Source: Parcubacteria group bacterium (lineage in GTDB: Bacteria > Patescibacteriota > Minisyncoccia > Moranbacterales > UBA2206). Taken from it: a stretch of DNA of 64,000 nucleotides. A program made the position numbers and the translations under genes. Under the pieces are notes generated by a model. It was not told the origin of the DNA. It saw only the letters and a list, made by a program, of their open reading frames with translations, and made no database searches. The stretch spans positions 321,719-385,718 of the forward strand of contig JBAZYF010000001.1 in assembly GCA_041659505.1 (NCBI GenBank), in the 5' to 3' direction. This document shows, piece by piece, positions 1 to 64,000 of the stretch; position 1 is the stretch's first letter; every line of letters begins with the position of its first letter.

Positions 1-901
1 ATTCTTTGATGGCCTTTTCGGTAGCTTGTTCATTGCTAACTTTCCCAGCATTTTGTAACACACCCTTGCCATAATTTTTAACAAATTTATCTAATTCCGC
101 CACCCAATCAACCATACGCATTTTTTGTTTTTCTCGGGCTTTTATTTCAGCCAAATCAAAGAATGCCGAAACCATGCGGTTGAGCCGAAACAATTCGTCT
201 TCGGTAAGATAGTTTTTTGCCACTGTAACTTCAGATAATATTGGCAATACTCCAGCAAAAGTGGTCAGTCCCATAAAATCTTTTTTGGCATCGGCTCTTT
301 CGGCGATTGTTTCCGCGGCGGTGTACTGATTGGTCGCATAATGAAGTTTGTTTTGCACCACCTTAAAAAATGCAATTGATTCAGAACCATGAGGATCATA
401 ATCAATGCTCGTAGCATACAAATCCAACACCTGACGATAAAGAGCTTTTTCACTGCTTCGAATATCACGGATGCGATCAAGCAATTCTTTCCAATAATCT
501 CCCCCGCCGGTCCCCTTGAGCCTCTCATCGTCAATCACAAAACCTTTAACAATATACTCTCTTAATTTTTGCGTCGCCCAAATGCGGAATTGTGTACCGC
601 GTGATGATTTCACGCGATAGCCAACGGAAATAATTACATCAAGATTATAGTTTTTTACAAGGTAATTTTTGCCATCAGAAGCAGTTGTCGAGTATTCCTC
701 GGTAACTGAACTTTCCCCTAGCTCAGCCTCTTTGAAGATATTTTTTAGGTGCAAGCTAATATTATCGACACTGCAATCAAAAAGCTCCGCCATTTGCTTT
801 TGCGAAAGCCAAACGGTCTCGTCTTTCATCCGCACCTCAATCTTAGTCTCGCCGTCTGCGGTGTTATAGATAATTATTTGGTTTTGGATTGCTTTTTTCA
901 T
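1..901 (-). CDS. rhuM: RhuM-family virulence/fitness protein; ATG at 901, C-terminus runs past the window start
   Basis: My own minus-strand translation from ATG at 899-901 gives MKKAIQNQIIIYNTADGETKIEVRMKDETVWLSQKQMAELF...YLVKNYNLDVIISVGYRVKSSRGTQFRIWATQKLREYIVKGFVIDDERLK, which matches the RhuM family block. The frame stays open to position 1. The ORF-track entry 265..534 is an alternate frame of the same DNA. Confidence 0.8.
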   Translation of the reverse strand, partial: MKKAIQNQIIIYNTADGETKIEVRMKDETVWLSQKQMAELFDCSVDNISLHLKNIFKEAELGESSVTEEYSTTASDGKNYLVKNYNLDVIISVGYRVKSSRGTQFRIWATQKLREYIVKGFVIDDERLKGTGGGDYWKELLDRIRDIRSSEKALYRQVLDLYATSIDYDPHGSESIAFFKVVQNKLHYATNQYTAAETIAERADAKKDFMGLTTFAGVLPILSEVTVAKNYLTEDELFRLNRMVSAFFDLAEIKAREKQKMRMVDWVAELDKFVKNYGKGVLQNAGKVSNEQATEKAIKE

Positions 902-904
902 ATT

Positions 905-940
905 TTTTTATTACTGAATTTATTCAGGAATTATTTATAG
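905..940 (-). promoter_or_regulatory. Shared upstream motif (copy 1), directly 5' of the rhuM start
   Basis: TTATTACTGAATTTATTCAGGAATTATTTATAG contains the palindrome CTGAAT-TT-ATTCAG. A similar block occurs at 5064-5100, directly 5' of the AbrB-like gene. Confidence 0.4.
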
Positions 941-1105
941 CCATTAACTCACTTTGTCCAGAAACCGATGTCGGTGCCGAGAAGGAATACGAGAATAGCA
1001 AAAAGAATTTTTATTTTTTTATTTTCTGGATGAAGTAGTACTTGTTTATTTTTTGCAAGTTTGCGCCATTAACTTTTTTATTTAATAAGTTGATTTATTA
1101 TGTAA

Positions 1106-3793
1106 TTATCGTGCCTCAAACTCAATTTTTCTCAACTGAATCATTTCATCTTCTCTTTTTCTCTCTTCTTCCGCTTTTTCTTTGAATTTTTCAATCATTC
1201 TTAAGGCAAATTTTTTAACCCATCCTTCATTTTTATTAACATAATCTTCTAATAATTTGACTTTTTCTTTATAAGCCTCGGAAAAACCGTGTACCCCCAT
1301 AACTGTTCCCGTTGAATACATAACGGACTCGACTCTATCTAAGACTTCCTTATCGGTGGTTTTTTTCACAATTTCAAAGCAAATTTCAAACGGTGGAACA
1401 TTGACAGTTCTCAAGATATCAATTGCATTGTTAAAACTTTTTTTGTCTCCTCGATTAATAATATTTTTTAAAACATCTGCAAAAGATAAATTCATTTTTT
1501 CAATAAATTCACCTAATTCCCAATTATACACGCTCCAGTCTTTTGTCATTTTTTCGGACCATTCAGAAACATATTCAAGATACCCATTTTTTTGATCCTC
1601 ACTGATATATTTTATCAAATCATCATTGAAATGATACGGAATCGCGTTATATCGCCTGTCTTTAAATTTTTTCTTCGGATTTTCTTTATCGGCCTTCTGA
1701 ATTCTTTTTAAAAACACCTCCATCAATTGGTCGAAATATTTTTCACCAATACCTAAGAGAATATTTTGCGCGCTATGATCCAGATCACTCAATTCCACTA
1801 GCCTCTTTAAAATATAATTCCTCAAGCCATTACTCCAATTTGAGATATGCGCCATTCGCTTGCTATTCATAAAATCCAACTCCCTGACATATAAACTCAG
1901 TAATTCTTGGTTGCTTTCCATTTCTTCAATTATTAATTTCTCTATTGCAATAGGATTTTTTTCGAATATTTGCAAAAGTCCAGAAAATAAAGAGGAGTGC
2001 AATAATAATTTATTAGTTCCTTTCGCCCTCAAAAATTTATATTTTCCTTTGCCCACTATGGATTTCCTTAGTAAATCTATGTCGCTTTGCCTGACAACTT
2101 TTTTTATATCTTTTGCATCAATATACATTAAAGAAACGAATGCTGTGGAAAGCAAGTCGGATGATTTAATTTCAATTATTTTCTCGACATATCTATCCCA
2201 AAGTATAACATTGTTTTTTCGCCTAAAACCAGACAGAAAATAATCAACGAAGTTAATGAGTGGTTTTTTATTTTTAAATGCGTCATCTAATAACATTTCG
2301 GCAATCATTGGCTTTTCTTCGGCAATTCTTTGCATAAAATTGTTAAACCCCTGAAGCGTCCACCCCTCAATAACATTTTTATATTTTGCAATATTATCCA
2401 AAGTTTCAATCCATCCATTAACATTGTCGTCATTTATTTTTTTAAGAGAATCATCAATTTTATCATCCTTCTTTTTTTGCCAAGCCTCATAACCTCCTTC
2501 ATGATAAACAACATCGCCAATAAGCATTCTGTATAGCCCGTAGAATTCATCTTCTCTGATCTTTTTTGTTATGTTTTCAATCTTTTTCTTATCAATAAAT
2601 TCATCCCCTTTCGACATCCAATACAGCCTATTCTCAATTTCAAGAATAATTGGTGCTTCGGCTATAATACTGCTTTTTTTATCGAAAATTACTTTTTCAT
2701 AAAATCCTACAATATAATTCAAATCATCCGCAACAAACTTTCTTCCTTTTTCATCAATACTAGAGTGAACTCTGGAAGCGTTTTCAAGAACATTAAGTAA
2801 ACTGATTTTTTCTTTTATATCCTCACTGTGATTAAAAGTTTCCATAATTAAATTAATGGAGTCAACTCTTATCTTTTTCAGGTAATCGGTCGGAGATAAC
2901 GGACCTGATTTAAAGACCATCTTATTCGCCTCGACCATTTCTGTTCCCTCAAACTCAAATTGCAAAAACTCACCCACTACTAGATTTATAATTTCTAAAT
3001 ATTTATCCCGCTTTTTTTCTTTCCACCCCAAGATAATGTCTAAAATTTTTCTTTGTGTCGTGTAACCGATATTTTTCAGAGCGAAGTAATTATATTTGGT
3101 AAGATTTTTTATAGCATCTTTTGATTTTTCAGAAATCTTTCCGTCTATTTTTAGATCAATCAAAATCTCAAAAACATCTTCTGTCTTTATATATTTAATG
3201 TAGCTTAATAATTCAACGCATTTCAAAACAAGATCTTCATAATTCTTGCCATCATATGTTCCAAATTTAGTTTTATATTTTTTGACTCTGTTTGTTTTCT
3301 TGTTTTTAATAATATCCCTGACAATATCCAACGCAATTTCCGGAACTTTATATATAAATTCTTCCAGCAATTCTAATTTTTGAAAAATTTCATCATTATT
3401 TTTATTCTTCATTACCTCCATTTTCATTTTTAGCGACGTACTACTTAAAAATGAATTTGAAATGTCACTATCAATTTTTAGCAGTTTTGAAAAAGCCCTT
3501 TTCTTTTCTTCATGATTAAACAACTTTAAAATTTCTTCAATTTTTATAAAACGGAAAAACATAGTCCCTGCTTCTTTGCTATATTTCACAGTAAAAATAT
3601 CTCTTTCTTTTGAAACCAAGTCCATTTTTAATAAATCTTCTAGATATTTTTTTTGAAAATCTACAGTAACCCCGATAATATTTTCAATCTTTTCCATAAT
3701 TCCACTCTCGGTTTGCATATCTAAATGTCCCAATAAACTGATTATTGAGTAAAAATTATTTAATTTTTTTGGAATATTATTTTTTTTCATCAT
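1106..3793 (-). CDS. Large (895 aa) K/E/I/N-rich helical protein of unknown function; its start overlaps the stop of the upstream nuclease-like gene
   Basis: Long uninterrupted ORF. The MM start at 3788-3793 overlaps the stop of the 249-aa gene by 17 nt, suggesting translational coupling. I see no Walker, HEPN or other recognisable motif. The gene is very AT-rich compared with neighbouring housekeeping genes. Confidence 0.6.
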   Translation of the reverse strand: MMKKNNIPKKLNNFYSIISLLGHLDMQTESGIMEKIENIIGVTVDFQKKYLEDLLKMDLVSKERDIFTVKYSKEAGTMFFRFIKIEEILKLFNHEEKKRAFSKLLKIDSDISNSFLSSTSLKMKMEVMKNKNNDEIFQKLELLEEFIYKVPEIALDIVRDIIKNKKTNRVKKYKTKFGTYDGKNYEDLVLKCVELLSYIKYIKTEDVFEILIDLKIDGKISEKSKDAIKNLTKYNYFALKNIGYTTQRKILDIILGWKEKKRDKYLEIINLVVGEFLQFEFEGTEMVEANKMVFKSGPLSPTDYLKKIRVDSINLIMETFNHSEDIKEKISLLNVLENASRVHSSIDEKGRKFVADDLNYIVGFYEKVIFDKKSSIIAEAPIILEIENRLYWMSKGDEFIDKKKIENITKKIREDEFYGLYRMLIGDVVYHEGGYEAWQKKKDDKIDDSLKKINDDNVNGWIETLDNIAKYKNVIEGWTLQGFNNFMQRIAEEKPMIAEMLLDDAFKNKKPLINFVDYFLSGFRRKNNVILWDRYVEKIIEIKSSDLLSTAFVSLMYIDAKDIKKVVRQSDIDLLRKSIVGKGKYKFLRAKGTNKLLLHSSLFSGLLQIFEKNPIAIEKLIIEEMESNQELLSLYVRELDFMNSKRMAHISNWSNGLRNYILKRLVELSDLDHSAQNILLGIGEKYFDQLMEVFLKRIQKADKENPKKKFKDRRYNAIPYHFNDDLIKYISEDQKNGYLEYVSEWSEKMTKDWSVYNWELGEFIEKMNLSFADVLKNIINRGDKKSFNNAIDILRTVNVPPFEICFEIVKKTTDKEVLDRVESVMYSTGTVMGVHGFSEAYKEKVKLLEDYVNKNEGWVKKFALRMIEKFKEKAEEERKREDEMIQLRKIEFEAR

Positions 3794-4526
3794 TTTTTGA
3801 AATATATTTGAATTGTTCTTTTATATTTTCTGCTTCGTTTATCCTCTCTTGATTTAATAATTCATGTTCCTTTTTTAGCTTGTTGGTGCTTGGATCATTA
3901 ATAATTCTACCCACATCCTCTCCATTATAATTTCTTCGACTATTAACTTCTATAAATTCTCGTCTTAAGTCATTAATAATATCATCTTTACTTGCTAAAT
4001 TATTAGGCATTTGTTCGTTGCTGTACATTTTTTCCCAAATAGCAGGATACAAAGCAATGCATTTTTTTAATGATAAGCTTCCCGGTGACCACCATAAAAT
4101 TTGAGATTGACCAAGTCCCAAATTATTTATTTTTGGTATTGTGTCTAACAACCATTTATCCTGTTCTTTATATTTTGAAACTACACAATAGCAAGTTGGT
4201 CCAGTTTGACCCATTACCAACATGTCGATAATTTTGTCAGCTAGCTCTTTTTTATAAATTTTTTTTCCATACTTTCCTCTCAACTCATGACTCTTGCATT
4301 CAAACCACCAATCATACAGGACTCCATTATGTCTCCATTTTGCAGTTATATCCCTTCCGTTCTGATCTCCTGCTTGCTGAATACATGGCTCTAATATAAA
4401 CGTGCTTAATAAAAAACATTCTTTAATAAATATCTTTAAAAATTCACAAAATATTTTTTCAAACTTTGTTCCCTGTGCTTGAGAATTTTTATTTTTTTTA
4501 GTTTTAGTGAGATTACTTTTTGGCAT
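3777..4526 (-). CDS. Predicted PD-(D/E)xK (restriction-endonuclease-fold) nuclease, 249 aa
   Basis: Motif ...ILEPC...GDQNGRDITAKWRHNGVLYDWWFECKSH places an acidic residue, then D, then E-C-K at typical PD-(D/E)xK spacing. It is the first gene of an overlapping pair with the 895-aa ORF. Confidence 0.5.
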   Translation of the reverse strand: MPKSNLTKTKKNKNSQAQGTKFEKIFCEFLKIFIKECFLLSTFILEPCIQQAGDQNGRDITAKWRHNGVLYDWWFECKSHELRGKYGKKIYKKELADKIIDMLVMGQTGPTCYCVVSKYKEQDKWLLDTIPKINNLGLGQSQILWWSPGSLSLKKCIALYPAIWEKMYSNEQMPNNLASKDDIINDLRREFIEVNSRRNYNGEDVGRIINDPSTNKLKKEHELLNQERINEAENIKEQFKYISKNDEKK

Positions 4527-4549
4527 TTTTTCATGAACTTGAATATTTT

Positions 4550-4870
4550 TTATACAACCCGAATAAAAGTTCCACCCTCTCCGCTGAAGAATTGAAGGGG
4601 GTTTTTGCCATAGGCGTTGTCCAAACTTCTTCCTTTGGACTTATGTTCAACCAAAAGCATCCCCGACCAAAACAAATCAACAAAACCTTGATTTCCTCCG
4701 TATTTTTTCACATGCACTTCAAATTGCGCCAAACGCCTCCGAGTCAATCCAAGCACATTGAAAAATCCATCCCAAAAAGATTTGGCTTCCGCGTCTTCCG
4801 AGCCTTCATCTTCCCATTCTTTGGAAAATTCAATCGCTCTTGATTTTATTTCATTCCATGATAGTGGCAT
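4550..4870 (-). pseudogene. Truncated N-terminal nuclease domain of an MmeI-family (Type IIL) restriction-modification enzyme
   Basis: MPLSWNEIKSRAIEFSKEWEDEGSEDAEAKSFWDGFFNVLGLTRRRLAQFEVHVKKYGGNQGFVDLFWSGMLLVEHKSKGRSLDNAY...FFSG aligns well, as I remember it, with the MmeI N-terminus (MALSWNEIRRKAIEFSKRWED...GFVDLFWPGILLIEMKSRGKDLDKAYDQALDYFSG), including the D-x9-ExK catalytic residues. The ORF stops about 105 aa in, with no helicase-like or methyltransferase part downstream. The likely true start is the internal ATG at 4870, not the ORF-track start. Confidence 0.5.
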
Positions 4871-4880
4871 AAAATTATTC

Positions 4881-5060
4881 TTATTTCTTCCAATCCTTAA
4901 CCAATACCCCTCCCCGAACACGTTTCACTACGACCTTTTGTTTGTCCTTCCAGCCAAGCTCGCGGACGACTTCGATGGGCAGAGTGAGACCGATGGATTT
5001 TCCGCCACCGGATTTGGTTAATTTTCTGATATTACTTTCTTCTGCTTTTCGCCTTGGCAT
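4881..5060 (-). CDS. AbrB/MazE/SpoVT-family small DNA-binding protein (59 aa), antitoxin-like
   Basis: Not in the ORF track because it is under 60 aa. My translation is MPRRKAEESNIRKLTKSGGGKSIGLTLPIEVVRELGWKDKQKVVVKRVRGGVLVKDWKK. The segment KLTKSGGG-SIGLTLPIEVVRELGW is the AbrB/MazE swapped-hairpin signature. Confidence 0.5.
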   Translation of the reverse strand: MPRRKAEESNIRKLTKSGGGKSIGLTLPIEVVRELGWKDKQKVVVKRVRGGVLVKDWKK

Positions 5061-5063
5061 ATG

Positions 5064-5100
5064 TTTTGATTTATTACTGAATTAGTTCCTGAATTTATCC
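5064..5100 (-). promoter_or_regulatory. Shared upstream motif (copy 2), directly 5' of the AbrB-like gene start
   Basis: TTATTACTGAATTAGTTCCTGAATTTATCCTAA. The first 13 nt are identical to copy 1. Confidence 0.4.
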
Positions 5101-5271
5101 TAATTCTACAACAAATCATAGCTTTAGTAAAACAGGCTTTTTCACCAAAAAACCCGCGAATGAGCGGGGTGCTTTAAATTGCTTGGTAATAATTTAGTAA
5201 AACAAAGGTCGCCTTCGCGTACCTTCTGGCGGACTGCGTCACGCCGAAGGTCCGCTACGGCGAATCAATAG

Positions 5272-5358
5272 CGGAAGGAGAGGGATTTGAACCCTCGATG
5301 CCCGTTAAGGCATGCCGCATTTCGAGTGCGGTACTTTCAACCACTCAGCCATCCTTCC
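5272..5358 (-). tRNA. tRNA-Ser(CGA), long variable arm
   Basis: Reverse complement is GGAAGGATGGCTGAGTGGTTGAAAGTACCGCACTCGAAATGCGGC...CGAGGGTTCAAATCCCTCTCCTTCCG. The cloverleaf has a 7-bp acceptor stem, anticodon loop CTCGAAA and an extended variable arm. Confidence 0.8.
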
Positions 5359-5384
5359 AAGACTATCCTGAACTGAAAATTTTG

Positions 5385-5458
5385 TGTTCTCAGGGGGGTT
5401 CGAACCTCCGACCTCAGGTTCCGGAAACCTGCGCTCTATCCAACTGAGCTATGAGAAC
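5385..5458 (-). tRNA. tRNA-Arg(CCG)
   Basis: Reverse complement is GTTCTCATAGCTCAGTTGGATAGAGCGCAGGTTTCCGGAACCTGAGGTCGGAGGTTCGAACCCCCCTGAGAACA, with anticodon loop TTCCGGA. There is one A-C mismatch in the T stem. Confidence 0.7.
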
Positions 5459-5471
5459 TGAAAAACTTTTG

Positions 5472-5544
5472 TGGACTTGAGGAGAGTCGAACTCCTGACC
5501 CCTACAATGCGAATGTAGTGCTCTACCAACTGAGCTACAAGCCC
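5472..5544 (-). tRNA. tRNA-Ala(CGC)
   Basis: Reverse complement is GGGCTTGTAGCTCAGTTGGTAGAGCACTACATTCGCATTGTAGGGGTCAGGAGTTCGACTCTCCTCAAGTCCA. The G3-U70 Ala identity pair is present and the anticodon loop is TTCGCAT. Confidence 0.8.
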
Positions 5545-5644
5545 GAAATTAAGCATATTATCAATCTAGCACGCCTAATCGGTTTTGTGTAGTCTGGCAC
5601 GCGGAAAGACGTGGCAGTGCCACGTCTCTACAAGCATGCCCAAT

Positions 5645-6139
5645 CTAATTCCTGCCACAACCATGGCAGTTTGCGCCGGGACCAAAATTGCCGCCTGGGG
5701 TGATATTTTTCATCATCCCCCGCATCGGTCCTTGCTGTAGCCAGACATTATCCAGCCCGGTCATATCAATAACGATTCCTGTAGCAATAATTGCCAGGAC
5801 AAAACCCAAGATCAAAAACCAAAAATTCTTCTTATAGGAAAAATCAAATTTGCGCATTAAAACTACGCCGATTATTAATGCTAAAATTGCGACCAGCGGA
5901 ACCCAGAGCGGAAAACTGGTGAGCAATTGTTCTAGGCGAAATTGCCCCATCGGTCCGTGCGTACGAAACATAAAGCGCATCAGGCTGACTAAAAAAATTG
6001 CTGTGACGCTTGACGCAACCAATCCAGTGAAAACAAAGATTGATCCAAGGATAAAATAAATCCGGGGGCGCATCTTGATTTGACCTTTGTTAATTTTTTC
6101 CATCACGGCGCTGGAAATATTTACTGATTCTTTTGGCAT
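5645..6139 (-). CDS. Membrane protein in an operon with the ECF sigma factor (putative anti-sigma factor)
   Basis: Several hydrophobic segments. The start overlaps or abuts the stop of the sigma gene. Confidence 0.5.
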   Translation of the reverse strand: MPKESVNISSAVMEKINKGQIKMRPRIYFILGSIFVFTGLVASSVTAIFLVSLMRFMFRTHGPMGQFRLEQLLTSFPLWVPLVAILALIIGVVLMRKFDFSYKKNFWFLILGFVLAIIATGIVIDMTGLDNVWLQQGPMRGMMKNITPGGNFGPGANCHGCGRN

Positions 6140-6714
6140 ACTTTTTTCATTAATAATTTTGCGCGACTGATCCTAGTTGCCACTGTCCCCTGCGGTAGCT
6201 TTAAGATATCACCGATCTCTTCGTAGGATTTTTCTTCGATGCAATATAGCGCTAGCGGCTCGGAATAAGCCAGCGGGAGTTTGGCTAAACATTTTTCCAC
6301 CGCGGCGACAATTTCTTTTTGCGAATAATCTTTTTCCAAATCTTCCACGCTTTCAAAATCAAACTCTGGAAGCATCGGCAGTTCTTTTTGATATTTTTTC
6401 AAAACATTGAGCGCCTCGTTGTGCACGATGCGATAGATCCAGCTGGAAAATTTTTTCTTGAGATTAAACCCATTAAGATTAACAAAGGCGCTGATAAAAG
6501 CTTCCTGCACAACATCTTTGGCGCGGTGCTCATCTTTAACTAAATTATTAGCATAGCGCAAAAGCTTGGATTGATACCGCTCCATCAAGTACGCATAAAA
6601 TTCCTGATTTTCCAATCGAACTTTTTCCACAATCTCTTCATCGGTCAGTTTTTCAAAAGCGTTATTTTTGACAGCTTTATTTTGCATAATCTGATTATAG
6701 CAGAACTTACGCAT
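6121..6714 (-). CDS. RNA polymerase ECF-type sigma-70 factor
   Basis: Region 2 (YQSKLLRYA...DVVQEAFISAF...FSSWIYRIVHNEALN) and region 4 (LALYCIEEKSYEEIGDILKLPQGTVATRISRAKLLM) are recognisable. The annotated ATG lies inside the terminal repeat of element B1. The internal ATG at 6687 (MQNK...), preceded by TATAAT, is an alternative start. Confidence 0.75.
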   Translation of the reverse strand: MRKFCYNQIMQNKAVKNNAFEKLTDEEIVEKVRLENQEFYAYLMERYQSKLLRYANNLVKDEHRAKDVVQEAFISAFVNLNGFNLKKKFSSWIYRIVHNEALNVLKKYQKELPMLPEFDFESVEDLEKDYSQKEIVAAVEKCLAKLPLAYSEPLALYCIEEKSYEEIGDILKLPQGTVATRISRAKLLMKKVCQKNQ

Positions 6715-6879
6715 TCGCTCGAGTCAGCCGCATTTTCTAAAAAAATCTTGTCTGAGAATGCCTTTTTTCTTCAAAATTTTCCATTGGTTGCCGTCGATTG
6801 AGGGAAAATTTTGAAAAGAAAAAAGAGCGTTCGAGTTATTTTTTTAGAAAATACGGCTGTGAGGTGAAATGTATAAGTT
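6704..6879. repeat. Palindromic ~175-bp element, family B, copy 1 (abuts sigma-factor start)
   Basis: Near-identical to 35340-35517. Termini ACTTACGCATT...TTTTCTAAAAA / TTTTTAGAAAAT...ATAAGTT. Contains the internal palindrome TTCAAAATTTTCC / GGAAAATTTTGAA. Confidence 0.6.
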
Positions 6880-6937
6880 CTAAAAATATTAAGCTCCAGC
6901 AGAACTGGAGCTTAAATATAACTTGCCTCGTCAACGC

Positions 6938-7318
6938 TTAGCGATTTTGGCAATTCCCCATTCCCCTGCCGGCACCAGTACCATTTTTCAGTCCCAGTCC
7001 AAGTTCTGCGCGAATTTTTTGCGCTCCGGCTAAATCACCACTTTCTGCTAAACGATGCGCTTCGGCAAATCTCGCAAAATTGCTTTCATTCACAACTTGC
7101 ATCGCTCGACCGCGTCCCGCCATCAGACTTTTCCAAGCATTGTAATCATTATTTTTAAATGCTTCTAGCATTGCTTCGTGTCGCTCCTCCGAATAGTTAG
7201 GTCCCTTAACATTTGGATCGCCCTCGTATGCCTGCGAGCTATTAGCAAACGCCACTGCACCACCCAAAATAATTGCTAGCGCGCCTAATCCTATGATTGT
7301 TTTTTTCGTATTATTCAT
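6938..7318 (-). CDS. Small secreted or membrane-anchored hypothetical protein (126 aa)
   Basis: N-terminal hydrophobic signal/anchor (TIIGLGALAIILGGAVAFA). Nothing else recognisable. Confidence 0.45.
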   Translation of the reverse strand: MNNTKKTIIGLGALAIILGGAVAFANSSQAYEGDPNVKGPNYSEERHEAMLEAFKNNDYNAWKSLMAGRGRAMQVVNESNFARFAEAHRLAESGDLAGAQKIRAELGLGLKNGTGAGRGMGNCQNR

Positions 7319-7336
7319 ATAATTTTATTTGTTTAG

Positions 7337-7471
7337 GACTTACGCATTTGGCTGGGAAAAGTTCGCATGGTAATCTTTTTTAGCATCCTCAGGCTTTTGG
7401 TAAACCAGAGAGGGAAAACCAAGTTGCGGTAACCGTGCTTTCAGAATTTTTTCCAGGCAAATGCGTAAGTC
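7337..7471. repeat. Structured intergenic element, family A, copy 1
   Basis: Conserved ~75-nt core (TTTTTTAGCATCC.CAGG.CTTTTGGTAAACCAG..AGGGAAA.CCAA..TG.GG.AACCGTGCTTT.AGAAT) closed by a 25-bp inverted repeat (GACTTACGCATTTGGCTGGGAAAAG / TTTTTTCCAGGCAAATGCGTAAGTC). Confidence 0.6.
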
Positions 7472-7544
7472 CTATATTAGATTAATTAAGTTTATCGACC
7501 CTTCTAATATTAATACAATCTGAGATGCGTTTTTCTTTCACTTG

Positions 7545-7570
7545 CAAAAAAGCGCCCTTTTGAGGCGCTT
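7545..7570 (-). terminator. Rho-independent terminator after the DUF4340 gene
   Basis: AGCGCC-CTTTTGA-GGCGCT hairpin followed on the minus strand by TTTTTT. Confidence 0.7.
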
Positions 7571-7594
7571 TTAGACAAGTTAATCAGAAAAAAA

Positions 7595-8209
7595 CTAAAT
7601 GCTAGAAGATTTTGAGGTAGGAGTGGTTTTGGTTGGCGCATTGTTGGTAGGTGCGGTCTTGTCCGCACTTGCATCAGGAGCGGATTTTTGCCATTTGGTT
7701 GCGTCCCAAGTCAGTTTGTCTCGCAGGGCGCTTTCCACCAGATAGGTGTTTTTGATTCCGTCTTTTCGCATATAAAACTGGTTAGGCACACTGCTGGCTT
7801 TTCCCACTAGGAAAATATTGTCTTGGCCGTTTTTTGTGATGATCAGTTGAATAGCACTTGCACTGTCAACGCCAAATTTAGCTTGATTAGTTTCGGTTTG
7901 AGAAACCATTTCTCCGACTTTAAGACCCTTGAGTTCCGTAAAAAAGTCAGCCACTTTTTGAGCGTCTGCTTCATCATTGCCAATCAGCCATTTTCCGTCC
8001 TGGAAAGAAAGCGTTTTTTCCGCACTGGCATTTTTAATCACAATTTTCCCCACAGAACTTTCCGAGAAATCCGAAAAATTAAGACTGATATTTTTGGGCG
8101 CGCTGGCATCCTTGTTCCCATTAATCATCCGACCGACAAAAGGCAGGGCAACAATCACGGCCATGACAATAAAAACGCCTGTTAAAATTTTTAGCATTTG
8201 ATTATTCAT
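7595..8209 (-). CDS. DUF4340-like periplasmic protein associated with the GldG-type ABC system
   Basis: N-terminal TM anchor and position directly downstream of the GldFG-like gene. The C-terminus is a T/P/S-rich tail. Confidence 0.5.
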   Translation of the reverse strand: MNNQMLKILTGVFIVMAVIVALPFVGRMINGNKDASAPKNISLNFSDFSESSVGKIVIKNASAEKTLSFQDGKWLIGNDEADAQKVADFFTELKGLKVGEMVSQTETNQAKFGVDSASAIQLIITKNGQDNIFLVGKASSVPNQFYMRKDGIKNTYLVESALRDKLTWDATKWQKSAPDASADKTAPTNNAPTKTTPTSKSSSI

Positions 8210-8229
8210 AGTAAAAATAGGTTAATGAT

Positions 8230-10536
8230 TTAAGCTTCATAGACATCGTTTTTCCTTTTCTTTCGCCTCCAGAGACGCAGTGTGCCATAGCCGGAAACAG
8301 CGAGGAATACGAAAGCCAAGTTTCCGAATTTGATCAAATTGGGATCATCGCTATTGTCAAAAACCAATTTTCGCTCATCCAAATTTTTGATCTTTATATT
8401 CCCCAGCGAACTCTCTTGTCCGAGCCAAGAAAAAGTATCCAGCGCAAAAGACAGATTGGCTTGGCCATTTTGCAAAAACTGATCAGAAATGAAATTAGAA
8501 CTACCGACAACAATCACGTGCGACTGATTTTTATCTCCCGCTTTTGGTGCGAGGGCTAGAGCCAGTACCTTTTGCCCGAGTCCGCTCTGGCTGAATTTCT
8601 GGTTCGGTGTGATGTTAAATTGAGCCGATTGCGTCCCGCCATAAGCCGAGGAACTAAATAGATCAACCGCATCCCAACCCTTCCCATCAATCACGCCACT
8701 ATCCGCAGTCAAAGAACTGCTCCAAGGCAAAAGAATATTTTCCAGCTTAGTGGCAATCGGCAAAGAATTTTTATCCCTAATGGCTTGAATCCAAAATGGA
8801 TAGGGCAAAACAACCCGAGATTGTCCCGCTCCTCCAAAGCCAACCGCTTGATTGGATTTTAGATCATACACAAGATCTTTCCCCACTTCAACGCCCGTCT
8901 GTTCTTTAACAAAATCAGCCAGACTCTTTTCATTCACCGCCACACTCATATTCTCAGGAGAAATTGTCGTTCCATCAATCATAAAAAAGACGCTTCCGCC
9001 ATTGGCGATGAAATCTGCCACGGCTTTTTTTTCTTCATCGGAAAAATCCTGTGTCGGTCCGGCAATCACCAGCACCTTAAGACCTGTTGGGATAGAAAAA
9101 CTTTTGACCGGCGCGGGAGTACTCGTCGCGCTTTTGGTTTTATTCGCAGTTGTAGTGTCTTTGCTTGATGCGGCTGGTTCTGCTCCCGCCACCGCAACTG
9201 GTACAATTTCAAATTGCTTGGCTAATTCTTTTTGTAAAATTGTATAGTCACTAGCCAGCGCCTTCTCGCCATGCCCGGAAACAAATCCGACTTTCGGTTT
9301 ATTCTCCGCCGTCAATTCTTTGATAAAACTGGTCAGTTGGTATTCCAGATCATTGACATTCTGCACAAAAGGGATGCTCTCGTGCTTTCCGCCATAAGAA
9401 ACCGCCAGACCCAAGTAACCCTCATTGACTTGAAACTGCTCCTGAGAAACTACATTGAATTGCATCGGAGTTACGCCAAGAGACGCCGCTTCCTTGGCAA
9501 TTGCAGTGTCGCCCGACGGATTTTTATCGCTGACGTGAATATTGCCTTTGGAAAAAGCCTGATAGTCAGCCAAGATATCTTTCGTTTCTCGCAAGACTGG
9601 TTGCAACTGAGCCGGCAATTTATCGGAAGCATACAGCGTGACATTGACCACGTCCGGCAAATTCCCAGCGATGCCCCGCGTCGTGTCAGACAGTGTATAA
9701 ATTTTTTCCTCAGTCAGATCAAGCCGCCCAGGAATATTTACTCCGATAATATTCGAGAGGACAAAAATTCCCGCAAGCAAACTCACTGCTAATTTGATAT
9801 TGCGAAATGCGGACTTTCGGTTGCCATATTTATTTTTCACAAGTCCGAGATAGGCCAGACCAAGAAAAACCGCTGAGAGCGAAACGAAATACCACAGATC
9901 GCGCAAATCAATCACCCCGCGTGCCATTGAATTGAAATGGGTGGAAAGCGAAAGTTGTTCAAAAAAAGGCGCAAGCTCAAATGGCAATCTGGCGGTCATC
10001 AATTCCGTGCCGGAAATGATCAGAAAAAAACTGGCAATGATCGTTATGAGAAAAGCGGAAATCTGACTGGAAAAAAGACCGGAAATGACAATTCCAAGAC
10101 TCGCGAGAACCGACACAGCAAAAATACTGGCTAAATATTGACTGAAGATTTGTCCCCAATCGAGATTACCAAATTTGCCCAAACTCCAGGCGAGCGGAAA
10201 AATGAAAAGAAGGGTCAGGGCAAAAAAAATCACGATGCTCAAAAATTTTCCGATAATTAGCTGTGCTTGTTGCAAAGGATGAGTGAGCAAAAATTCCAAA
10301 GTGCCTTCACTTTTTTCCTCTGCGAGCGTTCCCATCGTAAGCGCCGGCACGATGATAAGCAATATCCAAGGCAAGATATCAAACAGCCCGCGCAGAGAAG
10401 CTTCGCCGACCAAAAAAACATTACGAAAAAAGAGAAATTCCCAGAGGAATAAAAAGGCCAGAATAATGATGTAGGCGGTCGGATTGTTAAAATAGTTCCG
10501 CAGTTCTTTTTTGATAATCGTTAGAATGTTTTTCAT
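8230..10536 (-). CDS. ABC-2 family permease fused to a GldG-like auxiliary domain
   Basis: The N-terminal ~240 aa form a multi-TM ABC-2 permease. The large extracytoplasmic domain ends in a C-terminal TM (AFVFLAVSGYGTLRLW). The gene sits downstream of an ABC ATPase. Confidence 0.65.
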   Translation of the reverse strand: MKNILTIIKKELRNYFNNPTAYIIILAFLFLWEFLFFRNVFLVGEASLRGLFDILPWILLIIVPALTMGTLAEEKSEGTLEFLLTHPLQQAQLIIGKFLSIVIFFALTLLFIFPLAWSLGKFGNLDWGQIFSQYLASIFAVSVLASLGIVISGLFSSQISAFLITIIASFFLIISGTELMTARLPFELAPFFEQLSLSTHFNSMARGVIDLRDLWYFVSLSAVFLGLAYLGLVKNKYGNRKSAFRNIKLAVSLLAGIFVLSNIIGVNIPGRLDLTEEKIYTLSDTTRGIAGNLPDVVNVTLYASDKLPAQLQPVLRETKDILADYQAFSKGNIHVSDKNPSGDTAIAKEAASLGVTPMQFNVVSQEQFQVNEGYLGLAVSYGGKHESIPFVQNVNDLEYQLTSFIKELTAENKPKVGFVSGHGEKALASDYTILQKELAKQFEIVPVAVAGAEPAASSKDTTTANKTKSATSTPAPVKSFSIPTGLKVLVIAGPTQDFSDEEKKAVADFIANGGSVFFMIDGTTISPENMSVAVNEKSLADFVKEQTGVEVGKDLVYDLKSNQAVGFGGAGQSRVVLPYPFWIQAIRDKNSLPIATKLENILLPWSSSLTADSGVIDGKGWDAVDLFSSSAYGGTQSAQFNITPNQKFSQSGLGQKVLALALAPKAGDKNQSHVIVVGSSNFISDQFLQNGQANLSFALDTFSWLGQESSLGNIKIKNLDERKLVFDNSDDPNLIKFGNLAFVFLAVSGYGTLRLWRRKKRKNDVYEA

Positions 10537-10590
10537 ACTGTTAAATAATAGTTAATAACATTTAAGCTTTGCTCTTGGTTGCTAGTAGGG

Positions 10591-10722
10591 CTTACACAAT
10601 CGCCAAAAAGTTGTTCGCACGTTCAACTTTTTTAGCATCCCAGGGCTTTTGGTAAACCAGCAAGGGAAAGCCAAAATGAGGAAACCGTGCTTTTGAGAAT
10701 GACTTTTTGGCGATTGTGTAAG
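10591..10722. repeat. Structured intergenic element, family A, copy 2
   Basis: Same core as copy 1, but the closing inverted repeat has a different sequence (CTTACACAATCGCCAAAAAG / CTTTTTGGCGATTGTGTAAG) that still pairs. That is stem covariation. Confidence 0.6.
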
Positions 10723-10745
10723 TCAGTTTGCCTAACAAAATAAAA

Positions 10746-11669
10746 CTAGGATTTAGTCAACACTTGGAAAATTTCTTCCAGTTTCTGTTCTTCTTCATGC
10801 AAATTCCAAACGATCCAATGATTTTCCCAGGTCAGCTTGGCAATATCTTTTTGCGCCGTATGCCCTTCTTCCAAAATCAACTTGCCTTCGATACGCTCAT
10901 TTTCTTTTTTAGTAACTTCCAGTTTTTTCAAATGCGCCAAAACACTGAGCCGCGCTTCAATTTCCCGGCCTTCCAGTTCGAAATTCAACACTTTTTCTTT
11001 TTGAGACAAGCGGGAAAGATCATCAGCTGTTCCATCGGCGACCAATTTTCCTTGGCTGATGATCAGGAGCCGACTGCAAACAGCCGAAGCCTCTTGCATC
11101 ACGTGAGTGCTAAGAATGATGGTGTGCTCTTTAGCTAAATCTTTGATCAACTGACGAATTTCTGCGCGCTGATTCGGATCCAAGCCTTCCGTCGGCTCGT
11201 CCATGATGATAATCTGCGGTTTGTGGATCAGTGCCGCCGCAATCCCCACCCGTTGCTTATAACCCTTAGAGAGCTCCCCAATCGGACGATGGAATACTTT
11301 TTCAATCCCGACCGCCTTCACAACAAACTCAAACGCTTCCGCTTTTTTCTCCGCCGCAATCTGATGCAGACTAGCGGCTAGATCCAGAAATTCCGCCACT
11401 TGCATATTTTTGTAGAGCGGATTGTTTTCCGGCAAGTACCCGATCTTTTTTTGCGCCGCGATTGAGTCTTTTTCGATATCCACTCCGTCAATCAAAATCT
11501 TACCTTTGTCCGAAGAGAGAAAACCGGTCAGCATCCGCATCGTCGTCGTCTTGCCGGCGCCGTTGGGTCCGAGAAATCCCAACACTTCGCCAGAATGAAT
11601 CTCGAAGGACAAATTATCTACCGCTTTCACACTACCAAATTTCTTGGTCAGATTCTCGACTTTGATCAT
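10746..11669 (-). CDS. ABC transporter ATP-binding protein (GldA-like)
   Basis: Walker A GPNGAGKTT, signature LSKGYKQRVGIAAAL and Walker B IIIMDEPTEGLD. Confidence 0.85.
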   Translation of the reverse strand: MIKVENLTKKFGSVKAVDNLSFEIHSGEVLGFLGPNGAGKTTTMRMLTGFLSSDKGKILIDGVDIEKDSIAAQKKIGYLPENNPLYKNMQVAEFLDLAASLHQIAAEKKAEAFEFVVKAVGIEKVFHRPIGELSKGYKQRVGIAAALIHKPQIIIMDEPTEGLDPNQRAEIRQLIKDLAKEHTIILSTHVMQEASAVCSRLLIISQGKLVADGTADDLSRLSQKEKVLNFELEGREIEARLSVLAHLKKLEVTKKENERIEGKLILEEGHTAQKDIAKLTWENHWIVWNLHEEEQKLEEIFQVLTKS

Positions 11670-11784
11670 AGGTTTGTTTTTGACTGATTATTGATTTAAA
11701 AAAGTTGGCGTTCGGAAGACCAGACCACCAACTCTTATTTTATAAAACTGAGTTTTCTTGTCAAGTAAGGCCAGTTTGACAAAT

Positions 11785-12285
11785 TCAAAAACGCTTCTGT
11801 CGGATATGGCAATAGGGTTCGTGTCCATTTTTGGCATAATATTTTTGGTGATAGCTTTCTGCCTCCCAAAAAGTTCCAGCCTTTTCCAGTTTCGTCACCA
11901 CGACATACCCTTTTACCTTGAGCAAACCGATCAGTTTTTCTGCAATGGATTTTTGCTCAGCATCCACGTAAAAAACAGCTGAACGATATTGCTCGCCGAT
12001 GTCCGGTCCCTGGCGATTAAGTTCAGTCGGGTCATGAATTTCGAAAAATAGCCGTGTCAACTGTTCATAGCTTGTCAGCGAGCTATCAAAAGTAACCTCT
12101 AGAGTTTCTGCATGACCGGTTTTTTTGGCTGAAACTTCCTCATAGGTCGGATTCTCCTTGAATCCGCCCATATAACCGACTTTAGTCAAAATGACTCCGG
12201 GCAGATTTTGGAAATAGTACTCCACACCCCAAAAGCAACCGCCGGCGAAATAGGCTTTTTGAATTTTGTTGTTATTATTTTTCAT
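11785..12285 (-). CDS. msrA: Peptide methionine sulfoxide reductase MsrA
   Basis: GGCFWG active-site motif. The likely start is the ATG at 12285 ([20 protein letters not shown]). The ORF-track start at 12318 is a GTG inside msrB. Confidence 0.85.
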
Positions 12286-12649
12286 CTGGTTTAAATTTAA
12301 GCGAAATTGAATTGACACAATGGCGTGTATCTTTCTCGGTCAATTTTTCTCCAAAGAAGATATGCCCGAGATGCGCCCCACAATTCGCACAAACAATTTC
12401 TGTCCGCATTCCGTCCTTGTCCGGAATTCTCTTCACAGACTTTGGCAACTCCGCGTCAAAACTGGGCCAACCGCAACCGGAATCAAATTTGTCATCCGAA
12501 CGATAAAGCGGAGCACCACACCGCCGACAAACAAATGTACCCCGAGCTTTGAAATTATTATACTCACCGGAAAACGGCGCTTCCGTGCCTTTGTGGACAA
12601 TGATGCGCTCTTCTTCGGAAGAAAGTTGGTTGAATTTTTTAGCTTTCAT
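12275..12649 (-). CDS. msrB: Peptide methionine sulfoxide reductase MsrB
   Basis: GCGWPSF and [17 protein letters not shown] motifs with the CxxC zinc site. Confidence 0.85.
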
Positions 12650-12941
12650 ATTATTGAATTATACATTATGTATACGATAAAAGCTCCAAAATCGATGCTG
12701 AATTGTTTTTATTTGAAGGTAGATATAAAAAAAGACCAATCACATATTGGTGGTCTTTTTTTACAGAGGCGCTCTTGAAAGCTTTGAAGTGGCAAATTCT
12801 GCCTTCATATGGCTTTGGCGGACTGCGTCAGCCGTGGGCTTCAGCATGGCGAAAGCGGAGAGTATGGGACGAAATTAGAACATACGTTTCAGTATGCAAT
12901 TAAGGTAAAACAAGAATTTAGCCTCCATTTCTCCTCCTTTC

Positions 12942-13511
12942 TTATTTTTTTCTCTTATATTCCTGTGCCGCCAGCTCTCTGGCTGATTTTCTATCTTTGG
13001 GCAGTTCAATTCCATGTGCCTTAATCATATCTTCCAACAACATCTTTCTCGTTTCATATTCCGTAATTGCATATTTTTTTCTATATCTTATATCTTTAAA
13101 TTTACAGTGAAAAATTTTATTTCTTATAGCATTAATTTCTCTATAAAAACTAGCGCCCTTGATTAATTTTTTATTTTCGGAAAAATATTTTTTCAGTAAT
13201 TTTTCATAGATATTAATTTTTTGTGTAAATGTCAGCTCTTCAAAAGCATACTCCATCATTCCATTGACTTGCGGCGTAACAACGATTGCTCCTCTTTTTA
13301 TGAAATCTGCACATACTTTCTCGATATTTTTTTCACAAAAAAATATTAACATTGAAACAAAATTGATCGCCTTATAATCAGCCTCGTCTATTCCAATACT
13401 TTTGCTAAAAAATTCAATAATCTCAGCTTCGAATTTATCATTAAGTTGAGCTTCTATTGCAAGGCTATCACGAGCTTTTTCCGATAATTTTTCCAGGCTA
13501 CTTTTTGCCAT
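12942..13511 (-). CDS. Hypothetical protein with a candidate HEPN Rx4H motif (189 aa)
   Basis: EINAIRNKIFH contains an R-x4-H motif within a predicted helical protein. The gene is AT-rich and sits next to an unknown 326-aa gene and tRNA-Cys. Confidence 0.4.
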   Translation of the reverse strand: MAKSSLEKLSEKARDSLAIEAQLNDKFEAEIIEFFSKSIGIDEADYKAINFVSMLIFFCEKNIEKVCADFIKRGAIVVTPQVNGMMEYAFEELTFTQKINIYEKLLKKYFSENKKLIKGASFYREINAIRNKIFHCKFKDIRYRKKYAITEYETRKMLLEDMIKAHGIELPKDRKSARELAAQEYKRKK

Positions 13512-13583
13512 TTGATTTGTGAACAGACATCATCCCCCTAGCTTTACTCCTTACAATTTTTTTTGAACGAAGTTAGAATTTAT

Positions 13584-14561
13584 TTAATCAACAACCCTAA
13601 TTCTATTGAAGTTTTTCCCCTTAAGCCCATCTATCTTAATTTCTTCCCATTCGTAGCGAGTCGACGCAAGTTGTGACGGTGATAAGATAATTTCTTTATA
13701 CGAATCATCACTTCTTTTCAGTGCGCCCACTCCAACCCAAAATTTTGCTATAGACGATTTTGTTGTTCCTACTGAGATAGTCGTTCCTGACGGCAATGGT
13801 TGTGTGAAAGCCAGAATCTTATCTGATCGAAAATGGTAATTCGCCATGCGTTTCGTGGCCATGTAGGCGCCATGGAGTTGCCATACTTTTTCACGCCAGC
13901 TAGGATCTTTTTCTTGCTCGGGAGTTATCTTGACGTTTAATTCCACCATAGCTCTTTGTGAATCAGTGAGAGCGGGTAGTTTTCCGGCAAATTTCTGCTT
14001 AAGCTCTGAAAGGTTTCGTTCCAATATTTCATTGAACTCTTCAGAAGAGGAAAATTGGGAGCTGACCGGCGTAATTGTCATCTTAAGATTCGAAGGCTGG
14101 TAAGCCTTAAGGAAATTTATAACTTCCTGAAATGATTCTACATACCTTTCGACATCACTTATCGGGATATTATCAAGTTTTGGGACAATAGAATCATCAA
14201 CAAAAAAGTCAAACCAAACACCAGGCTCGTAAATATCACATATGCCTTTTGCCCAGTTTGTATAATACATGAGAGAAAATAGTTCCGCCCAATCGGCATA
14301 GGGTGATTCTTCTAACCGCCAAAGCTTATAGGCGCCGTGAAGAAAAGTAATATTGATTGGTTTATTCTCAGCTATCAGGAGAGAAATAGCCTTATTGCAA
14401 TGGTCTATTAATTCTTCGTTCGCCGCGTATTTTCTAAATTTTTTAGACAAAAGCAGCCGTAAAATCTCAGCCTCAATAGAGTGAGCATCTTTTATCTTGG
14501 CTATGCTATTTGCTTCTCTTAGTTTGTTTAATTGTGCTTCAAAAAATTCTTGTGGTGTCAT
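13584..14561 (-). CDS. Hypothetical protein (326 aa), unknown function
   Basis: Long ORF. The likely start is the ATG at 14561 (MTPQEFFEAQ...); the ORF-track extension to 14633 runs through tRNA-Cys. Confidence 0.45.
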   Translation of the reverse strand: MTPQEFFEAQLNKLREANSIAKIKDAHSIEAEILRLLLSKKFRKYAANEELIDHCNKAISLLIAENKPINITFLHGAYKLWRLEESPYADWAELFSLMYYTNWAKGICDIYEPGVWFDFFVDDSIVPKLDNIPISDVERYVESFQEVINFLKAYQPSNLKMTITPVSSQFSSSEEFNEILERNLSELKQKFAGKLPALTDSQRAMVELNVKITPEQEKDPSWREKVWQLHGAYMATKRMANYHFRSDKILAFTQPLPSGTTISVGTTKSSIAKFWVGVGALKRSDDSYKEIILSPSQLASTRYEWEEIKIDGLKGKNFNRIRVVD

Positions 14562-14562
14562 G

Positions 14563-14636
14563 AGATGTGGGCAGGATTTGAACCTGCGTATTTTGCTCTG
14601 CAAGCAAATGCCTAAGCCAAGCTCGGCCACCACACC
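14563..14636 (-). tRNA. tRNA-Cys(GCA)
   Basis: Reverse complement is GGTGTGGTGGCCGAGCTTGGCTTAGGCATTTGCTTGCAGAGCAAAATACGCAGGTTCAAATCCTGCCCACATCT. The anticodon loop TTGCAGA gives GCA, and the U73 discriminator is typical of Cys. Confidence 0.7.
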
Positions 14637-14686
14637 GGAAACAATTTAAATAGTCAAATAGTGCCATGTTGAAAAAACAAGAAAAC

Positions 14687-14774
14687 TGGCGGAAGAGGGG
14701 GGATTCGAACCCCCGGTACCTTGCGGCACACACGCTTTCCAAGCGTGCCGTTTAAACCACTCACGCACCCTTCC
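14687..14774 (-). tRNA. tRNA-Ser(GGA), CCA encoded
   Basis: Reverse complement is GGAAGGGTGCGTGAGTGGTTTAAACGGCACGCTTGGAAAGCGTGTGTGCCGCAAGGTACCGGGGGTTCGAATCCCCCCTCTTCCGCCA. Anticodon loop TTGGAAA, with a long variable arm. Confidence 0.8.
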
Positions 14775-14915
14775 AAGAAAATCCTACTTAAACAAGACTC
14801 CAAATAACCACCCCACCCTATTTATTTGCCCATAATTGTATTTATAATAATTTAAGTGAATAATGCCACTTCTTCCCGATTCTAAGCGCTTTTTACTAAT
14901 TGCCTCTAAAAGCCT

Positions 14916-16328
14916 CTAGAAAGCCAATTCATAATATGTGTTTACTGAAGCACCCTTTGTAATAAAAATCTCGCAATCTCGCAATTTCTTTAAATCACTA
15001 TTTATCGTAGCTCGCGGTGTTCCCCTGAGTATTTTTTGACAATCCTGAATAGTAAGCCGACTCTTCAATAACAATACGTCAATTAATTTCACCTGTCTAT
15101 CATTAAGATTGCGATATTTTTCTCCTAAAAGTATTGCTTCAAAACTATTAACTGAGTTTCTAAATAAGGGTGATGGCAAATTCCATTCTTGCATTTTTTT
15201 AATCACAATATTAATGCCTCTTCCATATTCTTCCAAATATTTGAGATCCTTAAGTCTCGCAGCGATCATTGAGTTGCGACTAAACTGCGCTTCTTTGATG
15301 TTTTCCACAGTGACACCAGGAGGAAGAGAGCCGGGATTTGCAATTTCAATTCTATCTTTAAATATTCTAATTTGGTTACAAGTTTCAATAATTTTGTAGT
15401 CACGATGGATAATAGCATTTGCGATTAATTCACGAATTCCCTCTTCTGGATATTCGTATTTCTCTACTCGCTTTGTTCCAATTATAACCGCTTTTTTGGA
15501 AATATTCTTAAGAACAAACTTATATGAATCATCAATTAGCATGTCAAGTGTTCCTTTTATATCAGCAGAATCAATGATTTCCGATGACGGATCGCTTCCC
15601 GCATATCGCACACAACGAATAACATATCTATCATAAGGACTCTTGTTCTGTGGGATACTATTAGCAAAAATCAAATAGCCACCAATCGTTGGGCTATATG
15701 CGCCGTCAAAGCGAGTAATGATACCAAGATTTTCAAGAGTGATATCGCTAACTTCGTGACTAGCGCCTCGTTGAGTTTCCAGCTCACTCTGCGCAAGAAG
15801 ATCTACCACCTTGTCAACAGAAAGCTCTTCTTTATTAACACCCCTAGCTTCAGAACGATCAAACTGAAACTCTTTTGAAGTTGCGACATATGTTCGAAAT
15901 TCGTTATCAGTAATTCTACGACTAGTATTTCCCTCTCTAATATAGGCTCCGTTTGGTAGCCCAACTGGCTTAAAATAACATGGCATATAGTCTTTTGGAC
16001 ATTCAGGAATGTAAACTGCCAAAATTATTTTATCCTTGATTTTAATCACATGATATTCTGGTCGCAAGACAAAACTCATTTTATCATTAAAATATTCCGT
16101 AAGTTTTGTTTGCATAAGATCTAAATTCATGCAACCAGTAATTTCATTTTTTTCTTGACTGACACCAAAAACAACTAATCCTCCGCCGCGACGATTAGAA
16201 AAAGCCGAGATTGTTCTCCAAATATCATTCGGGATATTTTTACTAGCTGTTTTAAATTCTAGATCGGAAAGTTCCGATGCTATCTCTAGCCCATATTTTA
16301 CTTTCTTGATAATATCCTTCTCTGTCAT
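14916..16328 (-). CDS. Schlafen-like AlbA_2 / HATPase_c_4 ('RecG C-terminal-like') putative transcriptional regulator
   Basis: The N-terminal divergent-AAA/AlbA_2-like region is followed by the IANAIIHRDY motif typical of the HATPase_c_4 domain, and a C-terminal HTH-like tail. Confidence 0.55.
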   Translation of the reverse strand: MTEKDIIKKVKYGLEIASELSDLEFKTASKNIPNDIWRTISAFSNRRGGGLVVFGVSQEKNEITGCMNLDLMQTKLTEYFNDKMSFVLRPEYHVIKIKDKIILAVYIPECPKDYMPCYFKPVGLPNGAYIREGNTSRRITDNEFRTYVATSKEFQFDRSEARGVNKEELSVDKVVDLLAQSELETQRGASHEVSDITLENLGIITRFDGAYSPTIGGYLIFANSIPQNKSPYDRYVIRCVRYAGSDPSSEIIDSADIKGTLDMLIDDSYKFVLKNISKKAVIIGTKRVEKYEYPEEGIRELIANAIIHRDYKIIETCNQIRIFKDRIEIANPGSLPPGVTVENIKEAQFSRNSMIAARLKDLKYLEEYGRGINIVIKKMQEWNLPSPLFRNSVNSFEAILLGEKYRNLNDRQVKLIDVLLLKSRLTIQDCQKILRGTPRATINSDLKKLRDCEIFITKGASVNTYYELAF

Positions 16329-16375
16329 ACTTAGCTTTCTTTAAAGCAAGAGATTTTTTTAATTATTCTCCCTTA

Positions 16376-17839
16376 TTAATTTATCTCTCTTATCCCCACC
16401 AACCGCATCTTCTCTCCTCCAGGAATCCTGCCGAGAACTACCACCACCTTATCCCCCGCCTCGATCTTTTTCTCGCTTTTCAACCTTTCAATCATCGTTT
16501 CGATAAGTTGCTCCTTGTCCACATTCTCCAGAAGGTAGCTTTCTACCCCCCAGACCATTGAAAGTTGATTATAGACCTTTTCGCTCATTGTGGCAACATA
16601 ATTGTTTTGCATCGGACGGAAATGAGAAATAAGCCTTCCCGTCAGCCCTGAAACCGTAATGGCGACAATAGCCTTAGCCTTTGAGTCTCTGGCTAGGTTA
16701 TAGGCGCTTTCGATAATGGCGACATAGTCCTGATCTTTGTCATCACTCGGCGTGGCGCACTGCAAATCATCAAAACGGGAATCTTCCGTGTCTGTTATGA
16801 TTTGGCTCATCGTCGCTACTGCTTTTTGGGGAAATTTTCCGTTGGCCGATTCACCCGAGAGCATCACGGCATCAGTGTGGTCAATGACGGCATTGGACAC
16901 ATCAGAAACTTCCGCCCGCGTCGGGATCGGATTTTGGATCATTGATTCGAGCATCTGCGTCGCCACAATCACCGGTCGCACCGCCTTGATGCATTTAGCG
17001 ATAATTTCTTTTTGATAGATGACCACTTTTGTCTCATCCATTTCAATCCCCAAATCTCCGCGCGCCACCATAATCACGTCAGTCGCGGAAATTATTTCAT
17101 CAATATTTTTGATCGCTTCTTTTCTTTCAATCTTAGCTACAATTTGTGGAAGATTGTCCTCACGTCCCAGAAGTTTACGCATTTTTTCCCGCGTCTCTTC
17201 GATTTCTTTTCCATTAGACACAAAAGACAAAGCAATAAAATCCACTTCTCGGCTCATTGCGTAAGCCAGATCCTCTTCATCCTTTTTGGTCACTGCGCCA
17301 ATTTTGAGCTTTGAATCAGGCACATTCACCCCCTTGTGATTTTTAATCACTCCGCCATTAATCACTTCTGCTACGAGTGATTTTCCATCTTTTTCAACTA
17401 CCACTAAGCGCTTTAGTCCATCCTCGATTAAAATATTTTCTCCAATATTTATATCATTAACAATCTCCGGCCAATCGAGCATTATTTTTTTATTGGAAAT
17501 TTGGTCATTTGATATTGATTTGAAATTGGAAATTTGAAATTTGAAATTATCCCCTACCGACACATCTGAAATCCAAATGCACTCTCCATTGTTAATTTCC
17601 ACATCCTCACTCACGACCGTTCGTATTCGTGGCCCTTGTAGATCAACCATAATTCCCACCGGCACACCCAACTCTTGAGAAAGTTCCCGCACCATCGTGA
17701 TCACCTTACCATTGGAGTCATAGGTTCCATGAGAAAAATTGATCCGGCAAACATTCAGGCCGGCCAAAATTAATTCTTTCAATACTTCTTTCGAATCAGA
17801 GGCTGGTCCGATTGTCGCTACTATCTTAGTTTTTTTCAT
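16376..17839 (-). CDS. pyk: Pyruvate kinase, carrying a low-complexity in-frame insertion
   Basis: MKKTKIVATIGPAS...NFSHG...GPRIRT...MVARGDLGIE are canonical pyruvate kinase blocks. There is an extra DNFKFQISNFKSISNDQISNKKIM segment encoded by a GGAAATT-type repeat. Confidence 0.85.
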   Translation of the reverse strand: MKKTKIVATIGPASDSKEVLKELILAGLNVCRINFSHGTYDSNGKVITMVRELSQELGVPVGIMVDLQGPRIRTVVSEDVEINNGECIWISDVSVGDNFKFQISNFKSISNDQISNKKIMLDWPEIVNDINIGENILIEDGLKRLVVVEKDGKSLVAEVINGGVIKNHKGVNVPDSKLKIGAVTKKDEEDLAYAMSREVDFIALSFVSNGKEIEETREKMRKLLGREDNLPQIVAKIERKEAIKNIDEIISATDVIMVARGDLGIEMDETKVVIYQKEIIAKCIKAVRPVIVATQMLESMIQNPIPTRAEVSDVSNAVIDHTDAVMLSGESANGKFPQKAVATMSQIITDTEDSRFDDLQCATPSDDKDQDYVAIIESAYNLARDSKAKAIVAITVSGLTGRLISHFRPMQNNYVATMSEKVYNQLSMVWGVESYLLENVDKEQLIETMIERLKSEKKIEAGDKVVVVLGRIPGGEKMRLVGIREIN

Positions 17840-17884
17840 AATATTTTAGTTTATTGTTTATCTACTCTATATTGGCACAACAAA

Positions 17885-17927
17885 CAAAAACAGACAACCC
17901 CGAGAGGTTTGTCTGTTTTTTGAAACT
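17885..17927 (-). terminator. Rho-independent terminator after the DUF4870-like gene (bidirectional T-runs)
   Basis: AACAGACAACC...GGTTTGTCTGTT hairpin flanked by A- and T-runs. Confidence 0.6.
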
Positions 17928-17934
17928 TAGAAGT

Positions 17935-18309
17935 CTATTTGATCAATTCAAATCCGCCAATAATCGGTAATTTTTTCATCTCTCCCTTGGCAGAATTAAT
18001 GATGCCCATAATCGCCAAAACTATGATCAAAATTGAGCCCAGTGGCAAAATAATAAACCAACCCAGAAACGGAATAATTGTTCCCACTACATTTACTGCA
18101 ATGGCCGCCAAGAGCAGATTGAGCTGTTGGTTGGCATGAAACTTAGCAAACGGACTGTTTTTGGCATCTGATACTAACGGGATAAAAAACAAAATTGGGA
18201 TTATGTATCCAACGATCGCCATCGCTTTATTTTTCTCCGCATCTTCCTTATTCACTTGTGGAGCGACTGTAGGAGCTTGCCCGCCAGCCTCATTTTTTTG
18301 TTCGTCCAT
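17935..18309 (-). CDS. Small membrane protein (DUF4870/TM2-like)
   Basis: Two or three TM helices after a charged N-terminus. A terminator follows. Confidence 0.5.
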   Translation of the reverse strand: MDEQKNEAGGQAPTVAPQVNKEDAEKNKAMAIVGYIIPILFFIPLVSDAKNSPFAKFHANQQLNLLLAAIAVNVVGTIIPFLGWFIILPLGSILIIVLAIMGIINSAKGEMKKLPIIGGFELIK

Positions 18310-18377
18310 ATTTTTATTATTATATTACTTATGAATTACTTGCCCCTATTCTAGCATAACCCCAAATATCCGCAAGC

Positions 18378-18755
18378 TTAAGCGACGCCAGAAAGCTCCC
18401 GCAAAATTTCTTCTGGAATAGGATTCTTCTGCGGACTCACCCCCGGATACCGCCACGCACTAATAATTTTCAAAGGATTTTTTTCCAAAATTTTACATTT
18501 TGATTTTTGCATTTTACATTTTCTTTGGTACATCACCCAAACCTCATGCTTCCAAACTTCCTTGCCACTCACAATTTTTGGCGAAACTGGCTTCATGACA
18601 GCAATCGTCTTTTCCACAATCCCCTCCTCTTTTCTTTTGGGACTATTGATCACTCCCAAGATTTTTTGCTCGCTAAGGCCATAAAACCGCATCTTGAATT
18701 TCACGTGCTCGGTCCAACAGTAACGGCTGGTGTTTTTGGGGGATTTTGTAATCAT
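18378..18755 (-). CDS. Hypothetical protein (125 aa)
   Basis: ORF only; no recognisable motifs. Confidence 0.3.
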   Translation of the reverse strand: MITKSPKNTSRYCWTEHVKFKMRFYGLSEQKILGVINSPKRKEEGIVEKTIAVMKPVSPKIVSGKEVWKHEVWVMYQRKCKMQKSKCKILEKNPLKIISAWRYPGVSPQKNPIPEEILRELSGVA

Positions 18756-18774
18756 ACTGCTTTATCCGTAAATC

Positions 18775-19590
18775 CTAATCTTCCTGCTCATTAAACAGAT
18801 ACTTCTCCGGTTTCAGATAAAAAAACAAAGCCGTAAGATTGTGACCAAGAAATTTATTGTCTTTATAAAAAATATTATATTTAAACGCTTTTATTTTTTC
18901 CACTAATTTTTTACCATAATGAAAAGGTATTATAACATCTGCCTTACTGAGAAAAATTGAGATTTTTTTAACTTTTAGTTTATTAATATTATTTTCCGGA
19001 GCCAAGCTCTGCCAATATTCTTTTAGTTTTTTCAAAGTAATCTTCTTTCTCTTATAGACTTCCCTTATTTTTTGAGTACTAATCCCCTTCCACATTGACT
19101 CGGCCAAGCAACGCCCAGGGACGATCAGGAAAAGTTCATCAATAGTTGAATTATTATTTGCAATCATGCAAGTATTGATACAACCAATACTAACTCCGAT
19201 GAGTTTTATTTTTTTAAACTTATGTTTTTTCTTAATTTTTTCTATTTCTTCAATAATAGCCTTGCGTATTCTACTAAATTCCTCCAGAGTAATTTCCCAA
19301 TTCGCAGATAAAATTGCCTCAGGAAATTCATACTCAAGGAATGAATATCCTCTCTCGAGTATTTTTTTCCGGAGAAAATAATTAAGATAGAGACGTCCTC
19401 CCCACGGAGGGAGAATGACAAACAATTCTTCTGAATCCTTACTCTGCCAAAATTTCTTTTTTATCAACTTTCGAGCGGGAATTTTTTCGTCAAAAACCTG
19501 CCTACTATGTCTGATATAGAAAAATATTTTATCAAAGATCATATTGTGTATGTGTTTTGGAATTTTTCCGACATTTTTTAAGCCTTGCAA
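18775..19590 (-). CDS. Alpha/beta-hydrolase fold protein
   Basis: Nucleophile-elbow GVSIG motif. Confidence 0.45.
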   Translation of the reverse strand: MQGLKNVGKIPKHIHNMIFDKIFFYIRHSRQVFDEKIPARKLIKKKFWQSKDSEELFVILPPWGGRLYLNYFLRKKILERGYSFLEYEFPEAILSANWEITLEEFSRIRKAIIEEIEKIKKKHKFKKIKLIGVSIGCINTCMIANNNSTIDELFLIVPGRCLAESMWKGISTQKIREVYKRKKITLKKLKEYWQSLAPENNINKLKVKKISIFLSKADVIIPFHYGKKLVEKIKAFKYNIFYKDNKFLGHNLTALFFYLKPEKYLFNEQED

Positions 19591-19594
19591 AAAA

Positions 19595-20500
19595 TCAAAT
19601 ATTCATCCCTCTCAACGCCTTGATTCTTTCTTCGATGGGAGGATGGGTCATAAAAAGCGAGGAAACTTTTTTGCCTTTGAATGGGTTGGCGATAAAAAGA
19701 TGAGCTGTGGCACGGTTAGCGACTTCAAGCGGTTCCGTATCTTGGGAAATTTTTTCCAGAGCACTGGCAAGCCCTTCTGGGTAGCGGGTGAGCAGTGCCC
19801 CATCGGCGTCAGCCAGGAATTCCCTTTTTCGCGAAATTGCCAGTTGCATCAAAACTCCAGCAATCGGAGCTAGGATAGAAAGGACGATCGCCAGAACAAT
19901 AAAGAGTAACCGCAATTGCCCTCCTCCCTCGCTATCAGATCCTCTACGAAAAAACGCCCAGTGACGGAACCAATCGGCCAAAAGTGTCACGAAACCGACC
20001 ATAACTACGACGACTGTGGAAAGCAAGATATCGCGATTACCAATATGCGAAAGCTCATGAGCAATCACCGCCTCCAGTTCTGTTTTTTCTAAGCGAGCGA
20101 TAATTCCCGTTGTGAGGCAAATCACTCCATGCTCCGGATCTCGTCCAGTCGCAAAAGCGTTCATCGCCGAGTCTTGGATGACATAGATTTTAGGCACAGG
20201 AAGCCCCGCCGTAATGCAAAGATTTTCCACGAGATGATAAATCTCGCGATTGCTATCATGATCGATTTCCTTGGCGCTACTCATTGCCAAAACAATTTTA
20301 TCGCTCCACCAATAGGATCCAAAACTCATCACAACAGAAAAGATGACTGCGATGTAGAGAATGTTACTATTCCCCATCGCTCCGGCAAAAACATAACCAA
20401 CACCGATGACAAAGATCAAAAAGCCGGTGATGTAGACCCAGGTGAGACGCGTATTTTTATCTGCTTGATTGTATAATGTTGACATAAAATTCTGAACCAC
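19595..20500 (-). CDS. htpX: Zinc metalloprotease HtpX (M48)
   Basis: HELSHIGNRD zinc-binding motif, N-terminal TM helices and the conserved C-terminal FMTHPPIEERIKAL. Confidence 0.85.
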   Translation of the reverse strand: MVQNFMSTLYNQADKNTRLTWVYITGFLIFVIGVGYVFAGAMGNSNILYIAVIFSVVMSFGSYWWSDKIVLAMSSAKEIDHDSNREIYHLVENLCITAGLPVPKIYVIQDSAMNAFATGRDPEHGVICLTTGIIARLEKTELEAVIAHELSHIGNRDILLSTVVVVMVGFVTLLADWFRHWAFFRRGSDSEGGGQLRLLFIVLAIVLSILAPIAGVLMQLAISRKREFLADADGALLTRYPEGLASALEKISQDTEPLEVANRATAHLFIANPFKGKKVSSLFMTHPPIEERIKALRGMNI

Positions 20501-20607
20501 AGATTATCACATGAGCACACTGATTTCACTTGATTTTTTAATCAGTGCAATCAGGCAGATCAGTGCTAATCAGTGGTTCTGATAATTATAGCTCATTTAT
20601 TTTCTAT

Positions 20608-21687
20608 TTAAAAATGTCCATTTTTCAGACTATTTTTCAGCTCCGGAGAAACAGCACTATTTTCACTGAGCCAAAAAAGTAAATTGTCTTTCTTTTGACC
20701 TTCGGCCAGTGTCGTGCTGCCATCTTTATTCAGACTGAGCGGAGAAAGATAAAAATCTAAATTAGTACCTTTCACAGACACACCAACTGCCAAGCCCTCC
20801 ATCGTTTCAGGCGAAAAATATTGATCAAATACAAAATTACCGAGAGAATAAAAGATAGCTTTGTTTTTGTAAATCTCGATCGGCTGGACAACATGCGGAT
20901 GCGAACCAATGATCAGATCTGCTCCAGCATCGACAAAACTATGCGCCCAATCTTTTTGCTGAGTACTAGTAGTCCGCGCATATTCATTTCCCCAGTGGGC
21001 ATAAAGTACTACGAAATCATTGGCCTTTTTGAGTGCACTTATCTCCGCCGCAACACTCTGCGCGTCTTCTCCGAAAAACTGATTAAAAGCGACAAGGGCG
21101 ACCTTTTTCCCTGCAATTTCTTTTGTAAGCGGTTCGCTTTTGCCTTTAATATCGCCAAAATAGCCAACACCATTTTCTTTCAAAAAACTTTCCGTCTCCA
21201 TTAGTCCCTCTTTCCCAAAATTTAAAATATGATTATTACCAAGAAAAATAGAACTAGCGTGTGTGTGTTTTAGGAAATCTTTTGTCGCATTTTGGTCAAA
21301 AGTAAAACTCATATGCCCTTTCTCACCAGGCACAGTATTTTGCGAGACAGATTTATTTTCCGTCACCGGTCCTTCTAGGTTAAAAACTATTTCATCTGGT
21401 CCCAAAAATAGCCGCGCCATTTTTTCCGTGATAAACCCAACACCTTTTTTATCCGCAACGGTTCTGATTTGACGATCAAGCATCGCGTCTCCGGCGAAAA
21501 GAAAACTAAGCGACTTTTCTTCTTTTTTATCAGCCACAGGCAAAGAAACAGCCTTTTTTGAGGCCGTTTCCATTTTTTGTTCATTAACTATTTCCGTATT
21601 TGATTTGCCTGGTTTAACAAAAGCAAAACCTATCACGACCACAATAACCAGAAAGGCTAAACTGCAAATCAGAATTTTTTGTTTCAT
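20608..21687 (-). CDS. CapA/PgsA-family metallophosphatase (poly-gamma-glutamate synthesis-like)
   Basis: GDAMLDR, FNLEGP, GSHPHVVQ and SLGNFVFDQ blocks, with an N-terminal anchor. Confidence 0.7.
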   Translation of the reverse strand: MKQKILICSLAFLVIVVVIGFAFVKPGKSNTEIVNEQKMETASKKAVSLPVADKKEEKSLSFLFAGDAMLDRQIRTVADKKGVGFITEKMARLFLGPDEIVFNLEGPVTENKSVSQNTVPGEKGHMSFTFDQNATKDFLKHTHASSIFLGNNHILNFGKEGLMETESFLKENGVGYFGDIKGKSEPLTKEIAGKKVALVAFNQFFGEDAQSVAAEISALKKANDFVVLYAHWGNEYARTTSTQQKDWAHSFVDAGADLIIGSHPHVVQPIEIYKNKAIFYSLGNFVFDQYFSPETMEGLAVGVSVKGTNLDFYLSPLSLNKDGSTTLAEGQKKDNLLFWLSENSAVSPELKNSLKNGHF

Positions 21688-21712
21688 GTTTTATGCTACA
21701 TGTTGTATATAG

Positions 21713-22261
21713 TTAGAACTCCACTTTCACATTCTCCTTCTCCGCTCCGGCGGCTTCGAAAAATTCACGTTTGGTAAAATTCAAAGCGCTGGCCAAAATG
21801 TTGGTTGGAAAAACCTCGATTTTTGTATTGAAGTCACGCACATTGCCGTTGTAGAATCTTCGGGACGCCATAATCTTATCTTCTGTGTCAGTCAGCTCTC
21901 GTTGCAATTCCAAAAAGTTTTGGTTTGCTTTCAGTTCGGGATAATTTTCGGAAACAGCAAAAAGTGTTTTCAATGTTCCAGAAAGGGCATTTTCCGCCTC
22001 AGCCTTGTCCTGAGCATTTCCTGCTCCCATCGCTCGAGTTCTCGCTTCGGTCACTTTCTCAAAAACTTCCTTCTCGTGCGCCGCATAACCCTTCACGGTG
22101 CTTATCAAATTCGGAATCAAGTCATAGCGTCTTTTGAGTTGGACATCAATGTCACTCCATGCTTCATCTACACGATTTTTCAGGCGAATGAGACCGTTAT
22201 ACATACCCACTAGCCCCAGAGCCAACACTACGACGACCACGAGCACGATTATTCCCACCAT
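21713..22261 (-). CDS. lemA: LemA-family protein
   Basis: TM helix followed by YNGLIRLKNRVDEAWSDIDVQLKRRYDLIPNLISTVKGYAAHEKE, the LemA signature. Confidence 0.8.
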   Translation of the reverse strand: MVGIIVLVVVVVLALGLVGMYNGLIRLKNRVDEAWSDIDVQLKRRYDLIPNLISTVKGYAAHEKEVFEKVTEARTRAMGAGNAQDKAEAENALSGTLKTLFAVSENYPELKANQNFLELQRELTDTEDKIMASRRFYNGNVRDFNTKIEVFPTNILASALNFTKREFFEAAGAEKENVKVEF

Positions 22262-22421
22262 ATTTTTTAGCGTTAAAAATTACCCCTAGATTATAGCATT
22301 TTTGGAAAAAAATGCAAAAAAAAATAATCTATGCTAAAATTAAATTGTCAAATATGTGTGCACAAAAAAATGTCAGCCCATGGCTGATCCGCCTCGGGCG
22401 GATAATCACTAACAAAAAACT

Positions 22422-22874
22422 ATGCCAAATATTTCCAGCTACTATGTAGTACTACTCCCTATTGCCATCGGATTCACCGTTTGGGTGATCAAGTTTCTGG
22501 TTTTTTATATCCGGCACGATTTCAATTGGAGTCACGCCGTCAAACACGGAACCACCTATGGCCATATGCCCTCCGCCCACACTGGATTTATCACCTCACT
22601 CGTCACTTCTGTCGGATATTATGAAGGGATGGATTCCGGTGCTTTTGCCGTTGCTGTCGCGCTCGCTATCATCGTCGTTGATGACGCCTTGCGCCTAAGG
22701 ATCTATATGGGCGACCAAGGTCGCCGGCTTAACTTCATCATTGAACAGCTAAAGATCAGCAAAAAAGAATTCCCTCGCCTCAAAGAACGGGTCGGACACC
22801 GAAAAAGCGAAGTGATTGTCGGCGCGATTTTGGGAGTTCTCTTAACTTATCTATTGGCTACTTTCTTGAAATAG
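22422..22874 (+). CDS. Divergent PAP2 (DUF212) family membrane protein
   Basis: YGHMPSAHTG and GHRKSEV motifs. Confidence 0.7.
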   Translation: MPNISSYYVVLLPIAIGFTVWVIKFLVFYIRHDFNWSHAVKHGTTYGHMPSAHTGFITSLVTSVGYYEGMDSGAFAVAVALAIIVVDDALRLRIYMGDQGRRLNFIIEQLKISKKEFPRLKERVGHRKSEVIVGAILGVLLTYLLATFLK

Positions 22875-22903
22875 CTTTATTTAAAAATAATCACCAGTCA
22901 ATG

Positions 22904-23105
22904 TGTCATTCCCGCGACCGCGTGCTGCCTTAGCTTTAGCGGTGGAGCAAGGCGGGAATCCAGGTTTCACTAGTTGTAAACTCTAGAAAATTAAGTTGCA
23001 AGTGTAATAAACTTTATATATCAGTCAGTCTTGAATTTTAATAATTCGCTTCTTCTCAACTTTTAGCCTGAGGTGCCTGGATTCCCGCCTTCGCGGGAAT
23101 GACAC
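22904..23105. repeat. Terminal-inverted-repeat element, family C, copy 1 (with a 30-nt insertion in the 5' hairpin)
   Basis: GTGTCATTCCCGCG...GCGGGAATCCAGG at the 5' end is the exact reverse complement of the 3' end CCTGGATTCCCGCCTTCGCGGGAATGACAC. The interior is conserved across the three copies. Confidence 0.65.
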
Positions 23106-23107
23106 GT

Positions 23108-23134
23108 AAAAAAAGAACCGCACGGTTCTTTTTT
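23108..23134. terminator. Bidirectional terminator between the convergent PAP2 and murE genes
   Basis: AAAAAAA-GAACCG-CA-CGGTTC-TTTTTT. Confidence 0.65.
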
Positions 23135-23208
23135 ATATTTGAATTTAAATAAGTGTAATCAGGAAAATCAGTGCGAACCCGCCTGCTCGGCGTGGCGAAA
23201 TCAGTGGT

Positions 23209-24543
23209 TCAGATTTTTTTCAACTCCTCCTCAATCACCCTCCGATCATTCCAAGGAATTTTTTCTTTCCCCACTTGCATTATTTCTTCTGCGCCTTTGC
23301 CGGTGACTAAAATTATATCGCCGGGCTTGGCTAATTTTAGTGCGCTGGAGATGGCCAACCTTCTGTCTAAAATTCTCCAGCAGTTCTGATTCTCTTTCAG
23401 TTTTTTATTTTTCACCACGCCAGAAAATACGGCGTCGATGATTATTTGCGGATCTTCTCCATACGGGTCTTCATTAGTCACAAAGACATAATTCGCGCAA
23501 TTAGACACAATTTCTCCCATTATTGGACGCTTGCCTTTGTCACGATCTCCACAGGAACCAAACACCCAAATTAAGCTCTGCTTGGCTGTTTTTTGCTCGA
23601 TAATTAGCGCGCCTAATTTTTCCAAACTGTCCGGTGTTACCGCATAGTCGATTATAATTTTTACACCGAGAGCATTTTCCACCTCATCCATCCGCCCAAC
23701 GACTTTAGTAATTTTCGCCAGTGCCTTTTTTATTTTCTCCAGATCAATTTTTTGGGAAATTCCGACGCATATCGCTGCCAATGCATTTTCCACATTAAAC
23801 AGTCCTGGCAGATTTATCTTAAACTTATGCCTATCAATCTCAAACTCCGAACCATCAATCCCCAGTTTTATATTTCTGGCTTGGACAGTTTTTATTTTCT
23901 TATCTTTCAGCTCCGCCGTATCATTTTTTGTCGTATAAACATAAACATTTTTCGCCCCACAGTTCAAAAATTCCTCCGGCTGTTCCATATCAAGATTCAC
24001 AATCGCTGTTTTGACGCTCCTGAATAATCGCAATTTCACTCGGCGATATTCTTCCATCGTCGCGTGGTAATCCAAATGCTCGCGCGTCACATTCGTAATC
24101 ACGGCGCTAGCATATTTCACCCCCCAAACCCGGCTCTGATCGAGCGAATGTGATGATGTTTCCAAAACTAAATATTCACACTTGGCTTTTACCGCTTGAG
24201 CGATAAATTTTTGTGTCTCATATGCCGAAACAGTCGTAAACTTTGTCTTATTCACCCATTCCTTTTCTCCCATCTTAAAATTAATCGTCGAAATCATGGC
24301 TACGCGCGCGCCGGATTCTTCCAGAATTTTCGCAATCATCTGACTCGTAGTTGTTTTGCCATTTGTACCAGTGATGCCGATTACTTTAATCTTGCGAGAA
24401 GGAAAGCCATAGCGAATATTCGCCAAGACTGCTTGCGAAAGATGGTAGCTATTTTTGAGGTTTTGGGGAAAAAGCGCTTTGATAGACATAAAATAATTTT
24501 TGCTCATTTGCACTTCTATCTTACCAGCCAATGAGCAATTCAA
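23209..24543 (-). CDS. murE: Mur ligase, probably UDP-MurNAc-tripeptide synthetase MurE
   Basis: GITGTNGKTTT P-loop and Mur-ligase middle/C-terminal blocks. The MurE assignment is tentative. Confidence 0.65.
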   Translation of the reverse strand: MNCSLAGKIEVQMSKNYFMSIKALFPQNLKNSYHLSQAVLANIRYGFPSRKIKVIGITGTNGKTTTSQMIAKILEESGARVAMISTINFKMGEKEWVNKTKFTTVSAYETQKFIAQAVKAKCEYLVLETSSHSLDQSRVWGVKYASAVITNVTREHLDYHATMEEYRRVKLRLFRSVKTAIVNLDMEQPEEFLNCGAKNVYVYTTKNDTAELKDKKIKTVQARNIKLGIDGSEFEIDRHKFKINLPGLFNVENALAAICVGISQKIDLEKIKKALAKITKVVGRMDEVENALGVKIIIDYAVTPDSLEKLGALIIEQKTAKQSLIWVFGSCGDRDKGKRPIMGEIVSNCANYVFVTNEDPYGEDPQIIIDAVFSGVVKNKKLKENQNCWRILDRRLAISSALKLAKPGDIILVTGKGAEEIMQVGKEKIPWNDRRVIEEELKKI

Positions 24544-24658
24544 GCAAGAAAATTATTTAGAACCTGATTAATAGCACGTTACGACAGGGACTAAGTCCCC
24601 AATTGGGGACTTAGTCCCTATAGAACACTTTTTAGTTAAATTAGCATAAGTCATCATG

Positions 24659-25960
24659 CTATTCATAACGCAAAGCATCGAGAGCATGGGTCTTGGAAGC
24701 GCGACGTGCCGGCATGATGCCCGTGGCAAAACCAAGGAACGCCACAAAAGCGACGATGGCAATTACAAAATACATCGGGACAGAGATGAAGTTGACCACA
24801 TCCTCTCCTCTTTGTTTGGCGAAATAATTAAAGATGGCATTGGCGCCTTTTGCTGCGCCATAACCCATTGAAAATCCCAAAATTCCGCCGGAAAAACTAA
24901 TGATAGCCGCTTCGAAGATAAACATTTTGAACACATCGGCTCGTTTGGCGCCGAGGGCTTTCAAGATCCCCACTTCGCGGGTTCGTTGCAGAAGGGAAAC
25001 GCTCAAAGTATTGAGCATGCCCATGGCGGAAATGGACATAATGATCGTGCCAAAAACCACCATCACAATCTTTATTACATTGAAAAAAGAATTGACATCT
25101 GTCACTGTATCGCTGATGCTTTCCGTGGAAAAGCCCATCTGTTCGATGCGAGACCGGATAGAATTAAGATCGGCCTGGATGTTTACTTCAACTTTTCCCG
25201 CCTGTCCACCAGTCAAGCCGAAGTCTTCCTTGAGGTGATCATACATCGTGACGGCATATAATGAGGTATTTTTATTGCTGTCATCATTGATCAATCCGGC
25301 AATCTCAATGTCTTCTTTTTCTTGTTTTTTTGCAATGTCTTTGTTGATAATATCTTCTGAAATGATTACTTCATATTGAACAGTTTTGCCAATGATATCG
25401 GCTGGATTGTCATAGCCCATCAGTTGCGCCAGCTTTGGTGTGACAAAAACTTTTTCTTCCGTATCGCTAAAATTAGTCGACCCTTCTTTGATCCGCACAT
25501 TGGCCATTTCCATATACCCCCGCGTGTAGCCGTAGAGCACTGAATCGATTTTGGTGTCGTTGCTATAGAATTTCACGCCGATATTGACTGCCCTTTCTAC
25601 TCGCGTTACGCCCTCGGTGGCACGAATTTTTTCCATCGTTTCGTCATTAAGCGTGATCAGATTTTCCAAGCTACCATTACTCACCTCAACCACATTAGAA
25701 GGATTATTTTTCGTGATCTCGCGAATGACCATTTCTTGAATTCCAAAACCCAAAGAGATAAGAAAAGTAATGATCCCAATGCCAATGCCCACTCCGCCGA
25801 TCGTCAGAAAAGAGCGAATCTTGTTGGCTGCGATATTGCGCCAGCTGATAAGCGTGATGACGGAAAATTGCATATTCACACCAATATCCTCTCTTTCTTT
25901 TCCAAAGAGTCGATACGCTCGATCGAGCAGGCTATTTTTTATTTTTGAGATTATACTCAT
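24659..25960 (-). CDS. ABC transporter permease, MacB/FtsX-like
   Basis: N-terminal TM, large periplasmic domain and a C-terminal FtsX-type four-TM bundle. Overlaps the upstream ATPase (ATGA). Confidence 0.75.
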   Translation of the reverse strand: MSIISKIKNSLLDRAYRLFGKEREDIGVNMQFSVITLISWRNIAANKIRSFLTIGGVGIGIGIITFLISLGFGIQEMVIREITKNNPSNVVEVSNGSLENLITLNDETMEKIRATEGVTRVERAVNIGVKFYSNDTKIDSVLYGYTRGYMEMANVRIKEGSTNFSDTEEKVFVTPKLAQLMGYDNPADIIGKTVQYEVIISEDIINKDIAKKQEKEDIEIAGLINDDSNKNTSLYAVTMYDHLKEDFGLTGGQAGKVEVNIQADLNSIRSRIEQMGFSTESISDTVTDVNSFFNVIKIVMVVFGTIIMSISAMGMLNTLSVSLLQRTREVGILKALGAKRADVFKMFIFEAAIISFSGGILGFSMGYGAAKGANAIFNYFAKQRGEDVVNFISVPMYFVIAIVAFVAFLGFATGIMPARRASKTHALDALRYE

Positions 25961-26709
25961 TTTGTCATACAGCTTTTGGCCTGTGCTTCAATTGCACAAC
26001 TTTTAGCTTGTGTTTCATTGGAAATAATTTTTCCATCTTCCATGTTGATGATCCTTGTTCCGAAACAATATTGACTTGGATTGTGCGTAACCATCACAAC
26101 CGTGAGACCAAATTGTTTGTTGATATCTTCAATCAGCTTCATTAATTCATCCCCCGCTTTATGATCAAGATTGCCCGTCGGTTCATCAGCAATAATCAAT
26201 TGCGGATCAAGCAAGAGCGAGCGAGCCAGGGCGATACGTTGTTGTTGCCCTCCGGAAAGATCATACGGCCGGTGATTAGCCCACTTGCTCATACCCACGA
26301 GCTCAATCAGTTTGGCCGCTTTTGGGATCGATTCGTGAAAAGAAGCGCCAGCGATAACGGCAGGGATAGTGATATTTTCAATGACTGAAAGCGATTTGAT
26401 CCAAAAAGCTTGCTGAGGAATGAAACCGATATTTTTATTGCGAAAATGGGCGCGCCAGTCTTTGGAATAGCTCCAAATATCTTTGCCATCAATAATAATT
26501 TTGCCTTCCGTCGGCGGTTCCAATCCATAGATCGAATGGAGCAAGGTAGACTTTCCGCAACCAGACGGACCGATGAGCAGACAAAACTCTCCCTTCATTA
26601 TCTCAAAATCCAAACCAAAAAGAATGGGGATAACATTTTCACCAACCCGAAATTCCTTTTTTATATTCTCCACTCTAATTTTTACTTCGCCCATAAATTT
26701 GACATCCAA
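25957..26709 (-). CDS. ABC transporter ATP-binding protein, MacB/LolD-like
   Basis: GPSGCGKST, LSGGQQQRIALARSL and IIADEPTGNLD. Confidence 0.85.
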   Translation of the reverse strand: MDVKFMGEVKIRVENIKKEFRVGENVIPILFGLDFEIMKGEFCLLIGPSGCGKSTLLHSIYGLEPPTEGKIIIDGKDIWSYSKDWRAHFRNKNIGFIPQQAFWIKSLSVIENITIPAVIAGASFHESIPKAAKLIELVGMSKWANHRPYDLSGGQQQRIALARSLLLDPQLIIADEPTGNLDHKAGDELMKLIEDINKQFGLTVVMVTHNPSQYCFGTRIINMEDGKIISNETQAKSCAIEAQAKSCMTK

Positions 26710-29700
26710 CCGAAACGCGACGCAAACGTTCCCGTGATCACTTCAGTCGCGCTCGCTTTAGCTTTCTCTACTACCACGCTGGTAATTTCAGTTTTCGTTA
26801 AGTTACCCACTGCGTCATAACACTCTGCTTCATAACTATATACCTGTCCTGGTTCGGCTGGAATAGTGATGAGGTGATAGGTATTAAGACCATCACTGGA
26901 AACGGTTTGCTCTAAAGTTGAAGTGACTACTCCTTTGGCATATTTAACTTTGACATTCGTTTCCTCATCGGTTTCTATCTTGATGTATACATTGGCTTGT
27001 GAGTTATTGCCTCGTCCCAGCACCTTTCCCAGTGAGCGATTAGTGACAACTTTTGGCGGACGGGAATCAGATTTAGTGGTGATTTTTTGCTCCAGAGGCG
27101 TAATATTGATTCCATTGTCATCGGTGCCAGTGATGGACAGGGTATACTCCTTAGCGGGATCAAGCCCTTCAATTCTTGCTTCATGCTCAGTCACTTTTTC
27201 GGAAGTGAGAAATGTGTGCGGGGAGCTTTCTTCGCTACTTTTGAAATAAACCAAGGTGGTGGTGGGGACGTTTGTCAGATATCTGATAACGATTGTCGGT
27301 AAATCGACATTTTCTTCGTTCTGGACGGTTACATCACTAGCTGTTGGCTGTTTCGGAGTAACAAAGGTGTATTCATCGGAAGAAAATTCATTCAAATCAG
27401 CATCGACGCAAGAAATTTTGAGTGTGTACGTGCTATCAGCGGAAAGATTATTTATCCGTTGCACATGACTTGCTCCGCCCGACTCTTCCTTATTCGTGCC
27501 CGCTCCATAGCTAAGCGTGCAGGCGGCGCTGACATTAGTTTCCCAGGAAACGATCGCTTCATTGAGCACAATGTTAGTAATCAGCACCTCAGAAATTGTC
27601 GGCGGTGGAAGAGTGATAAAATTTAGTATATCAGACATACCGATATTACCGTCCGGATCAATATACTTCACACGATAAAAATATTTTGTTCCGGCCGAAA
27701 GGCCTGTGACATCAACCATGTGATCGGTGAGGGAGTCAACTTGTCCATTGGTCTTGCCAAAACTGGACGATGTGCCATATTCCACAAATGAACTGGCTAC
27801 ACGATTAGTCGCCCAAGTAAAGTTAGCCGCGAACGATTGGACAGTTACTTTTGGCACACCAACCAGAGTTGGCGCTGTAGTATAGCGACCAGTTGGAGTT
27901 AAAGAAACAATACTAGTCGGGATAGAATAATTATTAGTCTTATCTTTTGATTTGACATAATAGTAGTACAATTTACTTTCTAGGTTAGTGTCTACGAAAG
28001 CTGAACCAGTCGTCATCGCAATTTCATCACCAAAATTAATTCCGTCATCTGAGCGAAAAATAGCATAACCGGCAAAATTCCCTTCATCATAAGTTGTCGG
28101 AGCGCTCCATTTGAGCGCTATGCTATATTCCGCAGCTTCACGATCCGATGTGTCAAAAGCCTGAGCATTAAGCGGAGGACCAGGCGCAGTTGTTCTCGCG
28201 TAAAAAAACACATCTGCCGGATGCTCCCAATCCACATCGTCTGGATTAGTCTTTGATCCGCCCTCACTCATCGCTACGATATGGAAAGTATTTTTCCCAA
28301 ATTGCGTAGCAAACGGTCCAGGACCAGCTGATGTAGCCGTTGTTTCTACGGTATTAAAAGGCGTAGGATCATAATTAACGGAATAAAAGTAAGTGATCTT
28401 ACTAGAATCGCCCGCATAAGATTCGGGAATATGCCAAGTGAAAGTAAAATTATTGGTCACATTATCTTCATTGCTCGGGTTGACTTCAAGCCCAATCGGT
28501 TTGGATGCGGCGCCCCCGCTCCAGAAAAAATACTTAGCCCCAGAAACAGTTTCATTACCAGCGACATCTAAAACTTTTAGATAAAATTCATTTTCATTTG
28601 GCTGATAGGGCTCCACTATCTGAGAAAGTGTCCCCAATTCCGTAAGTTCATGCCAAGTATCAGGAGTTTCGTTGCCTAGTCTGTACTGAAATCGATCTAT
28701 TCCCGATTGATCATCTTCCGCATCATCCAACCAAGACCAAGTGAATTTACTAGAGGAAGAATAACTGCTTGGATTGGCAGAAATGTTGGTCGGCAAGGTC
28801 GGCGCTGTTTTATCAAGCTGATAAATAAACCCTGTATAACTTTCCGATGGCAGCCCGACGTTGTCTACGGCTGCTATTTTTAAATAATATTTTTTTCCAC
28901 TATCTGTTGGAAGGAGCGTCGGAGCGGAAAAGGTGTTCCCCTCTTGAAAATCACCGTTTGCAATCGCATCAGGGCACTCTTCTTCCGTACCAAAGCAAAC
29001 ATAATATCCGGAGATTCCCGAGCCACCCGGATTCGGATTATCGCTAGCGCCATTCGCTTCTCCCGCCACCGGCCATTCAAAATAAGGCGTATCATATCCA
29101 TACCAATTTTGGCCGGTTGGATACTCCTCATCAGTAACATTTGTAATGATTACTCGAGGATCTTCCGCGGAAGTTGCTTCCTTGCTATAAGCTGTTACCG
29201 CAGAGGGACTATTTGGTTGCTCGATATCTTGATAGTAATAGATAGAAAAATCATCCACCCGAGGAGAAAAGATCTGATCGGCAGAAGCAAAGCCGATCCG
29301 AACTTGAATATATTGCCTGGGATCAGAGTTTATATTGAACACGTGACGATTGCCATAAACATGCTCATTGGATACTGGCGTCCAAGTTGACCAATCAGCT
29401 TCATCTTCCGGCAAAAGAGAACCGCTCTCGGATGTTCTGGTTTCAAAAGTTAAAAAGTTATTAACTTCATCAGGCAACGTATAATCGATAGAGATATTTC
29501 CCCATCTGTACACTGAATTATGCGTGTCAATAACACCGGAAACATAATTACCAGTCTTCGAAAAACCGACCTGATTGGCGCTTGAACTAACAACGTAGTT
29601 AAAAAGTCCGTCTTGAAAAGAACTGTAAGTATAGGTAGCATTTCCGGAAGTAATCCAGTTTCGATTGGAAACGTTTGTTCCCGATCCTCCGGTAGTGACC

Positions 29701-32700
29701 ACTGCCGGAACCTTACTGGTAGTGTTATTTAAATTTTCCCAAGTATAAACCGGGCCGGTTTGTGAGGCATTGAAACGGTAATATTCATTACCCGTAGCTA
29801 CATTTCCCCCTCCGCGTGTCACATAAATATAGCCATCTCCACCATCCATCATAGCTGACCCAGCTCCAGCCGCCCCAGGAAGCGGACCAATATTGGTCCA
29901 GCCCGTCCCAAACTTATAACGATAGACACTTGTACTACTACCACCTTGTGTCTTATATATATATTCATTATCACTTGCGTCTTTGTAGTATAAAATTTTT
30001 GATCCATCGTTGGAATTACAACTGCCCGTGCCAGTCATAGCCAACCAGACCGGAGTATCTGTTTCCTTTGTGTCATATTTCCACCAAACAGTATTGGCGC
30101 CTCCTTGAGTCAGATAAATATATCTTGAACCGTCATAAGTCATCGATGAACCGGTGGCTATTTGAAGACTAGGTAGATTACTCAAAACATTCGACCAGGA
30201 ATTTTTGTTTACATCATAACGGAAAAAATATGGACTCTTGGTATCTGTCCGACGCGTTCTCAGACCGCCGGGAACATAATAAATAGAGCCACCCTCCAAA
30301 CTTCCATCTACATAGGCGGCGCTGGCTCCATTAAACGCTCCCACCGGTAGCCGAGCTAATTCATTCGAAGCTCCTGTGGAAACGTCATATTTTTCAAAAG
30401 TATTATCATAGCCACCACGAAACATATAGAGATTCCTACTGTCGTCATCAACCGTAAAAGCGCCGTTAGTGAAGGGAAAGAAAGAATCAACATTATTATT
30501 GTTCCCTTTCGGAATTTCTGGACCAAATAGGCCCCTTTGCGGTGTCTCCCAACTGTTCTCGGCAACATTAAACCGGTAAAAAAGATTGGTATTGCCACCA
30601 CGCATAAAATAAATATACCCATCATATGCAACTAGCGATGCTCCGGGATATGCCACCAGACTCGGAGCGTCGGGAAGATTAGACCAATCATCGGTTTTAA
30701 TATCGTACTTCAAAAAAGACTGATGGAAATTATTATACGCAGCGTTATTTCCTGTAATGGCATAAATTGAATCAGTTTCACTATCATAGGTCAGACTTCC
30801 ACCGTTATAAAATCCTTCCGGCGCCGGAGTAAGTGGCGTCCAAGTATTTTTTACCTCTCCATAATCTGCGTCATTACCAAAAGAATACTTGGCAAAATAG
30901 GAATACTGATTTCCCTGAATCACATACATATTGTTACGTTCGTCATAAACAGAATCCCCACCTTCTCCGGTAAACTGTCCGCTGGCCGCATCATAAGGAT
31001 TGCCAAAATCGGCATTTTCAATGGACGCCGGGCTGTAGGGGTTTTTCCACCCTCCGGTGCATCCGCTCACTCCATTACAGGTATCATAAATCAAAAGGAC
31101 ATCATCTGTTCCTGGCATAGCATAAATATAACGCGAACCATCATAAGTCAGATTACTTCCCGCCGCAAAAGATTTGGGAGCGTTCCCCAATTCCACCCAG
31201 GAATTATTAAGAATATTATAAGTCCAAAAAGCCGCCGCGTTAACGACAACCTCATTGCCCGCTCCTCGAGTCGCATAAAGATACCCTTCGGGACCCTCCA
31301 CGAGCGAACCACCCGTATTGGAGTTGTAGGGAGTCGTGGCTCTGGTTGTCCAAGTGTCCGTTTCAATTTCGTAGCGGTAAAAAATTTTTAAATTATTCCC
31401 TGCCATTGTATAGAGGCAATGATTGTCATTGAACTGATATGGCGGCTCGACGTCAGTGTCATCTTTGCACCTGCCCAGCGCCAATTCTCCTCCACCATAA
31501 ACATTACCCAAGAGAGTGCTTAAACGATTTTGATTCCAAAAACCAGAGACAGGACTTAATTTCAATGATGCCGCGTCCCCCGTACCAAAAACAGCTACGT
31601 CAGAAGAAGACCCTCCGCTAGTGAAATCATTCGTGCTCGTTACTACGCTATGCAAAGGATCCACGCCTGTAGCAGTGGAAACACCGGCATAATTATACAC
31701 AAAAGCATCCCAAATTTCATTCGCCATCTTGCCTTCATTATCTTTTGTTTTTATTTTCAAATGATAATCTCCCGTTGAAAGTGGCGTATTGGCCAAATAA
31801 GTCGCACCGGATTGGAATGACCAATTACTGCCTGTCACCGGTTCGGAACAATTACTATCACTGTCAAAACAAACATAATATCCATTAATGCCAGATCCAT
31901 TATCAGTCATTCCTAACCAAGAAAAATAAGGATGTTCATAGGGATAACCCTCGCTATATTCTGATTCTATGGCAAATCCTCCTACTTGCTGGGAATATCC
32001 CTGAAGACTTGATGGGTTAGTCGGCACTTGGCTGTTGTGATTATAGGAAAACGTGTAGTCATAAACAGTAGGCGTGTTCTGTCCGTCTGTCGAAACAAAA
32101 TTTATCTTAATTTTGATATATCTTCGGGTTCCCTCCGATGAAGAGATGTCTGCCGTCAAAAGGCCATCCTCCTCTTGTGCGTTATCCACTTCGTGCCAGT
32201 TACTACTATTGGTTTCGTCCGGCCAGTTGGCATTATCCGCATCAGTCATGGTCGAGAAAGTTATTCCGGTATTAAGTGGGATATCCACATTAGCGCTGAT
32301 ACCCTCCCAACTGGAAACCGTCGAGAGATCCATCGCCTGGCTGATGTACGTACCCGCTGATACTGATGAATTAACAAAATTGTGAGCACCTATTTGAAAA
32401 TGTCGCATGGAAGTCTGATCCTGAGCAGTTCCATAATTTCCTATTAGGGCATACAAAGAGCTTCCTCCTGAATATTCTATGTTGGCTCCTTGCCACACCC
32501 CTCGACCAAAAGTATATTTTTCGGTCGCCGGCAGTTTTCGCCAGGAATTATTGGAAATATCATATTCCCAAATTTCATCTTTGTAATATCCCGCTAGCGC
32601 GTAAATCTTACCGGCAAAGTAAGTCATAGTTGTTCCGTAATATTGAGCAAACGGAGTTGAGGCCAGCTTACTCCATACCCAAGAACCGGTAGAATTGGAA

Positions 32701-34709
32701 TACTTCAAGAAAGTCGTTTCCCCGTCTCCCAAAGTCAGATAGATATCGGTGCTGTTGACTTCTTCGCTAAAATATGTTCCTGGTGAAACCATCCGAGCGC
32801 CAACATTAGCAAAATACGCGACGCCTCCAACAACAATATCATTAGTCGCGCCACTAATACGAGCACAAGCAGAAAAACTAGTACCACAATCATAGAAGTA
32901 ACTTGAAATCGGGCTAGCTCCTCCGCCCGGCATTACATAATAATGACTGCCATTATAAATTATTCCTCCGCCATTCCCAACTGTCGGCATTCCAGTGGGA
33001 ACAGAAGAACCCCAACTCCCCGGAGCAGCTTGAGTAGTATCAAAAGTATAAACGGATGTTCCGCGCGGATAATATATAACTCCGGAAACCTCGTTAATTG
33101 TTCCGGTTGCATCAGCTGTTACGCTCGCTATTGATCCTCGCGTAATCCAGTCATTTTGCGAAACATCGTATTCATTGAAATAAACCGAATTGCCAGAAAC
33201 GGCGAAAACAGAGCTATCCTCCGCAACTGTCTTGCCATTCCAAATCAGATCGCCACCTGTTCCCACAGCCCTTAAGGTACCGGCTCCGTCCTGGACTTGC
33301 TCCGGACCGACCCATTGATGACCAATTGCTCCGCTTGGGTCATATTTCCAAAGATCAGTCGTTGCCGCACTTCCATTGCTGGCTCTTATGACATAAATAT
33401 TTTTATCCGTTTCATTGTAAGTCAAAGAAGAATAATTATTGTTTCCGGGAGCATTATCCACTGTAAACCAAGTATTTTTTTGTCCCGGACAAGTGCCGTC
33501 TGACCCATCATCACAAGTAATCTGATAGCGATAGAAGGTGGCCGTGTTAGTGGAACGCAAAAAGAAGAGACTTTTGGCGTGGCCCGCTCCTCCGCCATCC
33601 CAATAGACTCCCTTTTGCTCCCCATTAAAGTTAGCTAGAGTATTTGCCATTAGCTCCCAACTGCCCATATCATCATCCGTCGCGGGAATTAAAAAACGAT
33701 AAAAACTTGCAGTATTGCTTCCCCGAATTGCATAAAGATATCCATCATGACCATAGACAAGATCCCCTCCGGTATTAACGGTGGCTGGTGAAGTTATGCC
33801 GGATAAGTTTTGCCAATAAGGATCATCGGCATTTACATGATATTTATAAAAGTCACCGCTGGCATTTCCCCGTAAAAAATAAACGTCCGCACCGTCAGTT
33901 TCGATAGATGATCCATAGTAAGTAGAATCCCGCAAATCCGGAAGCTGTTTCCAACTTTGAGTCGCAATATTGAATTCATAAAATTTTTGTAAATATCCCC
34001 CAAAAATAGCATATATTTTCCCCGTTCCTTCGGTTGCGCCGGGAATAAAAGTCATATCAGCACCATAATTGGCGGGAAAAGGAAGATCCGGCAATGTTTC
34101 CCAGCGATCATTTACTGTGTCATAACGCCAAAATTCTTTATCCGCATATCCTCGCATAACATATAAATAGTTCCAGGCCATCTTGGAAGCACTGCCAAAA
34201 TATATTGTGTCCGGCGGAGCCGCCCACAGCCTAGCATCCCAGCTCCCCTGTGGCGCTAGCTGAATAGCATCTTGGCTAGTATTAGTGGTTACGCCGGTCA
34301 ATGACCCTAACTCCCAATCAAACGCAGAAGTCACTGTTTTGAATTGGGGTGAGGCGAGAATCGTTGGGATAATTCCGCCCAAAAAGACAAAAATTACAAA
34401 AGTAACAGTTAGGCGCAAAGTGGTTTTTGAAGCAAAAAGGATAATTTTAGTAAAGATCTTCTTTATATAACCAAAGATCGCTACCCATTTGCGCCGACGA
34501 AGATAGCTTTTCCCCAGGCTATGCTTGGAAGCCAAGTCATAATCTTGCAAAAATCCGCCCAGGCTTTCTTGGGTGATGAGAATTTTTTTCTTCCGTCTGC
34601 GCCTGCTTTCCAGATGAAAAAAGGTGAAAAATTTTCCCCACAAAAACGCCGTCTTTTTTTGAGAATATCTGGAAAGTCTATTTTTTTTATGTTTGGTCAG
34701 GTTGATCAA
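26682..34709 (-). CDS. Giant (2675 aa) membrane-anchored surface protein with repeated Kelch-type beta-propeller motifs and fibronectin-III-like domains
   Basis: N-terminal TM (VTFVIFVFLGGIIPTILA), dozens of Y-x-x-R/G-G...W-x-x-L repeats (YVMRGYADKEFWRYDTVNDRWETLPDLP and similar) and FN3-like blocks toward the C-terminus. The stop overlaps the ABC ATPase start. Confidence 0.75.
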   Translation of the reverse strand: MINLTKHKKNRLSRYSQKKTAFLWGKFFTFFHLESRRRRKKKILITQESLGGFLQDYDLASKHSLGKSYLRRRKWVAIFGYIKKIFTKIILFASKTTLRLTVTFVIFVFLGGIIPTILASPQFKTVTSAFDWELGSLTGVTTNTSQDAIQLAPQGSWDARLWAAPPDTIYFGSASKMAWNYLYVMRGYADKEFWRYDTVNDRWETLPDLPFPANYGADMTFIPGATEGTGKIYAIFGGYLQKFYEFNIATQSWKQLPDLRDSTYYGSSIETDGADVYFLRGNASGDFYKYHVNADDPYWQNLSGITSPATVNTGGDLVYGHDGYLYAIRGSNTASFYRFLIPATDDDMGSWELMANTLANFNGEQKGVYWDGGGAGHAKSLFFLRSTNTATFYRYQITCDDGSDGTCPGQKNTWFTVDNAPGNNNYSSLTYNETDKNIYVIRASNGSAATTDLWKYDPSGAIGHQWVGPEQVQDGAGTLRAVGTGGDLIWNGKTVAEDSSVFAVSGNSVYFNEYDVSQNDWITRGSIASVTADATGTINEVSGVIYYPRGTSVYTFDTTQAAPGSWGSSVPTGMPTVGNGGGIIYNGSHYYVMPGGGASPISSYFYDCGTSFSACARISGATNDIVVGGVAYFANVGARMVSPGTYFSEEVNSTDIYLTLGDGETTFLKYSNSTGSWVWSKLASTPFAQYYGTTMTYFAGKIYALAGYYKDEIWEYDISNNSWRKLPATEKYTFGRGVWQGANIEYSGGSSLYALIGNYGTAQDQTSMRHFQIGAHNFVNSSVSAGTYISQAMDLSTVSSWEGISANVDIPLNTGITFSTMTDADNANWPDETNSSNWHEVDNAQEEDGLLTADISSSEGTRRYIKIKINFVSTDGQNTPTVYDYTFSYNHNSQVPTNPSSLQGYSQQVGGFAIESEYSEGYPYEHPYFSWLGMTDNGSGINGYYVCFDSDSNCSEPVTGSNWSFQSGATYLANTPLSTGDYHLKIKTKDNEGKMANEIWDAFVYNYAGVSTATGVDPLHSVVTSTNDFTSGGSSSDVAVFGTGDAASLKLSPVSGFWNQNRLSTLLGNVYGGGELALGRCKDDTDVEPPYQFNDNHCLYTMAGNNLKIFYRYEIETDTWTTRATTPYNSNTGGSLVEGPEGYLYATRGAGNEVVVNAAAFWTYNILNNSWVELGNAPKSFAAGSNLTYDGSRYIYAMPGTDDVLLIYDTCNGVSGCTGGWKNPYSPASIENADFGNPYDAASGQFTGEGGDSVYDERNNMYVIQGNQYSYFAKYSFGNDADYGEVKNTWTPLTPAPEGFYNGGSLTYDSETDSIYAITGNNAAYNNFHQSFLKYDIKTDDWSNLPDAPSLVAYPGASLVAYDGYIYFMRGGNTNLFYRFNVAENSWETPQRGLFGPEIPKGNNNNVDSFFPFTNGAFTVDDDSRNLYMFRGGYDNTFEKYDVSTGASNELARLPVGAFNGASAAYVDGSLEGGSIYYVPGGLRTRRTDTKSPYFFRYDVNKNSWSNVLSNLPSLQIATGSSMTYDGSRYIYLTQGGANTVWWKYDTKETDTPVWLAMTGTGSCNSNDGSKILYYKDASDNEYIYKTQGGSSTSVYRYKFGTGWTNIGPLPGAAGAGSAMMDGGDGYIYVTRGGGNVATGNEYYRFNASQTGPVYTWENLNNTTSKVPAVVTTGGSGTNVSNRNWITSGNATYTYSSFQDGLFNYVVSSSANQVGFSKTGNYVSGVIDTHNSVYRWGNISIDYTLPDEVNNFLTFETRTSESGSLLPEDEADWSTWTPVSNEHVYGNRHVFNINSDPRQYIQVRIGFASADQIFSPRVDDFSIYYYQDIEQPNSPSAVTAYSKEATSAEDPRVIITNVTDEEYPTGQNWYGYDTPYFEWPVAGEANGASDNPNPGGSGISGYYVCFGTEEECPDAIANGDFQEGNTFSAPTLLPTDSGKKYYLKIAAVDNVGLPSESYTGFIYQLDKTAPTLPTNISANPSSYSSSSKFTWSWLDDAEDDQSGIDRFQYRLGNETPDTWHELTELGTLSQIVEPYQPNENEFYLKVLDVAGNETVSGAKYFFWSGGAASKPIGLEVNPSNEDNVTNNFTFTWHIPESYAGDSSKITYFYSVNYDPTPFNTVETTATSAGPGPFATQFGKNTFHIVAMSEGGSKTNPDDVDWEHPADVFFYARTTAPGPPLNAQAFDTSDREAAEYSIALKWSAPTTYDEGNFAGYAIFRSDDGINFGDEIAMTTGSAFVDTNLESKLYYYYVKSKDKTNNYSIPTSIVSLTPTGRYTTAPTLVGVPKVTVQSFAANFTWATNRVASSFVEYGTSSSFGKTNGQVDSLTDHMVDVTGLSAGTKYFYRVKYIDPDGNIGMSDILNFITLPPPTISEVLITNIVLNEAIVSWETNVSAACTLSYGAGTNKEESGGASHVQRINNLSADSTYTLKISCVDADLNEFSSDEYTFVTPKQPTASDVTVQNEENVDLPTIVIRYLTNVPTTTLVYFKSSEESSPHTFLTSEKVTEHEARIEGLDPAKEYTLSITGTDDNGINITPLEQKITTKSDSRPPKVVTNRSLGKVLGRGNNSQANVYIKIETDEETNVKVKYAKGVVTSTLEQTVSSDGLNTYHLITIPAEPGQVYSYEAECYDAVGNLTKTEITSVVVEKAKASATEVITGTFASRFGWMSNLWAK

Positions 34710-34881
34710 CTTTTTTTATTTTTACATTTTTTAACACACCGCGATGACTTGCATTTTTGCAAGTTTGCCAAAAATTCTATATAAATAAATACAAAAAAAC
34801 ATTTGGTTTTTTCGCCATTTATCACTCTAATTATTATACCATAAAATTTATTAAAAAAAAGCAGCCCGTCAAATATAAACC

Positions 34882-34907
34882 AAGCCCCGGAAATATTTCC
34901 GGGGCTT
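34882..34907 (-). terminator. Terminator-like hairpin after the response-regulator gene
   Basis: Perfect 9-bp stem AAGCCCCGG-AAATATTT-CCGGGGCTT, followed on the minus strand by a GGTTTATATTT T-rich tract. Confidence 0.5.
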
Positions 34908-34946
34908 GTGAAAAAAAGTTGGAATGTTTCAGAAAAACAAGAAACG

Positions 34947-35330
34947 TTAATCACTGACAATTTCCTTCACCCGCTCAATAATTTGCGCCATTTTCCACTC
35001 TGCTTTGAGCATATATTCTTGGATACCCAATTTTTTCGCCTCTTCAATTTTATGCATATCGCTGATATTGGTCAGTAAAATCACAGGAACATTATTCCCC
35101 CACGCATCATGCCTTAATTTTTCCAGCATCTCAAGGCCGTCCATGTTAGGCATGGCGATATCCAGAAGAATCACCAATGGGTGAATTTCTAATGCCTTCT
35201 CTAATCCTTCTGCGCCATCTTTGGCGAGTGCGACGGAAAACCCGGAAGTGCCGAACTTATCGCTCAAAATTTCTCGCATATCCTCTTCGTCATCAACGAT
35301 GAGAATTTTTCTTTCTTTGTCGTTTGCCAT
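34947..35330 (-). CDS. Single-domain response-regulator receiver (CheY-like)
   Basis: ILIVDDEEDMREI...ILLDIAMPNMDG...PVILLT receiver blocks. The probable ATG is at 35330; the track's GTG start is at 35339. Confidence 0.8.
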   Translation of the reverse strand: MANDKERKILIVDDEEDMREILSDKFGTSGFSVALAKDGAEGLEKALEIHPLVILLDIAMPNMDGLEMLEKLRHDAWGNNVPVILLTNISDMHKIEEAKKLGIQEYMLKAEWKMAQIIERVKEIVSD

Positions 35331-35339
35331 TTTATTCAC

Positions 35340-35517
35340 GACTTACGCATTTACCCGAGTCAACTGTATTTTCTAAAAAAACGTGTCTGAGAATGCCTTT
35401 TTTCTTCAAAATTTTCCACTGGTTGCCTTTGATAGAGGGAAAATTTTGAAAAGAAAAAAGAGCGTTCGAGTTATTTTTTTAGAAAATACGGTTGCGAGGT
35501 AAGACGCGTAAATCCTA
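35340..35517. repeat. Palindromic ~175-bp element, family B, copy 2 (abuts response-regulator start)
   Basis: About 90% identical to copy 1 over ~170 bp. Confidence 0.6.
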
Positions 35518-35532
35518 TTATTAATAAAAAAT

Positions 35533-37524
35533 TTAAATTAATTTTCTCGTTCCTTCTTTTTTGGGCATACCAGATTCTGGCAAAATAACCGTGAAAGTCG
35601 TGCCTTTGTTTTCAATCGAATCAAATTTGATCGTTCCGCCGGAATGTTCAATGATTGCTTTTATGATATAGAGCCCCAGACCAGTCCCCTCGGCGTCTTT
35701 TTCTTTGGCATTATCCGCTCGGAAAAAACGAGTAAAAATATCGGATTTCTGATTGTCCGTGATGCCAATCCCCTGATCAACCACTCGAATCACAATGTTA
35801 GGTGATTTTTGAGAGATTTCCAAGACTACCTTACCATCTCGCTTGGAATATTTGATCGCATTGGTCAAGAGATTCTGAAAGATCATCGTTATCAATTGCT
35901 GATCTCCTTTGAGCATTATCTTCTTTCCGGAAAACTTTTTCTCAATAGAAATATTTTGGATCGAACTGAATGAGCTGAGATCTTTAACAAGATTTTCTGC
36001 CAATCGCACCAGATCAATCTCTTTTGTTTCAATTGAAAAAGTGCCCATTTCCAGCCGAGAAGTATTAAGGAGCGCCCGCACCAACTCAACCATCCGGTTG
36101 GTAGCATGGCTGATTTTTTCCAAATATGTTTTTTGTTTTTCCGAAAAACCCCGCTGATCTTCCAGCAGCGCTTCACTATGCCAACTGATGATGGAGAGCG
36201 GGGTGCGCAACTGATGGGAAGCCAAAGAGACAAACTCGGTCTTGGCTTTGTCAATTTCATTTTCCTTGGTGATATCACGAAAAACCAAAATGGCACCGAT
36301 TAATTTGTTCTCGGAAATGACCGGCGAAGCCGTAATGAAAACGGGAATTTTTCTGCCAGAATGGACACAAAAATATTTTCCTGAAATTTTTTCCCCGCTA
36401 GTGATCGTTTTTTGCAAAGGCTTTTCTTTGTTTGAAAGTTTTTTTTCAAATTCATCTTCAACTTCATACAGCTCCGCTGTGGTTTTCCCCAAAAGCTCTT
36501 TACTCGGCCTGCCCAAGATGACCTCGGTCTGCCTGTTGACTAAAATCACTTTGCCCTTTTTGTCGATCGCGATGATGCCCTCTCCGACACTATCCAAAAA
36601 AGCCTCCTCCTTTGCTTTGTCCTCAGTAATATTCCTCGCACAAGCCACTATCTCATTCGTCTTCGCTTTAACTTTTTTTTCCATCTGCGTATGAAGAATT
36701 TCCAATTCAAGCGCCATCTGATTGAATGTTTTGGCGATCATCCCAAATTCATTGTCTCCGACAATATCTATCCTAGTTTTGAAATCACTGCTAAATTTAG
36801 CGATAGATTTGGTAATTTTATCGATCGGACGCAAGGCATATTGCAGATAGAAAAACAGGAAGAGTGGGAAAAAAATAGAAATTACTCCCAAGACTTCCCA
36901 AAGCACCATCCGCATGTCTCGTTCATAGGCCAGTATCGTTTCCGCGGGAATATCCACGCCAACAATGGCGATCGCCTCACCCTTCTCATTGAAAATTGGA
37001 GCATAGCCGGACAACCAACAGCCCCATTTGTCGCAACTGATTTGTTTGTCAGTTGTCTTGGCCTCAAAAGCCTTCGCCATTTCCGGAAAAGCCGAGATTT
37101 CATATTCTTCTTCAAAATCAACACCCACTTCATTTTCCTCAATCGCCCCGTTGCCATTCCGATCCTGGGTGTCATTTGCGCTAACGATGAACTTTAAGAT
37201 ATTGCGATAAGCGGATTTTTTCATGAGATAGATGTCATCAACTTCCGGATTGTTCATTTTGATTTTTTGAAGCATCCCTTTCAGCTCCAGATAGTTATCA
37301 CTGGCTGTGTCCGCTTCCGTCTGGATCGCCGCCACTTTTTCCGGATCAATAACCGCCGCCGAAGAAGAAGCGATAGCAAGCAATTTTTCCTGAGAAACTT
37401 CCCGGATCAGCGCTTGGCGAGTTTGATAGGTGATAACACCAACTACTATGAGGATTGTGACGACGACGACTTCTAAAACTAAGATGACTCTTGTTCTAAA
37501 ACTGATATCTCTTATTTTTTTCAT
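35533..37524 (-). CDS. Sensor histidine kinase with extracytoplasmic sensor, HAMP-like, PAS and HisKA-HATPase domains
   Basis: H-box SHQLRTPLSII and G-box GTGLGLYIIKAIIEHSGG, with two TM segments. Confidence 0.85.
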   Translation of the reverse strand: MKKIRDISFRTRVILVLEVVVVTILIVVGVITYQTRQALIREVSQEKLLAIASSSAAVIDPEKVAAIQTEADTASDNYLELKGMLQKIKMNNPEVDDIYLMKKSAYRNILKFIVSANDTQDRNGNGAIEENEVGVDFEEEYEISAFPEMAKAFEAKTTDKQISCDKWGCWLSGYAPIFNEKGEAIAIVGVDIPAETILAYERDMRMVLWEVLGVISIFFPLFLFFYLQYALRPIDKITKSIAKFSSDFKTRIDIVGDNEFGMIAKTFNQMALELEILHTQMEKKVKAKTNEIVACARNITEDKAKEEAFLDSVGEGIIAIDKKGKVILVNRQTEVILGRPSKELLGKTTAELYEVEDEFEKKLSNKEKPLQKTITSGEKISGKYFCVHSGRKIPVFITASPVISENKLIGAILVFRDITKENEIDKAKTEFVSLASHQLRTPLSIISWHSEALLEDQRGFSEKQKTYLEKISHATNRMVELVRALLNTSRLEMGTFSIETKEIDLVRLAENLVKDLSSFSSIQNISIEKKFSGKKIMLKGDQQLITMIFQNLLTNAIKYSKRDGKVVLEISQKSPNIVIRVVDQGIGITDNQKSDIFTRFFRADNAKEKDAEGTGLGLYIIKAIIEHSGGTIKFDSIENKGTTFTVILPESGMPKKEGTRKLI

Positions 37525-37662
37525 TTATTTTTTATTAATTGACTCTTTGTTTTTTATCATAACACGGATATGGAAAATTCAAAAAAATATTTTTTTACAG
37601 TATTCATTTTTATGCTATAATTTAGTCATCAAGAAGTCAGTTTGTGAGAATTATCACCAATT

Positions 37663-38691
37663 ATGCCCAATATCAACAAATTTTTTCAACGCTTATCTTC
37701 GAAAAACAAATACTTGCCTGCCGGATTAGCTACGCTCATTTTGGCTGTTCTTTTTTTGTCCGGTTTTTTTCTCGGCAGAAAGATGCAAACCGGAGACAAT
37801 GGGCAAAGCAAGGAGATCCGCCAATCATCCGGATATGCTTTTATTAACCCGCTTTTGGAATGCGAAGTTGGGAATGAATCACCAATCTTGAAATCAGCCG
37901 AGTTGAAAGTAAAAAAAGCGATCCAGGAGCAGATAATTGACAAAAACCCCTCCGCCAGCATTGCTTTTTATTATCGGGATCTGAATAATGGTCCGACATT
38001 TGGAATCAATGAACAGTCCAGCTATTCCCCAGCCAGTCTTTTGAAAGTTCCAATCATGTTGGCCTACTATAAATATTCCGAGCACGATCCGACTATTTTT
38101 GGGAAATCACTCACCGCGGGAAAACCAGCCACTGAGTTTTCCCAGCAGATCCAGCCGGAAAAACGGATTTCGGAAGGCAAGAGCTACACCGTTTCGCAAT
38201 TGATTGAAGCGATGATCAAATACTCTGACAACGATGCAACCAATCTTTTGTTTCAAAATGTCAACCAAAAAGATTTCGGCGCGGTCTTTTCCGATCTGGG
38301 AATCAATATGCCGGAAATCTACAATGCGAACAACTCGATGACCGTCAAAGATTATGCCTCTTTTTTCCGCATCCTCTATAACGCATCCTACCTAAACCGA
38401 GGACTTTCCGAGCAAGCATTAGCACTACTCGGAACGGTTGATTATAAGGGCGGACTCTTAGCTGGAACTCCGAAGGGAATTACAGTTGCCCATAAATTCG
38501 GAGAGCGAGAATCATTAGGTGATGATAAACAAGTCGTGAGGCAACTGCATGATTGCGGGATCGTGTACCATCCGCAAAGACCCTATCTGCTCTGCGTGAT
38601 GACCAAAGGGCAGGATTTCACCAAGCTTTCCCATATAATCGCCGGAATTTCTAAAATCATCTACGACCAAGTCGATTCCGGAGCACGTTGA
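37663..38691 (+). CDS. Class-A beta-lactamase-like serine hydrolase with N-terminal anchor
   Basis: S-x-x-K (SPASLLK), SDN loop (YSDNDATN) and K-F-G in place of the KTG triad, with an N-terminal TM. Confidence 0.6.
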   Translation: MPNINKFFQRLSSKNKYLPAGLATLILAVLFLSGFFLGRKMQTGDNGQSKEIRQSSGYAFINPLLECEVGNESPILKSAELKVKKAIQEQIIDKNPSASIAFYYRDLNNGPTFGINEQSSYSPASLLKVPIMLAYYKYSEHDPTIFGKSLTAGKPATEFSQQIQPEKRISEGKSYTVSQLIEAMIKYSDNDATNLLFQNVNQKDFGAVFSDLGINMPEIYNANNSMTVKDYASFFRILYNASYLNRGLSEQALALLGTVDYKGGLLAGTPKGITVAHKFGERESLGDDKQVVRQLHDCGIVYHPQRPYLLCVMTKGQDFTKLSHIIAGISKIIYDQVDSGAR

Positions 38692-38781
38692 AAATAAGGT
38701 TACCAAAAAAGAGACGGATTTTTCAATCCGTCTTTTTTTAACTTGAGTTTTTTTGATTTAGAACTTACGCAAGTCCCGCAA

Positions 38782-39759
38782 TTATTTCCCACCTACAATC
38801 ACCAGCACATCTGCTTTCGGCACCGCTTCTCCCGCAGGAACCGCAGTTAAAACTTCCCCGTCGATTGCACTGGCCAAATCGGTCGCAAATTGGCCGTTAT
38901 TACCGGAAAGATCGATGACGGTTGTTTTCAGATAATCTCCAGCTGCACTGGTCTTTTTCACCACATCAATATTAGTATTGACCGAAATGATCGTCTGCGC
39001 CATCTTCTCCGCCACACCTTTCACGCTAGTCCCGTTATAGACCGCCACACGAAAACGTTTGTCTATCGGCGTTATTGCTTGATCAATTATCTGAGTTGCC
39101 GCCTTGCCTACTTCGTTCTGATTTACAATTTGCGCAACCATTCCTATTTGGTCTGCATTTTGCGTATCAGCTCCGGCTACTTGCGCCTCTGTCGCCACCA
39201 GCGCCGTCTGGTTTTCCGCGTGCGCCACTATCTTATCTTCTTCTGAAGAAAACGGTGTTGTTTCGACAATCTTTCCACTCGAAGTTCGATAGATAATCGC
39301 TTTTTTCGCCCCGACATAAATCACCGCTTTGTCATCGGCGGACACATCGGAAGAAAAAGCTTGTCCGGTCAATTTTTCCACATCCCCCGCTGTCGCAATA
39401 ATGGGATCTTCCCCACTGGGAAGTTCCGCCAAATTGCTGACATTGCCCAAGACCAACTCGCGGTCATTTTTTTCCAAAATAGTCGGCGTCTTCACTAATT
39501 GTACATATTTATTGCGGTAGTAATAGGTAAAAAATCCTAAAACAAAACAAGAAACAACCAGAAGCGGAACAACAAACAAGACAACCCTGTTCCTCTTTTT
39601 TTCTTTCCCGGTTGCTTTGGAAGCAATTTTTATTTTTTCTTCTATGGCTGTTTTGTTTTTTTTCTCGATTTTTTTCGGCGCCTTTTTTTTCGCGGAAAAA
39701 AGTTTCGCGATCTTTTTTTCTTTGACGGATGCGCCGTCTGTCTCCACTTCGATTTCCAT
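38782..39759 (-). CDS. LytR_C-domain (LytR/CpsA/Psr C-terminal) membrane protein
   Basis: Lys-rich N-terminus, a TM helix and a C-terminal block RVAVYNGTSVKGVAEKMAQTI typical of LytR_C. Confidence 0.5.
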   Translation of the reverse strand: MEIEVETDGASVKEKKIAKLFSAKKKAPKKIEKKNKTAIEEKIKIASKATGKEKKRNRVVLFVVPLLVVSCFVLGFFTYYYRNKYVQLVKTPTILEKNDRELVLGNVSNLAELPSGEDPIIATAGDVEKLTGQAFSSDVSADDKAVIYVGAKKAIIYRTSSGKIVETTPFSSEEDKIVAHAENQTALVATEAQVAGADTQNADQIGMVAQIVNQNEVGKAATQIIDQAITPIDKRFRVAVYNGTSVKGVAEKMAQTIISVNTNIDVVKKTSAAGDYLKTTVIDLSGNNGQFATDLASAIDGEVLTAVPAGEAVPKADVLVIVGGK

Positions 39760-39836
39760 AATTTCAAAAATTAATATTTTTATTTCTTCTTACAATTTTA
39801 TTATACAATATTTTTTAGCTTATTGCTATATAACGC

Positions 39837-40931
39837 TTAGCAAAAACTTTTCACTTTTTGAATAAATCGATAAAGCCAATACTTTACCGGATTTATGATA
39901 ATATCATAACTCCCAGGGAAAACCGTCGGCAAAGTTTTCGGCGCAAAGCCAAGTTTGAATTTCGTAATTCCACTCCAAGTATTTTTACCGTTCACTGTTT
40001 CCTGCTCGCCTGCCGAAGCCTTGGCGTAGGCAGGTTCGCTGTTAACTGTTTTTATCCCCCCGAAATCATACCTCATGCATCCCGCCTTTTTCGCGTCGCA
40101 AATTTGTCGCCACTGCAAAAGATAGGGCGCCATCACGTTGCGAAAATTATCATCCGATGCGCCGTGGAGATAGATACAAGTCTCGCCATAAAAAACAACT
40201 AGATTAGCCGCAATAATTTTTCCTTCATATTGGGCAACATACAATTTCAAGTTGTCCCCCGGAATAATTTCCAGCATCTGACGATAATAATTTTCCGGAT
40301 GCGCCACAATCCCCTGCCGCCTTGCCATCACCCCAGTCAACCTTAAAAACTCCTCGATGTATTTTTTTTCTTTAATTTGATCATTGGGATTTGAAAATTT
40401 ATTGGAAATTGGAAATTGGAAATTGGAAATTACTTTCACTAAAACATTATGTTTTTGTGAAAGTTTGATATTATACCGAGTTTTCGCCTTCATCTCCGCC
40501 AAAAGCTCTTCTTCGCTTTTCGCAATATCAATGACATATAGCTCTTTGGGCTGCATATCGTGTGGCGCCTTCGCTATTTTATAATTTATATTTTTTCTAA
40601 TCGCTTCCAGCAATTCTTCCGTCTCCGGATCAATCCGGATCCAACCCGCATTGTTTTCTTTTGCTAATTTTATCAGTTCTCCAAAATCGGAGCCAGGCTC
40701 CGGAGCTCCGGAGCCTGGCTCCGATTTTACCTCTGGTCCTCTCGGAACATAAAAATATTTCCCCACCACCGGAAGTTTATGAAAAATTATATTCGCCCAA
40801 AAATTTTCAGAAGAAAGATGAAAAGTTTTCCGCCCCACACTCTCTTGAAATTGACGCCACACCTCCGACTGCAAAAATTCTCCAAAAGGAGAATCGTTTT
40901 GCATAAAATTATTTTTAGCCAATGTTTCCAT
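39837..40931 (-). CDS. FemAB-family peptidoglycan bridge-forming (amino-acyl transferase) protein
   Basis: FemAB-type blocks (KTRYNIKLSQKHNV..., LYVAQYEGKIIAANLVVFYGETCIYLHGASDD, LQWRQICDAKKAGCMRYDFGGI). I moved the start to the ATG at 40931 (METLAKNN...), because the ORF-track N-terminal extension runs across a GC-rich repeat element. Confidence 0.6.
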   Translation of the reverse strand: METLAKNNFMQNDSPFGEFLQSEVWRQFQESVGRKTFHLSSENFWANIIFHKLPVVGKYFYVPRGPEVKSEPGSGAPEPGSDFGELIKLAKENNAGWIRIDPETEELLEAIRKNINYKIAKAPHDMQPKELYVIDIAKSEEELLAEMKAKTRYNIKLSQKHNVLVKVISNFQFPISNKFSNPNDQIKEKKYIEEFLRLTGVMARRQGIVAHPENYYRQMLEIIPGDNLKLYVAQYEGKIIAANLVVFYGETCIYLHGASDDNFRNVMAPYLLQWRQICDAKKAGCMRYDFGGIKTVNSEPAYAKASAGEQETVNGKNTWSGITKFKLGFAPKTLPTVFPGSYDIIINPVKYWLYRFIQKVKSFC

Positions 40932-40955
40932 TTTCAGAAATACTAAATTTATATC

Positions 40956-40997
40956 CCCTTCTCCCTCCGGGAGAAGGTGGCCGAAGGCCGGATGAGG
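40956..40997. repeat. GC-rich double-hairpin (REP-like) element
   Basis: CCCTTCTCC-CTCCGG-GAGAAGGTGGCCGAAGGCCGGATGAGG is nearly identical to 57006-57049. Related hairpins are at 41085-41110, 41140-41175, 49166-49225 and 56964-56987. Confidence 0.6.
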
Positions 40998-41203
40998 GAA
41001 AGGGCTATATATTAAGAAAAGACTAGCTTTGTTTAGAATTATTCTTAACCTATTGCCCTTGCCCTCACCTGTCACGAGTACGTGACATCCTCTCCCGGAG
41101 GGAGAAGAGGAATTGAAAAAACTATTCCATAGCCTCACTGTCCTACGGACATCCCTGCCTACCGGCAGGCAGGCTCTCCCGAAGGGAGAGGAGGGTATTG
41201 CAA

Positions 41204-41776
41204 TTATTTTCTCCCGATATTCTTCAGCGCCATCCCCACTCTCTTCCCAATATCTTTCACATCCCCCGACACACTCTTCAGCGCTTCCCGCGCTTCATAA
41301 GCGCTATAGCCCATCGCCATCAGCGCCTCAATCGATTGCGAATCGCCAGTCGTTTCGTCTTGATCACCCTGCGAAATTGTTCCCACTTTATTTTTCAACT
41401 CCAAAATCACCCGGCCGGCGGTTTTTTTGCCCACGCCGGAAACTTTCGTGAGAATGGAAGTGTCTTCATTCACAATCGCCGCCTTGATCGTTTTCGGGCT
41501 GGCAATCGCCAGGATGCTCGAAGCGGCTTTAGGTCCGATACCGGAAATAGAAATCAAAAGCTCAAACATCTCCTGCTCTTCTTCAGTCAAAAATCCAAAC
41601 AGCGCCAGCACATCTTCACGCACATGAGTATAAATAAACAGCTCGACACTCTCCGTCCCGGCAATTTTCGCCAAAGAATAACTATTCATCTGGACCTTAT
41701 ACCCAATATCATGCACATCTAAAATGACATAGTTTTCCCTGATAGTATCAATTTTTCCCTTAATTTTTCCAATCAT
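41204..41776 (-). CDS. ruvA: Holliday junction branch-migration protein RuvA
   Basis: MIGKIKGKI...YVILDVHDIGYKV N-terminal OB domain and the HhH pair GIGPKAASSILA / VSGVGKKTAGRVILEL. Confidence 0.9.
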   Translation of the reverse strand: MIGKIKGKIDTIRENYVILDVHDIGYKVQMNSYSLAKIAGTESVELFIYTHVREDVLALFGFLTEEEQEMFELLISISGIGPKAASSILAIASPKTIKAAIVNEDTSILTKVSGVGKKTAGRVILELKNKVGTISQGDQDETTGDSQSIEALMAMGYSAYEAREALKSVSGDVKDIGKRVGMALKNIGRK

Positions 41777-42005
41777 AATTATTCCGTGTCATCCTCGCCC
41801 CCGTTTTCACGAGGATAAACTCCGGCGGGGATCCAGTCTCACAGCCCTTGATTTATACACAAAACTATCACACTTACAGAGATAGTGAAGAAAGTTTTAT
41901 ACTCTACATTATATACGACCCAGCCAAAAATTGCACGCCCAAAAGAAAAAGGGAAGCACAGTTATATGCACTTCCCTTTTCAAGTATCTATTATTTAAGT
42001 ATCTA

Positions 42006-42809
42006 TTATTTTTTGTGAGCTACAAAAATGATCTGCTCACTATTTTCATCGTATGGACTACCCCACCAATTGCCATAAGCCTCACAAGACACAAACCCGG
42101 CGTCAAGACACCAATCGACAAACTCATCTTTTTCAAAAACTCTGACCGAATAATCCTTTCTCACTAGTGTTCCGTCGGGCCTGATAATAATCCAGGCTCC
42201 GTCCATTCTTTTGGTTATGGCACTATACCGATCAATGATTTGTAGTTGATTTCCCGATATAAGTTTCCTAATCTCGTTTTCCTTGTACTTCCCTGCCCGC
42301 ACTCGCGACAGATTGACGTCGGTTTCCATTAAAAATTTTCCACCGGGCTTCAGTGCCCTAAAAAAATTTCGTAAAACTTCCCGATTGTCACTGTCAGTCT
42401 CGAAGAAACCAAAGGAGTAACACATATTGATTATGTGATCAAACTGGTTGAAATAAGCGATATCTAGCATACTTTCTTTCCTGAAATCAACTGCAATTCC
42501 CAGCTCCCTTAAACGATCAATCGCATTTTTAAGATGCGTCGCATTAATATCAATACCGACAATAGCATAGCCCCTCTTTGCCAATTCAATGCTGTGCCTG
42601 CCATAGCCACAAGGAATATCCAAGATTCTTTCGCCACCGGTCATGCCCAACAATCTGACAACACCATCAACATCTTCCTCTGTTCGTTCTACAATCGTTC
42701 TATTTTTATCTTCCAAATATCCTTCCTTGGAATTATCCCCCTCCATGTAAAATTCACCAAAAAAATCATACTTTTCATCCCACCAATCAGAATCGATTTC
42801 ATTTTTCAT
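42006..42809 (-). CDS. Class I SAM-dependent methyltransferase
   Basis: Motif I ILDIPCGYGRHSIELA. Confidence 0.65.
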   Translation of the reverse strand: MKNEIDSDWWDEKYDFFGEFYMEGDNSKEGYLEDKNRTIVERTEEDVDGVVRLLGMTGGERILDIPCGYGRHSIELAKRGYAIVGIDINATHLKNAIDRLRELGIAVDFRKESMLDIAYFNQFDHIINMCYSFGFFETDSDNREVLRNFFRALKPGGKFLMETDVNLSRVRAGKYKENEIRKLISGNQLQIIDRYSAITKRMDGAWIIIRPDGTLVRKDYSVRVFEKDEFVDWCLDAGFVSCEAYGNWWGSPYDENSEQIIFVAHKK

Positions 42810-42997
42810 AATACCCTCCTCCTTGATTTAATTGATAAATAACTCTGTTAAATATTCAACTAGCCTATCTAATTTTCAATTTAACTGCTTATTGTATCCC
42901 AAAAACCCAAATCTGTCACTACTTAGGTCAAGAGATATGTGAATATTGACAATATATGGCTTATTTGATATACTAATACTAACGACCCTTTCTTCGT

Positions 42998-43139
42998 CAC
43001 GCCATAGTCACAAGTACTCTTGGGACGAAGGCGGACTGAGTCACGCCATAGCTTAAGTAAAGGCGGACTGCGCCACGCCGTAGCCCAAGCGAAGGCGGAC
43101 TGCGCCACGCCGTAGCCCAAGCGAAGACGGGTATAGTCC
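42998..43139. repeat. Tandem array of 32-bp repeats (two identical and two or three degenerate units) upstream of a TrmB gene
   Basis: AGGCGGACTGCGCCACGCCGTAGCCCAAGCGA occurs twice, preceded by AGGCGGACTGAGTCACGCCATAGCTTAAGTAA. The motif GGCGGACTGCGYCA also occurs at 5231 and 12806. Confidence 0.7.
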
Positions 43140-43156
43140 AATAAACCACCAAATTC

Positions 43157-43891
43157 ATGCTCCAAGACAACCTCCAAAAAATCGGCCTAGACAAGAAAGA
43201 AAGCCAAGTCTATCTGGCGCTTTTGGAGTTGGGTAGCGCCAATATCGGGCAGATTGCCAAAAAATCCGCCGTTAAACGGACAACGGTCTATGATATTTTA
43301 GATTCCTTGAAAGAAAAAGGCCTATTAGGTCAGACTAAAAGCAAGAATCACACGCTCTTTTTCGCCGAAAACCCAGAAAAATTGGAACGACAGATCGAAG
43401 AAAAGAAAAAAATTATCCTAAAAGTGATGCCAGAACTTCTTTCCATCGCCAACCGATTGGAGAAAAAGCCTAAAATCAAGTTTTTTGAAGGAAAAGCTGG
43501 CATCAAAGAAGTTTATGAGGACACTCTGAAATATCCCGACCAAGAAATTTTAGCTTGGGCAACGGACGACGCGTTGAAATATTTCGACGCGCAGTATCTG
43601 TGGCATGAATATGTCCCCGCTCGGATAAAAAATCGCATTTGGGAGCGCACAATTGCGCCAAACAATGAACAAATGCGCCACGTCAAATCCTATGACCAAA
43701 AACACCTGCGCCAGATCCGCTTCGCGCCGGAAAACGAAACGCTCTTTGAAGTAGAAATTAATCTCTACGGCAAAAAACTGATCGGCATCATGGCCTTCGA
43801 AGAACAGATCGGCCTCATCATTGAAAGCGAAAAAATCTTCAACACTTTGAAAAGTATTTTTGAAATCAATTGGAAGGCGTTGGAGAAATAA
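43157..43891 (+). CDS. TrmB-family transcriptional regulator
   Basis: N-terminal wHTH LQKIGLDKKESQVYLALLELGSANIGQIAKKS plus the TrmB C-terminal domain. Confidence 0.7.
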   Translation: MLQDNLQKIGLDKKESQVYLALLELGSANIGQIAKKSAVKRTTVYDILDSLKEKGLLGQTKSKNHTLFFAENPEKLERQIEEKKKIILKVMPELLSIANRLEKKPKIKFFEGKAGIKEVYEDTLKYPDQEILAWATDDALKYFDAQYLWHEYVPARIKNRIWERTIAPNNEQMRHVKSYDQKHLRQIRFAPENETLFEVEINLYGKKLIGIMAFEEQIGLIIESEKIFNTLKSIFEINWKALEK

Positions 43892-43947
43892 CCCAAAACG
43901 TGCATTTTTTGTTATGCTTGGTATAATAAAACGTAATAAAAAAATTT

Positions 43948-44463
43948 ATGATAAAAAATGAAAAGCAACCTGCTATACCCAATGAAAGGATAATGAGCCA
44001 GATCTATTTCATCCGCGGGGAAAAAGTGATGTTTGACCGCGATTTAGCCGAGCTTTATGGCGTGGAAACTAGATTGCTTAAACAGGCAGTAAAAAGAAAC
44101 TTGGATCGATTTCCCGCAGACTTCATGTTTCAACTAAATAAAAAAGAACTTGAAATTTGGAGATCACAAATTGTGATGTCCAAAAGTGATAAGCAAGGAT
44201 TAAGATGGCTGCCAATTGTTTTCACCGAACAAGGCGTAGCGATGCTTTCGGCAGTTTTGAAAAGTAAGCGCGCCGTAGCAGTTAGCATCCAAATAGTACG
44301 GACATTCGTGAAGTTGCGAGAAATTCTTTCTACCCACAAGCAACTACGCGAAAAAGTTGAGCTGATGGAGGATAAGTATGACAAAAGTTTTAAGGTAGTT
44401 TTTCAAATGATTGCACAACTGATGAAGGAAGACGCGGAGCCGAAGAAACGTATTGGATTTTAA
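43948..44463 (+). CDS. ORF6N-domain (antirepressor-like) DNA-binding protein
   Basis: IRGEKVMFDRDLAELYGVETRLLKQAVKRNLDRFPADFMFQL...LPIVFTEQGVAMLSAVLKSKRAVAVSIQIVRTFVKLRE matches the ORF6N pattern. Confidence 0.65.
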   Translation: MIKNEKQPAIPNERIMSQIYFIRGEKVMFDRDLAELYGVETRLLKQAVKRNLDRFPADFMFQLNKKELEIWRSQIVMSKSDKQGLRWLPIVFTEQGVAMLSAVLKSKRAVAVSIQIVRTFVKLREILSTHKQLREKVELMEDKYDKSFKVVFQMIAQLMKEDAEPKKRIGF

Positions 44464-44480
44464 CTATTTTCAAAAATTTT

Positions 44481-47216
44481 ATGGAAACCCCCAAACCCGA
44501 AAAACTCATCCTTATCGACGGTAATGCTATCATCCATCGATCATACCACGCTCTCCCGCCGTTCACCACCAAAAATGGCGAGCTAGTGAATGCAGTTTAT
44601 GGATTTGCCTCAACTTTGCTTTCCATCATTGCCAAGTTCGAGCCGAAATATATCATAGCCACTTTTGATTTGGCCGGACCGACTTTTCGCCACATTGAAT
44701 ATGCGGAGTATAAGGCGACGCGCGCGAAAGCGGATGATGCGCTTTATGCGCAGATTCCTCGCGTCAAGGAAGTGACCGAGGCGTTTGGTATTCCGATTTA
44801 TGCTGTCGCCGGCTTTGAAGCGGATGATGTGATTGGAACACTCGCAAAACAAGCGAGGGAAAACTCTCGGGAGCTAGAGACTATTATCGTCACGGGCGAT
44901 ATGGACACATTGCAATTAGTCGATGATGTGACTTCGGTGTACACGATGCGCCGGGGACTGACTGACGCCGTGCTCTATGGCAAGGCGGAAATTTTTGAAC
45001 GCTTCTCACTGGCACCGGAACAGTTGATTGACTACAAAGGTCTGCGCGGAGATCCGTCAGATAATATTCCGGGCGTAAAAGGCATCGGCGAAAAAACCGC
45101 TATCGAACTTTTGAAGACTTACGGCACATTGGAAAATGTTTATGCCCATTTGGAAGACATCAAAAAACCACTGCGGGAGAAACTGGAGAAAGATAAAATG
45201 ATTGCGATTCAGAGCAAAGGACTGGCCACAATTTCCCGAGTTGTCCCGGTCACGCTAGATCTGGAAAAAGCGGTAACAAAAGATTTTGACAAAGAAAAAT
45301 TGGTCGCGCTTTTCACGGAACTTAATTTTCATAGTCTCAAAAAAAGACTATTGGGAAATACGACTGACAGCAAATCAAATAAAGCTGACCAGAAAAATGC
45401 TCCGACGGAAAAATCAGAAGGTATTAAAGATTTTAAATTTGAAATAGCTGACCAGAAAAATTTTCCAGAACTGCTCGCGAATCTAAAGGAGCAAAAAGAA
45501 CTGGCTATCAAGCTTAGAACTAATGGCGTCTCTGTGCACGCTAGCACGCTTTCTGGCATTGCCATTGGCTATAAGACTGGTCGCGCAATCTATTTCGATT
45601 TAGAGAATAAAGAAATTTTTTCGGAAATAAAAACACTCTTGGAAAATCCACAGACGGAAAAAATTTGTTTTGACTTGAAAAGTGATTGGGAGGTTTTGCA
45701 AAACGCCGGGGTAAATCTCGCCGGAAACTATTTCGATATTCTGCTTTCCAGCTATGTTCTTAGCCCGGGCCGGAAAATAACTTTGCCTGATCTCGTCGCG
45801 GAATTTTTACAAGAAGAAATGGCCGAAGAATCCAAAAAGGGCCAACTAGGCCTTGAGATTGAAAGTACCGAAGACATTGCCCAAAAAAATTGCGCCGTCG
45901 CCGACTATATTTTCAAACTGAAAAAAATCCAAAAAGAAGAAATCGAAAAAATCAGTGCGGAGCAAGTGAAATCTGGAAATTCTCCGGCGCACACGCTCAG
46001 TACGGTTTTTTGCGAACTGGAAATTCCCCTGGCTAAAGTTTTGGCACAAATGGAACTATCTGGCATCAAATTAGACACTATGATTTTTGCCGGCATTTCC
46101 GAAACGATCACGAAACGCATTGCGAAGCTCGAAGAAAATATCTATGCGCTTTCCGGCACAACTTTCAACATCGCCTCTCCCAAGCAACTCTCTGAGGTGC
46201 TGTTTGAAAAAATGCACTTGCCGGTCGGAAACATTAAAAAAGGTAAATTCGGCGTCATCTCAACGGCTTCGGCGGAACTGGAAAAATTGAAAGGTGAACA
46301 TAAGATCATTGAAAAAATCGAAGAATACCGCGAAATCACAAAACTGAAAAATACCTATCTCGACACCCTGCCAGAAATGGTCGACAAAAATTCCCGCCTC
46401 CATTCTACTTTCAACCAAGCCGTCACCGCCACCGGTCGCCTCTCATCCTCTGATCCCAATTTGCAAAACATTCCCACCCGCACCGATCTGGGACAACTTT
46501 TGCGCACGGCGTTTGTCGCTGAAACTGGTCACAAACTCGTCAGCGCCGATTATTCTCAAATTGATCTGCGCGTAGTCGCTCATGTTAGTAGTGACAAAAA
46601 AATGATCGAGCTGTTTCATAAAGACGAAGACATCCACCGTGCCACTGCGGCGGAAATCAACAACCTCACGCTCTCGCAAGTGACGGACAAAATCCGCCGC
46701 ACCGCCAAAGAGCTAAACTTTGGTGTGATTTATGGCATGGGCTCCTTCGGTTTTTCCGCCCGCGCCGGCATTTCACGCGATGATGCGAAAAGATTTATCG
46801 ATGCCTATTTTGAAAAATTCCAAGGGGTGGCGAAATATATGCAAGGGATTCGCGAATCCGCCAAAACCAACGGCTACGTCGAAACAGAAATCGGCCGCCG
46901 GAGATATATTCCAGAAATCAACTCATCCAATTTTCAGTTACAAAGCGCCGCCGAACGGATGGCGATCAATATGCCCATCCAAGGCCTCGCCTCAGACATC
47001 ATGAAAATCGCTATGCTCCACGTCACTAAAGAATTTGAAAATAATCCCGATGTCAAAATGCTTCTCCAAGTCCACGATGAAATTATTCTCGAAGTCAAAG
47101 AAGATCTGGCCGAAGAAGTAGCGCAAAAAATCAAAACGATTCTTGAAAAAGCCTACACTCTCAAAGTTCCACTCGTGGCGAACGTTGAGATTGGGGATAA
47201 TTGGGGAGAATTGTAG
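44481..47216 (+). CDS. polA: DNA polymerase I
   Basis: 5'-nuclease N-terminus (LILIDGNAIIHRSYHAL), polymerase motif A (DYSQIDLRV), motif B (RRTAKELNFGVIYG) and motif C (VHDEIILE). Confidence 0.9.
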   Translation: METPKPEKLILIDGNAIIHRSYHALPPFTTKNGELVNAVYGFASTLLSIIAKFEPKYIIATFDLAGPTFRHIEYAEYKATRAKADDALYAQIPRVKEVTEAFGIPIYAVAGFEADDVIGTLAKQARENSRELETIIVTGDMDTLQLVDDVTSVYTMRRGLTDAVLYGKAEIFERFSLAPEQLIDYKGLRGDPSDNIPGVKGIGEKTAIELLKTYGTLENVYAHLEDIKKPLREKLEKDKMIAIQSKGLATISRVVPVTLDLEKAVTKDFDKEKLVALFTELNFHSLKKRLLGNTTDSKSNKADQKNAPTEKSEGIKDFKFEIADQKNFPELLANLKEQKELAIKLRTNGVSVHASTLSGIAIGYKTGRAIYFDLENKEIFSEIKTLLENPQTEKICFDLKSDWEVLQNAGVNLAGNYFDILLSSYVLSPGRKITLPDLVAEFLQEEMAEESKKGQLGLEIESTEDIAQKNCAVADYIFKLKKIQKEEIEKISAEQVKSGNSPAHTLSTVFCELEIPLAKVLAQMELSGIKLDTMIFAGISETITKRIAKLEENIYALSGTTFNIASPKQLSEVLFEKMHLPVGNIKKGKFGVISTASAELEKLKGEHKIIEKIEEYREITKLKNTYLDTLPEMVDKNSRLHSTFNQAVTATGRLSSSDPNLQNIPTRTDLGQLLRTAFVAETGHKLVSADYSQIDLRVVAHVSSDKKMIELFHKDEDIHRATAAEINNLTLSQVTDKIRRTAKELNFGVIYGMGSFGFSARAGISRDDAKRFIDAYFEKFQGVAKYMQGIRESAKTNGYVETEIGRRRYIPEINSSNFQLQSAAERMAINMPIQGLASDIMKIAMLHVTKEFENNPDVKMLLQVHDEIILEVKEDLAEEVAQKIKTILEKAYTLKVPLVANVEIGDNWGEL

Positions 47217-47345
47217 AAATATAGTAGGTTAGCTTTTTTCACAACTCAAGAAAATAGCCAGGAAAATATTGCCCGAAGAAAAAATAATTGATATCATTCC
47301 AGCATCAATTGAAGAATTTCATAAATTGATCAACGGGATTAAAAA

Positions 47346-49019
47346 ATGAAAAAAACTTTATCCATAATTATACTCATGTTGTTGCTACCAATAGGAGTTA
47401 TGGCAACATTTCAGATACCATCGGATCGCTCCATCACATGGACAGGAAATGCTGGAGTAAATGGAGGCATTCCGATTAGAACTACTATTTGCCAAACTAT
47501 TACAGCATCTAGTGGAGACAGGACAGCTGAAATCCAGACCGCCATAAACAACTGCCCATCAGGTCAGGTAGTATTGCTAGGTGCTGGGACATTTAACATA
47601 TCTGGGTTACAAATGAAAACCGACGTCACTTTGCGTGGTTCTGGCATGGGATCAACAATAATCGTGCCAAGTGGTTCTGAGTTTATTCATTTTGGAGCTT
47701 ATGGGGTAGATTATGGTACAGCCGTTGGGCTATCAAGTGGATTAACTAAAGGTTCAACCTCAATCACAACCTCTGGGAATCACGGATGGAATGTGGGTGA
47801 TTGTATTGTTATCGATCAATTAAACAATGCGGCAGGAGACCCGCCAGTCACTAATGTCGGAGAAGGTGGCAGTATGACCATGAGCGGCCGAACAGGAGAT
47901 GGGACAAGGGCAATCCAACAAGTAGTCAAATTGGTAGCACCTACATCTGGAACCACGGCAACGCTTGAAATCCCGCTATACTGGACTATGGATGGTACAA
48001 AAACACCGCAGGCAGCAAAAGTAACAATGCAAGTTACAAACGCTGGGATTGAGGATTTAACTTTTAACTCATCCTACTTCTATAACGTTACCATTTTCAA
48101 TGCCGATAATTGCTGGCTGAAGGGAGTGGAGTTGAATGGATTTTCCGAATCTGGAATGGGAATTTATTTGACAAATGCTTATAGAATCCAGATTGAAAAA
48201 TGCAATTTTCATCAGGTGGTTGCCGGGACAGCTAATGACAACTACGCAATTACCTCAGCAATGACGGGTAGCGCGCATCTGATTCAAAATAACACAATCC
48301 ATAACGTATCCTGTGGGGTAGTGATTCAGGGTGGATTTTCTGGCGGAGTCATTGCTTACAATTATCTGACAAACATATGGCAAGAGGTATATCCAACCGC
48401 AAATAGATATGCAATCGGACTTCATGGTGGGCATCAATTTCAAAACTTATTTGAGGGAAATGTAATCGAAGGTGCTCTTTTTAGTTCTGATAATTACTGG
48501 GGGTCAAATAGCAATAATACATTATTCCGAAACAGAATCCATATGGATTATACGAAAGTGGATCAACTGGTCACTCTTGGGGTGTCAAACAACCAAACAT
48601 ACTACAATGTGATTGGAAATTATCTTGGCACTGCCGGACAGGACGACGCATATGAAACCACAACTATCCCGTATGCACCATCATCTAAATATATTTATTT
48701 TACCCCTTCTGGGGCATGTAAAACAACAATGCTCCGACATGGAAACTGGGACGCAGTAACGGCAGGACAAAAATGGTGTGATAGTAGCGGAGAGCCTGGA
48801 TGTCAAGGTGCAACTGTAGATCATTCATTGCCTGATTCACTTTATTATGACTCAAAACCAGCATTTTTCGGGTCCATCGCATGGCCACCAATTAATCCAG
48901 AAACCCCTTTTGTCGCTGATATTCCTGCGAAAGTATATTATGATACTGGTTCATGGCCAGATACAGGAGGCGATGACACCACGCCACCAAATGTGCCTAG
49001 CGGGCTGAGCGTGGAATAA
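47346..49019 (+). CDS. Secreted right-handed beta-helix (pectate-lyase-fold) protein
   Basis: Signal peptide MKKTLSIIILMLLLPIGVMA followed by repeated NxxIxN/GG beta-helix rungs (NNTIHNVSCGVVIQGG). It ends abruptly at TTPPNVPSGLSVE, which may be a C-terminal truncation. Confidence 0.55.
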   Translation: MKKTLSIIILMLLLPIGVMATFQIPSDRSITWTGNAGVNGGIPIRTTICQTITASSGDRTAEIQTAINNCPSGQVVLLGAGTFNISGLQMKTDVTLRGSGMGSTIIVPSGSEFIHFGAYGVDYGTAVGLSSGLTKGSTSITTSGNHGWNVGDCIVIDQLNNAAGDPPVTNVGEGGSMTMSGRTGDGTRAIQQVVKLVAPTSGTTATLEIPLYWTMDGTKTPQAAKVTMQVTNAGIEDLTFNSSYFYNVTIFNADNCWLKGVELNGFSESGMGIYLTNAYRIQIEKCNFHQVVAGTANDNYAITSAMTGSAHLIQNNTIHNVSCGVVIQGGFSGGVIAYNYLTNIWQEVYPTANRYAIGLHGGHQFQNLFEGNVIEGALFSSDNYWGSNSNNTLFRNRIHMDYTKVDQLVTLGVSNNQTYYNVIGNYLGTAGQDDAYETTTIPYAPSSKYIYFTPSGACKTTMLRHGNWDAVTAGQKWCDSSGEPGCQGATVDHSLPDSLYYDSKPAFFGSIAWPPINPETPFVADIPAKVYYDTGSWPDTGGDDTTPPNVPSGLSVE

Positions 49020-49321
49020 AGAGCTAAGAAAATTTGAAAATAATCCGGAAGTGGAAATCGGAAATAATTGAGGGGAATTGTAAAACTAGCTAACAACTAT
49101 TTTATTATGCTTCATTGTTATCAATATTGTTAATAATCATGAATCATTAAACACGAATTGCTTATCCCCTCTCCTTAACAAGGAGATTTTACCTTCAACG
49201 ACTTGGAGGGAAAAGGGTGAGGCGAATTTAACTTTACTAATTAAAAACATAGAAAAAAGGAGTTGCAATGATTGGCAACTCCTTTTGATTATACCTGCAG
49301 AAAAAATCTTTTCCCCCTTTC

Positions 49322-50068
49322 TTATTTCGCGATAAAAATTTTGTAGATAGGATCATCTAAAAACTTCCGCCAGAAATTTTCCCCGTATTTCCGAATCCCC
49401 TCATTAGATACAAAGCACGGAAGCCATTCAACAGAAAACCCGATTTTTTCCAGGACTTCCTGGTAAGTTTTTTCACTCCAATAGATATCATCGAAGTCAA
49501 GAAATTTACTACCACCAAAATCAGATAGAGAAACATTGGACGGCTCGCCTTCTCGGCCAGTTGGTGATGAAATTCTTACGCCATAACCATCGTAGTCAGA
49601 GAAAGGAACGACGACCGCCAAAAATTCACCACCGGACTTGAGTACTTTCTTGACGTTGGAAAACAATTTTTCCAGCATTGCTCGTTCCGTACAGTAATGT
49701 ACCGATAAAATTGCCGTGACCAAATCGAATTTTCCCAAATCGCTCAAGTCATCAATAGCATTTCTGATTAAATATTTGATGGGTTCGTAAGAATCAATTT
49801 CCCGTGCTGTAATAATTTCTTTTTCAGAAATATCAATGCCTACAACTCTCCGCGCTCCGCATGAAAGTGCTAGACGACTGGAATTGCCCATGCCACAACC
49901 AACATCCAATACTCTCTTTCCAGAAAGATCGCCTAAATGCTTAACCAACGATGGCTGGAGAGTTAACTCTCGTAGTTCTCGTCTCGAAGCCTTGGCATAT
50001 TCATTTGCATTGGCATCATACATCACGGCAGTATCTGCAAACATCTTGTCCTGATTAATTTTTGACAT
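49322..50068 (-). CDS. Class I SAM-dependent methyltransferase
   Basis: Motif I VLDVGCGMGNSS. Confidence 0.65.
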   Translation of the reverse strand: MSKINQDKMFADTAVMYDANANEYAKASRRELRELTLQPSLVKHLGDLSGKRVLDVGCGMGNSSRLALSCGARRVVGIDISEKEIITAREIDSYEPIKYLIRNAIDDLSDLGKFDLVTAILSVHYCTERAMLEKLFSNVKKVLKSGGEFLAVVVPFSDYDGYGVRISSPTGREGEPSNVSLSDFGGSKFLDFDDIYWSEKTYQEVLEKIGFSVEWLPCFVSNEGIRKYGENFWRKFLDDPIYKIFIAK

Positions 50069-50269
50069 ATTATTTATTCCTTTTTTTAATGTGCAAATTT
50101 AATTTTCCCTCCATCTCAAGCCTCAAAACAATTTTGAAACTTGGGAAAAGGAGGCGAGCATAGTGCGATGATACGCGTGCTCGCCTTTCCTACAATAAAG
50201 AACGATTTAGGAGAATTAAGAGATATCTTCCTCAAGGATTATCTCTTGTTTTACCGGCTTAGATCTGTT

Positions 50270-50778
50270 TTATTGATGTGGAACTTCCAAATGCCAGTTG
50301 CCATTTTTAAAGCCATCATATTTTTGGTTAAACTTATCACCAAAAATCAGGGGCTTAATACTTTCCCAGAATTTCAAAAGTCTGGTCAAGCCCGATGAAT
50401 CATATTCAGCATAGCGATTTATTTGTATCATCATAAATAAATTTTCACGCTCTACACCATAATAAACCCAGAGTCTAACGCACCCGTCTTTCGTAGTGGT
50501 CGACATGCAATGGAAAGAACCATGGTACTTGTCAAAGTCATCTGAAGAAATCCATCCAAGCTTGCAAAAAACATTCTTTGCTTCTTCCTTCCTGTCATTG
50601 TCTTTCCATAGATTAATCAAGTTGTTACAGAATTCAATGCACTCCTCATCGGAATTCAACATTTGAAATGCTTTGCTGATAGGAATGCGACTTCTATTAA
50701 TAGTATCGTGAAAATAGAAAATAGCCACTTTCTCCCGATCATGAAAAGCTTTTTCGCCGATTATGATAGTATTCAATA
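50270..50778 (-). CDS. Hypothetical protein (169 aa)
   Basis: An ATG at 50778 (MSDILNTIIIGEK...) is preceded by AGGAGA, so I chose it over the track's 243-aa call. Confidence 0.4.
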
Positions 50779-51124
50779 TATCGCTCATTACTATTCTCCT
50801 TGTTTTAAAGGTACATTTTTTTGTCTCCCCGAGAATCCATTTCTCAGCTTGACTCCGGAGTATAGCACGTCTATTGTTTATTGTCAACAGTAATCTTGCG
50901 ACAATATTGACATAAGTTTTAAACTGATGTATAATTAAGCCAGGATAAGGGATTTTTGGAATTTGGTCAGTTTGAGATTGACAGAAATCGATAGTGGACA
51001 TTTTGCGGACAGTCTCTACGAATTACGAATTTGTACGAATATACGAATGTAAAAATAACCCCCATGTGACTAGTTTTAGTTATATTTTAGTCAAACTTTA
51101 ATATAACTTGACTATAGTTTTAGT

Positions 51125-52375
51125 TTGATATATACTATAGTCATAATTGTTAACTTATTCATTTTTATGCTCTACAAAAGAAAAATTAACGATGAAATCC
51201 TAAAATTCCTTGATTTAGAGGAAATAATTGTTTTGCATGGCGCCCGGCAAGTTGGTAAGACGCATATTTTACTGTGGCTGGAAGATTATCTGAAAAGCAA
51301 AGGAGAGGATGTATATTACATAGATTTGGAAGATTCGCGGTATAAAAAGCTACTAGACCTAGGAACCGCTGAATTTATCACCCACCTGAAGGAGGAGGGA
51401 CATTTCCCGAAAGAGAGCAAAAAAACTTTTGTATTTATTGATGAAATTCAGTATCTGGACAATCCTTCTGAGTTTTTGAAACTGATTGCCGATCATCACA
51501 AAAATATCAAGTTGATCGTGTCGGGATCTTCCAGCTTTGAGATAAAAAGCAAATTCAAAGATTCGCTTGTCGGACGAACGATTAATTTTGAAATTTTTAA
51601 CCTATCTTTTGAGGAATACTTAATGTTCAAAAAATACACCTATACTCCAAGTAAAAAAACAACAGCGCTAAAGCAAGCCGAATTAAGAGCTCTCTACAGA
51701 GAATTCGTTTTGTTTGGCGGCTATCCAAAAGTGGCACTGATTGACAATATTGAATTAAAAGAAAAGCGCTTGCAGCAAATCATTGATACCTACATCAGAA
51801 AAGATATCAAAGAATTAGCCAACATCGATAATATTGAAAGTTTCAACAAATTATTGGAGGTTTTGGCATCGCAAAGCGGTCAATTGGTTAATAGCAAAGA
51901 ATTAGCCAACACTTGCAAGCTATCCGCAATAACGATTGAAAAATATTTATTCATTCTCGAACAAACCTACATAATAAAATTAGTCAGGCCCTATAATAAA
52001 AACATTCGCAGCGAACTTTCTAAGATGCCAAAAGTATTCTTTTATGATTCTGGATTGATGCAGATGCTTTGGCTCAAAAGTTTGCAAAAAGAGCTTATTG
52101 GCAATGTTTTTGAAACTAGTATTTTCAGTGAACTCGTGAAAAAATATGGGAGAGATAAGGTTTATTATTGGCGGACAAAAGATAAAAAAGAAATTGATTT
52201 TATCGCTATTCCCAAAAATGAAATTGTTCCCATCGAAGTTAAAATTAATTTTAACAAAGCTAATCTATCGGCCATAAACTATTTTTTAGAAAATTATAAA
52301 CTGAGCAAATATCAAATAATTGGTCTTGATGGATATGAACAAAGAAAGGGCTGGGTTTATCCCTGGGAGATTTAA
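51125..52375 (+). CDS. AAA+ ATPase of the DUF4143 / AAA_14 type (COG1373-like)
   Basis: Walker A HGARQVGKTH, Walker B FVFIDEIQ and a C-terminal DUF4143-like block. The true start is probably internal. Confidence 0.6.
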   Translation: MIYTIVIIVNLFIFMLYKRKINDEILKFLDLEEIIVLHGARQVGKTHILLWLEDYLKSKGEDVYYIDLEDSRYKKLLDLGTAEFITHLKEEGHFPKESKKTFVFIDEIQYLDNPSEFLKLIADHHKNIKLIVSGSSSFEIKSKFKDSLVGRTINFEIFNLSFEEYLMFKKYTYTPSKKTTALKQAELRALYREFVLFGGYPKVALIDNIELKEKRLQQIIDTYIRKDIKELANIDNIESFNKLLEVLASQSGQLVNSKELANTCKLSAITIEKYLFILEQTYIIKLVRPYNKNIRSELSKMPKVFFYDSGLMQMLWLKSLQKELIGNVFETSIFSELVKKYGRDKVYYWRTKDKKEIDFIAIPKNEIVPIEVKINFNKANLSAINYFLENYKLSKYQIIGLDGYEQRKGWVYPWEI

Positions 52376-52393
52376 AATAAATTACACCTTTTT

Positions 52394-53140
52394 ATGGAAA
52401 ACGAACTAAAACAACTTGGGCTCACACCCAATGAAATCAAGATCTATAACGCGCTGTTGGAATTGGGCGAAAATACGGTGGGGCCACTGATCAAAAAGCT
52501 GGGGATGCATCGCCAGGTGGCTTATGACGCGCTGGAAGGATTAGAAAGTAAAAAGATGATTTTGAAAACTACCAAAAATAACCGCTTGGTTTTTCGGGTG
52601 GCTAATCCGCAAAATATTCTCGACAACATCAAGCAACAAGAAATCATCGCTTCTAGTTTGGTCGAAGAAATCAATTCCAAACTAACCGGTCAACAAAAAG
52701 GTCAAGAGATTCGAGTTTATGAAGGCGCCAAGGCTTATCGAGAGTTAATTAAAAGAAAAGATGATTTGATGCCGGAGAATTCGCAATACCTAGTTGTCAC
52801 TGGCGCGGCGATGAAATTCAAAGAAATAATGCTCAAATCCGGTGTGTTTGAAAGAAGTAACCGCATCCGCATGAAAAAAAATATCAAGACAAAATTGATT
52901 TTTGGCAACATCAGCTCCGCGGAAGCCCAGCTTGTCAAACGCGCCAACTCGGAATATCGCTTTTTGCCGGAAGGCTATTCTTCGCCAACATCATTTGACA
53001 TTTGGCACGACTCCATCACTCTCAATTCCTATGGCTCGGGAAACGGCGATGATATGTTTTGCATCGAAATCAAAAACGAAGACTTCCGCCAGTCTTATCT
53101 GACCTATTTCGATCTGCTTTGGAAGATGGCGAAAAAATAA
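52394..53140 (+). CDS. TrmB-family transcriptional regulator
   Basis: N-terminal LKQLGLTPNEIKIYNALLELGENTVGPLIKK wHTH. Confidence 0.7.
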   Translation: MENELKQLGLTPNEIKIYNALLELGENTVGPLIKKLGMHRQVAYDALEGLESKKMILKTTKNNRLVFRVANPQNILDNIKQQEIIASSLVEEINSKLTGQQKGQEIRVYEGAKAYRELIKRKDDLMPENSQYLVVTGAAMKFKEIMLKSGVFERSNRIRMKKNIKTKLIFGNISSAEAQLVKRANSEYRFLPEGYSSPTSFDIWHDSITLNSYGSGNGDDMFCIEIKNEDFRQSYLTYFDLLWKMAKK

Positions 53141-53148
53141 TTGAAATG

Positions 53149-53991
53149 CTATTTATTCAAAAGCCTCTTATTCTCCGGATTTTTTATAAAATTCTTTTTA
53201 GAAACCAGCGATCTGCCCAACTTAGTTTCCAATTCTTTTCTGGCATTGCCAGCAATTCTTCCGCCAATCTTTGCATCATCTTTCAGCTTTTTCACGCCTT
53301 TGGAATTTTCATTTTTATGAATTTCCGTTGTCGACCGCTCGCCAAGCATCGTAAAAATCAGCTCGAAATCATCCATATGATCACGCAAGTTTTCGCGCTT
53401 CAAGCCTTTTAGTTTTTTGTATTCAACCGGCGTCACGCCAAAAGTCGCTTTAGAAATTTCCGCTGTCAAAATTTCATAATCTCGATTTTCTCTTGCGCCT
53501 CGCTTTTGCCACTCATCCGTCAGTTCTTCGCGAATTACAATCCCGCGCATGCGCTTTTCGATCCAATCCTCGGAATAGCCCTTGAGCTTATAGAGTGCTC
53601 TGGTTCTTTTGGCTGCCAATTCCGGATCTTCGATTTCCTGCACTCGCTCATAACCAACTTTCGCCAGCCAGCGCTTCAGAGGCTCGGCTTTGGGCGAAGG
53701 AATTGATTGAATAATGCGAAACATCCCTTCGGTGTTAGCGCAATCGGTTTCACGCATTTTTCCATCAGGAGCCAGCAATTTCAACTGTCTACAAATTGTA
53801 GATAGTTGAAACTCGGCCTCATCTTTAACTCTTGCCTTCATCGCAGTCCAATAAACACTTGGGCGATCGCTATCTGTAAGCGCATAAATTACATCCACAA
53901 CCGAAAACCACCATTCATTTTGATAGATGATTTTTCGAATTTCCTTGCCCTTGAAAACGGCAACTTTCGTGGAGAAAATATTTTTGTTCAT
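53149..53991 (-). CDS. BRO-N-domain protein, DinD (DNA-damage-inducible protein D)-like
   Basis: N-terminal FKGKEIRKIIYQNEWWFSVVDVIYAL resembles Bro-N/DinD. The overall architecture resembles DinD-type proteins. Confidence 0.5.
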   Translation of the reverse strand: MNKNIFSTKVAVFKGKEIRKIIYQNEWWFSVVDVIYALTDSDRPSVYWTAMKARVKDEAEFQLSTICRQLKLLAPDGKMRETDCANTEGMFRIIQSIPSPKAEPLKRWLAKVGYERVQEIEDPELAAKRTRALYKLKGYSEDWIEKRMRGIVIREELTDEWQKRGARENRDYEILTAEISKATFGVTPVEYKKLKGLKRENLRDHMDDFELIFTMLGERSTTEIHKNENSKGVKKLKDDAKIGGRIAGNARKELETKLGRSLVSKKNFIKNPENKRLLNK

Positions 53992-54077
53992 ATTTTTTTG
54001 TTTTAAAAAAATTATAGTGTTATTGTACCATTATAAATATCTTTTTGCAACTACTCCTTTTTTAGGCATAGAAAAAA

Positions 54078-54103
54078 GGGAATTGCTATGATAAGCAATT
54101 CCC
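54078..54103 (-). terminator. Terminator after the REC-fusion gene
   Basis: GGGAATTGC-TATGATAA-GCAATTCCC followed on the minus strand by TTTTTTCT. Related hairpins with an AATGAT loop are at 49258-49284 and 56222-56250. Confidence 0.55.
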
Positions 54104-54164
54104 CTTAAACCCTAAAACAAAGAACTAATGCGAGAGCAGCTCTGTTGCGCTGCTCTCCGAACCA

Positions 54165-55028
54165 TCATTCAAACATCGCTGAAAGCGGGAGCACTCCTAC
54201 GCCCCTTGCTTCCCATCTTTTTTCATACCGCCGAAGTTGTTCTTTATCGTCCTTCCCCTCTCCATTAGAGAGATATAAAACTGCCAAATAATAATCACTC
54301 GGACGGTTTTTGTTATATTTTTTTAGCCATATAGATATGGCATTATTTTCCCCTTCGAGACCTTTTCGACTTCCCTTTATGCGAATCCTTCGATCTGCAA
54401 CAAAAAGAAAGTCTCCTTCTTTCCTGACACTACCCCGAAGAGGAACATGCCAAGCCACCTCAAGAAAACTGGGAGGATCAATATCAACAGGATACAGGGA
54501 GACACAGAGTACTTCATGCTCTCCTTCTGAAACATCAACACGAAAATCTGGAGACTCACATGATTCAAATGCGCGTTCGAGCGCATCTACCCTTTCCGCT
54601 CTGCGCACCTGAGTTTGGTGATTCCTCTCGTCGATTAAACTTATCTCTGCGAGAGTGTCCTTTCGCACTCTCTCCCTCTCCAATTCCGAAACAGCAAGTG
54701 CGGCAACCAATACTTCCGCGGCTTCTTTTTTTAGCGCACTTTTCAGCGCACCTCTCCTTGCCAACTCGATATTGCAATCCGAATCGGACGAAGCGGCAAC
54801 GAAGAGGATGTTACGACTTTTCAAATAATCAGCGATTTCAATTGTGTTGCCACCGATTATGCAAAAGTCCAGAATCGCTCCAGCAATTTTTTCAGTCGTT
54901 AGTGTTTGAGATCTCCAATCAGCGACACTCTCAAGCTCAACGACTTCAAAACCATTGGAGTTCAGAACCTTTTGCCATCCATCCCGGATTGATTTTATAT
55001 CTTCTACTATCACTATTGTATTTTTCAT
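54165..55028 (-). CDS. Receiver-like (REC) domain fused to an uncharacterised C-terminal domain
   Basis: IVIVEDIKSIR...AILDFCI...ILFVAASSD is receiver-like. The C-terminal ~170 aa are unknown. Local GC content is visibly higher than in neighbouring genes. Confidence 0.45.
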   Translation of the reverse strand: MKNTIVIVEDIKSIRDGWQKVLNSNGFEVVELESVADWRSQTLTTEKIAGAILDFCIIGGNTIEIADYLKSRNILFVAASSDSDCNIELARRGALKSALKKEAAEVLVAALAVSELERERVRKDTLAEISLIDERNHQTQVRRAERVDALERAFESCESPDFRVDVSEGEHEVLCVSLYPVDIDPPSFLEVAWHVPLRGSVRKEGDFLFVADRRIRIKGSRKGLEGENNAISIWLKKYNKNRPSDYYLAVLYLSNGEGKDDKEQLRRYEKRWEARGVGVLPLSAMFE

Positions 55029-55080
55029 TTCTCTCTCCCTGCTCCATTTCTACCCCGCCGATGCAGACGGCAATTCATTG

Positions 55081-55305
55081 CTACCATCGTTTTATTCCAG
55101 CTACTGCAAGAATTGTCCCAAAAACACTCAATACAACTATTCCAGTAGCAGATAACATCCCCATACTTTGACATGATCTTCCGCCTTCAAATCCAAATTC
55201 CCAAATTAAGGCAAGAACCATGAGTGCCAATCCAACCAAAATCATCAAGAAACCTTTCTTTTTCATTTTCTTCTCCTTTTCACTCCTTCGTTTATTGCTA
55301 TACAT
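55081..55305 (-). CDS. Small two-TM membrane protein
   Basis: Lys-rich N-terminus and two hydrophobic helices. Sits directly upstream of the REC-fusion gene. Confidence 0.35.
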   Translation of the reverse strand: MYSNKRRSEKEKKMKKKGFLMILVGLALMVLALIWEFGFEGGRSCQSMGMLSATGIVVLSVFGTILAVAGIKRW

Positions 55306-55406
55306 ATTCGATTTTAAAATAACTCTCTAATTCAGCTTAACGAGAAAGTATAGCACCAAAATACTATTTTGTCAATATATTTTGATGATAATATAATGAT
55401 ATTGAC

Positions 55407-56195
55407 TTGGCTATAATAAAGGTGTATAACATAAGCATGTCAAATAATCTTGATAAAAATTTATTATCAAATCTCCAAGCGCTAGGCCTGTCTGAAAAAG
55501 AAGCGGTTGTTTATGTCGATCTTTTGAAAAAAGCCCGGCCAGTCGGCAGTTCCAAGATAGTGACTAGCACCGGACTTCACGGGCAATATGTCTATAATTC
55601 GCTCTATGCACTAGAAGAAAAGGGGCTGGTCAAGCACAGTATCGTGAATGGTCGCAAGAAATTTGAATCCAATCCACCGGCACGTATCAACAACTTAATT
55701 GAAGAAAAACGGCTAGTGGCAAAAAAGACACTAGAACAACTAAGTGACATCGCTGTCCGCCCAATAGGGCAAGAATTCGAAGTGTATCAAGGCGAAACCG
55801 CCTACATCCAAAGGCAGTTCGATACCTTGGAAATTATGCCTGAAGGCGAAGAAATGGTAATTATTTCCACCGATTGGGGCGAGTTGTTCACTGAGAAGCG
55901 GACGGATTTTCTTGATGCCTATGAAAAACGGCGCAATGAAAAAAAAATTTCTATTCGTTTCATTCTAAATGAAGGGCTACGCAAAGTCGCCAAGCGATCA
56001 GACGAGACGCGCCTCCGGACTCAGTACCGCTTCCTACCGGATCATCACAGCTATGGCGGAATTTGCGTCTTCAATGATGCGGTAGATTTCTTCCTGAAAG
56101 GTGACCCAATTACTGTTTTTTCTTTCAAAAACCAAAAAACTACCGCCGGTTATCGCAATTTTTTTGAAGTATTGTGGGGAATGGGGAAAGAATAG
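55407..56195 (+). CDS. TrmB-family transcriptional regulator
   Basis: LQALGLSEKEAVVYVDLLKKARPVGSSKI wHTH; the third paralogue in the window. Confidence 0.65.
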   Translation: MAIIKVYNISMSNNLDKNLLSNLQALGLSEKEAVVYVDLLKKARPVGSSKIVTSTGLHGQYVYNSLYALEEKGLVKHSIVNGRKKFESNPPARINNLIEEKRLVAKKTLEQLSDIAVRPIGQEFEVYQGETAYIQRQFDTLEIMPEGEEMVIISTDWGELFTEKRTDFLDAYEKRRNEKKISIRFILNEGLRKVAKRSDETRLRTQYRFLPDHHSYGGICVFNDAVDFFLKGDPITVFSFKNQKTTAGYRNFFEVLWGMGKE

Positions 56196-56264
56196 ACAAA
56201 GAATTTATACATAGAAAAAAGGGCACGGCCACAATAGGCAGTTCCCTTTTTTTATTTTTTTTGA

Positions 56265-56570
56265 TCATATGCTTTTTTTCCTTAGTTTTTCGACCAATGC
56301 ATCTGATACAACATTAGCCAAGATTGTCATTGCGTGCTCAATGGCGGTGCGCGTCAAGGTGAAATTTAATAGAGTCAAGAGCGATTCTATCGCCAAGGCA
56401 AGCGTTTCATCCTTGACCCCCATAGTATCAATTGAGAAAAAAGCAACAAATTCTCTTTTTTGATTTTCAAAGAACAATTTTGCATCTTCCTCATTTTTGA
56501 TACCCGCAATTTGCACCGTGAGCAGACGATCTGCCCTATTTTTCAAAACAACAAAATTATGTTTTCTCAT
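56265..56570 (-). CDS. Hypothetical protein (101 aa)
   Basis: ORF with a plausible terminator downstream; no motif recognised. Confidence 0.3.
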   Translation of the reverse strand: MRKHNFVVLKNRADRLLTVQIAGIKNEEDAKLFFENQKREFVAFFSIDTMGVKDETLALAIESLLTLLNFTLTRTAIEHAMTILANVVSDALVEKLRKKSI

Positions 56571-56691
56571 GATTGCTCCTCCTTTTTTTTGGTTGTTGTT
56601 TTTAAAATTAGATTTGGCTACAAAAATCAGCCTGATGCAAAAAAATCTTTTTTATGCTAGTCTAGAAAAGCTAAATTTTGATTGATAAAGT

Positions 56692-57633
56692 ATGCCAGAA
56701 CTGCCAGAAGTTGAGACAATTACAACAGATTTAAACCAAAAAGTCAAGGGATTGATTATTACAAAATTTTGGTCAGATTTTCCGTCGGCCATAAAAGGCA
56801 CGACGCTTTTGCAGTTTCAACGCGAGATGAAAAACAAAAAAATCCTTTCCGCCCAGCGGGTGGGGAAAAATATATTCCTCCATCTTTCTGGCGGGAAATC
56901 GCTGCATATTCATTTGCGGATGACGGGACATTTGCTTGTGAAATTAAATCCACCTCACCCTAGCCCTCTCCTTAGTAAGGAGAGGAGACAAAAATACAAA
57001 AAAAGCCCTTCTCCTTACCAAGGAGAAGGTGGCCGTAGGCCGGATGAGGTGGATTTTTTCAACGATAAGGTCAATCAATATATTCACCACATTTGGTATT
57101 TAAATAAAAACAAGACATTGGAATTTTCTGATTTGCGAAAGTTTGCAACGATGCGACTTCTGGAGACAAATAGTATTAAAAAATATTTGGCGGAAAAAAA
57201 GATTGGTATTGATGCGATGAGTGAACAGTTTACGCTGACAAAATTCAATGAACTGCTTGACGCTAAACCAAAAATGCTCATTGGCATCTTCCTCCTTGAT
57301 CAAAGTATCATTTCCGGCATTGGAAACATCTATCGCAGTGAGATTCTTTTTGCCTCCGGAGTTTTGCCAGAACGCAAAAATGAAAGTCTGGAAAAAGACG
57401 AGCGCAAAAAAATCTTTCTGGCCACAAAAAAAATCCTAAAACTGGCCATCAAAATGCGCGGAACATCCGACAGTGATTATCGCGACTCAGATGGTGCGCC
57501 GGGACATTTTCAAGAAATGCTAAAAGTCTATCGTCGAGATAAATTGCCATGTCCCGCAAAATGCGGCGGACTAATTTTGCGCAAAAAAATGGCACAAAGA
57601 AGTGTGTTCTTTTGTGCCAAATGCCAGAAATAA
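56692..57633 (+). CDS. mutM: Formamidopyrimidine-DNA glycosylase (Fpg/MutM), with an in-frame repeat-derived insertion
   Basis: MPELPEVETI N-terminus with catalytic P2/E3 and the C-terminal zinc finger CPAKCGG...FFCAKCQ. The ~35-aa segment NPPHPSPLLSKERRQKYKKSPSPYQGEGGRRPDEVDFF is encoded by the GC-rich double-hairpin repeat. Confidence 0.8.
   Translation: MPELPEVETITTDLNQKVKGLIITKFWSDFPSAIKGTTLLQFQREMKNKKILSAQRVGKNIFLHLSGGKSLHIHLRMTGHLLVKLNPPHPSPLLSKERRQKYKKSPSPYQGEGGRRPDEVDFFNDKVNQYIHHIWYLNKNKTLEFSDLRKFATMRLLETNSIKKYLAEKKIGIDAMSEQFTLTKFNELLDAKPKMLIGIFLLDQSIISGIGNIYRSEILFASGVLPERKNESLEKDERKKIFLATKKILKLAIKMRGTSDSDYRDSDGAPGHFQEMLKVYRRDKLPCPAKCGGLILRKKMAQRSVFFCAKCQK
57006..57049. repeat. GC-rich double-hairpin (REP-like) element inside the fpg coding sequence
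   Basis: CCCTTCTCCTTACCAAGGAGAAGGTGGCCGTAGGCCGGATGAGG. It is translated in frame as part of Fpg. Confidence 0.6.
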
Positions 57634-57646
57634 TCTAACTTTTTTT

Positions 57647-57817
57647 GTGTCATTCCCGCGAAGGCGGGAATCCAGGTTCCACTAGTTTTAAACTCTGAAA
57701 AATCGAGCCACAGGTCTGACAAGCTCTCGGTTTCAGAAAGTCTTGCATTTTAACAATTTGTTTTTACTTTATTTTTAACCTGAGGTGCCTGGATTCCCGC
57801 CTTCGCGGGAATGACAC
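57647..57817. repeat. Terminal-inverted-repeat element, family C, copy 2
   Basis: 171 bp with 30-bp perfect terminal inverted repeats, in a convergent intergenic region. Confidence 0.65.
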
Positions 57818-57836
57818 GGTTCTTGTTTATATAAAA

Positions 57837-57857
57837 GACGCAGCAGTGCTGCGTCTC
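57837..57857 (-). terminator. Conserved terminator-like hairpin after the DUF1653 gene
   Basis: GACGCAG-CAGTG-CTGCGTC followed on the minus strand by TTTTAT. The copy at 5608-5626 has compensatory stem changes. Confidence 0.5.
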
Positions 57858-57867
57858 TACGATATTT

Positions 57868-58086
57868 CTATTTTACAAATTTAAACCGCGGAACTTTTTT
57901 ACCATCAATCACAACTTCTTCCAGAAACGTTTTCTTCGGCCTAACCCAAAGAGCATTTTCGCCGAATTCTTTGCTAGCATAGAGAGCGCGATAGACAACC
58001 AATTCTTCCAACGTTTCGCTATGATGTGCCACGCCAAGCACTTCATAGTATTTGCCTTTATAGTGTTGATATTTTCCTAACTTCAT
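57868..58086 (-). CDS. DUF1653-family small protein
   Basis: YQHYKGKYYEVLGVAHHSETLEELVVYRALY matches the DUF1653 consensus. Confidence 0.6.
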   Translation of the reverse strand: MKLGKYQHYKGKYYEVLGVAHHSETLEELVVYRALYASKEFGENALWVRPKKTFLEEVVIDGKKVPRFKFVK

Positions 58087-58143
58087 GCTTTAAGAATTTA
58101 AAATTGATTGAAAATTGTGAATTGTGAATTGAAAATTTCACCT

Positions 58144-59967
58144 TTACCATCCTCCCCCACCACCGCCTCCTCCGCCACCGCCTGAACCGCCGCCACCGCC
58201 AGCACCTGAGCCGGAAGAAGTATTGGCGGCCATTGCCGAAGACAAGCTGTCGATCTGCGATGAAAAACTATCCGCGTCAAAGGATGCAAGACTGCTACCA
58301 ACAAACCAACCAGGGTGATAGGAATTGAAATAATCTTCGCCATAGATTTCTTTCATTTTCTTAATCCAGAGTTTCGTCATTCCAAACATAATCGCGTAGG
58401 GTAAAAGTTTTTCAAAAATATTTTCTTTCTCATAAAATTGGTCACGGTACTTTTCTGCCGTTTCCATGTAGAGCTTGAAACCTTGCGTTTTCCAAAAAAC
58501 TTCAGCCCCAGAAGATGTTCTTTTGGGCATCAAAAAGGCGAAAATAAAGAGAATAATCGTAGTGAAGATCATTGCCGGCAAACTCAGAAAGGAATAAGCC
58601 GCAAGGATAAATGTCAAAAACACAAAAGCAACACCTAAAATCAAAAAGGCGACTTGGAAACTCAAGCCAGCAACTTCGATAAACTTTTTCTCCTCCAAGT
58701 TTTTTATGGTTTCTTTTTTAATCTTCGATATGCTTTGGTAAAACTTATTGCGAAGCGACGAAAGCATCACTTCGTCTTTCCCTGAAAATACACCTTCGAT
58801 CAAAACTTGCTCCGGCTGGGAAAGTTCGGCTATTCTTGCCTGATCAATTATTTTCAATCGAAAATCTTTGCCGATATGCAAAAAATTCAAGGTCTTTTCT
58901 ATGAAACTTTTTTGCTTGTCTGAAAATTCAGAGACCACTTCCTTAGCGGGACCATCCGGCACAGAATCAAGTCCTTCGGTCTCCTCGATCTGGATAATTT
59001 TTTTGACTGCCAGATTGATGATTGCGGCGGTGATATATTCATTCTTTAATGTTCCATTGAAAAAAAGCGTCCCCAATTCCAATGGAGAAAGCTTTTCCGG
59101 CACATCAAACTCAGTGATGATTGTTTTGTCCATTCTGGGATCTTTGCCATATTTATTCCAAAGGCCGAAGCAAATTGCAAAAGCGACAAGCGGAATGATA
59201 AACCAAAGATAAAAAGCATACTTTTCAATAAACGTCGGGGCATAGGGCGTGAAAATATTTTTCGAGAAAGTGATTGAGGCCGTGATTCCTTCGCCAATAC
59301 CAAGCATGCCAGTTGACTGGAATTGCAAGATATTATCGCTGATCCAAGAATAATTGGCACCAGCCTGGCTTTTACTGCCAATACTGCCGGTATAATAATC
59401 CACTTTAGTATTATTTTTTGTGACTTCAGCAGGAAAAACTATTGTGCCAGTAAAGTTGTCTGTTTCAATGTCCCAAAAATTACCGTTCAAGTTCCAATAA
59501 AGCTCGTCAAAAGCAGGATTATCAAAAAGGATGGTATTTTTTATTTTATAGGTTATGAGATAATTATTCACTCCGGTCACGGTCCGATCAGGATCACCAA
59601 TCTTCCACGTCACCGTATTATTCGAATAGTTTTTTTGCGTGGAATATTGCAAGCTTTTTCCAGCAAAATCCGTGATACTCACAAGTTCGACCGGCATCGA
59701 GATTGTTTCGTCCGTCGTACGAAAAACAGTCGGCAAAGTGCGGAAAATTCCGTGTTTGCCGGAAGCCATCCCACAATCAGCTGTGATTCTCTCTGCGATG
59801 AGTAATGTTGAATCTTTGTTGACTAAAATTTCTGATTGAAAATCTTTGATATACCAATCAGTGACATTGGTCCGCGCAGTAACAGCAGCTCGCGCGTCGA
59901 CTCCAAAAAGCGAGAATGCCAATCCAGCTACAATCAAAACAAAAAAGTATTTTCTCATATAATTCAT
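58144..59967 (-). CDS. DUF2207-family membrane protein with a C-terminal poly-Gly tail
   Basis: Signal peptide, large extracytoplasmic N-domain, TM helices and a C-terminal run of glycines. Confidence 0.6.
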   Translation of the reverse strand: MNYMRKYFFVLIVAGLAFSLFGVDARAAVTARTNVTDWYIKDFQSEILVNKDSTLLIAERITADCGMASGKHGIFRTLPTVFRTTDETISMPVELVSITDFAGKSLQYSTQKNYSNNTVTWKIGDPDRTVTGVNNYLITYKIKNTILFDNPAFDELYWNLNGNFWDIETDNFTGTIVFPAEVTKNNTKVDYYTGSIGSKSQAGANYSWISDNILQFQSTGMLGIGEGITASITFSKNIFTPYAPTFIEKYAFYLWFIIPLVAFAICFGLWNKYGKDPRMDKTIITEFDVPEKLSPLELGTLFFNGTLKNEYITAAIINLAVKKIIQIEETEGLDSVPDGPAKEVVSEFSDKQKSFIEKTLNFLHIGKDFRLKIIDQARIAELSQPEQVLIEGVFSGKDEVMLSSLRNKFYQSISKIKKETIKNLEEKKFIEVAGLSFQVAFLILGVAFVFLTFILAAYSFLSLPAMIFTTIILFIFAFLMPKRTSSGAEVFWKTQGFKLYMETAEKYRDQFYEKENIFEKLLPYAIMFGMTKLWIKKMKEIYGEDYFNSYHPGWFVGSSLASFDADSFSSQIDSLSSAMAANTSSGSGAGGGGGSGGGGGGGGGGGW

Positions 59968-60070
59968 TTTATTTTTAATAGCTCAATCTTAACATACAAA
60001 TGGCTTTTTAAAAAAATAAAGGGGTGTGGGTTATAAAATTAAAACTCACACCCCACCTGAAATGAACGTA

Positions 60071-60472
60071 TCAACCATAGGCCACCTCTTTTTTAGAAAG
60101 AAGAGGCCAAGCACACTGAGTTATGCGATCTTCTTCATCCAACTTATATGCGCCACATCTTTCCGCCACCTTTGTCGGCTTAAGTATCACCCTATTGATC
60201 AACCGGCACACATTGCCACAGACACCTGCGCCCACAAAGAAGCTCCTGACACAATTACTACAACTTCTTGTTATTAAAGCTACCTCCTTTTTGCATTCAT
60301 CACAAAGCATCGTAGTTGTAAATTCATCCGTTTGATCGAACAGACACCGACACTTCATGATGCAGTTATCATCACAAAACATCAGCATTCTGACTCTGCA
60401 TCCGATCGACGACTTACATCTATAGCATCCGAAATACTCATCATTAACATTAAGCCTTGCACTTTCTCTCAT
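60071..60472 (-). CDS. Cysteine-rich small protein (133 aa, about 20 Cys)
   Basis: ORF with an AAGGAG RBS 6 nt upstream. CxxC, CxxxC and CxC clusters, no signal peptide. Confidence 0.45.
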   Translation of the reverse strand: MRESARLNVNDEYFGCYRCKSSIGCRVRMLMFCDDNCIMKCRCLFDQTDEFTTTMLCDECKKEVALITRSCSNCVRSFFVGAGVCGNVCRLINRVILKPTKVAERCGAYKLDEEDRITQCAWPLLSKKEVAYG

Positions 60473-60484
60473 ATCTTCTCCTTT

Positions 60485-60682
60485 CTAAGCATGCCCATCT
60501 ATGCGATGATAGCAGGGGTTTTTACATGCTTCGTGAAATTCGGTTAATATTATTTCCGGGGTAGTTTTATCCCAGATGCAATTAAGCAGGAAACAACGCC
60601 CTTCGCACCATCTGTTTAGAATAAAAACACAGCCGACATTTTTGCCACATACTGGACAAACAAAAAGTACGGTTGAAGACAT
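60485..60682 (-). CDS. Cysteine-rich small protein (65 aa)
   Basis: AGGAGG RBS upstream. CPVCG...C...C...C...C pattern. Confidence 0.4.
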   Translation of the reverse strand: MSSTVLFVCPVCGKNVGCVFILNRWCEGRCFLLNCIWDKTTPEIILTEFHEACKNPCYHRIDGHA

Positions 60683-60756
60683 AAAATCAATCCTCCTTTT
60701 TTTCTTTTTTTATGCCAAAGCTATTACACCTTTGGGCATAATCCAAATCTCTATTT

Positions 60757-61080
60757 TTAGGAAATACCGAACAACCACCAACTTCCTTTGCACTTAAGAC
60801 AACTTTTTTCCTCAGGAGATGTGTCTGTGACTAAATCGACGACTTCATCGATTTTTTGACATGAAGTATTTCCCTTGCTCGTCGCAATTTCCACATATCC
60901 CCAAGAAAAAACGCCAGGATCTCCCTTCGCTCGTGCCTTAGTACATTTTGGATTTTTATCGTTATCCAGAATTGTCGGAATTTCTGGATACAGCGGACAA
61001 TCTCCTGCCAGCGACCTTTTTTCCAGAGAGCAACGACTTCCTCTGAAAATTCCACATTCTCCACAGCAGATATCATTCAT
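60757..61080 (-). CDS. Cysteine-rich small protein (107 aa)
   Basis: AAGGAG RBS upstream. N-terminal CCGECG...C...C, a central CTK and a C-terminal CLKCKG. Confidence 0.45.
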   Translation of the reverse strand: MNDICCGECGIFRGSRCSLEKRSLAGDCPLYPEIPTILDNDKNPKCTKARAKGDPGVFSWGYVEIATSKGNTSCQKIDEVVDLVTDTSPEEKSCLKCKGSWWLFGIS

Positions 61081-61409
61081 AATTCTTACTCCTTTAGCTA
61101 GAATTAAGAAAATACAAATACCACAAATTGTTAAAGAAACAAAAAACCGGTTCCCTCCTAGGACCGGCTTTGGTTTTTGTAAAATGATTTTTCTCTATGC
61201 GCTAATCTTCATTTCTCAAAAACCAAAGCCGGCCGGTGGTAATCCCGGACATATTATTATTGACTCGCTTGGTTGTTTGATAAATACTGTGCATGCGATA
61301 AATATAGCAAACGGTCAAATTCTGTCAATAGTCGCTACGTTCTGTCAAAGCCTTCCCTATTTCGGAGTATTGCGATATAATAGGAAAGTAATTTTTAAAC
61401 TTAAATTTA

Positions 61410-62591
61410 ATGGGAAGTAAGAAAAAAACTATCGCGATTATTGTTGTAATAATACTGATTGCGGGTGGTGGTTATTGGTTTTTCAAAAACCAAAATCAGC
61501 AGGCAGCGAAAAAACAAATTGATCTTAACCCTAAAAAGGCCGCACAAACTGGTCCGCTCAATAGTGAAAACGTCAGCCCGATTTCCGGATTGGCTTGTGA
61601 GAATTGGAAAAATCGTTCCGTAGCAGTTATGCAACCAGCTGATGTGCTCGCGAGACCAGCCGCCGGATTTTCACAGGCTGACATGGTAATTGAAATGCCC
61701 GCCTACACTTCTTCTGTGACACGCCTGATGGGAGTCTATCTTTGCGACATTCCAAAAGAAATTGGCGCAATTAGAAGTGCCCGCCATGACTACATCGCCC
61801 TTGCCAAGGGACTTGATTCCGTGTATATCAATTGGGGTGGTTCGCATTTCGCGCTAGATCTTTTGAAAGACAAAACACTGATTGATAACATTGATTGCTT
61901 AGTTTATTCTGGAAAATATTGCGATCGTTGGGATTGGAAAAATGACCCCAAGATGCGGATGGAAGACTCCGGCCACGTCAAAGCGGAAAAAGTACAGCAA
62001 GCCATGACTGACTTGGGCTATCGGACGGAAAATAAATTTGTCGGCTATCCCCATCAAGCGGAAACTCCGCTCGAAGACCGGCCCAGTGGCGGACATCTGC
62101 GTGTCGCCTTTGCCAATCCCTACGATGCTACCTACGACTACGACAAAGCCACCAATTCCTATCTGCGCACCTGGGATGAAACAGCCGACACAGACCGAAA
62201 CAACGGCCAAAGATTGGCACCAAAAAATGTCGTCGTAATTTTTGCTAAATCGGAACAAATCACCAATACCCAAGATTATGTCGGCCAAGGCTTGCAAGAT
62301 CCATGGAAGAATGTCGAAGAAATCAAAAAAACCGGCGTCGAAAGCATCAGTGGGCGCTATAATAATGTGGAAATTGGCGACCCGTGGTACGATGCAACAG
62401 ACTCTGGCGAAGCGCACTATTATATGAATGGAAAAGAAATGACCGGCACTTGGAAAAAAGACCGTTCCAGCCTAGACAGCAAGCTCTTTTTCTATGACCA
62501 GAGCGGACAAGAGATTCAGTTCGTGCCCGGACAGATCTGGCTGGAAATCTTGGAGCCTGGACAAAATCTAAAATGGACTCCAGCAGAATAA
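61410..62591 (+). CDS. DUF3048-family (YerB-like) exported protein
   Basis: N-terminal TM/signal and a conserved ISGLACENWKNRSVAVMQPADVLARPAAGFSQADMVIEMP block. Confidence 0.55.
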   Translation: MGSKKKTIAIIVVIILIAGGGYWFFKNQNQQAAKKQIDLNPKKAAQTGPLNSENVSPISGLACENWKNRSVAVMQPADVLARPAAGFSQADMVIEMPAYTSSVTRLMGVYLCDIPKEIGAIRSARHDYIALAKGLDSVYINWGGSHFALDLLKDKTLIDNIDCLVYSGKYCDRWDWKNDPKMRMEDSGHVKAEKVQQAMTDLGYRTENKFVGYPHQAETPLEDRPSGGHLRVAFANPYDATYDYDKATNSYLRTWDETADTDRNNGQRLAPKNVVVIFAKSEQITNTQDYVGQGLQDPWKNVEEIKKTGVESISGRYNNVEIGDPWYDATDSGEAHYYMNGKEMTGTWKKDRSSLDSKLFFYDQSGQEIQFVPGQIWLEILEPGQNLKWTPAE

Positions 62592-62608
62592 TTTAGTGAA
62601 AAATATCG

Positions 62609-63583
62609 ATGATTATTTTTTTCTACGGCGATGACGCTTTCCGGTCAAGTGAAAAAGTACTGGAAATAAAAAATAAGTTTTCTCTCAATGACAAATCCAA
62701 CGCGGGTTTGTCTTTGTTTGATGCGACTGATTCAAAAACCGGCGCACTGGAAAAAATGCGCTCCGCCCTTTCAGCTTCCGGACTGTTCTCCACCAAAAAA
62801 TTATTCATCGCCAAAAATATCATCACGGAAACTCCAACTGACGAACAGGCCAAGCTCCTGAAATTTCTGAAAGACAATATTGAAAAAATAAAACTCGACG
62901 CTGACGCGGTCGTGATCTTTTGGGAAAAAGGCAGCCCGCGAAAAAACAATGCACTGTTCAAATTTCTCCTGGAGAATGCTAAGAAACAAAATTTTGAAAA
63001 ACTCACAGGACTAAAGTTAAGCCAATGGATTTTGGCAAAAATTAAAGAGGCCTCTCTAGAAGCCTCTATTTCAAAATCCGCTTTGGAAAAACTGATCACC
63101 TATGTCGGCAATGACACAGCTCTGCTGACGCAGGAAATTGAAAAATTAATCGACTATTCTGAGACGGAGTTGATCAGTGACGCGACGGTTGATCTTTTAG
63201 TCAAAGCCGAAATGGATAATAATATTTTCGAAACAATCGAAGCGATGTCCGCCAATAGAAAGCCCAAAGCACTGGAACTGTTCCATCGCCATCTCGACCA
63301 GGGCGACGATCCGTTCTATCTTTTTTCGATGCTTGTCTACCAATTTAGAAATCTTTTGCGCATTGCTTCGCTCCAAGAAAATGGAATTTTTAGCGAATTT
63401 GAAATCGCAAAACAATCCAAGCTCCATCCCTATGTGGTGAAAAAAAGCATGAATCAGGCCAGAAATTTCGGCGAAAAAAAACTGATTGCCATCCACAAAA
63501 AACTCGGCGCACTCGACGCAAAAATCAAAACCGGCCAAGCCGATATCAAATTGTCTTTGGATAAATTTATTGTGGAATTATAA
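62609..63583 (+). CDS. holA: DNA polymerase III delta subunit
   Basis: MIIFFYGDDAFRSSEKVLEIKNKF N-terminus and overall delta-subunit architecture (~320 aa). Confidence 0.7.
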   Translation: MIIFFYGDDAFRSSEKVLEIKNKFSLNDKSNAGLSLFDATDSKTGALEKMRSALSASGLFSTKKLFIAKNIITETPTDEQAKLLKFLKDNIEKIKLDADAVVIFWEKGSPRKNNALFKFLLENAKKQNFEKLTGLKLSQWILAKIKEASLEASISKSALEKLITYVGNDTALLTQEIEKLIDYSETELISDATVDLLVKAEMDNNIFETIEAMSANRKPKALELFHRHLDQGDDPFYLFSMLVYQFRNLLRIASLQENGIFSEFEIAKQSKLHPYVVKKSMNQARNFGEKKLIAIHKKLGALDAKIKTGQADIKLSLDKFIVEL

Positions 63584-63638
63584 ATAAATTTATCCCTGCC
63601 ACTAAAGAAAACCTTGCTAAAAAAATGTCTAGCATTAG

Positions 63639-63810
63639 GTGTCATTCCCGCGGAGGCGGGAATCCAGGTTCCACTAATTATAAAAGTTTTAGAAAGTCGA
63701 GCTGCAAGTGCAATAAACTTTCTATTTAGGCAAGTCTTGAATTTTAATAATTCGTTTTTCTTTATTTTTAACTTGAGGTGACTGGATTCTCGCCTCCGCG
63801 GGAATGACAC
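63639..63810. repeat. Terminal-inverted-repeat element, family C, copy 3
   Basis: 172 bp with the same termini and conserved interior. Confidence 0.65.
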
Positions 63811-64000
63811 AATAAAAAAAACGGCAGTTTATAGACTTGCCGCAAGTCTTCGATGACGATAGAATCATTTAAAAAAAGATTCTACCGCCCTCAATGATCC
63901 CTCGAACCGCAGGAAGTATTGGTGGCAATAACCGCCACACGTCCCGCGACAATTCGGGGGCATGAAATAGTCGTAATAAATTCTATGCAACAGTACCTCC

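Follow-up and report, generated by a model that had tools for sequence, protein, structure and literature searches.

B1 and B2, two palindromic sequences in the 64,000-nucleotide stretch of Parcubacteria group DNA that we analysed (the window), are in our estimation, with a probability of roughly 0.8, non-autonomous and non-coding palindromic mobile elements of Moranbacteria-type CPR bacteria, MITE-like and of the ERIC/Correia sort. Each copy of the family to which they belong, family B, is built in two layers, with a hairpin core of ~100 nt that is common to many Moranbacteria and outer arms that carry (TA)GGACTTACGCRT inverted termini. Family B seems to be undescribed, and no published description of it was found in the literature.

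Two copies of one palindromic element

A sequence-only reading of the window had pointed to two near-identical palindromic elements, and both were recovered as imperfect palindromes that are 91% identical (91.3% over 161 nt by blastn, 6705-6865 compared to 35341-35500; 88% over 153 nt in a repeat search of the window). They are 176-178 nt long, and a pattern describing their core matched the window twice, at B1 and B2, with 0 matches in 100 shuffles. Copies of family B are AT-rich, with a GC content of 30%, and form one single hairpin of 140-180 nt each. It had also been noticed that both elements start with the terminus of a second repeat family, family A, and this was confirmed, as ACTTACGCAT is found at 6705 and 35341 and at both family A ends, at 7338 (+) and 7461-7470 (-). 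The window alone contains at least four palindromic repeat families. The coordinates of the features are collected in Table 1.

All genes that flank B1 and B2 are located on the minus strand, and the G/T-rich apical loop of B1 is on the plus strand of the window, antisense to these genes. B1 has a 126-aa gene (6938-7318) on one side and an ECF-type sigma factor gene on the other. B2 lies between the stop codon of a histidine kinase gene (35533) and the ATG of a response regulator gene, and it ends 9 nt from this ATG (35330), close upstream of it as had been observed earlier. For the sigma gene, the earlier reading had placed the start codon in the B1 terminus with a TATAAT just downstream. The TATAAT is present, but the proposed ATG (6714) merely opens the longest ORF; the true start is the ATG at 6687, in agreement with the public annotation of 188 aa (P0121) and with the orthologous loci, which align from 6687. 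This ATG sits 16 nt past B1, with TGCTATAAT (6694-6702) in between. Within TGCTATAAT, GCTATAAT is host DNA and the T of TG is supplied by the end of B1, and the counterparts of this -10 box at the related loci L187 and L188 are GGCTATAAT and AGCTATAAT, respectively. The sigma gene downstream of B1 is apparently leaderless. At B2, the GTG at 35339 is again only an extension by the ORF finder into the element terminus. The sigma factor next to B1 is conserved across Parcubacteria-type CPR lineages.

Table 1. Features in and around B1 and B2 (window coordinates)
Feature	Position	Strand	Remark
ECF-type sigma factor gene, 188 aa, start ATG 6687	6121..6687	-	P0121, Sigma70_r2/r4
TGCTATAAT, extended -10-like box 6 nt ahead of sigma ATG	6694..6702	-	
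Element B1, class I family-B copy	6704..6879		Covariance model R1 136 bits; absent at orthologous L187 site
B1 outer arm, sigma-gene side, terminus (A)ACTTACGCATTCGC	6704..6741		
B1 conserved core: inner 22-bp helix, two internal-loop motifs, apical loop	6742..6842		
B1 apical 20-nt asymmetric loop ATTGGTTGCCGTCGATTGAG	6783..6802	+	Kept in 25 variants across ~37 copies
B1 outer arm, far side, degenerate terminus GAAATGTATAAGTT	6843..6879		
Intrinsic-terminator-like hairpin of upstream 126-aa gene, host sequence	6889..6915	-	Kept in all orthologous loci
Family A1 element, same termini (TAGGACTTACGCAT...ATGCGTAAGTCCTA), different interior	7334..7474		Empty orthologous site L188/L189
Family A2 element, 78% identical to A1	10586..10722		A2-like copy occupies B1 site in L190
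Response regulator gene, start ATG 35330	34947..35330	-	
Element B2, class I family-B copy	35340..35517		R1 131 bits; orientation as B1
B2 conserved core	35377..35477		
Histidine kinase gene, upstream of B2	35533..37524	-	

Insertion at sites that are empty in relatives

Judged from the alignments with related loci, B1 and B2 are both insertions into intergenic spacers that were short. In syntenic kinase-regulator orthologues of 64-71% identity the spacer measures 16-19 nt, in comparison to 202 nt in the window, and the flanks of B2 align across the gap in three empty orthologous operons; by this comparison B2 went into a gap of 16-19 nt within a kinase-regulator operon. Locus L187, with the same 126-aa, sigma and anti-sigma genes (sigma 91% identical), is without B1 and shows the order terminator-AATATTTTTCTAGGCTATAATCATATTATG, and B1, as the aligned sites indicate, went in directly upstream of a pre-existing -10 box of the sigma gene. 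At L190 an A2-like element is found a few nt from the B1 site, and at L188 and L189 a third cargo type with the same termini is located upstream of the terminator. The site orthologous to A1 is empty in L188/L189, with a single TA there as compared to a TA on both sides of A1 in the window. Additionally, in the syntenic loci L093 and L163, copies with 95.7% identity occupy different, though adjacent, spacers, with flanking genes that are 77-82% identical. Presence/absence polymorphism was thus seen for B2 (three operons), B1 (L187), A1 (L188/L189) and between L093 and L163. We also considered clean empty sites in L093/L163, and rejected them on account of the diverged spacers and of a different palindrome in the L093 spacer between Y and Z. 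Kinase-bearing short-read contigs stop ~70 nt beyond the kinase stop codon, an end point that is typical of a repeat.

Among the options that the sequence-only reading had offered was that of MITEs, and this one is supported by the empty orthologous sites for B1 and B2, the empty A1 site and a terminus common to at least three other cargo types. Its addition that these MITEs land preferentially upstream of genes was only partly upheld: the sigma-proximal spacer received three independent insertions, two of them directly against the -10 box.

Termini and target sites

The (TA)GGACTTACGCRT terminus is present at both ends of 11 class I family-B copies, of A1 and A2, of the L188/L189 and L190 cargos, and of L187:3679-3813. 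In the class I copies a TA flank was found on the 5' side in 9 of 11 and on the 3' side in 5 of 11, the other six having TG. In the three filled/empty pairs small indels have accumulated, and no exact target-site duplication could be reconstructed from them.

Family B shares with MITEs its small size (<~600 bp), the lack of coding capacity, the common terminal inverted repeats and the presence/absence polymorphism. No ORF is conserved through the family in the alignments; a small ORF from the loop-edge ATG (MENFEEKRHSQTRFF) was rejected, as this ATG is missing in 7 of 30 aligned copies. No match to transposase families was obtained among the 20 window ORFs tested, and no autonomous partner, such as a cognate IS with the same termini, was found among these ORFs or in the 1.3 Mb searched for terminus pairs. 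In the same 1.3 Mb, no inverted terminus pair 0.6-3 kb apart encloses an element, and the only long inverted terminus pair consists of the left end of B1 and the right end of A1. We propose that a transposase acting in trans would recognise the shared termini, probably duplicating TA, and that the elements would be transcribed together with the neighbouring genes, forming a long hairpin.

Distribution of the family

We confirmed ~37 family-B copies in Moranbacteria MAGs and metagenomes with a covariance model (90-136 bits), and a few further divergent copies were detected by the covariance model only. The pattern AAAATTTTCC-N14-26-GGAAAATTTT was unspecific when run over genome contigs, giving at least 120 matches, with nine loci real by blastn among the matches listed. 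Copies per genome amounted to two of family B and two of family A in the 64-kb window, at least three in MAG AM_bin-0953 and two to three in the 13-kb locus L165. Close relatives occur in the JGI samples Ga0172379/Ga0172380 and Ga0268283. No match was obtained in searches of phages, plasmids and viral contigs. With Rfam 15, only tRNAs scored above threshold in the window and the elements in five related loci were unmatched, and a sensitive Rfam scan of the elements returned only plant-miRNA hairpin look-alikes, at 20-33 bits as compared to cut-offs of 60-140.

Copies elsewhere adjoin unrelated housekeeping genes, among them those for RuvB, PolA, RecJ, UvrB, IMPDH, Pth, HypD, a GTPase and FTHFS. 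The L158 copy fills the entire 141-nt 3'-3' spacer between convergent genes.

Position relative to promoters

The other option of the sequence-only reading saw in the elements possible mobile promoter or operator cassettes, through which the sigma factor and the response regulator would be controlled jointly. The positions in the window are suggestive of this, with B1 and B2 each ending 9-16 nt from a regulator start codon. A TATAAT is found within 10 nt after several class I copies, and both B1 and the unrelated L190 insertion leave TGnTATAAT, a TGn extended -10, at their junction. Correia elements are a precedent for promoter-bearing MITEs (PMC3184786). However, the TATAAT and its 6-nt spacing to the ATG belong to the host, as they pre-exist both at L187, where the site is empty, and at L188, and no -35/-10 promoter of the sigma-70 consensus was found on the minus (gene) strand in 6600-7000 or 35250-35650. 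B2 lies in an operon spacer, where no promoter is needed, and the orthologous regulators occur in relatives without the element. Elsewhere in the family the targets are functionally unrelated, and the independent loci comprise 3 convergent, 5 divergent and 18 co-directional gene arrangements. Copies at 3' positions had been named beforehand as an argument against a promoter role, and in the three copies between convergent genes, such as the one in L158, there is nothing to promote. As the neighbours are unrelated housekeeping genes and no sigma-70-type promoter points toward either gene, a promoter role is unsupported; shared control of the two regulators is, on these sequence comparisons, not supported, and we regard it as very unlikely.

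With B1 and B2 as mobile elements, any effect on the two regulators would be a side effect of insertion. B1 would have displaced the former sequence upstream of the -10 and left the TGn extended -10, and B2 would have inserted a hairpin of roughly -60 kcal/mol between kinase and regulator. The two regulators would have been hit by chance, and no regulon would have been formed.

The hairpin core

Folded as RNA, B1 reached -61.6 kcal/mol on the minus strand (z = -8.7) and -69.3 kcal/mol on the plus strand (z = -9.7). B1 and B2 do not differ at any of 68 positions in the core stems and internal loops, compared to 19 differences in 88 positions of the outer arms and termini, and the B1 core is 94% identical to L158:2452-2552, whose arms are unrelated. 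A core that is better conserved than the termini, and that is found in unrelated arms, is the reverse of the classical MITE and suggests an independent role for the core. Pairing in the inner 22-bp helix amounts to 98.8%, with ten pairs changed on both sides and a covariation score of 0.361 (0.125 when shuffled, at most 0.142 when slid). Three CTCRA motifs, all on the same strand and all unpaired, do not vary, even among the divergent copies. In the orthologous copies L001 and L103 both arms have changed in step, indicating that the hairpin is maintained in place. The orientation relative to the genes is biased 16:2 among independent co-directional loci, and passive junk is not expected to show such a bias.

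It is conceivable, and we put this forward tentatively, that the ~100-nt core is a strand-specific structured module, either RNA or single-stranded DNA, that is itself selected, is nested in varied carriers and offers three CTCRA loops to a binding partner. If so, the core would be either a cis-acting RNA element of a new kind in CPR bacteria or a sign of DNA movement by a new, hairpin-targeted route.

In the first case the core would be a functional structured RNA, carried by the mobile arms and acting in cis within mRNAs, for example as a processing or stability signal for a double-strand-specific RNase or as a protein-binding hairpin that shows three CUCRA loops. Selection by the host or by the element would keep it intact. 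This possibility, which we consider real but doubtful, is compatible with the mobile-element reading and adds a function to it. The pairing and covariation of the helix, the invariant unpaired CTCRA motifs, the orientation relative to transcription and a core far more conserved than the arms, together with copies in L093 and L163 that are closer to each other than their flanking genes, all argue for it. B2 lies inside an operon and is for that reason almost certainly transcribed, and co-transcribed MITEs that alter mRNA stability are known (PMC3184786). However, nearly all of the covariation in the helix comes from full Watson-Crick double changes and no one-sided (G-U) intermediates occur at 20 of the 22 pairs, a pattern that fits maintenance of the palindrome at the DNA level, or few evolutionary events, as well as selection on RNA. 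The copies are related, so that shuffle controls overstate the significance, the better-folding strand is antisense to the genes, and Rfam has no match.

The second case, movement as single-stranded DNA with the core hairpin as recognition site of an HUH/RAYT-like or other hairpin-specific recombinase, we judge improbable. The arms would then be carried along or derived from the target, and a coupling to the direction of replication would produce the bias in orientation; all copies in the window have one orientation and lie on a replichore with uniform GC skew. That the conserved unit is the core and not the termini, and that the same core is found within different arms, would be expected for such movement, and the same holds for elements nested in one another, for single sites that may hold different cores, for class II copies with copy-specific inverted rather than direct flanks and for the strand-specific motifs and wobble positions (74 vs 42 in the arms, 25 of 25 loops). 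No Y1/HUH or other candidate enzyme was found, however, among the tested ORFs or the Pfam annotations of related loci, and the conserved inverted termini of class I, flanked by TA, indicate a DDE-type mechanism. Moreover, the better-folding C-rich plus strand would, from the GC skew, be the leading-strand template and not the strand exposed for IS200/IS605-type transposition, and 176 nt is far larger than REP hairpins.

The strands also differ in how well they fold. Over 31 copies the mean MFE was -64.1 kcal/mol for the G/T-rich plus strand and -57.9 kcal/mol for the other; wobble counts favour the plus strand in MFE folds (G-U 216 vs 70) and in arm alignments (the counts given above); and all 25 apical-loop variants fold better on this strand, where alone the apical stem forms. 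A multi-copy set of independent small RNA genes, transcribed antisense to the adjacent genes from the G/T-rich strand, would account for these differences, and yet we give this reading the least credence of all. No promoter or terminator is conserved outside the hairpin, the flanking sequences are unrelated from one copy to the next, no terminator-like site was found on the G/T-rich strand at B1 or B2, and both copies are demonstrably insertions. The G-U excess comes mostly from one G/T-rich conserved loop and amounts to a single observation.

Wobble pairs were rejected as a marker of the functional strand, as the copies are non-independent, most of the pairs belong to the one G/T-rich loop and the result conflicts with the direction of transcription. 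An intrinsic terminator acting in one orientation, considered as a cause of the orientation bias, was rejected, as on neither strand is a stem followed directly by a U-run, the U7 pairs with A7, and the scan was negative. The family-B loop resembles the IHF consensus only in a loose way; this and the other resemblances considered, to a K-turn (tandem G-A) and to a Neisseria-DUS-like GCCGTC in the loop, were dropped because the defining motif is absent in the alignments.

Implications

CPR/Patescibacteria genomes are streamlined, at ~1 Mb. In a full-text literature search no paper was found on MITE- or REP-like intergenic repeats in CPR/Patescibacteria. Palindromic repeats of this kind break short-read assemblies, make ORF callers extend genes into the termini (as seen for the sigma ORF that begins at 6714 and for the GTG of the regulator at 35339) and can mislead the inference of regulons. 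With a strong hairpin between kinase and regulator in the case of B2 and an element abutting the sigma -10 box in that of B1, the two insertions are natural regulatory perturbations for which the empty-site relatives offer a comparison. A core shown to be functional would amount to a CPR-specific structured element of which the strand and the binding partner are testable.

Comparison with known repeats

Integron attC sites were rejected as a match, since R''/R' (RYYYAAC ... GTTRRRY) is absent at the hairpin base on both consensus strands and the neighbours are housekeeping genes and not cassettes. Like family B, REP/BIME/REPIN sequences are intergenic hairpin repeats with a bias in orientation, often located right after stop codons; they are recognised as single-strand hairpins, and in BIMEs a central IHF site may be enclosed by inverted units (PMC3184786, PMC3116915). 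REPs measure 20-40 nt and have GTAG or CGTC tags (PMC3733652). Family B, in contrast, forms a single ~140-180-nt hairpin with no GTAG/CGTC tag at its ends, and neither a RAYT gene nor a Y1 transposase turned up among the tested ORFs.

The Correia elements of Neisseria (CREE/NEMIS) are similar in being MITEs of 100-160 bp with inverted termini next to TA; they are co-transcribed, often lie near gene starts or 3' ends, contain a central IHF site and can create or carry junction promoters (PMC3184786). In Correia elements the 26-bp termini are the conserved part and bear the promoter signals, whereas in family B it is the centre that is conserved and no promoter was detected.

The ERIC/IRU sequences of Enterobacteriaceae are imperfect palindromes of ~127 bp, of the MITE class, that are found in transcribed intergenic regions and have TA at both termini (PMC3184786). 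Like family B, they are long intergenic palindromes that lack coding capacity, that have copies conserved between species and for which no partner transposase is known. ERIC also has, as Hulton reportedly described in 1991, a conserved central inverted repeat. Family B differs from ERIC/IRU in that it shows no sequence similarity to them and belongs to a different phylum (CPR/Moranbacteria), and in having a core that is found in at least two unrelated arm sets, three same-strand CTCRA motifs and a 16:2 bias in orientation.

Filled and empty insertion sites

The two family-B palindromes of the window, B1 beside the sigma gene and B2 beside the response-regulator gene, were 91.3% identical across 161 nt, and a core pattern drawn from them gave two matches in the window, B1 and B2 themselves, and 0 in 100 shuffles, so that the repeat pair noticed in the sequence-only reading is real. 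Both copies start with ACTTACGCAT, which also bounds family A, another palindromic family of the window, at 7338 and 7470, and the link to family A made in that reading was correct. Each copy is an imperfect palindrome. The predicted fold of B1 was -61.6 kcal/mol (z = -8.7) on the minus strand, which carries every gene flanking B1 and B2, and -69.3 kcal/mol (z = -9.7) on the plus strand. The window has a GC content of 40.8%, a plus-strand GC skew that is negative throughout and, on a crude ORF map, 40 of its 54 ORFs on the minus strand.

The closest homologues of the kinase beside B2 were 64-71% identical and had the synteny of the window (beta-lactamase-like gene, kinase, regulator, giant Kelch/fn3 protein). 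The distance from kinase stop to regulator ATG was 16-19 nt in these orthologues compared to 202 nt in the window, and in the alignment B2 was a single clean block with conserved flanks on either side. Short-read contigs with the kinase (Logan contigs L183 and L184) broke off inside B2, ~70 nt beyond the stop codon of the kinase, as expected for a repeat. The B1 site was compared with four orthologous loci containing the 126-aa, sigma and anti-sigma genes (L187, L188, L189 and L190). In L187, with a 91% identical sigma, the site was empty and the order was stop, terminator hairpin, AATATTTTTCTAGGCTATAATCATATTATG; in the window B1 sits between AATATTTT and GCTATAAT. L190 had a different element, similar to the family A copy A2, a few nt from the B1 site, with the junction again reading ...GTAAGTTCTGATATAAT. 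In L188 and L189 the interior was of a third type, bounded by the same termini (GAGACTTACGCG...CGCGTAAGTCCTG) and placed between stop codon and terminator; the promoter-proximal site of both loci was empty. The site of the other family A copy, A1, was also empty in L188 and L189, with one TA there as compared to a TA on both sides of A1 in the window. Based on sequence comparison, these filled and empty sites show B1 and B2 to be insertions. The (TA)GGACTTACGCRT termini enclosed at least four different interiors (window 7334-7474 and 10586-10722; L190:2350-2483; L188:2238-2436; L187:3679-3813), and termini are thus common to different cargos. With insertions seen against empty sites and termini common to different cargos, the MITE alternative of the sequence-only reading was right.

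Gene starts beside the elements

In three lineages, independent insertions had entered the spacer that precedes the sigma gene. The ATG at 6714, inside the B1 terminus, is the start of the longest ORF only and not of the annotated sigma protein (P0121), whose 188 aa in the public annotation place the start at ATG 6687. Orthologous sigma loci align from this ATG, with the conserved context TATAAT-CAKATT-ATG. As TATAAT lies exactly 6 nt before the ATG in 4/4 lineages (window 6687-6702 and the equivalents in L187, L188 and L190), and no Shine-Dalgarno-like sequence precedes the ATG in these four, the sigma transcript appears to be leaderless. A TGn extended -10 junction was present in two independent insertions, and is a possible reason why insertions are tolerated at this sigma-proximal spot. 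For the response regulator the start is ATG 35330, in agreement with the orthologues; GTG 35339 falls in the B2 terminus. No Shine-Dalgarno sequence was found for the regulator in filled or in empty sites. The L187 sigma was called as 217 aa by JGI, overlapping the upstream gene, despite the empty site. In these genomes, repeat-rich spacers and alternative starts confuse assembly as well as gene calls.

Architecture and distribution of family B

All copies have a core of ~100 nt, which on the gene-sense strand consists of AACTCGAAC, a 22-bp helix, the apical loop CCCTCAATCRACGGCAACCAATGG, the returning helix and TTCTCAAACAG. The helix was 98.8% paired, with both-side changes at 10 of the 22 pairs and a covariation score of 0.361, compared to 0.125 when shuffled and at most 0.142 with partners slid. 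Three CTCRA motifs were invariant, unpaired and all on the same strand. Outside the core the arms vary by subfamily: class I (B1, B2 and nine further copies) has arm ends of (TA)GGAGTTACGC...GCGTAAGTCC(TA), and class II, found in most other genomes, has arms of the AGAATAAAATTTTTT type and next to them 4-20 bp that are specific to each copy and yet complementary from one side to the other. Since the core of locus L158 is 94% identical to that of B1 but lies inside class II arms, and arms are subfamily-specific, we infer that class I is a family-B core nested in a carrier whose termini family A shares. Nesting was frequent among these elements. A GC-rich mini-hairpin (CCCGCCTCGCCGGCGAGGCGG and variants) was nested on either side of the core in family-B copies (L084:4805-4947, L165:6977-7122, L165:4473-4620, L045:1756-1865). 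Related palindromes, termed family E (L031:2417-2566, L031:4939-5087, L093:3522-3629), had the family-B basal motifs AAATTTCRCTYGCA...CAGTGAAA with a different apex, and L093 has its family E copy in the spacer where the syntenic L163 has a family-B copy.

In a scan of genomes, counted among the matches listed, and a scan of metagenomes, ~37 family-B copies were found; a covariance model made with 30 of these added a few more divergent ones. True copies scored 90-136 bits, B1 and B2 were the only matches in the window, and divergent copies (L165:4473-4620, L045:1756-1865) that lack the search pattern were recovered as well. Genome records with copies, among the matches listed, were four Candidatus Moranbacteria/Moraniibacteriota MAGs, the unclassified AM_bin-0953 (at least three copies) and one MAG labelled Bdellovibrionales. 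The copies are non-coding and the family is widespread across Moranbacteria. No match was found to the elements in Rfam or to family B in phage, plasmid and viral-contig collections, and a literature search turned up no paper describing repeats of this kind in CPR bacteria.

The window contained further repeats and features, and Rfam gave nothing besides tRNAs above threshold across the 64 kb. Family C termini were also present in unrelated loci (L137:4759-4939, L106:4806-4832, L154/L171 and L058), and family D had relatives at L001:4716-4839 and L158:7108-7171.

Repeats and other features located in the window
Feature	Position	Description
B1	6704-6879	between 126-aa gene and ECF-type sigma gene
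Terminator hairpin of 126-aa gene	6889-6915	
B2	35340-35517	between histidine kinase and its response regulator
Giant Kelch/fn3-repeat protein	26682-34709	ORF up to 2,675 aa; directly downstream of regulator, position kept in orthologous loci
Family C, three ~172-nt palindromes	22935-23106, 57647-57817, 63639-63810	80-82% identical; 30-nt termini GTGTCATTCCCGCGAAGGCGGGAATCCAGG
Family D, 188-nt palindrome	40939-41126, fragment 57006-57049	arms of GGGAGAAGG/CCTTCTCCC type
Three 32-nt head-to-tail units CGAAGGCGGACTGCGCCACGCCGTAGCCCAAG	43026-43130 (and 44948-44988)	overlap small ORF 42923-43177
Four similar terminator-like hairpins (family D5)	41934, 49241, 54061, 56204	AAAAAGGGAAnnGC...GCnnTTCCCTTT
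Two tRNA clusters	5272-5544 (3 genes), 14563-14774 (2 genes)	minus strand

Neighbouring genes and spread

Genes flanking family members (RuvB, PolA, RecJ, GTPase, sigma factor on the 3' side, IMPDH, UvrB, Pth, FTHFS, HypD) are unrelated to one another, and a consensus scan of the gene strand within B1 and B2 detected no promoter; the proposal that the two copies place both regulators under common control is therefore unsupported. Copies at 3' positions, which argue against a promoter role, were found: three arrangements were convergent (five were divergent), and in L158 two converging genes are separated by 141 nt, all of it taken up by the element. The elements mostly take up nearly the whole spacer: at most co-directional loci the core edge is 57-90 nt from the upstream stop, a distance that reaches 127 nt at B1, and the downstream start follows at 67-184 nt. 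Gaps between ORFs of the window had a median of 121 nt, repeat-inflated gaps included. As the elements nearly fill the spacers, abutting a start codon is expected of any insertion into a compact genome. The elements may be mobilised in trans via their termini, with TA duplication, and would be co-transcribed as a hairpin; any influence on the sigma and regulator genes is probably incidental.

Several features are at odds with a plain MITE. Between B1 and B2 there were 0/68 differences in the stems and internal loops of the core, 4/20 in the apical loop and 19/88 in the arms including termini. The copies of the syntenic loci L093 and L163 were 95.7% identical compared to 77-82% for the flanking genes, and occupied neighbouring but different spacers. 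In the orthologous copies of L001 and L103 both arms had changed in step. The strand with the G/T-rich loop was antisense to the genes at 16 independent co-directional loci and opposite at 2 (binomial p ~0.001, with crude ORF calls). Yet it is the better-folding strand, with 74 versus 42 wobble positions in the arms, and the only one on which the apical stem forms (25/25 loop variants). Covariation was nearly all from Watson-Crick to Watson-Crick pairs, which is equally consistent with maintenance of the palindrome at the DNA level, for example by template-switch correction.

What the first reader, a model, noticed from the sequence alone, without database searches (positions are those of the whole stretch)
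12942..14636. Candidate HEPN-motif protein plus a 326-aa unknown partner wedged against tRNA-Cys
The 189-aa ORF contains EINAIRNKIFH, an R-x4-H arrangement of the kind that defines HEPN RNases, and is AT-rich. It sits in tandem (72-nt gap) with a 326-aa ORF that has no recognisable domain and ends 1 nt from tRNA-Cys. HEPN proteins next to tRNA genes are often abortive-infection or toxin modules. The partner could be the cognate antitoxin or sensor.
Basis: inference. Interest (0 to 1): 0.55.

Follow-up and report, generated by a model that had tools for sequence, protein, structure and literature searches.

The report
tRNA-fused enzyme gene plus stray HEPN
The two genes are not a toxin-antitoxin pair: the small one is a stray HEPN-type (RNase-like) gene, and the larger one belongs to a widespread family in ultra-small bacteria whose gene almost always directly follows a cysteine tRNA or a tRNA-shaped RNA, an arrangement I could not find described anywhere.

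Summary
A 189-aa ORF (12942-13511, -) carries RNKIFH. A 72-nt gap separates it from a 325-aa ORF (13584-14561, -), whose ATG lies 1 nt after U73 of tRNA-Cys.

The partner reading fails. The two genes are adjacent only in this genome, and the HEPN gene is AT-rich (30% GC) and rare.

The 325-aa protein belongs to a large Patescibacteria family (at least 938 clusters, no Pfam match) with an isonitrile-synthase (PvcA/IsnA)-like fold.

The tRNA contact is the real signal. In 51 of 54 genome loci the gene is preceded, within 0-14 nt and on the same strand, by a tRNA-Cys or a tRNA-Cys-derived cloverleaf. This cloverleaf keeps U73-CCA but lacks the canonical D and T loops, and ARAGORN and Rfam do not detect it. 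In all 77 metagenome loci found by the RNA pattern alone that had 100 nt or more downstream, the gene follows the RNA.

Covariation supports the fold (98% of cells paired; 14-15 of 20-21 pairs compensatory). A -10 box places the transcript start at G1. Ancient paralogs each carry their own copy.

Best reading: an obligatory tRNA(-like)-mRNA co-transcript. Its mechanism is inferred, not shown.

The parts
14687..14774 (-). tRNA-Ser(GGA), 50 nt upstream of tRNA-Cys. It probably heads the same transcript in this genome.
   Evidence: ARAGORN. Rfam tRNA model 53.7 bits. No promoter-like site was found between it and tRNA-Cys on the - strand.
14563..14636 (-). tRNA-Cys(GCA) with a canonical cloverleaf: D loop with GG, T loop TTCAAAT, anticodon loop UUGCAGA and discriminator U73. 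CCA is not encoded. This is the 5' half of the conserved tRNA(-like)-ORF-B unit.
   Evidence: ARAGORN. Rfam RF00005 59.2 bits. Model R1, built from the degenerate cloverleaves, scores 48.6 bits. The same junction ...GCATC-T-C|ATG is found in the locus of each of the three closest relatives looked up (four contigs).
13584..14561 (-). ORF-B, 325 aa. It belongs to a Patescibacteria-wide family with an isonitrile-synthase (PvcA/IsnA)-like fold. Its start codon lies 1 nt after U73 of the tRNA.
   Evidence: 938 homologous clusters at 55-75% identity, none with a Pfam match. AF2 model pLDDT 90.3. Foldseek hits 9dhm/9dh4/3e59 at E 5e-9 to 3e-7, TM 0.52-0.65. Shared motifs with PIsnA in a weak profile match.
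13512..13583 (-). 72-nt spacer between ORF-B and ORF-A, with no terminator-like or promoter-like site on the - strand.
   Evidence: Sequence and promoter/terminator scan.
12942..13511 (-). ORF-A, 189 aa. A solitary HEPN-fold protein with low GC (30.4%), present only here next to ORF-B.
13107..13124 (-). Codons for R130-N131-K-I-F-H135, the RNxxxH HEPN motif of ORF-A.
   Evidence: R130, N131 and H135 are invariant in alignment A3 of 44 sequences.
12875..12928 (-). 17-codon ORF (MEAKFLFYLNCILKRMF) that starts 13 nt after the ORF-A stop, with AAGGAGG 5 nt upstream of its ATG. Its status is unknown.
   Evidence: Sequence. It could not be checked in relatives because their contigs end too soon or differ.
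12725..12762 (-). Hairpin followed by a T run (AAAAAAGACCACCAATATGTGATTGGTCTTTTTTT). This is the likely end of the tRNA-ORF-B-ORF-A transcript, before the msrB promoter.
   Evidence: Read directly from the sequence. The consensus scan did not list it.

Best explanation
Two unrelated things lie side by side here.

(A) The conserved unit.
- ORF-B is the protein half of a conserved two-part transcription unit of Patescibacteria.
- The unit consists of a promoter, then a tRNA-Cys (as in this window) or a tRNA-Cys-derived cloverleaf RNA, then 0-14 nt, then the ATG of a ~325-aa enzyme with a PvcA/IsnA-like fold.

Shown:
- The linkage between RNA and gene is near-absolute in both directions.
- The cloverleaf is maintained by compensatory base changes.
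- The acceptor end G1-A2-U3...A70-U71-C72-U73-C74-C75-A76 is invariant in the degenerate form.
- A -10 box sits 6-7 nt before G1.
- There is no room for another promoter.

Inferred:
- RNA and mRNA are made as one transcript that starts at G1.
- tRNA 3'-end processing separates them. This would be an RNase Z-type cut after U73 here, and a cut after the encoded CCA in the degenerate form.
- The products would be a stable tRNA(-like) RNA and an mRNA that is essentially leaderless here (leader C-AUG) or carries a 4-14-nt leader elsewhere.
- The cloverleaf is therefore the gene's obligatory 5' expression element.
- The whole L-shape core and the acceptor end are conserved, which is more than a cutting signal would need. 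So the RNA is probably also read by a tRNA-binding protein, most simply ORF-B itself, either as feedback or as substrate.
- ORF-B shares several PvcA/IsnA motifs, which suggests related chemistry on an amine. Its substrate is unknown.

(B) ORF-A.
- ORF-A is a solitary, recently acquired HEPN-fold protein and a probable metal-independent RNase.
- It is inserted between ORF-B and the terminator and is probably read from the same transcript.
- It is not a partner of ORF-B.
For: Linkage from the gene side:
- 51 of 54 assessable GTDB loci have the element 0-14 nt upstream on the same strand. Of these, 7 are ARAGORN-called tRNA-Cys and 44 are a cloverleaf that ARAGORN misses.
- The three closest relatives of the window protein that were looked up (68-73% identity, four contigs) all have tRNA-Cys with the identical junction CATC-T-C|ATG.

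Linkage from the RNA side:
- A metagenome scan with the RNA pattern alone gave 80 loci.
- In 73 of the 75 with at least 150 nt downstream, an ORF-B-family gene starts 1-12 nt after the CCA. The other two also carry the gene.

Specificity:
- Model R1 finds the element nowhere else in 679 kb, apart from the bona fide tRNA-Cys genes, which score lower.

Structure:
- 98% of cells are paired, against 31-45% when the partners are slid.
- 14 of 20 pairs (genome set) and 15 of 21 pairs (independent metagenome set) show compensatory changes. In both sets 0 of 500 shuffles reach the observed percentage paired or covariation score.
- RNAalifold finds the same cloverleaf unaided.
- The minimum-free-energy fold leaves the spacer and AUG unpaired.

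Promoter:
- 122 of 124 elements have a TAnnnT hexamer ending 4-7 nt before G1 (84 at 6 nt). 86 of them have an upstream TGn.

Spacer:
- In 31 of 43 loci the CCA-to-ATG spacer is 6-7 nt.
- Its length varies in steps that are not multiples of 3, so the region is not coding.

Paralogs:
- Paralogs at 35% identity each carry their own copy, and the two copies are identical or nearly so within one genome.

Housekeeping tRNA-Cys:
- Four loci also hold a separate, canonical tRNA-Cys with a different acceptor stem (GGCGCG...).

ORF-B fold.

ORF-A as HEPN and unlinked to ORF-B.
Against: - There are no transcript data. Co-transcription, the start at G1 and the cleavage are all inferences.
- Processing enzymes need only the acceptor/T-arm minihelix. 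Yet the D arm, the anticodon arm and the N-G-N-A-A loop are also conserved, which points to a further role or a different one.
- In many bacteria an encoded CCA blocks RNase Z (my own knowledge), so the cut in the degenerate form is uncertain.
- Three loci (L008, L044, L058) lack an intact element, so it is not absolutely required.
- These genomes use few Shine-Dalgarno sites anyway: about 22% of long ORFs in a crude count, against 8% of ORF-B genes. The absence of one is therefore weak evidence.
- The window protein itself hits no HEPN Pfam model, and Foldseek against the PDB found nothing for ORF-A.
Confidence: 0.5

Rival explanations
1. Dedicated tRNA-like cofactor. The cloverleaf is released and acts in trans as a non-ribosomal, tRNA-like carrier. 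It would be charged through U73-CCA and possibly the GCA loop. Its acylated end, or the RNA itself, would be the substrate of ORF-B. The operon would then be an RNA-enzyme pair, like pylT-pylS or the non-proteinogenic tRNA-Gly used by Fem enzymes.
For: - U73-CCA and the first three or four acceptor pairs are invariant, and they differ from those of the housekeeping tRNA-Cys.
- The L-shape core nucleotides (U8, A14, A21, the G15/C48 positions) are conserved.
- U33, the 7-nt anticodon loop, G18G19 and T-Psi-C are lost, as expected for an RNA kept away from the ribosome.
- The ORF-B fold family is followed in Foldseek by TyrRS and cyclodipeptide synthases, both of which bind tRNA.
- Many invariant Lys/Arg residues, including the KKFRK motif.
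Against: - A trans-acting RNA would need neither one copy per paralog nor a 6-7-nt spacing to the ATG.
- The loop is G-N-A-A: C35 is replaced in 11 of 73 distinct sequences (GGAA, GAAA). CysRS-type anticodon recognition is therefore not universal.
- ORF-B has no conserved HIGH/KMSKS-type ATP motif. LHGAY becomes FGGNK in the paralogs.
- No charging data exist.
Confidence: 0.22
2. Operator by mimicry. The cloverleaf stays on the mRNA and is bound as a tRNA-Cys look-alike by ORF-B, or by CysRS or another tRNA-binding protein. The bound protein blocks the nearby start codon, as ThrRS does on the thrS leader.
For: - The element always lies in cis, with tight spacing to the AUG.
- The whole tRNA shape is conserved.
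- The two leaders within one genome evolve in concert, as expected if they share one trans factor.
- Structured RNAs fixed in front of a single gene family are usually cis-regulators (general knowledge).
Against: - In the window and its clade the RNA is a seemingly normal tRNA with no spacer at all, so the tRNA must be cut off if it is to function.
- The acceptor stem differs from that of the housekeeping tRNA-Cys it would mimic.
- No binding data exist.
Confidence: 0.2
3. ORF-A is a HEPN toxin and ORF-B is its antitoxin or sensor, forming an abortive-infection module that landed next to a tRNA gene.
For: - ORF-A is HEPN-like.
- The two ORFs are in tandem, 72 nt apart, and ORF-A is AT-rich.
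Against: - The pair occurs only in this genome. No ORF-A relative was found in 1.3 Mb around ~140 ORF-B genes.
- No ORF-B gene or cloverleaf lies near ORF-A relatives.
- ORF-B is a widespread, strongly conserved enzyme-like family.
Confidence: 0.03
4. No function. The cloverleaf is a decaying tRNA-Cys pseudogene, or the scar of integration into a tRNA gene, and is kept only by linkage.
For: - tRNA genes are common integration sites.
- The D and T loops have decayed.
Against: - Compensatory changes maintain all four helices across more than 110 distinct sequences.
- The acceptor end and D loop are invariant.
- Copies are retained in front of paralogs at 35% identity.
- No integrase was seen in most of the flanking regions inspected, and the flanks vary.
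Confidence: 0.03

Closest known systems
PvcA / IsnA / Dit1 isonitrile (isocyanide) synthase family (Pfam DIT1_PvcA; PDB 3e59, 9dh4, 9dhm)
   Same: - Whole-length fold match: Foldseek E 5e-9 to 3e-7, TM 0.52-0.65 over about 330 columns.
- Similar size.
- A weak profile match aligns shared motifs: the K of FPxKS with K79, DMAE with D90-W-A-E93, YPPG with Y111-E-P-G114, and the D of SDG with D123.
   Different: - 12-16% identity, and no Pfam hit even at E <= 1.
- No adjacent Fe/2OG dioxygenase (PvcB/IsnB) or other biosynthetic genes.
- Restricted to Patescibacteria in the hits seen.
- Fused to a tRNA(-like) gene, which to my knowledge is not reported for PvcA/IsnA.
- Substrate unknown.
HEPN superfamily: small stand-alone HEPN proteins (HEPN/MNT toxins, RiboL-PSP, Apea-like, AbiF/Abi_2)
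   Same: - ORF-A is all-alpha and carries an invariant R-N-x3-H plus an invariant acidic residue on an earlier helix.
- Sub-threshold Pfam HEPN hits in its relatives.
   Different: - No curated HEPN model reaches its threshold.
- No MNT or other conserved neighbour.
- A Patescibacteria-only family of about 46 representatives at 50% identity.
- Activity untested.
tRNA-like processing signals on mRNAs or lncRNAs: plant mitochondrial t-elements (PMC1920247) and MALAT1 mascRNA (PMC8457004)
   Same: A cloverleaf directly abutting a longer RNA is thought to be cut by tRNA-processing enzymes, and this defines the neighbour's end.
   Different: - Here the setting is bacterial.
- The element is fixed at the 5' end of one protein family.
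- The transcript appears to start at G1, so RNase P would not be needed.
- The whole L-shape core and the CCA are conserved.
thrS operator and ribosomal-protein leaders (autoregulation by mimicry of the protein's RNA ligand); own knowledge
   Same: A leader RNA that resembles a tRNA lies close to the start codon of a single gene family.
   Different: - The thrS operator mimics only the anticodon arm.
- Here a complete cloverleaf with CCA is present, and in some lineages it is a real tRNA.
- Binding is untested.
Dedicated tRNA-enzyme pairs: pylT-pylS, non-proteinogenic tRNA-Gly for Fem transferases (own knowledge), and the B. cereus pseudo-tRNA 'tRNA-Other' (PMC3399842)
   Same: - An atypical tRNA is encoded next to the enzyme.
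- It has a 6-bp anticodon stem, a short D loop without GG and no T-Psi-C.
- It is unlikely to serve normal decoding.
   Different: - The 5-nt loop without U33 cannot decode at all.
- There is one copy per paralog and a fixed 6-7-nt spacing.
- The enzyme is not a recognisable synthetase or transferase.
Bacterial tRNA-mRNA co-transcripts (for example thrU-tyrU-glyT-thrT-tufB in E. coli; own knowledge)
   Same: tRNA genes and a protein gene are transcribed together from the tRNA promoter.
   Different: - In those operons there is a normal leader with a ribosome-binding site, and no obligate pairing across phyla.
- Here the spacer is 0-14 nt and the pairing is near-absolute.

Membership tests
HEPN superfamily (ORF-A) | Conserved R-x4-6-H motif (often R-N-x3-H) | tested here: met
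   R130, N131 and H135 are invariant in 44 sequences. Apart from the initiator Met, E60 is the only other invariant residue.
HEPN superfamily (ORF-A) | All-alpha helical-bundle fold superposable on solved HEPN domains | tested here: met
HEPN superfamily (ORF-A) | Match to a curated HEPN family model above its threshold | tested here: inconclusive
   The window protein hits 0 Pfam families. Among relatives, HEPN_RiboL-PSP is hit by 10 of 44 and HEPN_Apea by 7 of 44 (best E 2.7e-5), all sub-threshold or weak.
HEPN superfamily (ORF-A) | R and H juxtaposed in a dimer; RNase activity | not testable with these tools
Toxin-antitoxin / abortive-infection pair (ORF-A with ORF-B) | The two genes co-occur as neighbours in other genomes | tested here: not met
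   No ORF-A relative lies near ~140 ORF-B genes. No ORF-B lies near ORF-A relatives.
DIT1_PvcA / IsnA isonitrile synthases (ORF-B) | Sequence match to the family model (Pfam PF05141) | tested here: not met
   No hit at E <= 1. The profile search against PDB sequences gives only E 0.27 to PIsnA.
DIT1_PvcA / IsnA isonitrile synthases (ORF-B) | Same two-domain fold | tested here: met
   Foldseek hits 9dhm, 9dh4 and 3e59 at E 5e-9 to 3e-7, probability 1.00, TM 0.52-0.65.
DIT1_PvcA / IsnA isonitrile synthases (ORF-B) | Genomic partner: an Fe/2OG dioxygenase (PvcB/IsnB) or a biosynthetic cluster | tested here: not met
   Neighbours vary and none is of this kind.
DIT1_PvcA / IsnA isonitrile synthases (ORF-B) | Converts an amino-acid amine plus ribulose-5-phosphate into an isonitrile | not testable with these tools
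   Needs an enzyme assay.
Class I aminoacyl-tRNA synthetases (ORF-B) | HIGH and KMSKS ATP-binding motifs | tested here: not met
   LHGAY after strand 1 is not kept in the paralogs (FGGNK), and there is no KMSKS. The fold match to TyrRS is only TM about 0.3.
Canonical tRNA (window tRNA-Cys) | Passes general tRNA models; 7-nt anticodon loop with U33 and purine 37; D loop with GG; T loop TTCRANY | tested here: met
   ARAGORN. Rfam 59.2 bits against a 29-bit threshold. Sequence. Whether it is the genome's only tRNA-Cys could not be tested.
Canonical tRNA (degenerate cloverleaf in relatives) | Passes general tRNA models; canonical D, T and anticodon loops | tested here: not met
   - Not called by ARAGORN.
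- No Rfam hit, even at E <= 10.
- D loop is GAGAAYA without GG; the T loop is 8 nt without TTC.
- The 32:38 pair covaries, leaving a 5-nt loop.
Known cis-regulatory RNA families (T-box, riboswitches, leaders in Rfam 15) | Match to a curated covariance model | tested here: not met
   No relevant hit in L010 5800-6050 at E <= 10, and none at gathering score in 11 loci.

The most novel reading that the evidence does not exclude
The cloverleaf is a dedicated, non-ribosomal tRNA-like RNA. It would be released from the transcript, acylated at its CCA end, and used as substrate or scaffold by ORF-B. ORF-B would then be a tRNA-dependent relative of the isonitrile synthases. That would link the PvcA/IsnA family to the tRNA-binding class-Ic synthetase / cyclodipeptide-synthase fold, and would reveal a new RNA-dependent amino-acid chemistry in Patescibacteria.
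Probability: 0.2. Interest if true: 0.9.

Novelty: new variant of a known kind. Interest (0 to 1): 0.75.

Why it matters
Patescibacteria make up a large part of bacterial diversity, and most of their conserved proteins have no known function.

This work links a very strongly conserved, unannotated enzyme family (at least 938 clusters) to a structured RNA that standard tRNA and Rfam searches miss. The linkage is near-absolute and holds in both directions.

The result gives:
- A fold-level lead for the protein (isonitrile-synthase-like chemistry).
- A new RNA motif with strong covariation.
- A concrete case in bacteria where tRNA processing may create a leaderless mRNA, or where a tRNA look-alike serves its neighbouring enzyme.

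The family occurs in animal-associated Saccharibacteria (Nanosyncoccus-type MAGs), whose relatives can be cultured and manipulated, so the models can be tested.

For annotation, it also shows that 'tRNA-Cys' calls next to this gene may not be the decoding tRNA-Cys.

The HEPN gene is an ordinary accessory gene.

Tried and rejected
- Pfam, NCBIfam, PADLOC and PHROGs on both ORFs gave nothing significant.
- Sequence search of the PDB gave only chance-level hits for ORF-A. For ORF-B it gave a spurious Arp5 segment plus a weak PIsnA match.
- A conserved partner for ORF-A was looked for and not found. Two close relatives share an unknown upstream gene. More distant relatives sit after a ribosomal-protein operon, near D12 methyltransferases with a LexA-like gene, or after an HTH-M78 peptidase gene.
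- 'Coding, not RNA' was rejected for the element. GTG-started ORFs do run through it, but spacer lengths differ by non-multiples of 3 and the stems covary.
- 'The Cys anticodon is what is conserved' was rejected. The loop is G-N-A-A, with GGAA and GAAA variants.
- 'The degenerate form descends from the canonical form' could not be settled. In an NJ tree the canonical form makes two nested clades, but gene conversion between leaders blurs the history.
- Absence of a Shine-Dalgarno site was dropped as an argument, because these genomes rarely show one.
- Literature searches for the PIsnA structure paper, for a tRNA-like leader in Patescibacteria, and for PvcA-like proteins in Saccharibacteria found nothing relevant. 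The Dit1 paper gave no residue-level data.
- One Rfam call failed because it exceeded the size limit.
Full report
**1. Observation**

The window comes from a Parcubacteria-group (Patescibacteria/CPR) MAG; both proteins are on record as hypothetical proteins WC848_01450 and WC848_01455.

On the minus strand the order of features is:
- a Schlafen-AlbA_2/HATPase_c_4 gene (14916-16328)
- tRNA-Ser(GGA) (14687-14774)
- tRNA-Cys(GCA) (14563-14636)
- ORF-B (ATG 14561 to 13584, 325 aa)
- a 72-nt gap
- ORF-A (13511-12942, 189 aa)
- a 17-codon ORF
- a hairpin followed by a T run
- msrB and msrA

.

ORF-A contains EINAIRNKIFH. Its GC content is 30.4%, against 40.8% for the window. Rfam ends the tRNA at U73 (14563), so one base separates it from the ATG.

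**2. ORF-A is a HEPN-fold protein**

- A word-indexed search found only two close relatives.
- A full HMMER profile search of 1.8 billion representatives found 46, all 150-190 aa.
- In an alignment of 44 sequences the only invariant residues besides the initiator Met are E60, R130, N131 and H135, which is the R-N-x3-H signature.
- The window protein hits no Pfam model. Its relatives repeatedly give weak hits to HEPN families: RiboL-PSP in 10 of 44, Apea in 7 of 44 (best E 2.7e-5), and also MAE_28990, Swt1, Abi_2 and Csm6_HEPN.
- An AlphaFold2 model built on this alignment is confident (pLDDT 89.8) and all-helical.

I accept the HEPN fold. RNase activity is inferred from the family.

**3. ORF-A and ORF-B are not a pair**

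- The two closest ORF-A relatives follow a different, unknown gene.
- More distant relatives sit after a ribosomal-protein operon, next to D12 methyltransferases and a LexA-like gene, or after an HTH-M78 peptidase gene. Their neighbours are not homologous to one another.
- Searching 174 loci (1.3 Mb), about 140 of them around ORF-B genes, with ORF-A and with its family profile found ORF-A relatives only in the loci fetched for ORF-A itself.
- Together with its low GC and rarity, this makes ORF-A a recent, solitary insertion.

**4. ORF-B is a large, strongly conserved family with a PvcA/IsnA-like fold**

- 938 protein clusters match. The best 120 are 55-75% identical over the full length, carry no Pfam domain, and are named Saccharibacteria, Parcubacteria, Pacebacteria and the like.
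- Their neighbourhoods differ.
- The AF2 model (63-sequence alignment) has pLDDT 90.3 and pTM 0.89.
- The best Foldseek PDB matches are the isonitrile synthases PIsnA (9dhm, 9dh4) and PvcA (3e59): E 5e-9 to 3e-7, TM 0.52-0.65 over about 330 columns.
- These are followed at E around 1e-3 by tyrosyl-tRNA synthetases and, lower down, by cyclodipeptide synthases.
- A family profile matches PIsnA weakly by sequence (E 0.27) but aligns shared motifs (K79, D90-x-A-E93, Y111-x-P-G114, D123).
- At least three subfamilies exist at 31-35% mutual identity. Their common invariant residues include K40, R43, K44, K79, W81, E93, G114, T267, K273 and W275.
- No PvcB/IsnB-type partner gene is nearby.

**5. The tRNA contact is the conserved feature**

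In 55 GTDB loci that encode the family:
- ARAGORN calls a tRNA-Cys ending 0-6 nt before the ATG in seven loci.
- In nearly all the others, the 60-90 nt upstream are a conserved sequence that ARAGORN and Rfam do not call.

Aligned (43 sequences), this sequence is a cloverleaf with:
- a 7-bp acceptor stem GAUGCGR/YCGCAUC
- U8-G9
- a 3-bp D stem with the loop GAGAAYA (no G18G19)
- an anticodon stem
- a 4-nt variable region ending in AC
- a 5-bp T stem with an 8-nt loop (NNUNAUGN, no T-Psi-C)
- U73 followed by an encoded CCA

For the structure I wrote down:
- 98% of cells pair, against 31-45% when the partners are slid by 1-3 columns.
- 14 of 20 pairs show compensatory changes.
- None of 500 shuffles reaches the observed percentage paired or covariation score.
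- RNAalifold finds the same cloverleaf on its own. It adds a covarying 32:38 pair (UA 20, CG 13, UG 8), which leaves a 5-nt loop.

Other points:
- Position 33 is not fixed as U.
- A covariance model (R1) finds one element per ORF-B gene at 71-100 bits.
- R1 scores the ARAGORN-called tRNAs at 44-58 bits (window 48.6) and bona fide tRNA-Cys genes elsewhere in four loci at 38-47 bits. It finds nothing else in 679 kb.
- Those four housekeeping tRNA-Cys genes have a different acceptor stem (GGCGCG.../...CGCGCC) and canonical loops.

**6. An independent test starting from the RNA**

- A metagenome scan with a pattern taken only from the RNA (5' 21 nt, a gap, and 3' CATCTCCA) gave 102 stretches, of which 80 were returned as loci.
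- In 73 of the 75 with at least 150 nt downstream, an ORF-B-family gene has its first residue starting 1-12 nt after the CCA.
- The other two also carry the gene (one at +196, one with a partial alignment).
- Two shorter loci visibly begin the same ORF.
- On this set (73 distinct sequences) the arms not fixed by the pattern show compensatory changes in all 11 pairs, and 97.8% of cells pair.
- The loop is N-G-N-A-A: G in 73/73, the middle base C 61 / G 7 / A 4, A in 73/73, A in 71/73. This is a GNRA-like loop rather than a strict GCA anticodon.

**7. Anatomy of the unit**

- 122 of 124 elements have a TAnnnT hexamer ending 4-7 nt before G1 (84 at 6 nt), and 86 of them have an upstream TGn. The transcript should therefore start at G1.
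- The CCA-to-ATG spacer is 4-14 nt, and 6-7 nt in 31 of 43 loci. It is A/T-rich, and its length varies by non-multiples of 3.
- The minimum-free-energy fold gives the cloverleaf and leaves the spacer and AUG free.
- Two genomes carry two paralogous genes (35% identity to each other; orthologs between genomes 56-79%), each with its own cloverleaf.
- Within one genome the two cloverleaves are identical (L060, including the spacer and first codons) or differ only in the T arm (L042). This indicates concerted evolution.
- Three loci lack an intact element: L008, L058, and L044, which keeps only the 3' remnant.

**8. The window's own form**

- Here the RNA is a good tRNA: Rfam 59.2 bits, a D loop with GG, T loop TTCAAAT and anticodon loop UUGCAGA.
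- It has no encoded CCA, and its acceptor stem (GGUGUGG/CCACAUC) is one base away from the family consensus.
- The three closest relatives of the window protein that were looked up (68-73% identity, four contigs) all have tRNA-Cys with the identical junction GCATC-T-C|ATG. Some of them have the unusual loop CCGCAAG (C33, with a possible C32:G38 pair).
- Whether this tRNA is the genome's only tRNA-Cys cannot be told from the window.
- Most ARAGORN-called forms have C33 and are doubtful decoders.

**9. Mechanism**

Shown:
- the linkage
- the fold under selection
- the promoter position
- the lack of room for a second promoter or a leader

Inferred:
- a single transcript starting at G1
- separation of tRNA(-like) RNA and mRNA by tRNA 3'-end processing
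- an mRNA that is leaderless here (C-AUG) or has a short leader elsewhere

The D arm, the anticodon arm with its GNRA-like loop, the core tertiary positions and the acceptor end are conserved beyond what a cleavage signal needs. I therefore think a tRNA-binding protein reads the RNA, most economically ORF-B itself.

My confidences:
- obligatory cis expression element made by tRNA-type processing: 0.5
- released dedicated cofactor or substrate: 0.22
- operator by mimicry: 0.2

These three are not mutually exclusive.
- toxin-antitoxin pair: 0.03
- functionless remnant: 0.03

**10. Comparison with what is known, and novelty**

- The protein is PvcA/IsnA-like by fold but fails the family's sequence model and lacks its usual partners.
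- The RNA fails every tRNA and Rfam model, yet it is a tRNA-derived cloverleaf.
- Analogues exist for each reading: t-elements and mascRNA, the thrS operator, pylT-pylS and the Fem tRNAs, and tufB-type co-transcripts.
- I found no description of this module in Rfam 15, Pfam, or the searchable literature.
- I rate it a new variant of known kinds, with high interest for RNA biology and for the dark matter of Patescibacteria.
- The HEPN gene by itself is ordinary.

Noticed in passing
window 12875-12928 (-): A 17-codon ORF (MEAKFLFYLNCILKRMF) starts 13 nt after the ORF-A stop and has a strong AAGGAGG site 5 nt upstream. It could be a small hydrophobic peptide tied to the HEPN gene, or it could be chance.
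   Followed up: partly
window 13512-13545 (-): An 11-codon ORF (ATGATGTCTGTTCACAAATCAAATGGCAAAAAGTAG, MMSVHKSNGKK) preceded by AGGGGG overlaps the ORF-A start codon in another frame.
   Followed up: no
window 14916-16328 (-): A 470-aa Schlafen AlbA_2 + HATPase_c_4 protein (GC 35.8%) lies just upstream of the tRNA pair. It matches a PADLOC pAgo-associated profile and a PHROG 'DNA helicase' family. It may be a defence or regulator gene.
   Followed up: partly
window 1106-4921 (-), next to the tRNA cluster at 5271-5544: A very low-GC stretch (26-31%) holds an 895-aa and a 249-aa protein without Pfam hits, plus a 123-aa fragment with an MmeI N-terminal domain. This may be a decayed restriction or defence island beside tRNA-Ser/Arg/Ala.
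   Followed up: partly
window 14535-14636 (-): When the first ORF-B codons are included, the minimum-free-energy fold pairs the tRNA 5' strand GGUGU.GUG with CAU.ACACC around the start codon instead of forming the acceptor stem. This is an alternative pairing that would hide the AUG. It was not seen in the two degenerate-form examples.
   Followed up: no
L060 4249-5307 and 5923-6981; L042 1656-2698 and 5924-6981: Two paralogs per genome (35% identity) each have their own cloverleaf. In L060 the two leaders are identical through the first five codons, although their promoters differ. This suggests gene conversion of the leader.
   Followed up: yes
L042 312-1637 (+): A class II Asp/Asn-tRNA-synthetase-like gene ends 18 nt before the cloverleaf of the a-type paralog, with the -10 box inside its last codons.
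   Followed up: no
L021, L031, L037, L040, L045, L046, L172: the tRNA-Cys abutting ORF-B: These ARAGORN/Rfam-positive 'tRNA-Cys' genes have the anticodon loop CCGCAAG (C33 and a possible C32:G38 pair). They share the acceptor stem of the degenerate cloverleaves rather than that of the housekeeping tRNA-Cys. They may be mis-annotated as the decoding tRNA-Cys.
   Followed up: partly
L169 5001-9517; L165 3508-5534: Relatives of the HEPN protein lie beside two D12-class DNA methyltransferase genes, one of them fused to a LexA/S24 domain, or after an HTH_3-Peptidase_M78 (ImmA/IrrE-like) gene. These look like mobile or defence contexts.
   Followed up: partly
L014, L015, L021, L036, L040, L045, L058 (record titles): Several contigs that carry the module are deposited as Limnocylindrales, Clostridiaceae, Gammaproteobacteria or Nevskiaceae MAGs. 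Given the gene content, these are probably mis-binned Patescibacteria contigs.
   Followed up: no

What the first reader, a model, noticed from the sequence alone, without database searches (positions are those of the whole stretch)
17495..17575. GAAATT-type microsatellite encoding similar ISNF...ISN peptides in frame in both pyruvate kinase and FemAB
Within pyk the DNA ...TTGGAAATTTGGTCATTTGATATTGATTTGAAATTGGAAATTTGAAATTTGAAATT... encodes DNFKFQISNFKSISNDQISNKKIM, an insertion relative to canonical pyruvate kinases between the VGD and ILxDDG blocks. FemAB contains the same DNA motif (TTGGAAATTGGAAATTGGAAATTGGAAATT, 40385-40435) encoding ISNFQFPISNKFSNPNDQI. Non-coding copies are at 58095-58140 and 49040-49080. 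Two unrelated enzymes carrying the same repeat-derived peptide suggests an expanding simple-sequence element that inserts in frame, or is selected to stay in frame.
Basis: seen in the sequence. Interest (0 to 1): 0.5.

Follow-up and report, generated by a model that had tools for sequence, protein, structure and literature searches.

The report
In-frame seven-base repeats in essential enzymes
Two unrelated enzymes of this tiny candidate-phyla bacterium carry the same short run of a 7-base DNA repeat, translated as a floppy surface loop; such in-frame repeats turn out to be old, widespread in this bacterial group, and able to change length only three units at a time.

Summary
Pyruvate kinase (16376-17839, minus strand) and the FemAB-family transferase (39837-40904, minus strand) each hold a ~57-nt stop-free segment. 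It consists of ~4.4 copies of AATTTCC/AATTTCA followed by a degenerate tail with AATGAYCAAAT.

The two segments align over 68 nt at 75% identity. A third array fills the intergenic spacer 58089-58138. The claimed copy at 49040-49080 is at chance level.

Orthologues only 52-62% identical (Candidatus Moranbacteria) carry the same peptide at the same sites, while some closer relatives lack it.

It belongs to a broad pattern:
- (AATTTCC)≥3 lies in frame in LeuRS, Pol I, MnmA, Mur ligase, Fmt, LepA and glycosyltransferases across many Patescibacteria lineages, in both orientations.
- In Moranbacteria-like DNA, perfect tandem arrays of at least 3 units exist almost only for period 7.
- Coding arrays cluster at 30-34 nt.
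- Relatives differ by exactly 7 residues (three units).

Best explanation: slippage-prone heptanucleotide microsatellites sit in permissive, low-confidence loops and are quantised by the reading frame. They turn over slowly and have no demonstrated function. How they arise and spread is unresolved. I judge this a new variant of known kinds (bacterial heptamer repeats; in-frame Rickettsia-type elements).

The parts
16376..17839 (-). Host gene 1: pyruvate kinase, 487 aa, intact
   Evidence: ORF. It is 100% identical to P0001, named 'pyruvate kinase [Parcubacteria group bacterium]', with Pfam PF00224 + PF02887, on a 656-kb contig.
17492..17548 (-). In-frame heptamer element in pyk. Sense strand: AATTTCA AATTTCA AATTTCC AATTTCA, then the tail AATCAATATCAAATGACCAAATTTCCAAT. 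It encodes residues 98-116, NFKFQISNFKSISNDQISN.
   Evidence: In the AF2 model it is coil between strands 87-92 and 114-121 of the B domain; the 10-residue pLDDT blocks over 91-120 are 77, 60 and 80, against a mean of 87.5. It is absent from orthologues P0012-P0029.
39837..40904 (-). Host gene 2: FemA/FemB-family peptidoglycan bridge transferase, 355 aa from the ATG at 40904
   Evidence: (P0121, 100% identity; PF02388 + PF13480).
40374..40430 (-). In-frame heptamer element in FemAB. Sense strand: perfect (AATTTCC)x4 + AAT, then the tail AAATTTTCAAATCCCAATGATCAAATT. It encodes residues 159-177, ISNFQFPISNKFSNPNDQI.
   Evidence: (40401-40431, 4.4 copies, 100% matches). The AF2 pLDDT blocks are 51 for residues 161-170 and 68 for 171-180, with 165-170 below 50. 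The segment is absent from L003 and L002 FemAB.
58089..58138 (-). Intergenic array of the same class (units AATTTTC / AATTCAC). It fills the spacer between ORF 58144-59967 and ORF 57868-58086.
   Evidence: nhmmer with a profile of the coding copies gives E = 5e-4. No promoter or terminator signal above chance.
18490..18522 (-). Another period-7 array with a different unit (AAAATGT type). It lies in frame inside ORF 18378-18755 and encodes KCKMQKSKCKI. Same class, different unit.
   Evidence: TRF: period 7, 4.7 copies, 76% matches. Translation. I did not check it against orthologues.

Best explanation
The pyk and FemAB segments are coding-region heptanucleotide microsatellites. Each has a core of ~4.4 units of AATTTCC-type repeat flanked by older, degenerate units, and each sits in a surface loop that tolerates extra residues.

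Shown:
- AATTTCC has no stop codon in any of the six frames, and in all three sense frames it encodes the same cyclic heptapeptide, NFQFPIS. Such an array can therefore be translated wherever it lies.
- The arrays sit at fixed orthologous positions that are old (shared across Candidatus Moranbacteria) but are repeatedly lost, decayed or renewed.
- Period 7 is almost the only tandem period present in this DNA.
- Coding arrays are concentrated at 30-34 nt.
- Length differences between relatives come as 7 residues.

Inferred: the arrays arise and are kept homogeneous by replication slippage of 7-nt units. This repeat class is known to be over-represented in prokaryotes. Because 7 is not divisible by 3, selection on these essential genes passes only changes of three units (21 nt, 7 aa). 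That locks arrays at about 1.4, 4.4 or 7.4 units. Point mutation, largely loss of C, then erodes them into lineage-specific Asn/Lys/Ile/Ser-rich linkers.

The peptide is most likely a passenger, a tolerated disordered loop with no catalytic role.

Not resolved: how a new array is first seeded in a gene, and why the same composite (array plus an AATGAYMAAA tail 15 nt downstream) recurs in different genes. Microhomology-templated copying from an existing array is a plausible route that I did not test.
For: Host and age:
- Pyk orthologues at 55-62% identity share the insert at the same site; a clade at 80-86% identity lacks it.
- FemAB shows the same pattern.

Presence or absence elsewhere:
- L001 carries the element in Mur ligase, where the window, L002 and L003 show a clean gap.
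- The window carries the FemAB copy; L003 and L002 do not.

Breadth:
Most hits are Patescibacteria of many lineages.
- 86 of 123 matches lie in long ORFs, 68 sense and 18 antisense.
- Pfam confirms seven hosts: two LeuRS, MnmA, Mur ligase, GT1, Fmt and LepA.
- LeuRS has the array at one site in both orientations (L019/L051/L099 versus L121).

Period-7 specificity:
- In 153 kb of Moranbacteria-like DNA there are 7 perfect arrays of at least 3 units at period 7, with a shuffle mean of 0.00. There are none at periods 5, 6 and 8-12.
- In the enlarged 181-kb set the density is 50 per Mb, against 6 per Mb in 830 kb of other pyk loci (Fisher p = 1.6e-4).

Frame quantisation:
- 67 of 100 coding arrays are 30-34 nt, against 10 of 48 non-coding arrays (p = 1.8e-7).
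- P0039 and P0048, 90% identical pyks, differ by exactly 7 aa inside the array. FemAB P0227 lacks exactly 7 aa.
- Pyk loop lengths peak at 10-11, 14-15 and 27-30, with a small group at 20-22.

Different units at the same loop:
- Pyk loop: AATTTCC (L002) versus TCTCAAA (L126).
- FemAB loop 1: AAAGTCG (L002) versus AAGTTCA (L213) versus the ISNFQFPISN peptide in P0277.

Decay: L124 reads FKFEILNFK through C-to-A/G/T changes.

Tolerated loops: the inserts are low-pLDDT coil in otherwise confident AF2 models.

No RNA structure or regulatory signal: the inserts fold less well than their shuffles, and promoter and terminator scans are at chance. Rfam finds only tRNAs in the window.
Against: - Birth of a 4-unit array inside an essential gene cannot proceed by single-unit slippage without frameshifted intermediates.
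- The tail motif AATGAY[CA]AAA occurs within 60 nt 3' of the array in 8 of 123 loci, against 0.18 expected, and never 5'. In 5 cases it is exactly 15 nt away. This looks like a copied composite rather than independent microsatellites.
- The sense:antisense bias of 68:18 (p = 5e-8) is not explained by stop codons.
- The insert stays recognisable at divergences where synonymous sites are saturated. Nucleotide identity between orthologous inserts is 0.86-0.93, against 0.60-0.69 for the rest of the gene. Same-codon use exceeds a codon-bias control in 2 of 7 pairs (p = 0.003 and 0.006). Some constraint or homogenisation at the DNA level is therefore possible.
- The 120 loci were chosen by the repeat itself, and ORF calling there was heuristic.
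Confidence: 0.6

Rival explanations
1. A very small mobile element that is not a palindrome. A composite of about 57 nt (heptamer core plus an AATGAYCAAAT tail) is copied into new sites by an unknown recombinase, a template-switch process or a retro-process. Copies survive only where they land in frame in permissive loops. This would resemble Rickettsia palindromic elements or the cyanobacterial small dispersed repeats.
For: - The same composite occurs in unrelated genes: pyk, FemAB, Mur ligase, GT1 and LeuRS.
- The tail shows a polar association with the array, 8 of 123 against 0.18 expected.
- There are filled and empty orthologous sites.
- Both orientations occur at one LeuRS site.
- The increment over the shortest loop form is about +19 aa in both pyk and FemAB.
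- The empty FemAB site in L002 reads ATTATTTCGCAA, a possible microhomology to ATTTCCAA.
Against: - There are no terminal inverted repeats and no hairpin; the inserts fold worse than shuffles.
- No target-site duplication is visible at the Mur ligase or FemAB junctions.
- Arrays with unrelated units have the same length and occupy the same loops.
- The tails are locus-specific and are inherited with the host gene: a pyk type and a FemAB type.
- Only 3 copies lie in 64 kb.
- No associated gene was found.
Confidence: 0.2
2. The DNA or RNA sequence itself is functional. Possibilities are a binding site for an abundant protein, a strand-specific signal, or a weak two-tetrad G-quadruplex formed by (GGAAATT)4 on the antisense strand. 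On this view it is kept by selection on nucleotides, and translation is incidental.
For: - Nucleotide identity in the insert is well above that of the rest of pyk. Same-codon use is in excess in L002-L015 and window-L015 after a codon-bias control.
- There is a strong orientation bias.
- Copies also lie between genes.
- G-rich heptamer repeats of similar form (GGGAATC, GGGGAYT) are enriched in Xanthomonas and Nostoc and were examined as quadruplex formers (PMC4692102).
Against: - The unit sequence is not conserved at orthologous sites: AATTTCC versus TCTCAAA versus a decayed form.
- Close relatives do without the insert.
- 5 of 7 pairs show no synonymous excess.
- Promoter, terminator and structure signals are at chance, and Rfam finds nothing there.
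Confidence: 0.1
3. The peptide is a selected protein module: a shared loop motif, NFQFPISN...SNDQ, with a structural or interaction role in these enzymes.
For: - It has been retained at the same site across 40-45% protein divergence.
- There is a bias towards the NFQFPIS reading over GNWKLEI.
Against: - The insert is less conserved than the protein average: mean pairwise identity 0.49 against 0.62, and 80% of 19-column windows are at least as conserved.
- Radical replacements are tolerated (P to E, S to L).
- Whole-heptapeptide deletions and complete absence occur in close relatives.
- Other junk is nested in it, namely GC-rich hairpins.
- It is low-pLDDT coil.
- It also occurs in a prepilin-like N-terminus (L034) and in intergenic DNA.
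Confidence: 0.07
4. A phase-variation (contingency) switch. Slippage of the 7-nt unit would turn pyk or FemAB on and off by frameshift.
For: The unit length is not a multiple of three, and the FemAB array is perfect.
Against: - There are only about 4 units.
- The hosts are housekeeping genes.
- All database orthologues are in frame.
- Near relatives of the window's pyk have identical loop length.
- The length differences seen are 3-unit steps.
Confidence: 0.03

Closest known systems
Over-represented heptanucleotide simple-sequence repeats of prokaryotes. Examples: Calothrix/Nostoc tandem heptamers (STRR; GGGGAYT) and Xanthomonas GGGAATC. The general excess of 7-nt SSRs is attributed to polymerase slippage.
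   Same: - Tandem 7-nt units.
- A strong excess of period 7 over neighbouring periods.
- A G-run + A + T style unit (GGAAATT) that resembles GGGAATC and GGGGATT.
- Variation in length and sequence between relatives.
- Function unknown.
The literature statements come from PMC4692102, which cites the 2007 survey. The STRR unit sequences TGACCAA and CCCCART are from my memory.
   Different: - The known cases are reported mainly from intergenic regions of large genomes and can be long (e.g. a 26-unit array in Nostoc).
- Here most copies lie inside essential genes of small Patescibacteria genomes.
- They are translated.
- They are held near 4.4 units.
Rickettsia palindromic elements (RPE)
   Same: - A repeat family found in frame inside unrelated housekeeping or metabolic genes.
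- It encodes a conserved peptide.
- It is compatible with the host protein fold (PMC10969869).
   Different: - RPEs are about 150 bp and palindromic, and belong to MITE-like families.
- The present element is about 57 nt and made of direct repeats.
- It has no hairpin.
- It has no terminal inverted repeats and no visible target duplication.
Small dispersed repeats of Nostoc (Elhai et al. 2008, Genome Res 18:1484). The reference's existence was confirmed. The paper is not held, so its content is from my memory.
   Same: - Elements well under 100 nt.
- They appear or disappear between orthologous sequences.
- They nest within other repeats.
- Here, 17-30-nt GC-rich hairpins are nested inside the pyk heptamer array in L212 and L213.
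   Different: - A different phylum and different sequences.
- The nested hairpins, not the heptamer array, are the closer analogue.
Phase-variable contingency loci (SSRs in Haemophilus, Neisseria and Helicobacter genes)
   Same: A short tandem repeat inside a coding sequence, with a unit length that is not a multiple of three.
   Different: - No single-unit variation is seen.
- The arrays are short.
- The hosts are housekeeping genes.
- Selection appears to suppress switching rather than exploit it.
Asn-rich low-complexity inserts in proteins of AT-rich eukaryotes such as Plasmodium and Dictyostelium (from my general knowledge)
   Same: Lineage-specific, fast-evolving, disordered, Asn/Lys/Ile-rich loops inserted in conserved enzymes. 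Their origin is ascribed to slippage plus base-composition bias.
   Different: - Those are mostly trinucleotide or homopolymer codon runs.
- Here the generator is a 7-nt unit that yields a 7-residue period.
- The genome is only moderately AT-rich, about 41% G+C.

Membership tests
Prokaryotic heptanucleotide SSR | Head-to-tail copies of a 7-nt unit, three or more | tested here: met
   TRF finds 17518-17548 (4.4 copies, 91% matches), 40401-40431 (4.4 copies, 100%) and 58107-58137 (4.4 copies, 83%).
Prokaryotic heptanucleotide SSR | Excess over chance and over other unit lengths | tested here: met
   Seven perfect arrays of at least 3 units at period 7 against a shuffle mean of 0.00, and none at periods 5, 6 and 8-12, in 153 kb. 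In about 1 Mb there are 151 arrays of at least 17 nt at period 7, against 18 at period 6 and 17 at period 8.
Prokaryotic heptanucleotide SSR | Copy-number differences between relatives in whole units | tested here: met
   Differences come only in three-unit steps. P0039 and P0048 differ by exactly 7 aa, as does P0227 from P0168 and P0163.
Prokaryotic heptanucleotide SSR | Predominantly intergenic location, as in the described Xanthomonas and Nostoc cases | tested here: not met
   Two of the 3 AATTTCC-type window copies are coding (3 of 4 period-7 arrays counting 18490-18522), and 86 of 123 database matches lie in long ORFs.
Rickettsia palindromic element / MITE | Palindromic body or terminal inverted repeats | tested here: not met
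   The elements fold less well than shuffles (z = +1.3 to +2.0). The repeat finder reports no inverted arms at the elements.
Rickettsia palindromic element / MITE | Target-site duplication at filled versus empty sites | tested here: inconclusive
   None is visible at the Mur ligase junction (L001 versus window/L003) or the FemAB junction (window versus L003/L002). The flanks are too diverged to place the junctions exactly.
Rickettsia palindromic element / MITE | In-frame copies encoding a conserved peptide in unrelated genes | tested here: met
   Copies occur in pyk, FemAB, Mur ligase, GT1, LeuRS, MnmA, Fmt and LepA.
Rickettsia palindromic element / MITE | Size of about 100-150 bp | tested here: not met
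   The element is about 57 nt.
Phase-variable contingency locus | Frameshifting copy-number variants among close relatives or within a population | tested here: not met
   P0001-P0009 (90-100% identical) have an identical loop length, and every orthologue retrieved is in frame. Read-level population data were not available.
Known structured RNA family | Match to an Rfam covariance model | tested here: not met
   Only five tRNAs reach the gathering threshold in the window.

The most novel reading that the evidence does not exclude
Patescibacteria may possess a dedicated, strand-biased process that writes or copies arrays of about 31 nt of a 7-nt unit. The writing would occur at a fixed distance (15 nt) from an AATGAYMAAA-like site and would disperse the arrays through the genome. 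That would be a new kind of micro-element or templated-insertion mechanism, one that remodels loops of essential proteins. It could explain the recurrent composite, the 68:18 orientation bias, and the same array length with different units at the same loop.
Probability: 0.12. Interest if true: 0.8.

Novelty: new variant of a known kind. Interest (0 to 1): 0.55.

Why it matters
If the pattern holds genome-wide, several consequences follow.

- Many 'lineage-specific insertions' in candidate-phyla (CPR) housekeeping proteins would be by-products of one mutational process, not adaptations. That matters for annotation, for alignment-based phylogeny of these deep lineages, and for structure prediction.
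- It gives a clean natural example of how the reading frame filters a repeat that is not a multiple of three. Only three-unit steps survive, and the result is a 7-residue peptide period.
- It marks permissive loops in essential enzymes. The three low-confidence loops of this FemAB are exactly its three repeat-derived inserts.
- Full-text searches of the held paper library found no description of it for Patescibacteria.

Tried and rejected
- A protein search with the bare peptide failed. A 45-aa doubled peptide found only 3 word-sharing candidates and no hit, which cost one of three searches.
Only three useful Moranbacteria-like loci came back (L124-L126).
- My first impression was that the insert is more conserved than the host protein. 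Across 51 orthologues it is not: 0.49 against 0.62.
- The synonymous-site conservation I first measured (0.80-0.94 against about 0.45) shrank after an amino-acid-specific codon-bias control. It is significant in only 2 of 7 pairs.
- Long runs free of C or G are not specific enough to find decayed copies.
- VEIGDNWGEL at 47184-47232 looked like an antisense copy. It is the native C-terminus of DNA polymerase I, so I rejected it.
- A phage origin is unlikely. There are only 8 exact matches in 2.9 million viral contigs, mostly outside long ORFs.
- Promoter, terminator and RNA-structure roles are at chance.
- Rfam finds nothing at the elements.
- The Elhai 2008 paper could not be read because it is not held.
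Full report
**1. What is there**

The window comes from a Candidatus Moranbacteria / Parcubacteria-group genome. Its pyruvate kinase is 100% identical to a protein on a 656-kb contig, and the nearest relatives are named Moranbacteria or Moraniibacteriota. G+C is about 41%.

The pyk gene is 16376-17839 on the minus strand. Residues 98-116, NFKFQISNFKSISNDQISN, are encoded by 17492-17548. On the sense strand this reads AATTTCA AATTTCA AATTTCC AATTTCA, followed by AATCAATATCAAATGACCAAATTTCCAAT.

The FemA/FemB-family gene (39837-40904, minus; Pfam FemAB) encodes ISNFQFPISNKFSNPNDQI at 40374-40430. This is a perfect (AATTTCC)x4 followed by AATAAATTTTCAAATCCCAATGATCAAATT.

The repeat finder pairs the two regions over 68 ungapped nucleotides at 75% identity. 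A period-7 scan finds just three AATTTCC-type arrays in 64 kb. The third fills the spacer between two minus-strand genes at 58089-58138.

**2. The inserts are not recent**

In an alignment of the 120 best pyk relatives, proteins only 55-62% identical carry PNFQFPISNFQ[ST]ISNDQISND at exactly this site. A clade at 80-86% identity (474 aa) has a short loop, and other relatives have the shortest form, KKTTEEKELV.

FemAB behaves the same way. ISNFQFPISN[QEK]I[QP]N[SP]ND[QK] is present at the same site in many orthologues at 52-64% identity. It is absent from others, including L003, the closest available relative by pyk (92%).

Gain or loss still goes on. L001 lacks the pyk insert but has the element (FPNFQFPISNFQINSNDKISNA) in its Mur ligase, where the window, L002 and L003 have a clean gap.

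**3. It is one case of a wide pattern**

An exact search for (AATTTCC)x3+AAT in one genome per species stopped at its 120-locus limit. Most hits are Patescibacteria of many lineages: Moran-, Falkow-, Woese-, Doudna-, Yanofsky-, Kuenen- and Saccharibacteria, Microgenomates and others. A minority are Nitrospira, Bacteroidales, Planctomycetes and cyanobacteria, where the arrays look intergenic.

In my ORF analysis, 86 of 123 matches lie inside long ORFs. Of these, 68 read as NFQFPIS and 18 read on the other strand as GNWKLEI.

Pfam confirms seven hosts: two LeuRS, MnmA, Mur ligase, a GT1 glycosyltransferase, Fmt and LepA. A Pol I host (L062) rests on reading the translation only.

Several observations point to a small set of permissive loops:
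- The same loop is hit in different lineages. The Mur ligase site of L001 recurs in L016.
- Several LeuRS loops are hit, one of them in both orientations.
- Three FemAB loops are hit.
- In other lineages these loops hold different small repeats, such as MITE-derived VIPAKAGIQ... pieces.

**4. Why heptamers, and why about 31 nt**

The unit AATTTCC has no stop codon in any of six frames. Because 7 and 3 are coprime, all three sense frames give the same cyclic peptide, NFQFPIS. This follows directly from the sequence.

In 153 kb of Moranbacteria-like DNA, perfect tandem arrays of at least three units exist only for period 7: seven arrays against a shuffle mean of 0.00, and none for periods 5, 6 and 8-12. 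The units differ (AATTTCC, AAAGTCG, TTCGAAA, TCTCAAA, AAATCAA), yet six of the seven arrays are 30-33 nt long.

In an enlarged 181-kb set the density is about 50 arrays per Mb, against 6 per Mb in 830 kb of other pyk loci.

Across about 1.4 Mb of held low-G+C sequence, 67 of 100 coding arrays are 30-34 nt, one is 28-29 nt, and five are longer than 34 nt. Only 10 of 48 non-coding arrays fall in the 30-34 class (p = 1.8e-7).

Relatives differ by whole heptapeptides:
- Two pyks that are 90% identical differ by exactly 7 residues inside the array.
- One FemAB lacks exactly 7 residues.
- Pyk loop lengths peak at 10-11, 14-15 and 27-30 residues, with a small group at 20-22.

This is what reading-frame selection should do to a 7-nt microsatellite. 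Only three-unit (21-nt) changes survive, so arrays sit at about 1.4, 4.4 or 7.4 units.

An excess of heptameric repeats in bacteria has been reported before, and polymerase slippage has been proposed as the cause (PMC4692102).

**5. Passenger or function?**

AlphaFold models built on the orthologue alignments are confident (mean pLDDT 87.5 for both). The exceptions are the inserts:
- In pyk, the insert is coil between two B-domain strands, with 10-residue pLDDT blocks of 77, 60 and 80 over residues 91-120.
- In FemAB, the only three low-confidence segments (61-70, 161-180, 289-306) coincide with its three lineage-variable inserts.

Across 51 insert-bearing pyks the insert is less conserved than the protein average, 0.49 against 0.62. 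It also tolerates P-to-E and S-to-L changes.

As RNA the segments are less structured than shuffled controls. Promoter and terminator scans are at chance, and Rfam finds nothing.

Against pure neutrality:
- Orthologous inserts keep 86-93% nucleotide identity where the rest of the gene is at 60-69%.
- After correcting for codon bias, the same-codon excess is significant in only two of seven pairs.
- Different units occupy the same orthologous loop. This implies either homogenisation within arrays or repeated rebirth.

**6. What remains open**

- Single-unit slippage cannot create a four-unit array in an essential gene without frameshifted intermediates.
- The tail motif AATGAY[CA]AAA lies within 60 nt downstream of the array in 8 of 123 loci (0.18 expected), never upstream, and in five cases exactly 15 nt away. 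The same composite therefore recurs in pyk, FemAB, Mur ligase, GT1 and LeuRS.
- The 68:18 orientation bias (p = 5e-8) is unexplained.

These points keep alive a copy-and-paste micro-element model, though no inverted repeats, target duplications or associated genes were seen.

**7. Comparison with known systems, and verdict**

The element behaves like the heptanucleotide SSRs of Nostoc, Calothrix and Xanthomonas in period, excess and unit style. It differs in being mostly coding and length-locked.

It resembles Rickettsia palindromic elements in being translated in frame within unrelated housekeeping genes (PMC10969869). It fails their defining palindromic structure and their size.

It is not a contingency locus.

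Full-text searches found no description of this in Patescibacteria.

I file it as a new variant of known kinds. Interest is moderate.

Noticed in passing
window 40683-40728 (inside FemAB): A perfect 46-nt palindrome (AAAATCGGAGCCAGGCTCCGGAG / CTCCGGAGCCTGGCTCCGATTTT) lies in frame and encodes EPGSGAPEPGS. It is absent from the L003 orthologue and is a low-pLDDT loop (block 61-70 = 53). In other lineages the same loop holds heptamer arrays (L002 AAAGTCG, L213 AAGTTCA, P0277 ISNFQFPISN).
   Followed up: partly
window 22935-23112, 57640-57817, 63635-63817: Three copies of a MITE-like element of about 175 nt, with 46-nt terminal inverted repeats (GTGTCATTCCCGCGAAGGCGGGAATCCAGG...). Read in frame, the repeat gives the VIPAKAGIQ / AGMT peptides that appear inside the FemAB loop of other lineages (P0188, P0240).
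   Followed up: partly
window 56692-57633 (+), Fpg/MutM-like ORF, roughly residues 86-120: An in-frame GC-rich insert, NPPHPSPLLSKERRQKYKKSPSPYQGEGGRRPDEV. Nearly the same peptide sits in the C-terminal loop of the L003 FemAB (NPPHPNPLLTKERGQNAGKSPSPYQGEGGRRPDE). This is a second repeat family translated inside housekeeping genes.
   Followed up: no
window 18490-18522 inside ORF 18378-18755 (-): A period-7 array with a different unit (AAAATGT type; 4.7 copies, 76% matches), translated as KCKMQKSKCKI. Similar KCKVQSAK pieces occur in a LeuRS loop of L121.
   Followed up: no
L212 (pyk P0010) and L213 (pyk P0041), inside the heptamer array: Small GC-rich hairpins are nested within the pyk array: CCTGCCGGTAGGCAAGG (LPAGRQG, +7 aa) in L212, and CCCTCCGGAGG + TCTCCCGAAGGGAGA (SPSGGSPEGR) in L213. 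Similar nested pieces occur in many pyk and FemAB orthologues (P0033, P0034, P0050, P0077, P0127, P0172, P0173).
   Followed up: partly
window 43026-43130: A 32-nt tandem repeat of 3.2 copies (AAGGCGGACTGCGCCACGCCGTAGCCCAAGCA), with a related 40-nt piece at 5210-5249 near a tRNA cluster. Its nature is unknown.
   Followed up: no
window 6740-6892 and 35375-35527; 7334-7474 and 10586-10722: Two further dispersed repeat families: a 153-nt pair at 88% identity, and a pair of about 140 nt with 29-31-nt inverted termini (MITE-like). The window is unusually rich in small repeats for a genome of this size.
   Followed up: no
L002 5138-5168 (Mur ligase): A perfect (TTCGAAA)x4.4 array replaces native sequence with no change in length (GINFSKFEIRNSKFTLN against GIDGSEFEIDRHKFKIN in relatives). 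An array can apparently form in place over a quasi-periodic native stretch.
   Followed up: partly
L034 about 1911-1937 (Candidatus Colwellbacteria): The AATTTCC array lies near the N-terminus of what looks, by its sequence, like a type IV prepilin (MKKNPISNFQFPIKSQGFTLMELLV). It would then be upstream of the usual G/F cleavage site and so removed from the mature protein. I did not test the family assignment.
   Followed up: no
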